Part shown: piece after piece, positions 1-63,104 of the stretch
Layout of the letters: each line of letters begins with the position of its first letter
Position numbering within the stretch: the stretch's first letter is position 1
Source of the DNA: Girardia tigrina
Taxonomy: Eukaryota
NCBI GenBank assembly: GCA_001938485.1
Contig: MQRK01218133.1
Coordinates: forward strand, 1 to 63,104
DNA length: 63,104 nucleotides
Reading direction: 5' to 3'
Translations under genes and position numbers: made by a program
The notes under the pieces: generated by a model
Seen by the model: the letters and a program-made list of their open reading frames with translations, nothing else
Databases searched by the model: none
What the model was told of the DNA's origin: nothing

Positions 1-156
1 ATATAATATAATTAATAAGATAAATAGGGTAAACAAGATTTATTTAACCCCATAATTAAAACAAAAATACATAATATTGATTTTTTAAAATTAAAATTAA
101 TTCACATACTCAACAATATAAAAACCCTTTGTTTTATCTTCGTATTTTATAGATCA

Positions 157-510
157 CCCCTAATATACCAACATTTTTGTGACCGAACGAAAGGATATTT
201 TTGAAAACTTTCTTCGGCAATATTGTTCTAAATTATTGCAGGAATCGATTGGTAAATGTTTCAAGTCGCTAAGTGGTCTGGTTGCCGAGATATAGGCCCA
301 AAACTGCATTTTTTCGAGGTTCTTTGGCTTTTCCGGGAAATCCATGAAGGAATTCCGGGAATTTTTTTGGCCCACAATCATCCTCCGAACTTGCTTAACA
401 TATTTGCTTTTGGAACTAGCCCTCGATATTGCTTCGTTGAGGAGGAGATACGACTTAAAGCTGCGGACACACATCCATCCATCCATCCACACAGAAATAA
501 CCAATTAATA
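157..510. repeat. Probable non-autonomous interspersed repeat (Helentron/DINE-like) with (CCAT)n microsatellite
   Basis: GC-richer island with a GCCGAGATATAGG-type core and a (CATC)n run at about 472-489. The overlapping ORFs are not protein-like. Confidence 0.3.
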
Positions 511-954
511 ATCGCAATTGTCAGTATGGAAATTGCGCTAAAAACGTCTTCTAATTTTAAAAGTCAAATGTTTTTTTAATTTCAAATATATTTATAAAAA
601 CTAGAAAATGTAATTTCACCAGAAATAAAACAACAAAGTTTATTTAAGTACAACACAAAAATTCAACTTTGTTTTTTATCACTTATTTAATGAAATTTAC
701 TTTCGAATATTTAACAACATTATTACAGAAAAACTTTAGTTTATTGACTTAAATATTGTATAAATGTTTTTTTTGAGCTAATCGTTTTAATCTGACTCAT
801 TTAATATCCGGTCAGTTTCTTTTTATTGAAAGTTGCCAGATTAACGGCAATAACGTTATATTTGTTTTAATAATATGACAACAAACAGCAGAATTTTAAA
901 ATATTAAAAAATTAAATAAAATAATTGATCAACGTTTTTTTTCGTTATTAATAT

Positions 955-1581
955 ATGTCGAATTTATTTAATGATATTAAACAATTTAATAAAAATAAAT
1001 TGAATAAATCCGAAATTCAAATCACTTATCAAAATGGAAAAACTGAACGGAATATCATCGATTTCAACAGAGGTGTTATTGCTAGTTCAAATCAAATGAC
1101 AACAGAAAACACTTTCAAAACACACGGATTCATACCGCTCACCAAACTAGACTTAGAAATCGGTTGCGTCAATGAGTATTTATCTTTCGGGTCTCAAGAC
1201 GCAGCGGCAGATTTAAATGTGATCAATTTTCACTCGATCTCGCACATCGTCAACCTCTGTTCCGATTTTATCCCGAATCATTTTGTAGATCGTGGATTGA
1301 TTTACTTGACGCTGAGCTTGAGAGACGATGAAAATCAGAGTTTGAGCGATGTTTTATCGGAGATAATCGATTTTATCGATCAAATGCGATCGGAGAATCG
1401 ATCAAATCGGTGTCTTATTCACTGCAATGCCGGAGTGTCGCGAGCTCCGTCTGTCGCGATTGCCGTGTTGATTAAACGAGAGCAAATGTCATTCGATGCC
1501 GCATTTCGTATCGTATCATCAACGAAACGCGGTTCAATCAGACCAAATTCGAGCTTCATTGATCAACTAAAGAATTTATGA
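955..1581 (+). CDS. DUSP19: Atypical dual-specificity protein phosphatase, DUSP19-like, intronless
   Basis: Catalytic signature IHCNAGVSRA (HCxxGxSR), GSQDAAAD motif, acid-loop LRDDENQ and C-terminal IRPNSSF. The N-terminus LFNDIKQFNKNKL resembles the DUSP19 N-terminus. Confidence 0.85.
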   Translation: MSNLFNDIKQFNKNKLNKSEIQITYQNGKTERNIIDFNRGVIASSNQMTTENTFKTHGFIPLTKLDLEIGCVNEYLSFGSQDAAADLNVINFHSISHIVNLCSDFIPNHFVDRGLIYLTLSLRDDENQSLSDVLSEIIDFIDQMRSENRSNRCLIHCNAGVSRAPSVAIAVLIKREQMSFDAAFRIVSSTKRGSIRPNSSFIDQLKNL

Positions 1582-2756
1582 GACAATTTTGATATTAGTT
1601 ATTATTGTTTTTTTTGTAATTTTTTATTAATAAAAAACGAATTGTCTTGTCAATTGATTAGATTTCGATTTATGATTATTAAGAGTTATTAACACATAAT
1701 TACAACTGAAACAGAGACATCAATAAACAATGATGATCGGACATGTGTACTGATGTATTGGGACATGAGAGCATTTGGGACCATAGCTGTGACCTCCAAC
1801 AGAATCCTGTTTGGATATCCGACTAGATACAATAGCCAAGTCGGAAACATTTCCATTGACTCATTTATTACTTATCTCGTCTTTACTCCCGATTTACAGC
1901 GTGAATGGGTACAATTGGCGGCCCAGGAATACTTGTTCTGGTCGTCACAGTAGTCCCATATGCCATAGATCACTCGTGACAAGAGAACATACTGAGACTT
2001 GTGTCTCTTTTTGTCGCAATAGAAACGACATTCGAGCAGGCAGTGGTGCCAGACACTTCAGATCTTTCATGACGTTTAAAGGTAGTTGTTCGGAATTCGA
2101 ATTTTATATATTATGTACTACAGTAAACACCCGATTATCCGTGGATAATATTTAGAAAAGGCATAATTGTTTAAATAAATATGCATCTATTTATTTTAAA
2201 AAGTACAATTTGAATTTTATTGATTTAGGTTATAAATACCTTTTGATAATTAAAATTTTAATTTGAATTAAAAATAAACATTTTTTTTAAAATTATTTTA
2301 GAAAAATACCCTTTCACAATGTCAAATAATAGCAGAGTCGTACTGACTGTGAAACAAAAACTTATTACTTATCTCAAAATGAGTGAAAAGGGTATATCCA
2401 CATCGAAACTTTCGGAAGAATACGGAGTGGGTCCTCTTACTGTTCGCGATATAATTAAGTAAAAAACAAAATTGGAGGATTTTTCAAAAGATTGTGATAA
2501 TAATGCAGGTCCTTCAATTCTGAAAAGTATGAAATTGCCATCATATGAAGATTTAGATACAGCTATGTTTAAATGGTTTAATAAAAAACGAGCAGAAGGA
2601 ATGCTAATTACAGGCTCTGTAATTGCACATAAAGCCAAATTCTTTCATGATTCATTAGAATTAAAAGAGGAATAACCAGATTTAAGAAACGTCATGGTAT
2701 CCGTAAGCTTTTGTGAAAATTACCTAGCGTTCAAACCAGGGAACTTGAAGTTATTT

Positions 2757-3416
2757 GGAAATTTTGATATGAGATTAGTGATGAAAGTAGTGTTGTTAGA
2801 AGTACAAGACAAATCATAAAACAAATCGTTAGGTTTTTTAATGATGTTCTCAGATATTTTGGTCGGTTCTTTCATTTTAGGTGTACTTATCTCTATATGA
2901 TGACATACATTATTTATGATCTTAGTAGTTGAAAGACAGTTTGTTAGAGTCATCGGAACATAATCTTTATTAAATTTTTTTGAATTATAGAATTCATGAA
3001 TTATAGTATTTACTTTATTCTTATTTAATTGTGGTTTAAAAATATGATTGATACTATTAGTTTTAATATTTGAGTTTACGGAAGCCTGTCCAAAAACGAT
3101 AGATCTATTCCGACAATCAACTAATAAGTTATAATAAGACAAGAAATCTGCACCAATGATGCAATGTGAAACACTAGCAATCAAAAAACTCCAGGGAAAA
3201 ATATGGTGGATTAATATTTAAAGGCAACTGTATATGACCGTAGGAGCGAATAACAGTTCCATTAGCGGCCGTTAAATTAAATGAAGGCTTAAGTAAATCA
3301 AAACTGGAATTAGCGAATCTTAACGGTACAACAGAAATTGAAGAACCTGAATAAACGAGAAAACTAGAATCGAAATTTCTAGGGCGCACCGAAAATACAG
3401 AAAAAACGCCATCCAC
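2757..3416 (-). pseudogene. Gypsy aspartic protease and start of pol (disrupted)
   Basis: FLVYSGSSISVVP (degenerate DSG), LTAANGTVIRSYG, IIGADFLSYYNLLVDC and VCHHIEIS, truncated by the deletion. Confidence 0.8.
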
Positions 3417-3419
3417 TAA

Positions 3420-4457
3420 CGGTGCAATGGTGGATGGGGAGACCCGTTTAAATTGCGATGGTTATAGGAACATGGTTGGACACAATTTAAAGCGCGTTGT
3501 CAGAAATTTTTATGGTAAAAACATAAAGTGGATTCGACCTTTTCTGGGGAGTTTTTTTTGTAATCGGTCTCCTTGAAAGAACTTAATGCCTTTGAGACAT
3601 CTGATTTTAACTTGATTAATAAATTTCGTAATTCGGTGTTTTCTTTCTTGAGATTTTCTAATTGTTCAATACAAGATATTTTAAATTTATCATAATTTTT
3701 TTTGTAATCGGTCTCCTTGAAAGAACTTAATGCCTTTGAGACATCTGATTTTAACTTGATTAATAAATTTCGTAATTCGGTGTTTTCTTTCTTGAGATTT
3801 TCTAATTGTTCAATACAAGATATTTTAAATGTATCATGAGGGGTTTTAACATGGCTGGAATTAGTCATTATAACATTAATCTCGTGAGGATTGTTATTTA
3901 ATATGCGATCGGCTATTTCGGCTAAATGATCAAGATCTTCATTTTCAACTGAACTCAACACTAGTTTTATTGAGTTAGGGAGAGCTTTAAAGAATAAGTG
4001 TTTTATTAAAACGATAGAGTCTCCGCAATCAACATATTTTAATTTACATTTTAATTCTCTTAAGAATTCAGAAGGGGATCTATCTCCAAGATGTTGTTCG
4101 GATATGCATGCATTTAGGGTTTTTTTCACATCGACTGGGGTATAGTTTATTTAAAGGGGATTTTAGTTGGTTTATGGGTTTTTCTGAATTTCTTATGAGT
4201 TCTAAATAGTCACCCAATTTGGACAAAATACATGAAGGTAATTTATTAATTATTAACGAACATTGTCTTAAATCATTTGTTATATGATGAAATTTAAACA
4301 AATTTAAGGATAATGCAAACCATTCCCAAGGGGAAAGCTCAGAATCAAAGAAGAAATCCGGAAGTGTATTAAATTTTTCACTACTAGTGATATGGGGAAC
4401 GAATCCATCGTTAGAGGAAGAAGTTTCCTTAGTAAAAGAAATCCGATTTTTAGACAT
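3420..4457 (-). pseudogene. Gypsy gag (frameshifted)
   Basis: Motifs LPDF..PWEWF, LGDRSPSEFLREL, LFFKALP..IKLVL, LAEIADRI and a CFYH.. knuckle. Contains an in-frame 144-bp tandem duplication. Confidence 0.8.
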
Positions 4458-4503
4458 TTAATAATAAAAAAAATATTGTAAACAAAAAAAAGTAGGAAAA
4501 TAT

Positions 4504-4521
4504 ATCCCACTTCTGACACCA
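4504..4521 (-). promoter_or_regulatory. Primer binding site complementary to the tRNA-Leu 3' end
   Basis: Minus-strand TGGTGTCAGAAGTGGGAT, 2 nt inside the LTR, is complementary to ...ATCCCACTTCTGACACCA of eukaryotic tRNA-Leu. Confidence 0.8.
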
Positions 4522-5425
4522 GTTGTGAAAATTACCTAGCGTTCAAACCAGGGAACTTGAAGTTATTTTCACTATTGGAATAAAGTTAAATAAAAAATAA
4601 TATTAATAATATATATAATTTGGAACAAATAATATGACAAGAACAAAAACGACAAGGATTGATCACAGTGAAACAAAAAAGGTGAAAGAGATGAATGATA
4701 ATAATAAAAAGTTACTTGTGAATAAAATAGGATTGACGGGATCTGAACTGAAAATGTCTCGAAATTCAAACTGATTTATTGAAATCACAAATTGCAGCAA
4801 ACGATCGATAATAAATACTACAGGAATAGTTGGATAAATGTTGGTTTTGATTGGGATAATATATACAATAAACAGTTCTTCACGTTCTTGAGAGACACAA
4901 AATGTCAGGATATAGTTGATTTGAATTGATTAGAAGTGACGACTTGGTTTAAATGTTAAATATGTAGTAAATCGGGACAAAAATCACAAAAATTGTTTGT
5001 CAAGAAATATGGACAACAATCATCAAAAATAAGAGAAATTAATTACTCATACAATTAATGAATTCCAATTCATTATTGATTTATTTTTTTTTTAATTTTT
5101 ATAATTTAATTCCATAGCGATCTACTATATCGCTATGGTATATTTTAAATTTTAAATTTTATATCTTTGACTACATAATGTAGTCAAAGATATTGCGGCT
5201 TATATTAAGAAAGAATTTATACAGCTTTCAATCCAAGGAGAACACCTTAGCGGAGATGTTGACACGGCTACTAAATTTAGGATTGAATTTGCGGAATATG
5301 TTCAAGTGAATGATTTGAAACTCGACCCAATATATAATTCCAATGAGACAGGCTTATACTGGAAGTATTTGCCTACAAAGATACTTGCTTCGTCTAATGA
5401 ATCATCGACTCCAGGCCATAAATAA

Positions 5426-5605
<180 letters not shown>

Positions 5606-5773
5606 TGATTTAAAAATAAATTGTTCCCAGAAATTCGATTTTTTTTAAAAAGTAAAGGATTGCCACAAAAGGTAGTACTGTTATTAGATAATGATTTTTG
5701 TCATTCAAGTGAAAGCATACTGAAAACAAACGACGGCCAAATTTTACCAACTAATGTAACATCTTTAATTCAA

Positions 5774-7755
5774 CGAAGTAGGATATTTTGGCGCCATCGT
5801 TTTTGAGTAGGTTGTTTTGGTGCGAGGTCATTTTGGCGCAAAGCCGTTTTGGCGCGAAGCTGTTTTGGCGCTGTGTCAACTGTTCCCACATTATTTTTTT
5901 CCCAACTTATTTAGTTCCCAACCCATTTTTTTGCGTTTATAAAAAATCTGTTTTCTACAGATGGATATTCAAAAAAACATTTTACTCAAATAATTTTTTA
6001 TTAAATCAAAAGTCCGTGTTTATTTAAAAAAATCTATTTTCTACAGATGCATACTCAAAAAAAATTTTACTCAAACATTTTTTATTAAATCAAAAGTTCA
6101 TGTTTATTAGTCCATCAAAAAATTATGCGCTATTCCTCTAAGGTACTCGATGATGTTTCGTTCTCTGTAAGTCCCAACAATCGTTCTGATCCTGGCATTT
6201 GCAGCGACGTATTTTCTGCGCTTTACAGGCGGCTGATCTCCACGAACGAATTGCTCATATATAAGGTCACGTCCTTTTTGAACACCTCGAATGTCGTATA
6301 TAAATTTCCAAATGCTTGGATGATCCACCCGGATTCGCCTTGCAATCTTCGATGTGCTGCTTCCACATAGTTGTTGGTTCGATCCTCTCCATTCACTGTT
6401 CTCTCGTAGACAGACCACATATGAGAAGGAAATAATGCACGACGTCGAATCTGATTACGATTTGACATCCAATGTAGACATGCTCAAACCAATCTATTAT
6501 TGGTGTGAGGTCCTCCATAATTTCGTTTTCCAGTGCCTCCAAAGCACCATCAAGGTCTTCGATTGGAATAAAGGAGAGAGCGACTATCATTCTGGCAGAC
6601 AAACCAAATTCAGGATCGATGTTATATCGGTTAAGTAGACCTTCATCTGCTAGTTTCTTCCGCATGTTCTTCGTCAAATGAAAGATGCATCCATGGATTG
6701 CACAATTCGGAAACACAGCCCGAATAGCTCCAATTGCGGCCTGTTCAAAGTCGATAGAAATTGACGACGGGTTGAGATATGGCCACAATACTTTAATGGC
6801 TTCAAACAATCGTCGGTATGTTCTTCCTTCTTTGTTCGGTAGCAGTGCATATAGAACCGTTAGTACAAATTCTCTTCTGTTTGCCATGATTACATATATC
6901 TGCGCAAATGAGCAGGAGCTAGGCTAAATGTTCCATCTACATACAGTCTGTCCATTTGGTTACTCCAATCACTATTCGACTGTCGGCCAAAGAGAAAAAT
7001 GCGATCTTCATCTTGTTCTCCGGAATCACATAAAAGAAATTCTTCCATCTGATCTGGTGCGACTTCGTAAATTCTGTATGCATCCGGAATGATAATTGAA
7101 GCTCAATCGACCGGTTGTGGAGGAGCTGCTTGATTGTATTTTCTAAGACGCTGAATAACCTTGCGAATGGTGTCTTTCTTTGGCATCTTCGCTTGAACGG
7201 CAGTCGAGGTTCCTTAGAGATGATAACTGATGGAATTTCAGTTGTATCTATTGCCCTCCTTTTGATTCCAGTCATTATCATGACAGTTCGAAGTTGCGCT
7301 GCATCACTTCCATGACTATGATCATTCAGAACACGATCATTATCGACAGTCGTGTGTAAACAGGCCTTGCATTCATTCTTCAGTTCACATCGCCAGAACT
7401 TCTTGGAATGGTCTGAGCTAAACTTATCGAAAACATAAAAGTATCCTCCGTGGGTAATTCTTTCTTATCCTCGCTTCGACTGAACATTTTCCATTTGTTT
7501 TTTAAAAAAAATATTTTAGGGAATATATACGGAATTATATACGGAAATATTTAATTTTATGTGAGATTTTAAATATACCTATGGTCTGTCAATAATGAAA
7601 TTTTGATTACACATTTTTAATTAAAATGGCAAAAATTGGTACAGCGCAAAAATGGTCGCGCCAAAACGACTTCGTGCCAAAACGGCATCACACCAAAACG
7701 ACCTCACGTCAAAACGACCTGCGCCAAAACGGCGGCGTCAAAATGTCACGTACCG
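5774..7755 (-). mobile_element. Mutator-like element (MULE) with FLYWCH-DDE transposase pseudogene
   Basis: 9-bp TSD TTAATTCAA (5765-5773 and 7756-7764). Imperfect TIRs of about 110 bp built from TTTTGGCGC subrepeats. The transposase (7494 to 6107) has [39 protein letters not shown] and YLRGIAHNF, with stops and frameshifts. Confidence 0.92.
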
Positions 7756-8819
7756 TTAATTCAACCTATAGATTAAGGAGTTATCTCTTAAATGAAACGT
7801 CATTATCGTAATGATCTCCCTAGAAGCTTTTGCAGCGAGAATGACGATTTAATGAATTTATGAAAAAATGACAATGTTGGATGCAATATATGGGGCTATT
7901 AAATCTTGGAACAAATTAAGCCAATAAAACTAATTCGATCGAAATTTAAATGGCTTTGAAAATGTTGATGACCAAAATAATAAGAAATAGATGGAATTTG
8001 ATTTATCTGATCCAGGATTCCAGATACAAAGAGACACGGATATTATTTCAAATCAAATTTCAAATCCAAATGAAAATGAAAGTGAGGTAGAAGATATTAT
8101 CAATCGTATTAGTCCGGACAAGGCACTCACTTCTGACGATACTTTACTAGAATACGTCGATAAATGGTGCTTTGAACTGTAACTATGTAATATCTTTAGG
8201 ATAAATTTAAGATGATATTAAAATGTCATTGAAAAATTCAATTAAACAAACCAAAATTACCGTGGCTTTGAGGAATGTTGATCCTCTTGTGGCGATCCCC
8301 GACGCCGGTGGCAGACTTGTCATGATAAAATAATAAAATTAAAATTGTTCCAAAACCTAAATCTTACCCAGTGTCGGTTAAATTTAATAGCTTAGTTTAT
8401 AGTTAAATTTAATAGTTAATAGTTAAATTTAAAAACTTAATAGATTTTAAATTTTAATTGCAATCATTATTATTGTATTCAATTTAAAATATGGTACCTG
8501 GGTCCAACCGTTTGGTTGTGACAAATTAAAGAATAGCTCCCCAAACAGTATTGGTCCCAGGTAACCAACCGCTGCCTCAGAAAAAAATATTTTAATTTAT
8601 TTTGTGAACAAGAGGACACTACATACAGCTACAATTTTTACATACTAGAAACTGTTCAGTGAAATAATAAAATATATATTTAATTACCATAAATTTACAG
8701 TGTTTTTCAAGATTATAAAATTATTTATTCCAAAATATAATTTCTTTTATTAATAATCATTGTAATCCTTAAAGTGTAATTAATTTACATAATATAACAT
8801 TTAAATAATTTAATTTAAT

Positions 8820-9720
8820 TTCAGACTAATAATATTACTTTTTGAAATAAATTTTAAAAACAAAGTGTTTTTTAAAAATGTAATTAAATAATTTAATTTT
8901 AATCCCTTGAAATAATAAAATTTCTAAATCATATTATTATTTTTGATATTGTATAAATTTTTGACCACAAAGAGAAAGTTACAAAAATAATATTACAATT
9001 ATTTTATGAGTACAACAGTTGTCTTTACAAACACTTTTAAAAAGGCATTGTGATAAATTATTTTGCAATGTTTATGGTAATAGAATTTAAAAGGGCTTTA
9101 AATATTTATTTTTTAAAAAATTAGTGTAAAGTTTTATATTACTTATTTCTATATATATTTTTAAAAAGTTTAGACTAATAATATTAATTGTTTAATACAC
9201 ACTTGAAACCAAGAAGATTTGAAAAATTTTATTAAAAAAGTAAAAAAAATTAATGCAAAGTGTTAAATTACTTATTCATGTATTTTATTATAAAAAAAAC
9301 GTTTATTGACTTATTTATATATTTTATTATAAAACAATTAGGACTTATAGTATTAATTTTTTGAAATAAATTTTTATTTTAAAAATACATTCTGATAAAT
9401 TATTTTGCAATGTTTATGGTAATGGAATTTAAAAGGGGCTTTAAAAATTTACTTTCATAAAAAATAATAAAAAATTTAATATTACTCATGTATATATTTT
9501 ATTATAAAAAGTTTAGACTAATAATAATAATTTTTGACAAAAATTCTAAACCAAGTATTTTTTTAAAAATTTAGTTAAAAAATTAAATTTTATAAAATTA
9601 ATGCAAAGTTTTTTTATAACTTATTTATATATTTTATTATAAAAAGTTTTGAGTAATAATATTAAAAAAAATATAAACTATTTTAATTTGTTTTAATAGG
9701 TATTTTTGTAACATTTCTAA
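8820..9720. repeat. Degenerate AT-rich tandem repeat, period about 170 bp
   Basis: TTTAGACTAATAATATT-like motif recurring near 8821, 9169, 9338, 9512 and 9647, plus a duplicated TGATAAATTATTTTGCAATGTTTATGGTAAT (about 9051 and 9393). Confidence 0.55.
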
Positions 9721-9741
9721 AATATATTATAAAAAGCTTCT

Positions 9742-10653
9742 ATGTTTGAAAATTTTTTAAGTAATAGAGGTAAGCCTAAATTTACTCACAATGGGTATTT
9801 GTTTCTGTTTGATAAGTCAAGTAAGAAGGATACTGACATTACCTTTTGGCGGTGCGAAAACAAAAATGAGTGCAAGGCTCGTATCCACGTTAAGAATGGC
9901 GAGGTGATAAAAGATACAAATAATCATTCGCATGGATCTTCAGCAGTGGGTGTAGAAATAGCTGCAATAAATACTAAAATGAAGATTCTGGCTGGTCGGA
10001 GTCAAGAAAATCCACTGTCAATCATAAATTGCTGTACTCAAAACATTTCACAAACAGTACATGATGCTCTTAAGAGTACTGACTCAATGATTAAAATTAT
10101 AAATAGAAGAAGAAATAAATTAAATATTGCTACTCCTAATTCCATGAGTCTTTGTGACAATCATCAAATAAATGAAACAAAAATAAAAACATATTTATTT
10201 GAGATCCATGAAATTATTAGCAAATCAGAGAATTTAAATAAAGTTTGTTCAAATATTACTAATGAAGTTAAAGAAAAGAGTCTCGAAATAATCAAAGAAT
10301 CTCATTCAAACAATATTAACGATAATTTGACAGAATTAAATAATGAAAATATTTCAAATAATATTAATTCAAAAGATTTATCAACTGGTTCAAATAATGA
10401 ACCGATCAAAACAATTCTTATAGATGTTGAAATGGAAGAGAATGATACAAATATTGAAATGATTATCGAAAATAAATCTTCAGATTTTAATTCAAAGAAA
10501 GATAAAAAAGTAAAAGAATATGAAATAAAAACTGAAGATATAATCAAAAAGGTAGGATCAAATAGAGAATTATGGAAAAATACAATTGAAAATATCGAGA
10601 AACAATTATTAATAATGAAATATTTATATAATCAACAGTATGGAAATGAATAA
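9742..10653 (+). CDS. FLYWCH zinc-finger (MULE transposase N-terminus) fused to an Asn/Glu/Lys-rich C-terminus, no DDE domain
   Basis: Open 303-aa ORF with GYLFLFDK..FWRCENKNECKARIH..HSH, homologous to the MULE N-terminus at 7494. Similarity and composition change at about 10150. Confidence 0.6.
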   Translation: MFENFLSNRGKPKFTHNGYLFLFDKSSKKDTDITFWRCENKNECKARIHVKNGEVIKDTNNHSHGSSAVGVEIAAINTKMKILAGRSQENPLSIINCCTQNISQTVHDALKSTDSMIKIINRRRNKLNIATPNSMSLCDNHQINETKIKTYLFEIHEIISKSENLNKVCSNITNEVKEKSLEIIKESHSNNINDNLTELNNENISNNINSKDLSTGSNNEPIKTILIDVEMEENDTNIEMIIENKSSDFNSKKDKKVKEYEIKTEDIIKKVGSNRELWKNTIENIEKQLLIMKYLYNQQYGNE

Positions 10654-10672
10654 ATATAATTAAACTGTGCTT

Positions 10673-11130
10673 TTTGGTGACGAAAATATTCAGCACTAAA
10701 CAAAAAGCCTCCAAAAGGATGGTTCCACCATTTGGAGAGGACAGTTTGGATCATTCACCAGAGTTACGATGTTTTTGGTTTTTAAACCTCTTCACGCTAA
10801 CTAAAATTAGAATTTTTTTTATAAATGCGGAATTATTTCAGTTATTAATTTATAACGCAAATTATAATCATTAGCATCATTGGGCACACCACTCGGAATA
10901 GATCCAATATAATATTATAATAATTTACATTTTACAATAAAACACTCAATTACAACAATGCAGAACGAATCGGAATATTCGGATTTTGGATCAAATAATA
11001 CAATCGATAAATGTTTACAAATACAATAAATCTGAATCTTCGGATTGAGAATAGGAATTTAATTTTTGGATGAAAAATTGCGAAGTTGATTAATACTAAT
11101 GGATTGTTTTGGAATTTTCTGTCACCACAT
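10673..11130. mobile_element. Possible solo LTR or MITE
   Basis: Short inverted termini TGGTGACGAAAATATTC ... GGAATTTTCTGTCACCACA. No convincing TSD. Confidence 0.3.
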
Positions 11131-11529
11131 TATTTTTTTAATCCGATCGCTATTTATGTTAATATACAAACAAAATACTTTTTTGAAATAAATTAAATCT
11201 TATTTATTATTTATTTATTATGATTTAAGGAACTATATAACTTAGGTTTTATTTTTGCTAAACCACTGTTTAATAAAATTGTATTTAAAAACTAATTTAT
11301 TTATAATTTCATTTGTCTATTATTTTCTTGTTTAGTGTTTTGATAAATGATTTCTTATTATTACTTTCAAAAATTTTCTTTGACTTTTAATTCTTAACAA
11401 TAATAAATAAACTTACTGCAATAACGCGAGATTATATAATTAATGTAACATTACCATTTAGGCTACATATGTGGCCTTACGCGTACAAAATGAAGGCCAC
11501 AAATGTGGTCTTACACGCGAATAGAGTTA

Positions 11530-11760
11530 AACAAGAATAGTGTTTTCTACAAGTTTATTCCACCATATTAACCCAAGCTGAATCAAACTGAATATATTTT
11601 TTGTTCGTTAAAGACCAATGATGAGGTCGCCAGACAAAGAGCTAAATCTTGCAATGAAATCCTAGAGACTAATAACTACCGCTTCTCTATAAGCTCTGTA
11701 TGAAAAAATTAAAAGTTTTGTTCTTCTTGGAATAAACAACAATTTATTTTATAAAATTTG
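11530..11760 (+). mobile_element. IS630/Tc1-like transposase C-terminal remnant
   Basis: Translates FYKFIPPY*PKLNQTEYIFCSLK, resembling YLPPYSPELNPIE..F..LK. Confidence 0.55.
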
Positions 11761-12396
11761 GATTTCTCAATTTCATTATATTGCACTATTTTGTATTGAA
11801 CTTTACAAAGGTCTTTTAAATTGTTTGATAATGGTATTATATTTATTTTTGTAATTGTTAAAACTTTTCAATAACGTAACAAATGCAATGATAACTTGAT
11901 TAATTAACTTTAGAATACTGTGTCTGTTTGGAATATTTTAAATTGTTTGAATGCATTTTGTTGATTCCGAGTATATTGAATTTAGAATGGTAATGGAAAT
12001 ATATTATTTTTTGTACTTACGGTAATTAACTATGCGAACATAATTAAAATAATAATAACGAAATGATAATAATATTATAAGTTAAAATTTTTGAAATTAG
12101 TAATTAAAATCTAATTTCAATTATTCAATTAAAAGAAATTTTTATAGGTTTAGAAAATTCTAAACTGTAACCTTTACAATATATTTGTGTCTAGAAAGTT
12201 TAATGTTTTGAAACTTAAATTCATTTTTTACAATTTGATTAAATATTTTTTATTTATTTAACGTTCTTATAATGAAATGATTAAAATTATTCATTTTAAT
12301 CAATATTTTTGGAAATTTAAAAAAATATTAAAGAAAGATTAAAAAATTGTTTGATTAATCATTATAATAAAGATAGAAATATAACCGATTAGAACG

Positions 12397-12519
12397 ATGC
12401 CAAACTGTGAACGATCTTCTGAGAGTTGTGATGACTCTAAATGTGATACTAATAAAATTTATAATAATAATTGTCTCAATGCTGTTAACAGTGTCAATGT
12501 TATAATTTATTGCATCTAA
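12397..12519 (+). other. Micro-ORF family A copy (40 aa)
   Basis: MPNCERSSESCDDSKCDTNKIYNNNCLNAVNSVNVIIYCI*. The cassette is homologous in inverted orientation to 56.2-56.7 kb. Confidence 0.5.
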
Positions 12520-13789
12520 AGACATTTGTTGTACTCACAAAATTATTGTAATATTATTTTTGCAACTTTCCCTTTGTGGTCAAAAAATTATTAGATATTA
12601 AAAATAATAATATGATTTAGAAGTTTGATTATTTCAAGGGATTAAACTATTTAAACATTATATTATGTAAATTGATTACATTTATAGCATTAAAATGATT
12701 AATAGTAAAAAAAATTATATTTTGGATTAAAAAATTTTTAAAATCACTATAATTTATGGTTGTTAAACACAATTCTTATTATTTCACTGAACAGTTTCTT
12801 TCATTTAAAAATTGTAGGTGTATATTAATGTATTTCTAATTGAACTGCAACGTAAATATATAATAATCCTTGTACAAATAGTTTACATGTCTTTCTGTAA
12901 CAGAAACCACATCAAAAACAAATATTTCATAAATCATTCCAGTTCACATTAAACGATCATTCTCAAATTTTAAGATTGTAAAAACTTGTTTGCATTAAAA
13001 CAAAAAAGTTGATACAACGATTTAAGCATGAATATTTGTAACAGTTCGTCATTTCACTTTAGCAGTCGGAATACGCATATCGCTCTGTAGTCTTATATTA
13101 GAAAAGAATACACACTCTCTTTCTTAAAAAATAAAATAAAAAACACCAGATATGAGGAAACCAATGAGCTTAACGAGTGTGTGTTGGCGTGTCATGCAGA
13201 GCCACTGAAATTTCCTAACCCCGATCAAGACAAACAAACACACACACTTTTGTGACTACATCTCAAAGGTTACAGTGAAAACTGAAAAAATCACAATCAA
13301 CTGATCTATCGATTTGGAATCAGCTGTGATGAATTTTATTAATATTATTCTTAATATAATTAATAAAAATAGAATATTACGATAATTTATCATGTACTTT
13401 CAAGTGTTTCGTTATCTTAAAATTGGATTTGTTTGTGTTGAAAATTGATAATTTGATTGTGTTCACAATTCAAACTGGCAATTTCATGTAACATTTGTGT
13501 AAATGAACCAGCCAGTCAATACGGATTGTCCATCGGTGTCCGGATCCGGTGTTCTGATAACCACGACGTCTGTGTCCCGGCCGGCGTTCAGTTGGTGCTC
13601 GAAATGTGGTCAAAGTGTGGGAATAAGCGTGAGTCTATTTCCATTGTTTATAAAATATTTGTTTTTTTATTTTTTCTTTTTTTTATTCCTTTAAACAAAA
13701 GTTAATTGAAATATTTCAAATAAAGAATCCGAAAAACAAAATATCAGTGTTGATTGAGTGTATATATATATATATATAATGCATTTAAA

Positions 13790-14200
13790 CATACCATTTA
13801 GACATATTTCGATCACAATCTTTGATCATCTTCAGTAATTTTATTTTTGATCTATTTTTTTATTATTATTTGTTTTTTTAATTAATATAATTTATTTTAA
13901 TTGTAACCAAATTTTTAAAAATAATATTAAGTTTCATTTTTTTTGGAAAATATTTTAACTATTTTCATTTATTTTATTTAAACATATTTAATATTAACAT
14001 CGCTTTTGGATATTAACCAATGGGTTATAGTGTCTTATTAACAATCATTCACAATGCATCCGCTAATAATTAAAATTAAAATTCTTTTGGTTAATAGAAA
14101 ATTCATTTTTTGAAATTGACGAAGTTCTATCTTTGTAACATTCGCTGTGATCAAATGTTATCAATCATGCGATCAAAATATTTCCAACGTTGATTTTTTA
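13790..14200 (-). mobile_element. Penelope-like element 3' remnant (GIY-YIG tail + pLTR)
   Basis: Minus frame FDHSEC..EFSI..NY*RMHCE*LLIRHYNPLVNIQ, followed by a hammerhead core. Confidence 0.7.
13798..13838 (-). ncRNA. Minimal type I hammerhead ribozyme
   Basis: TTA-CTGAAGA-T-GATCA-AAGATTG-TGATC-GAAA-TATG-TC-TAA: core, 5-bp stem II and 3-bp stem I. Confidence 0.7.
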
Positions 14201-14279
14201 AAAAATTCTTTAAGAAATATATATTCTAAAATTTCAAATTATTGTTCACTAGACTAAATATGTGTGTCTGTAAATAAAT

Positions 14280-15700
14280 ATATCCTGTTACAGAATAATA
14301 TTCTAAAAGCTCATTTTAAAATATAAACATTTCACATGTTTTAATGATTTATTCATCATCATCAGCAATTATAACTTTGTTTGATAAAAATAAAAAATTA
14401 AAATATCAAAAATGTTAAAATAAAAATAATTCTTCACATTTTTTGTAATATCATTAGATATTAATTATAAACTTTTATTTATTTTATTAAACATTTTAAG
14501 ATAATAAACAAGCAGATATAAAAAGAACGTCTTAAAGTTTTTGTAAAAAATGTTCCATTTCTTTTAAAGATTAATGGAACATTCAGAAAGATGAAGTCGT
14601 AATGGTTTCCGTACTAGCACCAAAGTTGGAATAATTTTTATAAAGTTTCTTGAGGATAAAATAAATATATACAAGAAAGTAAACGCCTTAGTTGTACAAG
14701 AGGTACGTGGATAATATCTAACTTGTTTTCAGAAATCAATGCCTCAAATAACCATTCTTAAACTTCATGAATGGTATTCTTCCGAATATTAAATTTACTG
14801 CCTAACTTGAAGTAAATAATCAACTTCTTTCTTCTCAGCAAGATAAATGTACATATCAAACTGAATTTATATAGAAAGATACCATATAAATGTCTATACA
14901 AACCAGAATTTATGTGAGAAAGAATATAGATAAAGTATGATGAAAAGCATAGTTCACAGAGTTCGGAATTTGAATTTAAATTATTTCTTAATGATGCTTG
15001 AAGAATAACAAACAGAGCTTTTTAAATTGGTTACATAAGATACACATACATGGGTTAAGATGATATACCAAAAGAAGAAAACATAGATAATCAAAAATAA
15101 ATCATTAATATATAATATCCTAAAAGATATAAAACATTTTAAAACAATATTTGTTAGAATATTGACTGTGTCAGTAGTTTCAATGGCATCCAAATGCGAA
15201 CTGTCCTCTCAAAAACATCGAAAACGGTTTGAAGATTGCAAGTTAATCTTTTTTCTCTAAATTTAATTATCACAGATGTCAAACATTATTATCAAACTTG
15301 GATGGAATGTAAGACTCGAGTGTCTTCTGTTTCAAAGTTTTCTATTCAATAAAAAGATTTTCATTCACATTACTAGTGTCAGTTTTGTGAATAACTATTG
15401 ATTTGACAGTATAAACTCTTAACTAACATTCGAAATGATAAAATTTACTCCCCTCAATATTTAAAATGTTTAATTAAATAAATACATAATGTGCCATTAA
15501 AATCATAAAATATTTCAATAAAGTATAAATTAGTATTTTTATTTTACAAATTTTGGTGTTTATTTTATTTTTTTAAAAACGTTTTAATTGCTGATGATGA
15601 TGTATGTAAAATCAAATTATGCACAATAATTATATTTTAAAACAAAGCTTTAAGTAAATTATATTTCAAGAAAAATTACATAAATAAATTAAAATATTTT
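14280..15700 (+). mobile_element. Decayed Penelope-like RT flanked by degenerate inverted pLTRs
   Basis: Fragments VVMVSVLAPKL, YKRYVDNI, MNGILPNIKFTA*LEVNNQL and MMKSIVHRV. Inverted flanks at about 14280-14430 and 15540-15700 carry degenerate CTGATGA hammerhead cores. Confidence 0.65.
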
Positions 15701-17649
15701 AATTGAACAGAAAAAACTCAATTTTTCTAAAACAATATTTATTTAATGAATAAATTTATTCTTCGATTTTATTAAGAAAAGAATATTTTTCATTTATATC
15801 GTTTTTTATTCTCTTTGTTTCTTTTATATCATAAATTTTGTTTGCAATAACATTTCTTTTGCTGTTCAAAAGAAAAGAAAGGAAAAAACATTAGTAATTT
15901 TTTTTCTGAGTCTAAATTGTCATTGAAATTTTCTTTAATGTAACTTAGTTTTCTTTTATTGAAAATATAAATAAATTGGTTTTTGGTTTTCTTTTTCATA
16001 TAATTAAATTTTTATTAAGAAATCAGAATTGCTTCAAAATATATTCCTGGAGGAGGGTCAATAAGGAGGCCTGTCTTTTTGTAAAATAAGTAAATATTGA
16101 GTAAATGAAAATGCTTCATTTTCCACATATTAGTACATGAATCTTTTTTCGAAAAATATTTCTAAAGTATATCTTAATAAATGAAAATTAGTTTTTCTTT
16201 TGGTACTTTTAATTTCCTCTTTATTTTGTGGTCTTTTGGTTTGTAATTCAATATACTGAGCTTAGAGTTATAAATTCTATGAATTAAATAAAATATAAAT
16301 AGAAAGCACCAACTACATCAATTTATAGTATCTATTAATAATATGTTGATCAAAATTCTTCCAGGTTATTTAAACGTTATTTTTATTGTATGAGAATTTC
16401 AAAGTTCTTGCATGGAATATTCTAAATTTTACATATGGATGAGGTGTGTTTATTTAGGTGTGCTGAAATTGGAATAAAAAAACACAACCACAGTCAATAA
16501 CATTTATTGTTCAGTGATAATTCGAAATTGTTACATATATTTTTTTTATTTAAACAAATGTAATTTTTTTTAGAAATTGTTTTTTGTTATTTTAATCACA
16601 GCTCCACAGTCCACAATATTTTATAAAAAAAAGATTTATATGTTGAATAAAACGAAAACTAAACGATTTCAAATGTTCAAACTAGCACGTTTGTCTGAAA
16701 AAATAAATAAACTTTTCAATTTTTAATATTATTTTAATCGAAAATAATTTAATTATTTTATTCCTACAACTGATAATTTTATCTTTCCATTTGAGAAAAG
16801 TAATCATGCAAATTATCATTTTCTGATGTCGCTAATTGGAAATCGATAAGCTAAAATATTGACGTTAATTGAAGAGAATCTTTAAGTTATTTTCGATATC
16901 AAATTTAATAAATCGGTTTAAATGTGTAAAATAAATATATATTTAGAAGTCTCATGTGATTAATTGATTTTGTTTGAAAAAATCTGTTTTTTTCCAAATA
17001 ACCAAAAATTAATTTATCGTATTGTTCATTTAATAATATTAACTTTAAAATTCAATGTTAATTTAGTATGATATTCTATGTAATATTTGTTGTAGAATAC
17101 TGATTTTAACCACCATACCTTTGGGTTTTTTTTCCACTATGTAGGTAAAAAAATCACCAGGTTTTTTATTGTTGTAACCAAGATAATAATGTTTGTTATG
17201 GTCCTTTTTGACAATAATAGGACATAAGACCCTTAAATATAACAAATACATACAACACCAAATATTACCTAAATGTTAGGGGTTTGGAACTCATAATAAA
17301 TAAAAAAAATATTTTTTTTTTACATTATTAAATTTTTTTTATAGTGTGATACACTTTAAAGCATCGAATGCACAATCCTACGCCAAGAAGTAAATGGTCC
17401 AATAACAAAAATAAATCTCAATATATTCACTAACAAACATGAAAGTTACACACTATCGAATAAATGAAATAAATTGTTTTTTAGTCTATTTGATAATTGA
17501 CGCAAAAATAAAAGGTCACAATAATTGCAATATAAAACAGTTTTTTGGAAGGAAAAAACACAATACACAAAAGTAAAATTCAATATATATATATATATAT
17601 ATAAATATATATATTCACAAAAGAATGAAGTCAACACTCAGTCAATAAA

Positions 17650-17994
17650 AAAACAAGAGCACAAGTAAAAATGCAGCAAAAAACACATAAAAGTCAGTTA
17701 CAATATACGAAAACACAATAAAAAGTTTATATAAGTGTACGTACTGCGAACTCGCATAGTATGGGGAGATAGATATTTGTGTAAAACATCCTTTCACTTC
17801 ATAATCCTTGAAGATCTAATACGCATATATCGATGATCCATGCGAGTTACCTATATGATTACAAAGGAATGAGTGACGCTTGTTTCGTGTGTCTAGGGAA
17901 CGTCTTTTTGTTGTATGAACAAGCGTCACTCGGGTTGTTGCGATCTGGAAAGTTTTTGACGAGTCACGCTCGTTCAAAGAGGTAGGGGGGTTAA
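17650..17994 (+). mobile_element. Possible piggyBac-like right end
   Basis: Cys-rich fragment YKCTYCE..IC, subterminal hairpins and terminus ...GGGGGG|TTAA. Confidence 0.4.
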
Positions 17995-19085
17995 AGAAAA
18001 CCGCCAAAAATTAAATACTTAATTGAAAATAAAAAAATGTTTACAGTTATAACAATTGATATATTTTATGAAAGAATTTTAAATAAATTTTAAAATAAGT
18101 TTTCAAATAAATTTTAAAATAAATAATAAACGGATTAAACTTTATAATATTTTAAGAAATAATTTTGTTAAATAAAAGGCTTATGGTAAAATTAAATTAA
18201 TTAGTTTTAGAATAAACTTTTATGAAATTTTTAGTTTTAATTTAAAAATAATTTTATTAATTTAAAGTTTTAAAATTTATTAAATTATAAAAAAATGAAT
18301 TCGAAGAAAAATTTAATAGATTAATTTTGGCGAAATAAGTGAATTAAAGAGAAATTTGTTTAATTATGTGAATTATTGTCATTAATAATATTTTGGTGTT
18401 AAATTATGAATCTTGATTCTAATGATAATGATAGTTGCATAAACACTACTTATAATAATATTTTCATTACTTTTCTATTAATTCAAAATAGTTTAAAAAT
18501 TATTCCCAATGTGTTAGAAAACAGAATTGTATACTAAAAAATATTTCGAACAAAATTTAGAATCAAACATTCAAAAATACTTTAAATATAAATATAAAAT
18601 TAGAGCCAAATATTAATCCTCTTCTCGACCCGTTAATTAATATATTGAAACAAATTTAGAAAATCCAAATTTTTTGATGGTGTTATACTTTATTTAATTT
18701 AATAATTTAATCATTTAACTTTGTAGTGTCTCATATTCACTTCGTTTAAAAGCTTTCATCTATAAACAATTGAAACAATTAAATGGTAATCATTTTCAAC
18801 CCTTTTGTGAATTTCGATTCATATTGAATCATAATTTATTTTAGCCTAGTAGAGGCACTTATGGATTATTAAGAAAGTAATAATGTACGATCAATATGAA
18901 AGATTTCTACTTTAAAATAATTTTAAAACGTGATTTTTCAATATTTATATTACTCGAATCTTTTAAAAGTATTATTTATTTTTAGTGTTTTTATTTGTAG
19001 GCTTCCCATTTCTTTCAATGATATTGGTCTCACGTCTCATTAGAGAATATACCCAAACTAAAGAGTATCTATCAGCCCATTGATA

Positions 19086-19181
19086 TTATGAAGAACACCA
19101 ATTTGACTTTTCATTTTTATTTAAACAACAATTTTGATTGTCCTTAAGACAATCTTTGTCAAAACTTTCATACGATTGCAT
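19086..19181 (-). other. Micro-ORF family A copy (31 aa, frameshifted tail)
   Basis: MQSYESFDKDCLKDNQNCCLNKN... Confidence 0.45.
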
Positions 19182-20989
19182 TCTAAACTAAATTGATTAA
19201 TGAAATAATTCTTATTATTTTTTAGCAAATGGGAAATAAATATTTTAATAAAATATTTACTAAAAACTTATTGGATAGGAATTAAAATGACTATTAATTA
19301 TTTAAAAATTTTTAATTTGATTTATTTATTAAAAATTGTAAAAAACTAATTAACTTAAACATAACATATTTCTTCTTATTTATTTAACTGTTTTCTTTAA
19401 ATTTTATGAGTGACATTGTATATTTATTGGAAAACCAAATATGACTTTTTTGTTACATTTATAGTACTTTATATATGAATAGAGAAGGAAAGCCAAAGAT
19501 TTATGCTATTCTCGACCCGTAATTATATATAATACGAATTTCGAAATAACGAAATAACTTGTTATAATTAATAAAAATCCTCCGATATCAGAGGAAAACA
19601 ACGCTTCATTTTCTGTAAATTATAATGCACAGGAATTGTCATTGTCATCTATATTTCACCCAGATCAAGACAAATAAAACGATAATTTAGATAATAAGAT
19701 GTTTTCAAATTGGTTGGTGTCTAAAATTTTTAAAGATTTTTTTACCTGCAGATAAAGTAATATTTTATTTTTATAGTTTTTAACAAAACGGATTAATAAA
19801 ATTATTTCATGTTATTATTTGTACATTTGTTAATCTGCTTTTCTGATAATATGAATTTTCAATTGGTGACCAAATTCAAATGTACAATATTATGAAAATT
19901 GTTAAATAAAATATATTAAAAACATTTTTTAAATTAAAACTTTCAAAGTAAAGATAAAAAAATACATCATTTATTCAATTATAGCACAAGTTTTTACAAA
20001 AAATATGAAAAAATCCATTAGCTACAGATTTGTTGTCCTACTAAAATATTAATTATTTAATTTTAGATTTTAAAACAAAACCGAAGTTTATATAAATTTA
20101 AAATGGAAATTATAATTATTTTTTATATTTTGTAAATCAGTAAAATCACCTAACTACAAGCTTCTGTTGTCGCTTTTTAAATTTAAAATTGTAAAAATAT
20201 TCTGTAATCACATATTAACAAAATCCAAAAATTATTTATTGTAATGATATTAAGGAAAGAGATTTTAAATTTTAAAAGAATATAAGTTTATTTTCAAATT
20301 TATCAATTGTACACATTTATTGATATATATATATATATATATATATATTGATTGCACACACAATTTCTGTTTCTATCGTGACCTGACATCTCAACATATG
20401 ACACTTCATCACGTGACATCTCATCACATCGTCATTTCACCATTCCATTATTATGCGATCGATACACACCTTAAATATATTTAATAATTTCATTACAAAT
20501 TTAATGATATTTTATAAAGTTAACAAAATTAATAAAAGACGTAATAAAAATTTCTAAATATTAAACTTTAAAAATATTATTATTACAAAATAAAAAATAA
20601 GAAATTAATCAAAAAATTATAAATACAAAAACATTTATCACATGACACAACAATATTGTTAATTTCAACATATTCATATTATATAACCAAAAAAAGGTTA
20701 AATTTTTAAGAGTATGAAATAACTTGTTTAACATTTTTTCATGATAAAGATTACATCCAATTTTGTCTTTCTTTTCTAAAACGCGGAATTTTTGTCTTCA
20801 ATGTACAAGAATCTGATTAATTTGATTAATTTTCAATAATGCTAAACACCTCAAACTTTTATACGTTCTTATGCCACCTAAAACATTTTATTTACAAAAC
20901 TGGTGTGTACAAATTAAAGTATTAATTAATTAATTTTATATGTGAAAATAAATTCATACTTTATTAATTAGTGGGTAATGAAATTGAAG

Positions 20990-21260
20990 CATAATCGTAT
21001 GAACCTAGGAAATGACAGTTTCGGTGGTTGATCGATAAGATGGATGCACTGTCTATTGACAGTGGATCAAAACCTACAGATAATGAAATTTTTCCAGGGA
21101 ATCTTAATTATTTAAAATCAAACAAAACCGATTTTTGTCTGACAATTTGTTACAACTGATGAAAAGTGGGTTCATTATCATACTATTGAGACCAAGCACA
21201 ATATAAAAGGAAGAAATAAAAGTTCTCCGTCGCCAAAGAAGACAATGTTGACGAAATAAA
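20990..21260 (+). mobile_element. mariner transposase remnant
   Basis: RWMHCLLTVDQ (cf. WVPRLLT) and FVTTDEKWVHYH (first catalytic Asp). Confidence 0.7.
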
Positions 21261-22114
21261 CTAGGAATTTATGAAATTAACATATTTACAAAAGTTAAAT
21301 TTGTATATGATAATATTATATAATAACAGAATCTTAAGTTAGATTAAAATTTCCATCAAAGAACAATGATTTACTTATTCTTAGAGTATCGTGCCGTATT
21401 TAAATATCCTATTGCATCTGTGAACAAAAATATGTTTTTAAAATTGGATTTCTTTGAAAAAATAAGTTTATCCTGGCTATCCTTATCAAGACTAAATTAA
21501 TAACAAGCTGGAAGCTTCAGTAATCGCGAATCTCTGAATAGAAGCAAAATGAGTATTAACACTAGATCGGCTTTTGAAACATCCCAACTTGAGCATAGCT
21601 ACCAACTTTTACCAAAGCCGATAATGGTTTTCAAATTCAACAGTTTTTACAACCAAGAAGATCTTTATTAAAAATAAAAAATAGGTTTTAGTACTTCTTA
21701 GTCCTCTAAAGTAGATGAATCATCTTGCATTTATAAATTATCTCAAATCTTTAAATTAAAAAACAAACCAGTGTTTTCAAAATATATTTTTAGATTTTAG
21801 TTAAATAAAATTCAAAGAAGAATAACAAGCTTAGTTTTCTAAATTTTACAGGTTTTCAGTAGTACTTTACAATCCTAACCAGTCTGTGACTGGCTTCGGA
21901 TGAGAAATATAAGAAAACAAAATGAATACGATTGAGATTTTAGGAGATCTGAAAAAGAGAACAGACTAAAAGAGACCTGAAAAAAGAGACTACATAAAAT
22001 TATCGTTGTGATTATTAATTTGTTTAAGTATTCTAAAAAGAAAGTTTCTTTAAATCAAATGGCAATTTCGTCAATAAACAAAAATAACACCATTTTAATT
22101 TTAAATTTTTATTT

Positions 22115-22152
22115 GAAAACATGTTTCGCCACTTTTGTGGCATCTTCAGTTC
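22115..22152 (-). ncRNA. Minimal type I hammerhead ribozyme
   Basis: GAA-CTGAAGA-T-GCCAC-AAAA-GTGGC-GAAA-CATG-TT-TTC on the minus strand. Confidence 0.75.
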
Positions 22153-22484
22153 TGTATTTAATTAGAAAGTTATTGTTTATATAGAAAGATGACCATTACG
22201 TCATAGTGTGTTAGGTCAAAATACTCTAATATGATTGGACGAATCACTTTGCACATTTAGACTAGGTTTAAGAAACTTTTTCGGGTTTTGATTAGTAACT
22301 TTGATCACAATTATGAAAGGACAATTACTGAAGCACTCTTGATAAAGTTTCTTAAACCTAGTCTAAATGTGCAAAGTGATTCGTCCAATCATATTANNNN
22401 NNNNNNNNNNNNNNNNNNNNNNNNNNNNNNNNNNNNNNNNNNNNNNATCTTTCTATATAAACAATAACTTTCTAATTAAATACA

Positions 22485-22522
22485 GAACTGAAGATGCCAC
22501 AAAAGTGGCGAAACATGTTTTC
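22485..22522 (+). ncRNA. Minimal type I hammerhead ribozyme (inverted copy)
   Basis: Same motif on the plus strand; adjacent to an assembly gap. Confidence 0.7.
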
Positions 22523-22879
22523 AAATAAAAATTTAAAATTAAAATGGTGTTATTTTTGTTTATTCTAAAAAGATTGTAAATATTAAATAAATTCTATTTG
22601 TTGATATTATGAATCCCGAAGTGAAACCTGGAGATTTAACTATTATAAAATTCAAGTAAATTTTAGTAAAGTTATTAAATTCAAGTAAGATTTTAGAAAA
22701 ATTAAAATTTCAGTAATTAGTAAATATTTCAAATATATTCTTGTAAACCGATTTAAAGTCTAATTAGTAAGTCAAAAAAATATTTTTTTTATATCCATGC
22801 TTTATGTGGGCAGAACTCAGCTTGGCCAACAGAATTTTTTAATTTTTTATTGTATTCTTTTTGAAAATATTTTTTTTAA

Positions 22880-22990
22880 TTAAAGCTTTGCTGGCTTTTG
22901 TTGTTTTTGTAATGGACAACGTTCCATTCCACAGATTTCAATCTATAGCCGATTGAATCGAACGGACAAGACATCAACTTATTTACAATT
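22880..22990 (+). mobile_element. IS630/Tc1-like transposase fragment
   Basis: VVFVMDNVPFHRFQSIAD*IERTRHQLIY, resembling VIVMDN..FH..GH.L.Y. Confidence 0.55.
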
Positions 22991-23279
22991 TCTAGTTCTG
23001 TCTACACTAAGAATGGATATAAAAAGTTTTTTTTGATTTACTAGGTTCTCTAAATACTTCTATAAAATTAGCAGAATCGCACTAATCTTTTTCATATGAA
23101 CTAAAATTAATGAAATCATTATCTTCTAGTTAAAAAACCTAACTTTCGATTTTATTGTTCAATCATTATAAAAAATAAATATATTGATTCTCACTACTTC
23201 TCTAAATTTTGTTACTGGATAAAAATTATTTTCCACTTTTGTAGATTCTCCATTGACTAATTTGATTTCTTCAGTTAAA

Positions 23280-23665
23280 TCAATCATGGTAATTATTAAG
23301 AACACTAATTTGACTTTTAATATTTTTATTAACATAACAAGTTTGATTGTCCTGAAGAAATTCTTTGTCAAAGCTTTCGTACGATTGTATTCTAACTAAT
23401 TGATTAATGGCTTTAATATTATTAATATAAAAAATGGAGAATAACATAAATTGTTAAAATATTTATTCAAAATTTTATTGGTTAAAATTTAAATGATTAT
23501 TAGTTATTTAAAAAAATATATTCAATTTATTTATTTAAAAATTGTAAATAAAATTAATTAAGTTATTTAAAATTTTACAATGATTTTAAATTAGAAATAA
23601 ATTTAAACATTACATATTTTTAGATAATAAGAATTAAAATATTAATCATCCATCTGGGTAGGAGA
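23280..23665 (-). other. Micro-ORF family A cassette (motif + ATA-started 36-codon ORF)
   Basis: Motif at 23650-23665; IQSYESFDKEFLQDNQTCYVNKNIKSQISVLNNYHD*. Confidence 0.5.
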
Positions 23666-24739
23666 GACACATTTCCAAATCCACATACAACATTCAAACA
23701 CAAAAACATTCGAAATATTCCTCACAACAATAATAAATATTTAAAATCATTTTATTTCAATAAATTGAACTCGTAAATACATTTATTTATCATTCAAATA
23801 TATTTTACAAAATATTTAATAAACTTTAAAATTTAGTGGTTGTAATTATACATCCGATTTTGTTTCCTTCACCAAGACGCTGTGAAATTGTCCAATTAAC
23901 TAAAAAACTCATTTCTGGAAACGAAAATTGTAATTATTCGAATAGAGAAACTGTTCTGGTATAAATACAATATAGCGTAAATAAATGATTGTCAATTTAC
24001 GAGATAAGACTGTTTTCAGAGAAAATAAACAGTGTGTATTAACGGTTTCTATTTAGTACGAAAAAAAAACGAATCTAACTTTACATTCTGTGTGAACGAT
24101 AACTTTTTAGATATTAAAATAAAAATTGATTGTTAAATCATTTAATATTTTTTTGTGATTAAACTTCAAAATAGAATTTAAAAATATTTGAAATTTTGTA
24201 TCATTTCATGTATTGTATAATTATAAATAGTTTAGAGAAAATAATAAACTTAAGTCTTATTGAACACAATGGAAAATATTTCAACAATCGTTTACTGTTG
24301 TTTGATAATTAAACACAAAGGAATACATGAATAAAGTAAAGATGAGAAGAACTTTTAATAAATATTGTTTGATATAATATGAAAACATCATTTAAAATTT
24401 TATTTTCAGAATATACGATCCGCTTTTACATGAGTATGAGTTCTGTGTTGCAGCGAAACTGCTGTGATTAGAGTCAGATTACGTTAAGTTATTCAAGACT
24501 GCTGTAAAAATACTTGAATAAAATTTGAAAAACAAGATTCATAAAACTTTATTAACAGTACTTTAGTATGCATTATTAAAGGTACTATTAATACCCTAAA
24601 TTTACTTTAATATTCCTTCGTATGAGTTCCATAACACTTAAACAAAATTATTATTAATTGAATTATTGAAAACAAATAATAATAAATAATAATGGGCCAA
24701 TGAAAATATTTGTGGCGAGAAATAAGATAAATAAAATAA

Positions 24740-25247
24740 AGAAACAAGAGTGGAAAGTACAACTTCTAAAATTCATGAAGAAATTTTGTTATTTGAAAGT
24801 GAAGGCACAAGAGTTGACCACCTTCTAAAAGTATTTGATTATTTACTATCTTTTAAACCAACAAGTGTGGAGTGTGAACGAGCATTCTCAGCAACTGGTC
24901 TTCTTTGTTCAAAAAATTGAACTCGACTAAACGATAAAACCATTGATTCTTTAAGTTTTGTAAGGTGGTATTTTAAAAATACTATTTAATTGAATTATTC
25001 AGATTATTTTTCAAAATTATGTATGTTATGTTGTTTAATCAATGAATTATTTTAATTATATTTGTGGTTAAATATTTATTTTTAATGTTTCATGAGTTTC
25101 AAACAGTTGGTTCTGAATTTTGACACTTATTATAATGATATTTAAGTTTTCATACGAATCCCGGAAATCCTCGGGATTCCTCGAGGACAACAATTTTCAC
25201 TCCGGAAATCCCGGGATTGAATTTTTCAGGGATTTTTGCCATCCCTA
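24740..25247 (+). mobile_element. hAT transposon 3' remnant
   Basis: Dimerisation domain LLSFKPTSVECERAFSATG..TRLNDKTIDSL, CCCGGGATT subterminal repeats and right TIR ...GCCATCCCTA. Confidence 0.85.
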
Positions 25248-26128
25248 ATTATCATGCATCCTTAAGACATGTTCAGTAGGCACTTCCTTGTTATATAGTT
25301 GTTCAAATAGTATTAGGGAATTGAATGTATATGTCAGCATTTATCAATCCTTCATCATCTAGTATTTCCATATTTAAAATCGCCAATTAAAATCATCAAT
25401 TAGAATCATTGCTAAAATAAACAGAAACTTTTCTTGTCATTGAAATATGCGCATGACTGTCTAGTTTTATGTGTTCTCATCACCATCAACCGAAATGAAT
25501 TTGCGGACTACATTCTCTGGTCTAAATTACATTAGATACATCCACTTCTAATCTCAATCGTAAAATCTTTCCTTCGTGTCTCTTTTCTCCAAAGTTTATT
25601 GTAACGGTACTCTTCTGTCAGCTGATAAAGAATCCGATTCGCAGTAAGGCTTATCAAGCATAATTCTTCCGTCATAATTCTGTGAACAACAGTTTTAGTA
25701 TTCCAATAATATCTTCATCCCTCTACAAGATATATGGCTATTTTAATTTACAAATCTGTTCACTCTAGAAATACTTTCATCAGTTTTTAAAATGAACGTA
25801 CGTCTGGTGTTATCTATTCAGTCATTTTCTAAAACTCTCTACCACTTTTAAACTCCTTTGGTATTTGTTGTACTTTTCGTAAATTAATACTTTCATTATA
25901 CCCAGTAGTTTCTAATAAATCGTATAACTATTTAAATTAAAAACTTTAACTAGAAAATTCACTTGATGAACATTGATTTCACTTGCGCAATAACAATTTG
26001 ACAGAATTTGTATATATTCATTGTAAAAACCAATTCCAATTTACATTTAATAAATTTAAACATACATTCAAATATTAATGTTTCCATCTGTTGATTAATT
26101 GTTGTATTTAGAGCCCCTATGTGCAACA

Positions 26129-27018
26129 CGGTTCCACGTCATAATGTCGCCGACAAAAATGTCGCGAACAAAAATATCGCTGATATAAAATGTTAAAAAA
26201 ATCTAATAAAAATTAATATGGTTATTTAAAATAAATAAAAAGTAATTTATTAATCATAAAAATATAATATAAAAATAAATAATAATAAATAAAAGCTGTT
26301 TACATTCAATATTCAAAGCAAAAACATATTTTATAAATCCATTTTTATTTACCAAAAAACGTTTAATGCTTTAGTTTTTTATTAGTAAACGTTCAAATGA
26401 AAATTGCATGTCACACCCTTCAAATAATTAAAAATTGATACAATATTGTAACTAGCTACTATCTTGTATAATCTTTGTGCATTGTCCCTATATTTATTCC
26501 TTCCTAAAGGTTGGTCTTGTTCAACAATATACTGGTTAATCTTTAATGCATTAAGGCTTTGTTCAAGCTTCAGTACATCAATGAAACACCAAATATTTTC
26601 TTTGTATCATCCTGCTCATCAGTATTGTGGATGGTAATTGTGCAGCAATCTCTGAAGGAACTCAAACGGACATCTACGCTATTATTTGTTGAGTTATGTT
26701 CCGGGTATTTATTGCTTGATCTATAATAAAAAATTATTTTTCTTTAAAACCTTCTTTTGTTGAATTGGGAGTATTATGATTTGAAATAACAGCAACTACT
26801 TCATCACCGATGGAGTGACACCGTTCTGAACATTTTCCTTTGGCATATTCCACACATCTCCATATCACCTTAGAATCAATTCGTTTCTCTAATGAGAAAA
26901 AGATTTCCATCATGACTAATATTTAAAAATACGATAAAATATTTTAAAAAAACTTTATTTTTGTTTACGACATATTGAATATACGACATTTTTGTTGGCG
27001 ACATTTTGACGTGCTACG
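26129..27018 (-). mobile_element. Internally deleted (non-autonomous) MULE
   Basis: TIRs ..ACGTCA(T/A)AATGTCGCC.. and 8-bp direct repeat GTGCAACA (26121-26128, 27019-27026). A FLYWCH piece (IWRCVEY..KC..NH) is joined to the C-terminus (NIWCFIDVLKLEQ..YLKGV). Confidence 0.8.
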
Positions 27019-27766
27019 GTGCAACAGACATTAATGAAAAAACGAAATATTATATGGGACATCCTATACTTAATTATTTAAAATATGAATAATTAAATTA
27101 ATTAGTTCAATTATTGATAAGAATATAAAGTGAAAGAAACAATTTATTTCTTTTCATATATAATAAATTTAAAACACAACTTGAGATTTCATAAGAAACA
27201 CTATGAGACTCATCATTTCTTCTTTAAAATAACCTAAAATGATTTTCTTTATTAATTTTCTTTAGAATATTAACAAAAATCCTCGATAGAGGTTATATGA
27301 GGTAAAATAAATATTCTCTATTAAATATATACAATTTAATATATGTTAAGTCATATTTCTTCCTTCACAATTTCTTTATTATTAAAACAATTATTTTTTT
27401 GTATAATACTTACGTGTTTTCAAATTATTATTTTTTCCATCTAACTTTCATTGAAACGATATTTTGATGATATATGGATTGCAGTATCCCTGTTTATACG
27501 ACTTTATTTTTATATCAATTATATCTGTTGATAATGATTCAACTGTAGAACTTTATTTTTCATCAAAACTAATTATTTATTATATCGTCAAGTTTAAATT
27601 TGTAGACACAATTATAATAAATTCAAATAGTTATAATTTAAAACAAACTTAACATTTGTTGCTCAGGTTTTTTTGTTTGATTGTTACATATCTTGACTAT
27701 TGAACACATTAATGAAAATTAAATAACATTACACATAACTTATTTTAATAATCAATAATTAAAAAA

Positions 27767-28624
27767 ATGGAAAAGGCCGACATTCGAATTATTAAGAAAT
27801 ACGAGTTCCTACGAAACATTAGTAGTGTATTCAGATACAATGCTACTACACTGCAGATACTCTCGAAGCAAACAATCGGTAAAGTGAGAAAGTTAGATTA
27901 GTGGATTCTACATGACTTGACTGAAAAGCAGAAACACAAGTGTTTGAATGCTTGCATGAAGATGCTTTCTCATGATAAATGTGATCACTTTTTGAATTGA
28001 ATCGTCATTTGTGATGGAAAGATAATTGCAAACGTTCATCAAGCTGGGTGGACACAAATTAAGCACCAAAACACAGTCCAAAGCAAAACGTTCATTAAAA
28101 GAAGCTGATGGTGAATGTTTAGTGGTCTGCCGTAGGTTTAATCCATTAAGACTTCATGAAACATGGTTGCTCGATCTCAGTTGATTTTTAATGCAACCAC
28201 TTGAAAAATATGATACAGAAACTCAAAGACAAACCACCGTGTTTCATGAACAGGTCGACTCTCATCTTGCTCCATGACAATGTAAAACCACATACTGCGC
28301 GTAAGATAGTGACAAAACTACTGGAACTTGAGTGTGAACTTTTGCATCACCTCCATCTGATCAAACCTAGCACCAATTGACTAACATTTTTTCCTATCAA
28401 AAATTGAACAACTCCGAAGATTCTGTAAAAATAGCCCTTCTGGAATTTATAGTTTCTCGCTCATCAAATTTTTATTCGAATAGCTTCAAAAAGCTGCCAC
28501 TCAAATGGCAAAACTGTGTCGATAATATGGTTGCATACTTTAATGAATGATATAAATATTTATATTGGTAAATTATCAATAAACTTTGACTGTAGTTCTA
28601 CCAATTCCATACTTGACTACCTAA
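27767..28624 (+). mobile_element. mariner remnant
   Basis: WILHDLTEKQK, FLN*IVICDGK, ILLHDNVKPH, degenerate YSPDLAP and TIR-like end ..ACTTGACTACCTAA. Confidence 0.8.
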
Positions 28625-28939
28625 CAGAATAAAAGTTTTAATTTAATTAATTAAAGTTTGTGTACACGTAAGCAAACATCGAAACAAATACTGTGATGCT
28701 ATTTTCAAAACAAGTATTGTCTGAAATATTTATTAAATATAATTATTTACATTTTACAAATAAATGAATGTTTTATAATAATGATGAAGGGCATAGTATA
28801 TGAATTTTTATGTAACTTTACTTTTTACATACTTACTTATACTTTTAAATACTTTTTTACTAGTTACTATTTTGCGTTTCCTGAAGATAATCTTTTTAAA
28901 TTTCTAACAAATATTATAATGAAAATAATTAAAAGATAA

Positions 28940-29200
28940 TATTATATGAAAAATATAAAAAAGTATGTTCGGGAATGAATCACACGTGCCGTTATGATTG
29001 TGTTTGGATCTCATTTACAAATATCCATGTAACACCACTAGCTTTGGGGAGACTTCACCTAATTTCTGTAAGAGAATCTAGAAAAAGATTGAATGAAGGG
29101 TAAATTTTGAATTTTGGGTACTCATTATGGGTATATAAGATTTTTGGATCCTGAAAATTAGCATCCAAACTGCACACTGCACAACTAAAAATATAGACAG
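28940..29200 (+). mobile_element. Penelope-like GIY-YIG remnant (same family as the 44.4-45.4 kb copy)
   Basis: MFGNESHVPL*LCLDLIYKYPC, GETSPNFCKRI and YIRFLDP match the 44512-44979 ORF. Confidence 0.7.
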
Positions 29201-30619
29201 ATGTGAACTTGAATTTAAAATGAATGAGACAACGCATTTCAAGGCAATCTCAATCTCATCATCAAGTCAATGTTCATCTTCTTTGTTTTACTTACGAATA
29301 TAAATAAATTCTTAAACAATTTAGTAAAAAAATTATTTGATGTAAAATATTTTATTGAGTTTTAAAAGTTAAGTAAAACTCCTTAATTATGATCCACCTC
29401 ATATTTATTAACCAATCATTTACAAATCTATCTATTGTCGTTTGAGAAACTGATATGTCTTTCTATCGTTCCGAACTTTACTAGAAAATGGACACATATG
29501 ATAATCATTATAATGAGATGAAACCTCCCACTGTCAATGCGATTCATTTAATTTTAGACTCCCCAATGAATCCGAAAAAAATCTAAAATTCTATCAATGC
29601 AAATGAACTGAAATCATCCAACTAAATTATTGGGCTTTAATTAACTTTTTTAAATTAAATAAAATAAGTAACATCTAATAATGTTTTACGAATTTAATCG
29701 AACTAAAGAATTCACAAATTTCTGTCAGCATTTGTCATTTGACTGAAGATACCCTTTAGAAAGCAACAAGTTCTTGTGTAAAATGACTGACCACAAGTTT
29801 TCTAAATCATAGCTTAATATTTCTTTTTCAATATTTGTCTGGTAAATGATGTTTTATGAATAACAATAAACATTGGGCTCTTTGCATCTATCTAAAAATC
29901 AATTCAAAATAAGTTTAATATTTAAATAAAATATATAAATCAATACTTTGATATTATTTATGAATATTAACAAATAGAATAAACGTAGAATGATGTAAAA
30001 GTGAAAGTTTTCTGAAAATTCCATCTCCAGAAATTAAGCAAAATGTATGTAATACTTTTTATTTTTTTCGAAATATTAAAACGATTTTACAAATAATATT
30101 TTCTAAAAATTAAAAAAAATGATCTTTTTTAGTACTTAAATTATTCTTTCAAATATTTTTTCACAGGACTCAAAGAAAAAAAATATTCTCAAGGGAAATT
30201 CTTTTGTAAATGCTTATTTTTATGTAGCTCAATTTATTTTTATAAATTGCAATGATGAAGTTTAAGACTTCCTTAAAATAAAACATTGCAAAACATTTGC
30301 AGCTGTGAGTTTTTATTATTGCTTGTTTGAACAGTAATATTCCGTAGAAAAGTATATAAAATATATAGAGTACCTAAGTTTTTGTTCTTTTAGGTTTACT
30401 AATAAATTAATTATTCTATTTTATTATTAAAAATATTGTATAAAATAAGTTCAATTGTTAATTAAACTAAAAATTATTTAAAAAAGAAATCGAATACTTT
30501 TTTATTTCTATTTTAATCTTGATTTTTATGTAATGGAAGTAAAATTAAGTTCAACTCGTTTTTCGTGGTTAAAAGAGCATTTTATTAAAATAAATGAATA
30601 AAAATATTGATTTCAGTGT

Positions 30620-31100
30620 TATTCATCGATGGCTCTCACTTTATTATTACCTCTCAAAGACATTTCTCATCTTTTAAATGTGATCAAAGTTTTGATTTCT
30701 TTGAAAGAAAGAAACCAATAACCCACCAAATCGATCTGACATACGACAGAAGAACAAGTAATCAGAAGACGCAATGTCCAGTTAATACGTTTGATGCAGC
30801 AAATATCCCTGGTTGGAAAGTTTAGAATTTATTTTTACGAACTTTGCGAACTCAAATCAAGAGTTATCATTCTGAAGAATTACTTTTTCATATCTGTGTT
30901 TGTGTTACGGCCCTTTTTCTCCCAATGTACAGCTCAAACAAATCACTTCTAGTCTATCCCATTCACTTGTAATTTAATCTCAAGGTTGTAACTTCCTATA
31001 GTAAATAACACACTTTAAACCAAGAATATGTGGCATTTGTATTGATGTCCATGGTACTAATTGACTGGACATACCGTAAACTTCGTAGAATATCCATACC
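30620..31100 (-). mobile_element. Mos1-like mariner remnant
   Basis: VILQNDNS..AKFVK..Y*LDIASSDYLFF, resembling VILQHDNA..YSPDIAPSDYHLF. Confidence 0.7.
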
Positions 31101-33969
31101 TGAAGTGAAAAATCACCCTTCAACATTTCTAGTTCTGTTTATAAAGTATTAAATTTTCTGGATTTAAAAATTTTCTATTAGATTTCAATAGTGAAAATAA
31201 CCAAAACTGAAATTATCATTCTTGAAACATCTGAATCAATTAAAAGAAGGATATTCGTTAAACTAAAGCATCCAAAAATGTGGCTTAGTAAGGACAAAAT
31301 TGGACATATTCAACACAGTGAAAAGCATTGGTTTTGTTTTTAACTCAAAGCAATATTTCGAATGAATATTATTAGTAAAACCACCAGAATCAGCTGAAAC
31401 TATAACAACTAACCCTAACAATCCAAATTAATTTGTACTCCGAATATTGTTCTCCAAAAATATTTTTATACTACAAATATCAAAGGTTAATACGTCAGTA
31501 TTAACCAATATTTTTGACGTGAGACATTTTAAAATATATATAATTTTATTTTATTATTTTGAATATTTGTGTTTATTCTGAAAAATGAATAAAAAGAATA
31601 CGAGTATAAGAAAGTTTAGTGTTATGATTAAAAAATACAAAAAATAATTTTACTTCATTCTAATATCAAAAAAAATTCCTAAAAATTTTCCTCTTTTTAA
31701 CAAATTTTAAATTTGCATTATAATATTATTTTTACAGTTATTTTTGAAAATTAATAAAACAAATATGAAGACCGCAATTATCTTTAATTATTTCAGTTCA
31801 ATCTTTGCTTCTATTTGACTGATATTTCCTGACTTTTCTGTTTAAATGATCCTAAATATTTTTATTTTTGGTCGATATTTATTTTCAAATAAATAACCTA
31901 ATTATTTAATTAATAGTAATTTTTTATTATTAATATAATTATAATAATAATAATTATTATTATTTGTTCCAGGTACAAATTAAAAACAAAATTTTTATTA
32001 TTTTGAAAAATTAAAATTTTTAATCTAAAAAAATATACATTTTTATATACAAAAATTAAGAAAAAAAATTTGTAAAATGATGAAATTCGGTCGGTATTTG
32101 TTTGGATTTTTTGATTTATTGCATTGTTTAAATGTACTTTTTTTTGGTTATGAAAGTTTTTTGAAATTTTTGCTGAACAATAAATGATAATATGATATTT
32201 GTGTTCTCACTAAAATTAATTTTGAAAATCAAATCGACACGAATGAGCGCTGTTCTAGACACTCGATTTATCTATTCATTTGATCGATTAAATAATATTC
32301 TGGTCGATATCGATTATTCATTGGTTGAATCGTGTAAAGAATTTATAAACGAATGGAAACTGTCAGTTGAAATTAATGATAATTTGAAATACGAACTGGG
32401 AAAAGAATTTAGAACGAAAAAATCAATATTAATGAGAAAAGAAAAAATATTGCATAATTTTTTGCAACGCCTATGTCGGAAAATACACTTTAATAAATGC
32501 TTTTAATAAAAAAATGATCTCTCGACTGAATACAGCCAAACTATCAACTGTTTTGTTAAAATAAAGAAAACTTCTTGTCAATCATTTTTCTCACATAAAA
32601 ATGAAAAAATTTCTATTTCTTAACAAAAAAGAGAATTAATTTCGAAGAAGATTGCCATTTAGAAAGTGGATCTCGAGTTGAAGTGTTTTATGGGCACGAA
32701 AATTGCTCTCTGTTAAATGAGGACATATTAATAATTGATACCCCTGGATCGACACTGATAATTTAATTGACAAAAAATATTATGGGCCCAGTACAAAAAT
32801 GATGTGCCTGACAAAAACAGCATTATTATTTTTATTATTATTATTAATGTTTAATGTGTTTTTACACTTTTCGATAACTCAAAATAATAAGTTAAAATAA
32901 TCTTTTTTAAAAATTTTGCAATATTTATTATTTATTTAACATATTAATGAGTCTTTTTTTGCTAAAAATGTTATACTAAAAATACTAATAATTATAATTA
33001 TTGATGAAAATTAAAAAAAAATAATATCAAAAATTTATAATTGAATATTATTAATAAATAATTATTATTTATATATTAATGTTTTACTTTTTTCTATAAC
33101 TGGTTTTAAATATTTAATCTAAAATTTACTGTTAAATGTTTTCTTTAATGCTTTAAAAATAAAATAAATAAAAAACACTTGAATGAGAGCTATATTTTAC
33201 TTTTTATGATCATTAAAATAATTATTATTTATATTAAACAAAATTGAAAAATAAATTATGCAAAAATTAAAAGATGTTCAACGTTAAATGAAAAATATAT
33301 AAAAATTTTTCTAACAGTGTTAAAAGATAATATTTGTTTTGAATAATTATTATTAATAAATGTTTTCCAACAATTATTTTGTTTTACAAGTTCAAGAAAA
33401 TAAAATATGTTTCTATTCAATTGTTATTTTACAATTGTTTGCAATTCACAATTGACTTTTCCCTATTGACTCAGAAAATAATATCAAATATAAATATAAT
33501 AAATAAATATTACCAATCAACAATAAATTTGCTTTACTTAGATTAAGGTAAATTTTGTCGTAAGTTTATATTATATTGAATAATTGTTCAAATAATTTGT
33601 AATTTTTTTGTTCTATTAAATTAAAAAAAATTAAATATTAATTTTTTGTTGATTTTCATAACAATTCATTACAATTAATTAATTAAATAGAATTCAATTT
33701 CAATATTCTTTTTAATATAAAAAACAATGTTTAATTAAATATTTCTTTGAAAATATTTTATACATTGAAAAGTTTATTAGTTCTTTTTATTAAATGAATT
33801 TTACTTTTCTAAATCAATATTTTAACAATAATTTGTAAAATTATTTTAGTACAACACTTCTTCATTTTTTTTGATCAAAGAAAGGTTTGTTGGAGAAAAC
33901 TATTTTATTTAAAATATTTGTAATTAGAGTCTTCATTGATAAATTTTATTTCCAATTCAAACAATGTAA

Positions 33970-34191
33970 CACATTGAATGCTGAGTACGAGATATCTCGT
34001 ACTTCAATATTCATTAGTTAGACGCTAAGTACGAGATATCTCGTACTTTGGCTTACATTACTAAGACATTACTAAATTATTGTACTGCTGCGCGCATGAG
34101 ATATGCCTGCCGCGCGGCAGTAAACTTTTTTGTCCCACGCGTAGCGCGCGTAGCAGACGTTCGGTGCATGATGTCAACAGCAGTCAATGTG
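33970..34191. mobile_element. piggyBac-type MITE
   Basis: 14-bp TIR CACATTGA(A/C)TGCTG flanked by GTAA and TTAA. Two internal perfect palindromes AGTACGAGATATCTCGTACT (33984-34003, 34028-34047). Confidence 0.7.
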
Positions 34192-35493
34192 TTAAATAAT
34201 ATGCACTTGATATATACTTTGTGGCAGTTGAATATTTTTTATATTAAACTTTAAAATTCATAAAAATATATAACGACATTTAAATTTATATGATTCATGC
34301 AAAGATAAATAATATTCATATTACCTGACACAACTAAAAATATAAATATAAACAAATATATAAATGTTCTTAATGGATTAATTTACTGATCCGTTATTGT
34401 TTCTCTTATCTCTGTCATTAGAGGTAAAAAAAAGTAATTTTGACACGCCATATTAAAAAATATATATTATATATTATTTATTAATAATAAAAATCTATTT
34501 TAATAATCAAAGTGTTTCGGAATTTCAAGTTAAATTTATATTGACCTGATAGACATTCTTCTAATATATTAATAAATATTAATAAATAAATTTGTAAAGA
34601 CATTAATATGTTTTTCCTGTACACTAATATGTTGCTGGGAACCAGTACTGCTTGGGGAGCAAACAGTTGGTCCCAAGCTGCTCAAATAAGGAAAAATGTG
34701 AACAATAGAAATAATAAATATATATAAATAACATAAAATATAAAATTAAAAATTAGAATGTCGATTTTTAATTAAAAAAATATCAATAATAACGATGATT
34801 TAATAAATATTAACTTAACAACAAAAATAATGAATCCTTAATCCGAAGTTATCAAAACAACAAACAAAAGAAGACAAAAATTCTAAACAATTTTAAAGAA
34901 GATATTTTGAATTAACTCTCGGGAACGATTAATTAAGACGAAGTACAATTATTTATTCATTCAACAATTTCCTCAATCAAAATTTTGAGAATACTAATTA
35001 AAATTGACAAAGCAGAATCTCCTTCTATTGATATCAATACTACATTTCATCGATCATTTGCATTTTAATAAAATACGTATTTTTTTATTTAACTCTCCTT
35101 GACTCTATATTCTTTTGCGTGATAATATTAACTCTTCTTTTGTCCAACCATCCGTAGGTTGTTTTGATTAAGAAGGTAAATGTATTTTACTTAGAACAAC
35201 TGTTATATTCCCTTATGTTTATTTGTTTCCTTTTAAAATACGTTTCTAAAAGAAATGGACTTCAACTAATTTTTTTTTGAGATCTTTTTCTTTTATAACA
35301 TATCTTTATTTTGATGATCTTTATTTATATTCAAAATATCTACTCTCCTGCCTAAAGACAGCATTTCAAATCGATTATTGTTGTTCAAAGACTCAAATTA
35401 TTTTATTGAACTTGTGAGGAATATTTTAAATTTGGTATGTTGAAATTGGTTTGTTGAATTTTGTATGTTGAGTTCAGTATTTGGAAATGTGTT

Positions 35494-35958
35494 TCTCCCA
35501 CCCAGATGGAAAATTGATATTTTGAATGTTCACGATAAATAATTATTCGAGTATAATTTGTATTTTAAAGTACAGCATAAGATATTTAAAAACATTAAAA
35601 ATATTAAATCTTTTCAAATCTTCATATTAAAATTTAAATAAAATNNNNNNNNNNNNNNNNNNNNNNNNNNNNNNNNNNNNNNNNNNNNNNNNNNNNNNNN
35701 NNNNNNNNNNNNNNNNNNNNNNNNNNNNNNNNNNNNNNNNNNNNNNNNNNNNNNNNNNNNNNNNNNNNNNNNNNNNNNNNNNNNAAATTTGTTCGAATAA
35801 TTGTTTATTAACAAACATTAACAAAAAATTATCAATTTAGAACGATGTCGAATGACGAGAGTTTTGCTGAAAGTTGTCCAAAAGACAATTCTGATTGTAA
35901 TGAAAATAAAAGTTTGAAAACCCATGTTGGTGTTCTTAATAGAACTGTTTATCATTGA
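35494..35958 (+). other. Micro-ORF family A cassette (motif + 37-aa ORF at 35845)
   Basis: TCTCCCACCCAGATGG at 35494-35509; MSNDESFAESCPKDNSDCNENKSLKTHVGVLNRTVYH*. Spans an N gap. Confidence 0.5.
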
Positions 35959-37000
35959 TTTGTTTGCTTTATTTTTTATAGATAAATAATGTAAAAAAAT
36001 GATTAAATAATTTAAAAATAAAATTAAAAATAATTAAATTTATTAAAAGAAAAATAAAAAAGAATAGTTAATTTGAATTTGTTTGAGCATAATTTTGTTA
36101 TTGATTGACCGAACTGCGCCGGTGTATGCGGCAGGATCAAAATGAGAATATTGATTCGATTGGTTCGCTCTGATTAGTCAACCCATCAAAGTGAGTTGAG
36201 GAATTAGGTAATTTTTAAAATCAGGTTTTCAATTTTAACAAATTTATGACAATTTAAATTATCTAAAATTTTTTCAAATACGATTTCAATTTTCTCAAAT
36301 TTTTTGGACCAGTTAAATTATTTCAAATTGTATTTTTATACTACTGAAGTTATTTTGATTTTGATTGTTATACGATTGAAAATTTTAAGGGAATTGAATT
36401 GTGAAATACAAATCATTTTATTTTGAAATCTGAATTTTTATTGACAAAGAATATAAATTTTAAAAACGATTTCGATTTTCTCTCGATTATTTTGAATTTC
36501 AATTTTTCTTAAACGAATTAGTTGCTGATACTTCTTTACAGTAGAAACAGTCTGAATTATTGTTAATAATTTTAAAACAAAAATATATCTATTCGGGGTT
36601 CAATTATCGTTATTATATTGTAATTATCATTAATTATATATATGTATATCTGAATATATATATATATCAATTGATCCCGCCCTCTCTATCACTGACTCTG
36701 TTCCTGAGAAAAAAATGAACAAAAACAATTTGTGATATTTTATTTTTGTTTTTGTGTTTTTTAATTTAATGGAATTTGTAAAAAAATTTGTTTATAAAAA
36801 ATTTGATAAACAATTGGTGTTAAAAGTTGTGAAAAACAATTATTAGCGAAAAAATTATTATCGAAATTAAAAGTTGGAATTGTAAAATTGATTTTGTGTA
36901 AATAATCAAAAATTGATTGATTTATAAGAAAATTTGAAAATAAATTATATTAAATAAACGATTTGAGATTTTTATTTTCTACCTTGATTTTTTTTGAAAT

Positions 37001-37362
37001 ATGGTCGATCAAATCAACGATGATTTTGAAAAGGAAGAAGAACCGGATCAGTCAAATAAACAAAATAATTTTATTGAAGATAATAGTCAAAATAATTTAG
37101 AAGATCATGTTGATAATGCGATATTGAACGATGTTACTGATAAGTTACCAACAGAAAACGAAAATACCGATCGGAGAAATGATTCTGACAATGTTGACAT
37201 TTCAGAAGAAATCGAGAGTACTCAATCGCTATCTGGCAGATCGAAAAATTCTGAAGAATTACAAGATGATGTTGTAAATAATTCTGAATTGAAAAATGAA
37301 GCAAATAAAGAGTTAGATGATGAGAGTTTATTTAAATTGGAGTCAGATTCTTTTATTGTGCT
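37001..37362 (+). pseudogene. Acidic low-complexity protein N-terminus (first exon or gene) interrupted by a PLE insertion
   Basis: About 120 open D/E/N-rich codons from an ATG. The ORF's last residues come from an out-of-frame PLE tail. Confidence 0.45.
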
Positions 37363-37620
37363 AAAAATTATTGGGAAAGAGTTACTTGTGAGCATTATTG
37401 ATTAAATCACTTAATCCGTCCATTAATGTACAAACAAGTCTCTCTTCCAATTTGTTGAAAATATTTAATTAGTTATTACGCAAGATGTTTGCATAATCAT
37501 CAATTTGCTATATATAAGACAGCGAAATTGTTGTTAATTCAGCCTGAAGATGGTGGAAAATCCACCGAAATATATTGCAATAAAATTTGAGTTTAATGGC
37601 GTTCTTAATTATAATTTTTG
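37362..37620 (+). mobile_element. Penelope-like element 3' end with hammerhead
   Basis: KNYWERVTCE(fs)LLIKSLNPSINVQTSLSSNLLKIFN*, homologous to the end of the 44512 ORF. Confidence 0.8.
37542..37578 (+). ncRNA. Minimal type I hammerhead ribozyme
   Basis: GC-CTGAAGA-T-GGTGG-AAAAT-CCACC-GAAA-TATA-TT-GC. Confidence 0.7.
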
Positions 37621-40600
37621 TATTTATTTTTAGTTTAATTTTCTGAATTTTGCCACTCCTGCAAATTTTGGAATCATGCAGTGACTTAAAAGTTTTTATT
37701 GATTATTTAACCTTTTATTCACATTCTTTAAGCTATACAGACATTAATATCAAATAAAATTTTGAACTTTTTCAAAATTCTTACTGATTAAGTTTTAAAG
37801 TTAATCTTTAATAGATAACACTGTCATAAGAAAGGGGGTTTACAAGAATAACAATAAACAGGAAATATTTAGGAGATTATAACATAAAATGTGTATTAAT
37901 TTTCCTGTACACAAGCTAATTAAAGAATGTTTGAAGGTAGATGAATTGCATGCTAGAGTGGGACTGATTATTTTTTTCAATACTGACAGACACTAATATC
38001 TATCATTGCCGGACTTTGCTCTGCCTTTAAATCGAATAAAAAACTAAATGTCAATTTATTAATTTATTCTCTCATAACTTATTTTTCAAAGGGAACCACG
38101 AAAATAAATCAGTAATAGAAAAATTCTAAATAAGGACCAATATATTTGCCAATTCGTTTGCAAACAGATATTGATACGATAAATAACTTAATTAATTTGT
38201 ATGTATATATATAAATATTTATAAAACTAATACTCATTATAATAACTGTTTCAGGAAACGAATTAGATTGTTATGTATATTATAGTTTATTATTATTTTT
38301 TACTGCCGATTCCCTTATTCTTTCCCCTTGTTCGATCAATTATTAGTCTCTGTCAATTTATTACAAGTTTCGATCAAACAGTTTCGAATTGAATCTCTGA
38401 CTATATTTTACGTATTATTTTTTGAATTTGAATTTTAATTTGATGACTAATAAAGTCAAAATTGACATTTCTTTGTTGTACGATTCTGATTGACTGCCAA
38501 GAGTGATAATGAGAGTGGACAAATCTAAATTATAATTCAGTTTTGTTTCTTAAAATCGATGTCGAAAAAAGTTGTCCCTTGAACTCGAGAGCTGTAAAAA
38601 AGATATTGGATTTGTCATTATCGAAAAAAATTTTTGTTTTGTTGTTTGTTTGAATTTAGCATTTGTAAAAGTCAATTTGAAAACTGAATTCAAAATTAAA
38701 CTGACGAACAATGTCTAATTTCTCGGACTTATACAAAACTGATATCGCGAATTTTCAACCCCTATTAAAACGGGTCTGTTCATGAATAAAGATTTAATGT
38801 TTAACAAATGGCCACTTTCTTTAATTTCACTTTCTCTGGAAATTATCAAATACAAATTTTTCCAATGATTATCAAGAAACATTATTTTCTTTATGGTTCA
38901 TTTTGGACAAGAATGAGTTTGAATCTGATTCTGATGTTTTTTTTTAAAAAATCTCCTTTCTCAAACAAATCTCCATGTGTTAAAAATGGGTACTAAGCTA
39001 TGTGATGGGTCTCTTGTTGGGAGATGTCTTTCTCGCTGTCATTCCGATCGAATTGGAAAAATAGCAAATGAATACAAACCATAATTTATTGATGGCTGGC
39101 CTGTGGATCATTGAATGATCAGTCACATATTATATATTGGAGAAATCACTCAATGCAGTGACCATTTCTAACAGCAGAAATATTCTGTTAAATAGAAAAA
39201 TTCATTCGAAATCGAATGTCGATCTCAACAAGAATAGAAACAAAAACAGTTTTAGAAAACAGATTGAAAATATCGGATAAATCACACTTATAGTATATTC
39301 TGTCTCGAGAATGTGTCATTGGTGCATTTTCGGTGCTGGGAGAGCTGGGATTGTTCACTTTGATTGGAGTACTGATTAACGAGATTCCATAAAAACTATG
39401 GGATCTTGTTCTGTCATGCGGGTTTTGATCTGTAAAATGTATTGCTATACCAGTTTAGATGGATGAACAGCTCGATAGACGAATTCGATGATCAATGGGC
39501 CCAGCATAATGAGACTGATCCACTGCGTTCCTGCTACCACCGTGTGGGTTTCGGAGCAACCTGAAGGTCGGGCGGATCAATAAAATTTTAAACTGGAATG
39601 GTTTCTTGGAAAGATTCTTAACTTTTCTGATCTAAGAAAAGAATTACTTCATGAAGTAATCCAAGAAATATGTATTTTAACATGTATTGTAATTTAGAAA
39701 AAATAATTAAAACTTTGTTGATATAATTTTAAGTATAACATTTAATGAAGTTTTCCGTATTGTTTTCGGAATCAAGACTAATTGACGGTTTTAGATTATA
39801 TATTAAAATCGAAGATCATGGGTCAAACAAATCATAAATCTAGGTAAACATAAAGATATTATAGTACAACCTTGAATCTATAACCTGGATTCTGTCAATT
39901 TTATATGAATATAACTTCATTTTTATTTTCTTTCAATTTCAACTCTTTCAATTTTTTAAATTTAATCTTTATAAAATTTATATTCTAAATCTATTTAAAG
40001 TTTTGAAACTTAATTTACTAACCATTTTATTAATCTTTAATTTTCTAAAATTCATTTTATTAAAAAATTTCAAATATATATTTTATCAATTTTTTAAAAT
40101 ATTACTTATATTTAAAATTTTAATCTTAATTCTTATTTCATAATAATTTTTATTTCATCGAGTTATTAATTAATTCTTTAACCTATAATAATACAAATTT
40201 AATTTGAACCAAATATAATAAAACAGAAATTTTCCAAACGAGCAGGAAAATTACAATTTTAAATTTAATAATTATATCACAAGCATTCCTAAATTAAAAT
40301 ATTGCTCACAATTAAGAATTAAAATCGTATAAGAAATATTTTACAATTTATGTCAGTTCTTTAAAACTGTTTGGAACATATCCAAAAATTGTTTATCAAA
40401 TTCTGAAAATTAGTTTTAGCATCCCTGTCGAAAGAAGTAAAACATAAGGCTATTTAATATTCTATTTAAAACTTCTTTGAAACTTTCAACAGGGTCCAAT
40501 GAGTTATAATTTACAAGAATTGAGAAGAAAAACGAATATTATATAGAGATCATTTTAGATTCAATTGTTATTTGATGATAATAAACGATATGAATTATGC

Positions 40601-41771
40601 TTTTCTAAGAAATATAACATAAATTTGGCTGAAATGAACTTTTTTGGCCAAATGTACTTTGTTTGAAGATATAAAGCTGATAAATTCTACCTAGGGTAAA
40701 AATCAAGGCTTTTTCTGAAAAACATTTTTTTTCATTATTTAAATAATTATTATTTTTCTCTTTAAATAACTTAAGGCATTGAGAATATTGAGTACTGAGA
40801 CAAAAGAAATGCACCTGCAATTGTTACAAGTTAATGCGACTCAAATTCTCATTGTTAATCCTTCGTTTTATTGCAAATATTGTTGAAGTTTTCAGAATAA
40901 GAAATGTCATTTAAAATCAACTGCCATCTACAAAATGAAAAACTTCCTGTCGATTCTTTTCTACTTAAAGATTATCAGTTATTCAACAGTAATAAACCTT
41001 GATTGAACTGAGAGAAAGAATGTTTGAATACTAGATTTAATATTTAATATGATCACAATGACATTGAATAACATAATATTTGGATGATCAGTGATCATTA
41101 ATCACTACAGACTTAAGTTGTACGAACGCGAAAACATGAAAACAAAAATATATTTTAGATAAATGTGACTATGTACCAAATTATAATATTATTTATGGTC
41201 CCACCAATAACATGTGAATATTCTACCCAGATATAAACTCAGATAATTGTTTAAAATCAAAAATCTATTTCGCTAATTTACTCTATCATAATATTTTTTT
41301 ATGAAAATAATTCACATTTTGATCTTTTTACATCTATAGACATTAAATTTAAGATATTTAATCTCAATATAAAATATCTAACGTAAAAGTATTTGATGTT
41401 TGAGTAATTAAAATTCAAATTGTATAAAAATTTTTTTCTCATTGTTTAAGAAATCTCTATTAATTAAGAATTAATTACTAATTTAAATCTCTATTAATTA
41501 AGAATTTTTTATTTATTATTTAATGTACATTAAGTTAATTTTAAAAATGTATATAAAGAATGGTCCAATTGGAACAAAATCAGCGATTTCTACGAAAATT
41601 GAACGTTTAAAATAAAGGAAGGCGAAAATACCGAAGAGAAATATTTTAAAGTGTCTCTCCATATAAATATTTCGTACCAACAATTTATAATTGTGAGGAA
41701 TATTTGGTGTGTTGATGTTTTTGTGTAGTTTTTGTATGTTTAAATGTTGTATGTTGATTTGGGATTGTGCC

Positions 41772-42250
41772 TCTCCTAACCAGATGGATTGTCAATATTT
41801 AATTTTTATAATCTGAAACTAATTTATTTAAAGTTAGATTTATTATTCAAATTTTTAGTTTTTATTATTGTACTTTTTAAATAATTTTAATGATTTTATT
41901 TTTGTAAATTTTTAAATAATTAAAATCAAATTAATGTTTAAAAATATACTATAAAAATATTTTATTTCAGCCAATAAAATTTAAAGTAAATATTTTTAAA
42001 TAAAATATTTTTCTCAAGTTAGTTCAGATTATGATGAGAGATATTGAAAAATTGATTGATGGAATCTAGTGAAAGCCTTACTGTTGATCATCATAAAGAT
42101 GATAAAAATTGTGAATATAATAAATGTTCTGACAAATGTGTGAGTTCTCTTAACAATAATAATACTTATTATTTCACATTTTTTTATAAAACTAATGGTT
42201 TAAAGCAAATAGAAAAGCAGTTACTTACAAAAATAAAAAAAAATATTTAA
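41772..42250 (+). other. Micro-ORF family A cassette (motif + 63-aa ORF at 42059)
   Basis: TCTCCTAACCAGATGG at 41772-41787; MESSESLTVDHHKDDKNCEYNKCSDKCVSSLNN... Confidence 0.5.
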
Positions 42251-44400
42251 ACAAAAAATTGATGAATTGATTTTATTCATTTTCAATAAATTTTATTAAA
42301 AATAAAATATTTCATATTTTCGTAATTTATTGAGTAGCTTGATTTATATTCATTTTAACAATTAGTTTTACAAAAAAAACTTTATTTACCAATCAATCTC
42401 TATTGATCGATACAACATTGGACTGGAAATTCGGATTTACATAAGAAAAATAATGACCTAATGATGACCGTTGTACCCTCGAAAGTAATAATAATATAAA
42501 TATAATTTAATATAATATAATGTAAATATTATAAATTTTATAATCGTCTTATATTATTTTCTGTCGAAAAAATTTGATATTTTGTCCATTAAACATTAAA
42601 AATACTGTAACATCTTTGGAAAGTGTTTCCGATTGTGAGATCAGTTAACACGATGTAACTCATTTCATCATTATAAAGGTTCAATTTCCTTTACTTTTTC
42701 GAATTTCCAATGCTAAATAATAAATCATTTGATATTTGATTCAAGTATATGTCGTAATCACTTATACAACATCATAAGATTTAACTTACTGCATGTTATA
42801 AGTCTATATACGGCACTATACGGCAAATATGGCCATGTTATATTCAATTAATACTAATATTTGTACTTTAATTGAGATAATTCTGTTTTCTGATACCTTT
42901 TAAAACTTATATACAAAACATGAATGAACAATTGCTCGAAAATTAAACGAAATGCAATTAATAATATTAATTATTATTAATTATTAGTATTTTTATCGGA
43001 AATTGTTTTAGAATATTTTTAATATAATAAATATTTTACCCTTATAAACAGACCACAGAAAAACATCAAAAACAAATCTTTATTAAAAACTTATATTCTA
43101 AGTTTAGTTTATTTTAAAGTAATTAACATGTTATAAATAGAGACAAATAATATTTTTTGCTTATATCTTTTTTTTCATGAGATTGTATATAAAAGAGTGA
43201 AAATATTAACGATTATCCTGAGATCCATTATCAACAAAACTGAGTGAATAATTTGTGTACAACGTCTAAAGTTCATCATGCACGTTAACGTGATAAAAGT
43301 ATTTAGCAATACAAAAGATATTAGTATAAAGTACTATGACTAGGATTGTATTGTTATTAGTAATAATAATATATAATAATATTATATTTGTGGTACTTAG
43401 GTAGTTATGTCAGATCCTAATCTAAAACGTTTACAATACTTAAGAGAAGTTTTGTTCTTGGTGAGTAAATATAACAAGAGATAATAATTATAAAATTTAA
43501 GAAACACCACTGTTCCGCATTATCACCCAATCACTGATTCTGGGCCTTACGAGGACCATTTCTCGGTCTATATGTGGAACGAGGATTGCTCGAGGTGCAT
43601 ATTTGGTTACAGCACTACTCGGCTTACAGATAAATGATTTCATACAAATTAATTTCACAAAAAACAATTGATTATGTTTTATTTCTTTTTTTTTAAATGC
43701 GGTGATTCCACTTTACAACATTTCATTAAAACAATTAAAATTGTTTTCTTTTTAACTTTTAAAAAAAAATTAACATTTTTTGTAACAATTATTAGTACAT
43801 TTTATTAACAAAATTCTATTTATTTCTTTGATAAGCAACACAGACTTTATCCAATGTCATGGATTTTTAATTTAAATATTAAATATTAATTTTACTTATT
43901 TATTTTTAAATTACTCATTTTAAAATTTTATTACAACACAAAATTTAATTAATTTAATTAACTTCAGTATGCCTAAGATTCGGTCAATCATCCTCACATT
44001 TTCTCCTATCATTTTTGTTGGGAGCGTTGTTGAGTTCATAAATTTTTTTTGAATTTACATTCTTATCAAATTAATAATTAAACAATTACATTCCGTAAAA
44101 TATTGTTATAGATATCTTAAAATAAGATTTTCAGAAATTTAATGTAAAAATTTATTTATGTAATAAATAAAATAACTTTTATGGCACGTTTATTAAAAGA
44201 TTTTTGCATAGATTTATTATAAAGTAAAAAAAAGTTAATTTCAATTTTGATGAAAATATTTAATTGAAATAAAATCAAAAATAATATAAAGTTTAATATT
44301 TTATTTGTGAAATGAAAATAAACTAAACTATTTTTTGGTAAATAAATTGAAATAAAATTGGCAAGTTATTAAAATCAAAACTTGAAAGCCAATTAAAAAC

Positions 44401-44439
44401 GTTTATTAATTTCGACGGTTTAACCGTCATCGTCAGAAC
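44401..44439 (-). ncRNA. Minimal type I hammerhead ribozyme
   Basis: GTT-CTGACGA-T-GACGG-TTAAA-CCGTC-GAAA-TTAA-TA-AAC. Confidence 0.8.
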
Positions 44440-45299
44440 AAATGATTTTTCAAACGAAATTTACTTATATAGTGCAGTTAATGATTATGTAATAAATACG
44501 TAATCAATACATCATTTAAAAACTCTCAACAAAGTTGTAGAGAGTGCAATTTGAACGTTAATTTTAGGATCCAAAGATCTAATATATAACGCTTCACATG
44601 TCACTCTCTCCCAATAATTTTTAAATTGAGTGCACAGAATTTTAAAATGTTGTGAATTTATATCTCCTTTACAATGTCTTCGATGTCCTGCAATGTTACT
44701 TCCACCTTCATTGCGACTGTGTTCCTGGATTGTCTTACAGAGATGACGTGAAGTCTCTCCAATGTATGTGGCGTTACATCCATTACATGTATATTGGTAA
44801 ATGAGATCCGAACACAATACCAATGGCGTTGGAGATTTATTGCCGAACATGCTTTCAATTTTCTGGGTACGGGATATTACTTTTAAACTTATTGCATTAT
44901 CTAACGCTTTCAAAATAGAATTTTTAAATATTTTAAACTCCTCTGAATATGGCACAGTTAACACATAACCAATTCCCAAACTTTTATCATTAGTGTTGCA
45001 AGATTGCTCTTGATCTTGAACATCTAAAAATTTAGCATTACTTTTTTTGTCAATTAATGTATCAATAGTTTCCTTTGTTAATTTCTCTACTATCGATTTT
45101 GAATATCCGTTATCATATAATAATTTGTTTAATTTATAAAGACTGTCATTACATCTTTAAATTTTTGGATCCTAAAATTAACGTTCAAACTGCACTCTCT
45201 ACAACTTTGTTGAGAGTTTTTTAATGATGTACTGATTATGTATTGATTGCATAATCATTAACTGTACTATATAAGTAAATTTCGTTTTAAAAATCATTT

Positions 45300-45338
45300 G
45301 TTCTGACGATGACGGTTAAACCGTCGAAATTAATAAAC
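45300..45338 (+). ncRNA. Minimal type I hammerhead ribozyme (inverted pLTR copy)
   Basis: Identical core on the plus strand. Confidence 0.8.
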
Positions 45339-47081
45339 GTTTTCAATTGGCTTTCAAGTTTTTATTTTTTGGTAACTTTTCTTTTACACGATTAAATCGA
45401 AGCACATTAAAATGTAATTATAATTTTAATTTTGGAAAATGTAATTGGAATAAAAATATAATTGTTAAACAATTAAATCGACTTAATGAAAATGCGATTT
45501 TAATTTTATTTTGGAAAACGTAATTATTAATGGAAATATAATTTTATTTTTATGTTAAAAAGGGGTAGTTTAAAAGTTGTTAAATTAAACGAAATTGCGA
45601 TTTCAAATTCTATTTTCAAAACGTTATTTTAATAAATCTAAAAGTAATATTTAAAACTATTATGAAAACGAAATGAAAAATGCTATTGTATAGAATTGGG
45701 AAATTTAATTGAGAAACAGGTAAATTTCAAGGTACAATAAAATTGAAATTTAATAAAAGATGCAACAAAATCTTTTAATAAATTCACATTATAATTTTTT
45801 ATTAAAAAAAGTATAGAATTTTAATTCGTAATAAATACAATGACCATATTTATATTTATATCAATTCTTATTTAAAATGGTTTGTGTAAAAAGAAAGTGC
45901 AAAAATTCCTCGAAATTATTTGTTTAAAATAACTTAAATTGTGGTAGAAATAAAGTTTTGCGTTATTACATCTTTTTTTTGATCAAGAACCAAATAATTT
46001 AAAAATTTTTTTGACAATGTTAAAATAGTCAGTAGCATCCAAATGGAGAGATTTGATTACTGTAAAATGAAGAACTGAATGTAAAATGAAATCTAGTTAT
46101 AGTTATCTATTCAAATGACATGGTTTCAAAACTCGTATATTGGATAGGGGGACCAGTTACATGAGTAGCCTGGGTCAAAAAATTCATTGATTAAAATCCA
46201 GAATTGGAAGAATATGATTGCATCAATTTTTTATATTTTTCAAATACATTTGTTTAACAAAATAAAACTTTAAAATAATTTATAACTTTGTAATCATATT
46301 CTAAAAAAGAAGTAACTTTTTTGTTTAAAATTGTTTTTATAGATTAATTATTTTATTTTATAAAAAAAATTTATTAAAAACGTAGTGATAATATTAAGAC
46401 ATAATTTAAATAAAAGATCAAAATGATGGATTAATCACAACAAATTAGATTTGAAAACTTCTAAGAATTGTTACTCTAGGGTAATTATATATTATATATT
46501 AACTTTTTAATCTTATGTTTCTTTGATCCCCAGAAAATTGTTCATTATTGATATTTCCTAAAGGAATGGTAACTTTACATGCTAATATAGTTACAATAAG
46601 TTTTAATAATGGAAAATCAATATCTTTTTTCAATATATTTATGTTCCTAGAATTATTTTTAGCTGTCAAAAATTGCTTGATCATCTTTGATCTTCCTGGA
46701 TTGTATTTATATCTTTATTCTCTTAAAAATTAAAAACAAATGGTAAAATTTTCAAACAAAAATCTGTGCACCATTCTTAAGAATTTATAACCACAAAGTA
46801 ATTACTTTTAGCTTATTAACTATCATTATAATGATAAAAATGAAAGCGACAACCATCTAATCCTCGTATAATATTCTTTTTCAATAGGAAAATTTGTTTA
46901 TCTATTTTTTTAGTTAAAGAAATCCTATTATATAAAAAATGGCAAAATGTTTTTAAAATTTTAATTGAAAATTTTAGGATTAGAAAATAAATCTTAAATT
47001 AAATAAATAAATTCATTAATAAATATTCTCTTTTAAATTAAATATATTAAAAAGTAACATCATAACTAACAAATATATTTG

Positions 47082-47111
47082 CTGATGATGGAAGAATTTC
47101 CGAAACATGTA
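47082..47111 (+). ncRNA. Hammerhead-like core (solo pLTR remnant, weak stem I)
   Basis: CTGATGA-T-GGAA-GAAT-TTCC-GAAA-CATG-TA. Confidence 0.55.
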
Positions 47112-47308
47112 ATAGTATGAATTATTATTACATGAACTCATTATAAAAATTAAATGTTTTTGTGACTCAAAATAATTGAATATTTAAATAAATATAATAA
47201 TTCTGTTATCATTTATTTCATTTTTGTCTCTGGGAAAGTCACAATCATCAATTTTTATAAAAAAAGATTTAAGAAAAATATTTTTCAAAAATATTAAATC
47301 ACGAGACT

Positions 47309-47341
<33 letters not shown>

Positions 47342-49444
47342 CTACGGTCTTTTAATTATTATTTGTTTTGTCTAATGATGGTGTGATCATTTACTCATTT
47401 ACCAGTCGCTGCAGGATACAGCAAAATAGGAAAATCAGATCGAATTTCTTGTGGCAAGTCTCCATTAAGCGAGAGAGACACCTGCGGTATGCGGCAATCA
47501 GATCGTCGATTTGTGGCTCGTAAATACTGAAATAACTGCATCGGGAGAGCCTAGTTTTTCTCGAGACATGTCGAATTTGTTATTCAAATCGCTGATTCGT
47601 TTAATCTCGATAAAACTCCAAAGAAAAAAATGATAAAGAAAAAAGAAAATGATAAGTAAAGGCAATTTCGATCGATTATTTATTCATTTCAAATTTTCAA
47701 CCTTCAATATCATCTGATCTATTTAAACAAATTCTTTTTACATTTTTTTCGCATTAATCTTTTTTAAAAAAAAGCCATTAAATTAATTTCCAACTAAATT
47801 TTTACAAATTTTTAATTGTAAAACTACAAACATAAAAACAATTAGAATCCCAAAAAAGTTTTGGTTCTTAATTTTTACAAGTCGAATGAGAAAAAGAGAA
47901 CATTGGATCCATTAAATATATTCATATATATACATATCGATATAGATAATTAATTGGTATTAACAATATAGTAACGATATTTGAATCCCGAACACTCGGT
48001 TTCTTGTATATTCTTCTAAAATTTCAGGGAAATACAAAAATTAAACTTTTCCAATCATTTCTAAATATTCGAAAGTCATAAATATTTTAAATCTGACTAA
48101 ATATAAAATTTAAATTAAAAAATTTTTAATACATAAAGATATAAAACATGAATAAAGTTTTATGATTTTGTCATAAAACAAAGCCGTCTCGATTATTTTA
48201 TATTTCGAATTTATGATCTGATTTTTATTTATTATAATTCTAAACAAATTATTTAAGCACGAAATTTATCCAGATTACTTAATACAATTTAAACGTTTAA
48301 TTATAAATAAAGAATATTTTGAGTTTTGAAATTAAACTGTGATATTTTACTGATTTTGAAAAGGGACTACAAATAAAATTGTTAGGATTTTGTTCATACG
48401 AAAAGTTTTGAACTTTATAATTTAAAATTATAAATTTAAAAAATTTTAAAACTCAAAAATTTAGAAATCGTAAATTTCAATTTTCAATATAATTTTAAAA
48501 TAAATTAAAATTCTGATATAATTATATCTATATTATACTATATTTATTTCAATTTTTGTGAATAAAAAATAATGTTCCTCAAGAATTTGTTAAAAAATTC
48601 AGAAATTTGTATTGAAATAAAATTTTAAAAATATGTCTTATTTTCAGTTTTATTCTAATACAACTTCGTCAAATATGTCCAAACACTAACTTCTGCCGCA
48701 TGGCGTGACATTTTTGTGCTGGTCCCTTGTTATTTCGAGTTCTTTCAGATACTTGATTTGGTATTCTTTCATGCACAGAATGATTTTCGTTTCAAAAGTG
48801 TAATTTTCTTATTTTACTGATTTTAGAAGATGATATACAGAGATCGAGCGATTTTTTCATGATGAATGAACGAAATCGTTGATAAATCGCAATTAAAAAC
48901 AATGTCCAACATAATTCGTTCGGCAATCGATTGTTTTTGTTGTCGATAAATTTCAATAAACCGATTTGATTATGCTGAAATTTAAAAGTTTCGCGTCAAT
49001 TTTACATTCTCTTATGAAAAATTATTTATTTAAAAATTTTCAGAACGAAAAATTCGATTTCATCCGAACGATTTTCGTTAATTAATTTAAATAAATACTA
49101 ACTGAAACTCGATTCGGAGATATATTTCGTAATGTTTTCCGAAGAAGTGTTTTTACATCTTTGAAAACCGATTCGAGAAATTAGATTGCTAATTCTTTGT
49201 CGATAATTAATTTAATCGATTGTAAGTCGAATATCGGATTTTGCGAAACAAAGTAACAACTGATAACACAATTTTATTTTTAAAAGAATTTTCACAAAGT
49301 ATTCAGTTAATTTATCAAAATTAAAAAACTGACCCCATAATGTTTTTTCATATTATTTAAACAACGATGTTTAGAAATTTCCAGATCAAAAATAACATTT
49401 TTTTACACATAATTGTTTTACAAGAACACTAATTTTTACAAAAG

Positions 49445-49494
<50 letters not shown>

Positions 49495-50039
49495 TATAAA
49501 TTTATTATTCATTAGAATTGAATAACATTTGGAATTGAAATAAAATTTGGAATTGAAATTCATTGAAATTGTAATATAATATTCTTGAATCGGTAATCAA
49601 TTAAAAAGTCGAATGCGGTAATTAATTATGTATTTAATTTTATTCTTTTAAACAATCTTAACTTTTTTTAAATAACAATTGTACAATTATAAATTATAGC
49701 AATCATTCACTAACAAAAATAATCATTACAATTTTTTTACATATTTTTTAATTATAAAAATATATTTACATTTATATAAAAATATTTTAATTCAAAGAAC
49801 ACACAAAAATATGTATGTTAAATTTCATTTTTTAATATAAAAAATGTGTATATTTTTTCTTATCAATCTGGAACACTACCAAACAAATTAAAAAAAAATA
49901 ATAAAAATATAGTATATGCAGTTTGTTTAAAGAGTGCTTGGTGTTCCAATGTTAATTTAGTTTTCAGTGCCTTCTTTATCTTTTATATTTTAATTTTTAC
50001 TATAAGTTTATATAATAATTGAGCAAATATTCAAGGAAA

Positions 50040-50270
50040 ATCTTACATAAAATCAATTTTATTGAAATTAAATAGGAAATTACTGAGAGAAAATGTTGCA
50101 TGAAACAGTAATGCTAAAATCTTATGCTCCTAAAATCAATTCTCAAATTCCATCTTTAACTTTGTTTACAGTGATGATTACATGTACATAATGATTATAT
50201 GAACATTACTTTGGTATTTAAATGCTAATATATCATTAATTATTTTATCTGAAGATGACGGTTAATTTTA
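50040..50270 (+). mobile_element. Decayed Penelope-like 3' end
   Basis: NY*EKMLHETVMLKSYAPKINSQI, followed by a truncated CTGAAGATGACGGTTAA. Confidence 0.55.
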
Positions 50271-52163
50271 ATGAGCTGAATTTATCTTTTTTTAAATAAA
50301 TATTTAAAGTTTCCATATTTAAAGAAGTATAAAATTGTTTTCGAAATTATATATCAGTTGCCACAAGCTTATTTACTTCTGGTTGAGTTTTTCCTTCAGA
50401 AAAACGAAATAAATGATAAAATTATTATATTTATTTGAATATTCAATTATTTTGAGTCACAAAATTATTCTTTGTAAGATCTTATGGAAACATTTTTATG
50501 GTTATCATATCTTTTGATTGTATATTTGCCAATTTTGCAATGACATTTTGATTTTTTTTAAAACGAAATATGAATGGTTTTTAGACTAATATTTTAATAT
50601 TTAAATATAATAGTTTTTGTATTAGAAAAAAGTTAAGTAGAAATAATAAGTAGAAATAATAATCAGAAAAAAATTTAAATTAGAAAAAAATAAAGAATAA
50701 ATAAACAAAAGAAGCCTTTTATTACAATCTAGCGTTTATGCCACTTTCATTATTATCATATTCTAGAGCCATCATTTAACACCACAAAAATTTATTAATA
50801 TAACAATTCACATTTCTAAAACAAATTTTCCTGTTAATTTAATTTAATTATCTCGACCCAAATTAATCTATTAATTTTTTTTGATTTAATTTTTAAAACC
50901 CTGATAATTTATTTCGAAAATTTATTTCAAAAAATTATTTAAACTTTATTTTCAAAATCAATTTTTAAAATTTCTTATTAAAAACATTTTTATTNNNNNN
51001 NNNNNNNNNNNNNNNNNNNNNNNNNNNNNNNNNNNNNNNNNNNNAATTTTTAATTTTTAAAAATATTTAATAGCAAATTAACATAAAAATATTTAACCCT
51101 TTAAATTAAAAAAATAATAAACTATTCAGGCGAGATAAAAATTTAAAATTAACTCCTCATAATCAACATAAATTTAACTTGATATAACAAAATCGTAACT
51201 AAAGGTAACATAACAAAATAATACTTGTTTCATCATCGAAAATTATTAGAGCAAGCATTGGTCGCGTTGCGATTCCATTTAACACTTTCTTGAGTCCAAT
51301 TTAAATTAAAAGTTAAATAAATATTTTTAAATCATTAAATTAAAAAAAATGAACAAGTAATTTAAATCAATAAAAAAATTAATTAAATTAAATATATTGT
51401 ATATTGAAGTATATATGGTTATATATATATAATCATAACGTTCATAAGGTTTTGTGATGATTGACGCCAATTTGATCTTTTCAGTTTATTCACTCCGAAA
51501 CTCTTCATAATCTCATCCAAAATTTCATCTTGCACAACATTGCACCACACGGAGTGGTGTCGCTTATTCGTCTCAATCTTATCTGCCTCTGTCTACGGGC
51601 TCGTCTTTCAAAAACTAATTATTTTTCACTTCGATTTCGATTTCAGTGATAGAAATTTTCGTCTTTTATATCGATAATTTGTGTGGAAAAATTATCAAAA
51701 TTAAATTGATCAGGTTGAATTTTTCGAATTAATATTCGACAGGAATTTATTTGAATTGTCAGTGTTTAGTAGTGAACAATTCACTAAGATTAAACAAAAT
51801 TTTCGAATTTTTGTTCTTTGTTTGTGATTTGTAATTTTTTCATTTAAATGGATCAATCACAGCTTTAATAGAGTTGTGCGTATGTGTGTCTATTGTGCAT
51901 ATGTGTATTTAGTTGGTTAATTGTGTGGTTTTTGGAGGGAAAATGTAAATTGTGTGTGATTGTATGCGTGTTAAAAAAATGCTTGTGTGATCACAATTAA
52001 CAATTTTTTTCTCGCAATTAATTATAATTCATTTATGATCGATTTAAAAAAAGCGTTGTATTAAAAAAGGAAATAAATAAAGTGTTTTCTCGACTTCCAA
52101 AAGTTATCTTTAATTTAAATTTGGAATTTCAAAACTTATTGAAAGTAAATTTCAAGTTATTAA

Positions 52164-53116
52164 ATGAAAAATGACAAATAAAAAACAAGTTTTGAAATAG
52201 ATTCAAATAACGAAAATTTAATAAATAGTGATGATGATTCAAATTTTGAATTAAATTTAGAAAATCAGCGTAAAGTTGTTAAAAAGATGCTTGGATCGCG
52301 AATTGTCAGCGTTTCCGACATATTATATATAACATTGAAAGGCTCAGAAATAGAATTTGATGAATACTATCTAAAAGATCGCAGATTTTTATACATTTAT
52401 TGCGAGTGGAAATCTGCTGAAGCCGTTTCAGATAAAAAATTTTCATCAAAATTAAAACGATATAAGAATATGAAAATTAACAGTGTTGATGAAACAGATG
52501 AATGTCTCTTCAATCCTGATTATGTAGAAATCGATAGAGTTCTTGCTTGTAAGTGAATAGAGTCATTGCAAATGGATAATTCAAAAATCGAAGAATTAAA
52601 GCTCCATGAATCGTTGGAAAGTTCTCCAATCAAAGTCATGTCTTACAATTCGAATCGATTGATCAATTCGTCTCCAAGTTGTACAGTTCTGGAAGTATTT
52701 GATGAAAATAAAGAGAATTCAGAGGTGGCTCGACATTCAAAAAAGGTCAAACAGAAAATATTCGTTCAGTCAAGATATATGAGCAATGTCGACGAAAAGA
52801 AAGTCAATACCGCTACTTTAAACTCTATCGTTGTAGCCAAAAAACTGCAAAATAAAAAGTCTATGCAGACTTTAGGAAAAACATATGTCTTTGGTATGGA
52901 AAAGGTTCGACAACTAATATTCAAAAGTTTACAGATTTCAAGGAGACTAAAAATGGCGATATTGATATCGTGAAGTTCTTTTCGAATTTGAATAAGGCTG
53001 TACTTAAAATGGATAATTTGATGAAAACACAGTTTGAAAATTTGAAGAAACTGAACTTCAATATGAAATCAAATAAACATATCTCATCTTCCTCTGAAAT
53101 ACAACAAGCATTATGA
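52164..53116 (+). pseudogene. CHD6-9/Kismet-type chromodomain-derived gene, disrupted
   Basis: VVKKMLGSR..EFDEYYLKDRRFLYIYCEW..KLKRYK..LFNPDYVEIDRVL matches chromodomain 1 and linker of CHD7/8/9. In-frame TAA (52179) and TGA (52554), a probable frameshift near 52900, and no helicase sequence. Confidence 0.7.
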
Positions 53117-55394
53117 TTTTACATTATTTCTATAATAATTATATAGGAATAATAAGTCATAAATTTTATTTTAACAATGATACAAACTACAATATTATAA
53201 TATTAATTAATTATTTATACAAACTAATTACAAACAATATTTTCATCTATAAAAGACAACAATGTGCATCATTAATGATAGATAAAAGATTCTTTTATAT
53301 ATTGTACATAAATAATTATTAAACTAAAAATAAGGAATGAATTTTTAAAATCATAAATTATGAAGCCATAAAATTTTATTGAAATATATCAATTTTCTTT
53401 AAAATCAAATTCACTTCAAAATTTTTTTCTAAGAATGAATTTTTTAAATAACGAGTACTTTTAATTTTCAAGTTTAAATATTTATATTATAAATAAGTCT
53501 AAATTATTATTTATTAATTATATAAACATAAAAATAATAATATTATTTAATAATAATATTATTATTATTTAAAATTAAAATTATTTATTATTATTATTTT
53601 TTACTAAACTTCAGAATTTAATCAATTTATTAAAAGAAAGTATTAAATAATTTCATTCATATAAAGAAATAAGATTAATATATTCTGCTTTACAAATAGA
53701 AATAATAATATTTATTTAGAAGTAAAAATATGATAAGTTAGTTAGACATATGTTTATTTATTTATACATAATGTATTAATAAAAATATAAACGAACTTTT
53801 TCAAGCAACAAATTGGTAAGAATAAATTAATTTATCATGAATATTTAGTTATAAGTTTAGAGTTCATTCGATTGTAAACCTATTTATTATGATATTAAAT
53901 ATATTCATTTATTATTAATATTTTAGGACAATTTAGACACAAATCCTTGCATTATTGATAAATTTAAGGCGCAATCATACAACATAACTAGATTTACCTT
54001 TCTAAATATTAATAATAATTTCTTCATTAAATATTTTTTAGGACAAATAAATGGCTTTAGGAATTTTGCAAAACAAATTTACTTATCTAATCAGTACTAC
54101 ATAAAAATACAATTTTCATGAATTATTATATATAATTATATAATCGGACCATTTCCTTGTGGTAAAAATATACGGATTCCATATCCCTTATTATTTTCCT
54201 ATTCTTTAATATTTATTATGACATAATATAATGTACATTTTTCATTTCATTCTTGGCAAAAACATTATCAAAATACAGTATAAATAAATTTCATAAAAAT
54301 ATCTAAATATCAAAAAACAAAGAAAATAAAAAAAACAAATCAAAAATTTTATTTTTAATAAATAATTTAAATCATGAGCTTAAAGCAAAAAATACAAAGG
54401 TTAGTAATGTTAAAACTGTTTTTAACGTTGATTCAAGTGGATTAAAGTTATGTTCTTGTAAAATAATTAAAATCTATGGTATCCTTCGCAATGTAGATTT
54501 TATGTTAGTTATAGTTATACTCATAATGCTATAGTTTAATGAGATTTACTTTCTTACATCATGGTTTCATCTTTGTATTTTCCAAGTGTATTAAATTTAA
54601 TTTTCCTGCAAATGTTTAGTTTGTTATTGAAATGATTTCCTGGAATGACCACCTTGACATTTGTGCATCCATAATTGGAAACACGTAAACCCAAGTTCTA
54701 GGTCACTTGAAGTAATATATGACCAATAAATAACTTAATTAAAGTATTTTTAAAATATGATCACAGGAAATATTTTGATATTTTCTTACACCATCAACAA
54801 TAGCAATTTACAAATAATTCCAAATAAAATCTAAAATACAAACTTACGTCAGAAATTCACTTATTTACCTTGTAAGTAGCGTTTATGCCACTTTAATTAT
54901 TATCAGATTCAACACTCATAATTCAATTCAGATTTTTTTATTATAACAAAAAATCACATATTTAAACAAATTTCTTGTTAATTCAATTACCTCGACAAAA
55001 ATTAATCTATTAAATGTTTTTCTATTCAATTCTTACAATTTAACAAATTTTAAAACTTTAAATTTATAAAATAATTTTCTCATTAAAACTAAAAATTTAT
55101 TTCAAAATTTATTTAAAATTATTTCATAACTTCTATTAAAATATATCAAATTTTATGACTGTAAAAATATTTTATTTATAAATAAGTATTTAATCTTTAA
55201 TTGTTTTCTTAATTATATGATTTTTAATTTTAAAGTGGAAGATTCAAATTAATGAATCAATTAATTATAAACATTTGTGTGTATATCGCTTTCTTAAGAA
55301 GACTTAAAAATCAATTATTGAATATGATTGTGATGTATGTCTTTTGTGAACGTGTTTGCGTGTATGTAAAAAAGAAATTTTTAAAAATTTATAT

Positions 55395-55429
<35 letters not shown>

Positions 55430-56231
55430 ATTATAATTATATGTAAATTGAATAAAAAAATAAAAATTGTGAAAAAAAGAATTGAGTTTTGGGTATTTCA
55501 TTGATAATTTCCAAAATTTGAAAACAATTGAATTTTAAAAAAAGATAGAAACGTCTATTGTTTACTGTAGCAACGGAATTATCGATTTAGATAACTTAAA
55601 TAAACCTAATAACTGGTGGAATTCTGTTCAGTATTATATTAATTATTGCGGTGAACGTTTGGCTTTTTTTTGAATAACATCTCCAAAATACGATTATATC
55701 TTAAATTGAATTAAAGCTAAAAAACTGTATTTAAATGATAATGACAGTAAAGCTCTTTTCGCGTCGATTCAAAATTTAAAATTGGGTAACTAATAATGGG
55801 GTTCCTTTAGGTGAACTTTAAATTTTTGATATTTTTAAATTTTTGGTATTTTTAAAAATCATATTTATATTTTAGATAAAGTAAAAATAATGTCGATTAA
55901 TTAAAATGAAATAATTCTTTAAAATAAAAAATTTAAGTCATAGATAATATTTTTACTAATTTTTATTTATTTTTAATTTTTTTATTTTACTTAAAATTTT
56001 GTTCCTCATAAATTTGTTTCAATAATGAAAATTGTGATAGAAATAAAGTTTACAAAATTATTACTTCGAATTGTAGTCACGAACCTAATAACTATAAAGT
56101 ATTTATTAAAAATATTAACAAAAATTTATTTATTTTTTATTTTACACTTTTATATTTATTTACTTTTTTTAAACTTTTAAATTTAAAAAATAATAAATTA
56201 TTTTGGCTAAATGTAAATTTAAATTAACCCC

Positions 56232-56679
56232 TCATATACCTGAAAATCCTGTATAACCTTTATTAAGAACATTTTGACAAGTCTCATTTGATTTTTTATT
56301 GCAATTACATTTAGAGTCATTACAACTCTCAGAAGGTCTTTCATCCTTTGCCATCGTTCTAATTGGTTTTCTTATTTCTGTCTTTAATCATGATTATTCG
56401 AACAATTTTTCTAAGTCATTTTTTTTTTAAATATTTAACTTCTAAAAATATTAATTAAAAATAATAAATTTTACCATTTCTTAAATAAATCCCAAAATAA
56501 TAAAAATGTCATCAAATTATTAAAAATGCATTTAATTTAAATTTTACTAGAAAAAATATTAAACTTAATTTTAAATGTGAAATTAAAAATATGAACTTAT
56601 CAAATGATTATTTTAATTATGTTCGAATAGTCAATCCTTTAAATTGAAAAAAAATACCAATTTCCATCTGGGTGGGAGA
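56232..56679 (-). other. Micro-ORF family A cassette (motif + 40-aa ORF 56354 to 56232)
   Basis: Motif at 56664-56679; MAKDERPSESCNDSKCNCNKKSNETCQNVLNKGYTGFSGI*. Confidence 0.5.
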
Positions 56680-57401
56680 ATCACCATTCCAAATTCAACA
56701 TACTTAAATCAATATACAACATCAATATATTAACACATTAAAAAAATTTTAAATATTCATCACAACCCTTTTTATCTCTTTGTACTTTAACTCAATTCAA
56801 ATAAAAGATATCTTTTTCTTATACATCTTTAAATAAATATTTATTTATCAGTCGCTCTGGTGGTGAGCAATCAGATGATTTACCCATTCTTTAAAATTTA
56901 AGAAATGAAAAATTTAAAAGCAAATTTTTAAAAATTAAAAGTGTAACATTTAATAAATTTAATATTAGAACAATTTTTGATACATTATCCAATTTCAAAG
57001 AAGAAGGATGAGGTAATCCGATCGTTATTGAGTCAGTTCTCACTTTTTCTGGTTATTGTTCAAACATCGGTAGTTTGCCATTTATCACTATCGTAGTATA
57101 CTATTGATAGAATGAAGCTCTCAATTCTCTTTTATTTGCTTCTCGTCGTTATTTTCAAATTTTAAAATTTGTGGCTTTATGTATCATGATTACAGGGGTC
57201 TGATAAACTAATGACGGAGATCAATCAATTCATGGTTCAAGTTCACTTCCAGGTCATTGTACCTTGGTTTGTCATGAATTAATATCAAATATTTCCATTA
57301 AGTGGAGTGAATCTGCATTACTGTTATAAAAGATTATTAGCTAAATTTTAAATTTATCATTGTAACCATTAAAAATTTTTTTAAGTTTTTTTTTAAAAAT
57401 A

Positions 57402-60378
57402 CAGTAGCGTGCAAAAATCTGTGGACAGTAAAAGAAAATCACAATTTTTCCAATTAAGTCATGAGTTTATAAGGTGGCAAGCTTAAATTTTGACCAGATA
57501 TGTAATTTGTTATAAACCTTTACGCTAAATAAATGTTTTTTAATTTTGTTAATATTCTTTACGTCGAACATTCAATTTTCAAATTTTAACCATTGCAAAA
57601 GTCTGTGGAAAATTCATAAAATTCATTGTTTAAATAAAGAAAATTCTAATTAAATATAATTATTAATTTAAAAATTAATTTTAAGTATTAATCAAATAAA
57701 GTTATATTTAGGATGACCTCAAGCCGGCAAATGTCAAAAAATATCAAGAAATTGATTGTTGGTGCTTATCTTATAGGGAAAAAATCTTATAGAGAAATTG
57801 TATCGCTTTATAATGTTAGCAAGTCTGCAGTCGGTAGTCTTGTCAAGAGATACAATCAACGTCATACCATAGACAACAAGTCATGTAGTGGAAGACCGAG
57901 AGTAACATAACAAAAATATAATAGAATTCTTACTAGATTATCGAAATTGGACCCCAAAAAGAATGCAGTTGAATTGAATGAAATAATGAGAAAGGACTAT
58001 AATGTTAAGTGTAGTGTTGATACTACAAAAATTCGTCTTCAGAAAGCAAATTTATTTGGTTGTCGACCAGCTGAAAAACCTTTGATCTTGGTAAAGAATC
58101 GAAAGGCCCGAGACAAGTTTGCAAAGAAAAATCTTAACTGGACGTCCAAAGAATGGTCAAACGTTCTTTTTTCTGATGAATCAAAGTTTATGGTCTTCAA
58201 AAGTGATGGAATTAAGTATTGAAGACGACCTTTTGGTAAAATATTAGTTCCAAAATATCAGGTGACAACGGTAAAACATGGAGGTATTAATATGTTGGTT
58301 TTGGGTGCCTTTAGTCGTGAGATAGTTGGTCAAATACATTGTATAGAGGGCACAATGAATCAATTTACACTGACTTCCATAATTGTATACTTTTTTTTCT
58401 ATTTTTTACTAAATCGTGAATTACTTAGGGAGTATAAATCGGTTCATAACTTTTAGATATTTGCCTGAAAGATAATTTTAAGCTCTACAAGATGATATGT
58501 ATATAAAAAGTTTAACATTATTAATAACAAATAGGCGTTTAAACAAAAAAATGTATTAGAAGTATACAATTATGATCGCACAGATACTCAATTACAGTAA
58601 TTGGGATTTAGTAATTTATATATCCTCCTTTTGCCTTTTGAAGAGCACGAATTCGCTTTGGCATACTTTCTATTACATTTTGACACTCAATTTTCGAAAT
58701 ATCATTCCATTCCTTGGATACACGATCCCACAGTTCCAGAATTCCAGACGGAAGGTTTTCATAACGATTCAGTTTTAACTTCAATGAAGACCATATATTT
58801 TCGATAGGATTTATATCCGGCGATTGTGGTGGCCATGATAGAACATCAATGTTGTTATTTAAAAACCAATCTTTTGCCTTTTTCGAAGTGTGCTTGGGAT
58901 CACTGTCCTGTTGAAAAATGATTTTATCGGTGTCGAAGCCATAATACTCGCATGTATTTAGCAATTCATCACCTAGAATATCACAATACAACCGTGCATC
59001 CATATTTCCATCGATTCTAGTCAGGTAAGCAGGTCCCTCTGCGGTTATACAACCCCAAACCATCAGAGAACCACCACCAAATTTTGCTGTTCCCTGTACG
59101 TTTCAATCATCCACTACTGCACCAGGATTCTTCCAACACCACTTTCGTCCATCAAACCAAAACCTATTGACTTTTGCCTCGTCAGAAAATATTACTTTAT
59201 ACCAATCCTGAGAAGTCCAGTCTTTGTGCGCAACAGCAAATTGGAATCGTAATTGCTTATAGCGCTTTGACAAAAAAGGCTTTTTAATCTTCGTTACAGC
59301 CTTCAAACCACCCCTACGGAGAACCCGGTTTGAGGACTAACATTTATGTCTACATTATTTTTAACTACGTCGGTTGCTGTTTCATAGGTTCCATCTTTGA
59401 TTTTTCTTACTATAAGTCTTTGATCGGCGCACGTAAGAATTCTAGGTCTTCTAATTGAAAAGTTTTTTTCTTTGATATTTTTCTATTTTTTAATTTTTTG
59501 TACAGCTCCACGACTAATACCATATTTTGATGCTAATTTACCAAGTGAAAAACCACATTTGGCATCAGCAATCAATAAATCTTTCGTTTGTTTGCTCAAT
59601 TTTGTCATTTCTAAAATATAAAAAAATGAATGTAATAATTATAAAATTAAAAACAAAAAAATCATAATATTCCATATTATAATATTTAAATTTCATATAT
59701 ATTTTTTAATATTGAGATTTATTTGTTTCCTTTAAACAAAAACCCAATTATTCAAATTAAGAAATTGTGCGATCATAATTGTATACTTTTAATAAAAATT
59801 TCGTTTAAAGACCTACTTGTTATTATAAAAGTTTAAAATTTGACATACATTTCATCTTGTAGAGCTTAAAATTATCTTTCAGGCAAATATCTAAAAGTTA
59901 TGAACCGATTTATACTCCCTAAGTAATTCACGATTTAGTAAAAAATAGAAAAAAAGTATGCAATTATGGAAGTCAGTGTATGTACAAAGATATCATCGGT
60001 ACTAAAATGTTACCTGTTGCAAAAGATAAAATTCCCCGGGGTTGAGTATTTCAATAGGATAATGATCCAAAGCACACGGCCAAAACAGTACATGATTTTT
60101 TCAAAGCCAATAAAATTCGTGTTTTGAATTACCCATCGCAAAGTCCCGACTTAAATCCTGGACTCTACGAAATAATTCAAGATATTTGGAGCAGCATTCC
60201 TTTGGATGTGATCAACAAATTATTTGACTCAATGCCTGATCGTTGTAAACCAGTTTTAGCTTCGAAAGATTATGCTCCCAGATATTAATAAAATTTACAA
60301 TTTCTATCAATTGTTGTAAAAAATATTTGTTTATTTTAATAAAATTTTGAATTGCCCACAGACTTTTGCACGCTACTG
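57402..60378 (+). mobile_element. Tc1-like transposon (outer), disrupted
   Basis: TIRs CAGTAGCGTGCAAAA(A/G)TCTGTGG. Transposase from 57713: GRPRVT, VLFSDESKF, VKHGG..., GTMNQF|MYKDI, DNDPKH, QSPDLNP. Confidence 0.9.
58368..59978 (-). mobile_element. Tc1-like DD34E transposon (inner) with long TIRs
   Basis: TA TSD (58366-58367, 59979-59980) and TIRs of about 215 bp starting CACTGACTTCCATAATTG. The transposase (59608 to 58608) has FSDEAK, MVWGC, FQQDSDPKH and SPDINPIENIW, with few lesions. Confidence 0.92.
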
Positions 60379-60937
60379 CTAATACATTTAATTAATACTT
60401 TTGTCATGAGTACATATCGTCAATAATATTTAATCAATTCTTGTAAATTCTTACAAAATACTGAAATAATATTTAATAATTTAATAAAACAAGGTTATTT
60501 ATTTTAAAAATTCACTGTTTAAAATTTTCTAAGTAGATATTAATTTGTAATGTTTGTTTTTATTTTAATGATTATTTTAGACTGAATCCAATCTTTACAA
60601 AAGCAAAAACAATTTCAAGTTCAGAAAAATGTTTGATTTTGAAGAATCTGAAGTTTTGGTTAAAAGTAAGAGAATAAATATTTATGAAATGATTTACAAA
60701 AATATAAATTAAATATTTGCTCCTTATTTAAACGATGATGTCCTATTTCCAGATTTAATAGTACACAGAAGGACTTAAATATCTTTAAAAATGCATGACA
60801 ATTAAAACGTTAGATAACTAAATTTTCAAATAATATAAATTGTTCGTTCTCTATGTTTATATAATGTTTACCGAAACAATTTAGTGTCACTCTCCTTAGA
60901 ATTAAATATTTTTATAAGCAAAATGGAAAAAAATTAA

Positions 60938-61035
60938 CACTGCCGTAGGGATCACCGGTAATCGGCGATGCATAATAAAAAATTCACGTTGGCGCCTCGG
61001 GCAAAACATGAAAAATGCGCCTAGCAGTCAACGTG
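60938..61035. mobile_element. Short piggyBac-type MITE remnant
   Basis: TTAA|CAC..GCAGTCAACGTG|TTAA; the right end resembles the 33970-34191 element. Confidence 0.45.
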
Positions 61036-62983
61036 TTAAAAAGAATATACAATGAATACAAAAAATGAATACAAAATAACGCAGATGAAAGATGTACAAA
61101 ATCGTCGAACCCGATCACACAGCCAAAGCTCTACAGAATCACGGTACGAAGGATCTTGACTGGTCCTTTCTGACTGGGAAACCGAAACGTGCCCTTGCAC
61201 TGAAAGCTCGTATTCTTGCATCTAAAGCCGTGCGAGAAAGTCTGTAGGCTCTGTATTGTCTATTTTTGGTTTCTACCCGATAAAAAGTCTATGACTCACT
61301 ACCCTGTACGCTAATGCTAGTACTGTAGTCTCTACAATACTCAGTTATCCGTTCAGGCGGTGGAGGCTTAATTTTTATACAATGAATACAAAAAGTAAAT
61401 ACTAGACCGCTCTTACTATAACAATTTAAGCATTAAAAAGTTACGTGAGGATTTTCAAAAGGCGAGTTTAAGGTGAGTTGGAAGACAAATAGAAAATACT
61501 GTATAAGAAATCTTCCTTTGGCAAAGGAAAGAAAATACCAGTCTTATGTGAAAATTGTTACTAAGAATGTGATACATTTGAGTCTCTAATGTTCCCACTC
61601 CATGCAAGAATCTGAATAATTAGTACACTCTAATTAAAAAGCCTCTGCAAAATTTTCGATTTGGTACATCGCATCACAAGTGTACGATGATGAGCGTGTT
61701 TTTTGGATTTCCATTACCGAGGACAATTATTAACTTTTAATATTGTATTAACTTTTTAAGGAAGTGAGGGGTCTCCAAAGAAAGCTATTCATGCATGATC
61801 TTTATTTACTTCGTGACAATAGTTTTGTCCAGACACACAATGTAATACAATTCTGAGGATTTTTTAGCAAACTCATTAATTTTTGAAATTTTAAAATTTA
61901 ATCTGTAAAATATTTAAAAATAATGTATAAAAAATTTATAATATTTTTGTTTACATTTCAGGAAGTTAGCAATATTTAAAATTCAGATTGAATCACATAA
62001 ATAATAATCGTATACAAAACAAATTATAATTAAAGCTATTTAACCATTGAATATAAAAATTAAAATTAATCGAATATACAAAAATTACTAAGTACAATTA
62101 AATGATTTTGTAATTAATGGGTTCTCGTAAAAAGTATTATAATTCTAGATCCGTAGAAATTAAAGCAAAATAACATAATAATAAATATATTTATAATTAA
62201 TTAATTTCAGAAAACACAAAAATAAAATAATTAAACTATACCATATTTAAATAACTAATTAGCATTTATAATCTCTAATAAATCTCAAATAGTCATTTCC
62301 TTTAAAGAGACATACATACATCAATTGATTTTAAATTATTTATTAAATTATTAAATATATTAATCCAACGATACCATTTTGGATTTGAAGAACCAATTTA
62401 TTCTTTTCCTAATTAAAACAATAAATAAAAAAACATACATTTGTTTTAATAGTTACATTACTAACAGTTTGAAAATTGTATTGTTTGTTTAAATGTTTGA
62501 AAGTTGAGACACTCTAAATTTGAGGGAGTGAAGCCGATCGACTTTAAGTAACGAAATACAATAATAACTTTGAAAAAATGTTTAGAAAAATAAAATAAAA
62601 TTTTCTTAAGGTGTTTAAAGGTTTGTTTATACAAATAAATTTTTACCACAACAAAAGATTATATTCTTTATAATTGATTATTAGAATATTTATAAGCGTC
62701 GCAATAATAAATAATTCCACTATCCGTTTTTGTCATTTATATGGCAAATAACTTCTTCTGTCCAATTTATTTTTAATATTAAATAATGTTAAAATAAAAA
62801 TAAAATTTATTAATTTTCATTTTTTAATGGTATTTATCATGGGCAAAGTTATTTATTTCAATGAGAATAATATTTATTTAATTTAGTTTGGATGTAGTTT
62901 TTTATGTTAATTTGATCATAAATATATTTATGGAGGTCATTGTTTTCAATATGTATTTTAATATTTACTATTCTTTGGACAAA

Positions 62984-63104
62984 AGTAAGTAGGGGAAAAA
63001 TGGGGACTCTCCCTCACCCCCCCCCCGGGGGGGGGTAGTCCTTAGTTACCGTGGTTGCCATGGTTACGTAACCAGTTACCCCGCGGGGTTACCATGGCAA
63101 CGGT
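62984..63104. repeat. GC-rich palindromic block, possible TE terminal inverted repeat (Polinton/Maverick-like)
   Basis: Abrupt compositional switch at AGTAAGTAGGGG, a C10/G9 hairpin and clustered GTTRCCATGGYWAC palindromes. Truncated by the window end. Confidence 0.35.

Follow-up and report, generated by a model that had tools for sequence, protein, structure and literature searches.

The window, a 63,104-nucleotide stretch of Girardia tigrina DNA, contains six homologous units. An initial annotation had reported their approximate places, their six peptides and a core motif in four of them, all of which were confirmed here, and self-BLAST together with the sequences corrected their exact ends. 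On the forward strand, solo long terminal repeats (LTRs) occupy 11925–12490 (the 12-kb copy; termini TGT...ACA, target duplication GTGTC), 35413–35941 (35 kb; TGT...ATA, GAACT, core motif at 35494) and 41692–42155 (41 kb; TGT...ACA, ATAAT, core motif at 41772). The reverse strand carries those at 23726–23294 (23 kb; TGT...ATA, flanks ATTGT/ATTAC with two mismatches, core motif at 23665) and 56764–56261 (56 kb; TGT...ATA, flanks AGGGT/AAGGT with one mismatch, core motif at 56679), as well as the 3′ part of a 23-kb-subfamily LTR at about 19357–19087, the 5′ part of which is missing. The 12-kb subfamily is the oldest, with 75%–82% identity to other copies, and the 41-kb subfamily is the youngest, with 97%–99% identity to the best 39 other scored places. 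Each unit contains a short leader frame. In the 3′ part of the 12-kb LTR it comprises 31 codons (12397–12489, forward) and reads through into the flank to a stop at 12517–12519; in the 41-kb LTR it comprises 32 codons (42059–42154, forward). The leader ATG lies at 35845 in the 35-kb copy (32 codons; a run of Ns fills 35645–35784 of this LTR) and at 56354 in the 56-kb copy (31 codons). The frame, described as staying open, is indeed a real open frame, but the 32-codon frame of the 23-kb copy, from 23390, opens with ATA in place of the start codon, and that of the 19-kb copy, with its ATG at 19181, is frameshifted after about codon 23. A different element, family B, has left a solo LTR at 54871–56236 on the reverse strand (target duplication AGGTA), which is split by a roughly 600-nt insertion and holds a 16-codon leader from 54919 with a stop inside, and two LTR remnants, at 17994–18455 (forward) and 50730–51161 (reverse; N run 50995–51044). 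No tRNA gene was found in the window.

The six units are LTRs of an abundant Ty3/gypsy retrotransposon and not a host micropeptide family. Homology among the copies ends sharply at the same base, and the absence of target duplications noted in the initial annotation did not hold, as three of the five full-length copies in the window (12, 35 and 41 kb) are flanked by perfect 5-bp duplications. Across 67 full-length copies of the solo type, 43 carry such a perfect duplication and 10 more carry one with a single mismatch, against 0.65% in a control of 2000 random pairings. The ends are TG...CA in the 12-kb type, the 41-kb type and family B, and TG...TA in the 23-, 35- and 56-kb types, where the duplications place the end at this point. 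The recurring VLN/SLN, previously read as a feature of the peptides, corresponds to the codons of the LTR end, beyond which homology stops and the rest is flank. Similarly, the exact 40-residue length shared by two peptides is a coincidence rather than a signal, because 31 element codons are followed in both by nine codons from unrelated flanks (SVNVIIYCI and KGYTGFSGI). The supposed six-member family also proved far larger: searches of the 1.43-Gb genome with the 12-, 23-, 41- and 56-kb units returned 2871–3661 first-look candidates per unit, which are candidates rather than copy numbers, and 40 of them were scored for each query.

Inside the window the units are accompanied by no transposon protein, as had been stated, but elsewhere in the genome the repeats adjoin gag, reverse transcriptase (RT), RNase H and integrase. 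The succession of integrase end, purine tract and LTR start has 1001 exact matches elsewhere in the genome, and that of LTR end, tRNA-Arg primer site and gag start has 803; the reversed-pattern control gave 0 for both. The purine tract precedes LTRs of the 23-, 35-, 41- and 56-kb types. Among 13 rows of the 12-kb subfamily there was no copy with a primer site or purine tract, and it is by similarity that this subfamily is tied to gag. The primer site is complementary to genomic tRNA-Arg genes over 6–8 nt and then departs from them, and the primer-site spacer is a frame-keeping 10 nt in 96 of the first 100 among the 803 matches listed. The Pfam domains zf-CCHC gag, RVT_1, RT_RNaseH, Integrase_H2C2 and rve follow one another in Ty3 order, and the best solved match of the RT is the Ty3 RT (E = 4.4e-33). 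Two matching LTRs flank gag-pol in the metagenome relatives L268, L272 and L279; none of 16 stretches of the species' own fragmented assembly showed such a pair, and one of them (L074) has two different LTR types. Other classes of repeat were rejected. A MITE or TIR element is at odds with the lack of terminal inverted repeats beyond TGT/ACA and with the presence of a primer site and purine tract, a SINE or LINE 3′ end with the fixing of both ends, and BEL/Pao or copia with the absence of any such family among the Pfam domain matches. A first exon spliced to host exons also appears to be excluded, as homology stops at the LTR end and goes on only into gag. The earlier suggestion of a promoter or first-exon module of a larger gene survives in a loose sense, the larger gene being the element's gag, into which the leader frame leads by way of the primer site.

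It is very improbable that the units are host micropeptide genes, either as a family or as LTRs co-opted as micro-genes at the six places. Frames are open in five of the six window copies, with stops nearby, and among 8 of 19 listed runs, all consisting of contigs, LTR-matching contigs occur in runs recorded as RNA. Several of the runs have DNA-like depth and, where the LTR ends, many dissimilar flanks. Some pieces bridge the LTR/gag junction; they carry no start, strand or expression information, and no claim of transcription rests on them. The family with its own promoter proposed in the initial annotation is contradicted by the shared termini, the 5-bp duplications and the identity of the units as LTRs. 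Against either version stand C-termini drawn from unrelated flanks, one copy without the ATG, another with a frameshift, and candidates that run into the thousands for each unit. Across copies, rare changes behave as neutral (220 replacement, 41 silent and 21 stop), and neither a homologous stop nor purifying selection at individual loci was found. Pfam gave no match in the leaders or in the N-terminal halves of gag.

We consider it probable that the six units are solo Ty3/gypsy LTRs whose short frame is translated as an N-terminal leader of Gag, read through the tRNA-Arg primer site; the case for translation is built on comparison of sequences. Of 141 copies drawn from five subfamilies, 114 have an ATG at codon −31 or −32 from the LTR end, and from it the frame runs into gag, as it does in frame via the primer site at 5′ LTRs of the 41-kb type elsewhere. 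The five subfamilies are only 54%–77% identical in the leader region, yet the position of the ATG is fixed, and a sixth subfamily also has an in-frame leader ATG at a fixed position. The alternative is that these are ordinary solo LTRs, that Gag starts at a second ATG at the junction, and that a GAT/AAT-periodic U5, kept for RNA structure or packaging, leaves the gag frame open by chance. Two of the three frames are indeed stop-poor: the gag frame is the only one mostly open in all five subfamilies, and a second is mostly open in three of them, as GAT/AAT-periodic non-coding sequence would give. T makes up 54%–62% of third positions against 13%–30% of the others. The junction ATG, formed by the last A of the LTR and the TG of the primer site, is in frame and sits in a context with A at −3 and G at +4, and in the 41-kb type the leader ATG is preceded, at a distance of about 30 nt, by an ATG that is out of frame. 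Constraint on the amino acids of the leader is weak (dN/dS 0.47–0.84 between subfamilies, over 31–32 codons), and the variants common to at least three copies (26 replacement, 7 silent and 2 stop, counted after 16 rows with indels had been dropped from the 141) do not differ from neutral expectation.

Several features fit poorly with a frame left open by chance, besides the fixed in-frame ATG in five subfamilies and a sixth. Leader length differs between subfamilies by one whole codon, whereas the upstream 200 nt have 6–13 gaps per subfamily pair, mostly not multiples of three. In the independent family B, whose gag has no BLASTP similarity to that of the first family, 40 of 45 copies have an ATG at codon −16; it closely follows a stop in the same frame, and that frame is the one of their own gag. 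A HMMER search with the leader-plus-Gag frame revealed relatives; a word-index protein search with it gave no match, and an IMG/VR scan showed no relative. Leaders of 12–30 codons occur at six of seven metagenome junctions and are lacking at one, and a repeat after pol places three of them inside an LTR. Of 17 related Gags whose junction could be recognised, 14 have an upstream leader and three lack one, with gene callers favouring the upstream starts; P0001 has an unbroken leader-plus-Gag frame of 379 residues and belongs to a 14-member cluster. Moreover, a PIP-box-like motif occurs in four leaders (287 residues), against one occurrence in 5096 residues of Gag bodies. Taken with the evidence on its side, we regard the chance-frame explanation as unlikely, though much less so than host micropeptides.

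In the preferred model of a translated leader, the transcript of the 5′ LTR would be translated from the LTR ATG, 31–32 codons before the LTR end, and two forms of Gag may arise, one from the leader ATG and the other from the in-frame junction ATG. Selection in active lineages would keep the start, the frame and whole-codon lengths while leaving most residues free to change. The last residues of the leader may be recognised by the element's protease, and cleavage there would set the leader free. The leader ends of all seven types tested in the species' own genome fall in the top 1.9% against a four-column profile of Gag C-terminal ends; the LTR end itself may dictate one of the scored columns. 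Among 14 outside leaders, 7 show weak or no resemblance to a protease site (upper tail above 0.1). Solo LTRs probably arose by recombination between two LTRs, with the ATG and leader retained, and their leaders, decaying neutrally, would run on into adjoining host DNA. A role within a putative LTR promoter is likely for the TCTCC..CCAGATGG motif. More speculatively, a widespread Ty3/gypsy lineage might possess an LTR-coded, fast-evolving Gag leader that is cut off by the protease and is PIP-box-like (PCNA-binding) in some relatives. Primer sites copied from the tRNA fall 1–2 nt short of the element's own and so put gag out of frame; under this broader and rather doubtful proposal, drift of primer-site length in the species' own genome would make such copies a filter on progeny, and thousands of solo LTRs could each deliver a promoter, an ATG and 16–32 codons for fusion to host sequence.

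The present analysis removes a false micropeptide family. In genomes of this kind, catalogues of small ORFs will list LTR leaders as genes, and P0011 and P0013 are such calls. If the leader is translated, the Ty1 layout extends to a broad Ty3/gypsy lineage, a coding role for LTR sequence explains LTR evolution, and solo LTRs offer ready-made start codons to new genes. A literature search, in a collection that omits most subscription papers, listed no paper on a gag of Ty3/gypsy type whose start codon lies within the LTR. Passages of a paper on microsporidian Ty3/gypsy elements (PMC4202319) mention neither primer sites nor LTR-internal starts.

The element resembles Ty3/gypsy (Metaviridae) in its TG start, 5-bp duplication, purine tract, tRNA primer site, CCHC gag and order of RT, RNase H and integrase. 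It differs in that its Gag frame starts within the LTR, the LTRs of three subfamilies terminate in TA instead of CA, and pairing between primer site and tRNA extends over just 6–8 nt before the two depart. The 5′ primer segment of Ty3 itself adjoins the 5′ UTR, outside the frame (PMC4974528). Mag-lineage elements of Culex mostly have 5-bp duplications, and one uses tRNA-Arg (PMC3286476). Agreement with the Mag lineage is limited to the duplication length and the CCHC knuckles. The start codon of Ty1 lies in its LTR. In this Ty1/copia element of Saccharomyces the primer site is described as inside the GAG reading frame (PMC4974528), a layout reminiscent of the unbroken frame here, which leads from the LTR ATG to gag by way of the primer site. 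However, Ty1 belongs to another superfamily and uses a tRNAi-Met primer, whereas here the primer is tRNA-Arg, the leader is fast-changing with 12–35 residues, and a second in-frame ATG lies at the LTR/primer-site junction. In HIV-1 plus-strand strong-stop DNA, copying of the primer tRNA halts before m1A58 (18 nt), with a minor product at modified base 37 (PMC13191261). The LTRs here likewise carry tRNA copies ending at 17–18 nt or at position 37, but these copies are fixed in the host genome, where they preserve, as DNA, a trace of the modified primer bases at positions 58 and 37.

Self-BLAST and inspection of the sequences confirmed six mutually homologous units in the window, at 11925–12490 (+; 12-kb unit), ~19357–19087 (–; 19-kb), 23726–23294 (–; 23-kb), 35413–35941 (+; 35-kb), 41692–42155 (+; 41-kb) and 56764–56261 (–; 56-kb). 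Their peptides read as in the initial annotation, which also correctly placed the core motif in four of the six. Searching the G. tigrina genome with individual units yielded thousands of first-look candidates, of which 40 were scored in each case: 2871 for the 41-kb unit (97%–99% identity at the best places), 3661 for the 56-kb unit (91%–93%), 3484 for the 23-kb unit (88%–90%) and 3176 for the 12-kb unit (75%–82%). Among the 40 scored for the 41-kb unit, the best places are confined to query bases 1 to ~466, and homology stops within the supposed micro-ORF. Flank reading defined the 5′ end as TGT and the 3′ end as CTTAACA or CTTAATA. After de-duplication 154 rows remained, 67 of them full-length without an adjoining primer site or purine tract, window copies excluded; the 5-bp flanks of these 67 form a perfect target duplication in 43 and differ by one mismatch in 10 and by more in 14, against 0.65% perfect duplications in random pairings. 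The genome itself comprises 1.43 Gb of AT-rich sequence in 255,254 contigs, and the window, at 16%–40% GC, is packed with transposon debris.

The 5′ LTR followed directly by TGGCGAC has 803 matches in the genome, and the integrase end with purine tract and 3′ LTR has 1001 exact matches; both controls gave 0. Ten of the 11 internal frames scanned beside LTRs have matches to zf-CCHC, RVT_1, RT_RNaseH, Integrase_H2C2 or rve, in Ty3/gypsy order. For the reverse transcriptase (RT), 79 relatives reach E 1e-40 or better, and the nearest solved structure is Ty3 RT; together with the domain order this places the element in Ty3/gypsy. The primer is tRNA-Arg: the genome holds 18 occurrences of the matching sequence, and ARAGORN found five tRNA-Arg genes in two of five loci scanned. 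Given these ends, target duplications, primer site, purine tract, domains and primer, the six units are almost certainly solo LTRs. They fall into five subfamilies, differing in age, of a single element family, and LTR lengths run from about 430 to 590 nt. Among 16 stretches of the fragmented assembly, none held a copy with matching LTRs at both ends; such copies do occur among metagenome relatives. In one genomic stretch (L074:212–3400), LTRs of different subfamilies enclose gag and integrase but no RT/RNase H, and their flanks show no matching target duplication; it is a recombinant, a nested copy or an assembly chimera. In another (L011:1827–2354), an integrase of this family is interrupted by an intronless fragment, which we take to be 14-3-3-like.

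The proposed micropeptide family is thus rejected: the units are solo LTRs, the recurrent VLN/SLN codons are the LTR end, and the peptide tails come from the flank. Since the frame of solo copies continues into the flank (36–63 aa in all), the 40-aa length common to two copies is due to chance. At 5′ LTRs, the ATG opening gag is composed of the LTR's final A and the primer site's TG, and the frame read through the LTR continues as that of gag. An upstream ATG stands 31 or 32 codons before this junction, according to subfamily, in 10/12, 20/33, 6/7, 57/64 and 21/25 copies, and 97 of 141 copies are free of stops from ATG to junction. Stops per codon amount to 0.4%–2.8% in the gag frame, 15%–32% and 0.9%–4.7% in the other frames and 11% upstream; 31 codons would stay open by composition alone with a 4%–7% chance. 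Among the first 100 matches listed, the primer-site spacer takes three main sequence forms and keeps the frame in 96.

We consider it likely that this short frame is a Gag leader. The alternative is that the junction ATG alone starts gag, which could be so; the RNA runs examined are contigs only and unable to reveal a start. Three subfamilies have a second frame that is mostly open, and the 41-kb type has an out-of-frame ATG upstream of the leader. Third codon positions in the leader are 54%–62% T. The codon-aware comparison suggested in the initial annotation counts against a leader: dN/dS between subfamilies, which are 54%–77% identical here, is 0.47–0.84 on 31–32 codons, and variants within subfamilies look neutral, both those common to several copies (26 replacement, 7 silent, 2 stop) and rare ones (220:41:21; 125 of 141 rows used). 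Its indel-phase check favors the leader in that the ATG-to-end distance differs between subfamilies by one whole codon; the 200 nt upstream have 6–13 gaps per subfamily pair.

The arrangement recurs elsewhere. A second LTR element in the window, family B (54871–56236, with target duplication AGGTA, and also 17994–18455 and 50730–51161), encodes a gag with CCHC knuckles and no BLASTP similarity to that of the first family. Its LTR end plus TGGY has 435 exact matches. A 16-codon leader opens with an ATG at codon –16, directly after an in-frame stop and in frame with gag, which 40 of the 45 copies retain. A HMMER search with a natural leader-plus-gag frame returned 24 proteins, one of which (P0001) joins a 56-kb-type leader and Gag in a single 379-aa frame. 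Seven were set aside (one chimera, two read-throughs into flank and four lacking a junction); of the 17 in which the junction is recognisable, 14 have a leader of 7–35 residues, a count that includes related, non-independent proteins and is subject to the preference of gene callers for upstream starts. Of 34 metagenome loci, analysis covered the 17 that include DNA 5′ of pol; a primer-site junction opens a long frame in seven, six of them with an in-frame leader. In three of these the leader region recurs after pol, placing the leader inside the LTR.

In our putative model, the 5′ LTR would drive a transcript containing the leader ATG, at which ribosomes would begin, passing the LTR end and primer site, so that the Gag produced would bear a short, hydrophilic N-terminal extension, the leader. 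Selection would preserve the start and the frame, most residues not, and solo LTRs would keep the promoter and the leader with its ATG while decaying neutrally. In retroelements, the protease has to be separated from Gag by cleavage at the Gag C-terminal end, which the last leader residues resemble. Scored with a profile of 13 Gag ends, every one of the seven leader types in this genome ranks within the top 1.9% of Gag hexamers, but among the protein matches only 7 of the 14 leaders rank under 5%; release of the leader by the element protease is therefore offered as a hypothesis. A PIP-box-like motif, by the definition we assumed for counting, occurs four times in 287 leader residues of the protein matches (P0004, P0005, P0006, P0010) versus once in 5096 body residues, and is absent from leaders of the window's family.

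The window also contains an intronless dual-specificity phosphatase frame (952–1581, +; DSPc E 8.7e-22), either a host gene or a retrocopy. MULE/FLYWCH remnants, a GIY-YIG frame flanked by 212-nt inverted arms, presumably Penelope-like, and a Tc1-like (DDE_3) element bounded by long inverted repeats jointly occupy 6396–7464, 9733–10653, 44371–45368 and 58366–59980. A near-perfect 490-nt palindrome (22073–22564; N run 22397–22446) is either a MITE or an assembly artefact. An inverted pair, 80%–90% identical (8623–9027/12517–12823), starts shortly after the 12-kb LTR and is an unrelated repeat.

The primer site matches the tRNA over only 6–8 nt and is 1–2 nt longer than the tRNA-copied form. Copied forms are rare, at 4 among the first 100 listed matches from this genome, and put gag out of frame; all four spacers there that differ from 10 nt start with tRNA-matching sequence. 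One family B copy (L244) shows the same shift; three relatives (L272, L279, L282) have a tRNA-like primer site in frame. In ten LTR 3′ flanks, selected with a pattern matching the tRNA-like form (L049, L076, L079, L045, L048, L050, L075, L077, L078, L080), the LTR is succeeded by a primer tRNA-Arg copy, beyond which the DNA is unrelated. Seven copies end at 17–18 nt; the other three extend to 39 nt, carry a wrong base opposite tRNA position 58 and end at position 37. For HIV-1 plus-strand strong-stop DNA, the available part of PMC13191261 describes stops at these places, and by analogy modified tRNA bases may cause them here.

A primer site inside gag is not described in the available parts of PMC3286476, PMC4202319 and PMC9503155, and a survey of titles and abstract openings turned up no example in Ty3/gypsy, which is not proof that none exists. 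According to the available part of PMC4974528, no such layout is known for Ty3, unlike the present element, whereas in Ty1 the primer site lies within gag, as it does here.
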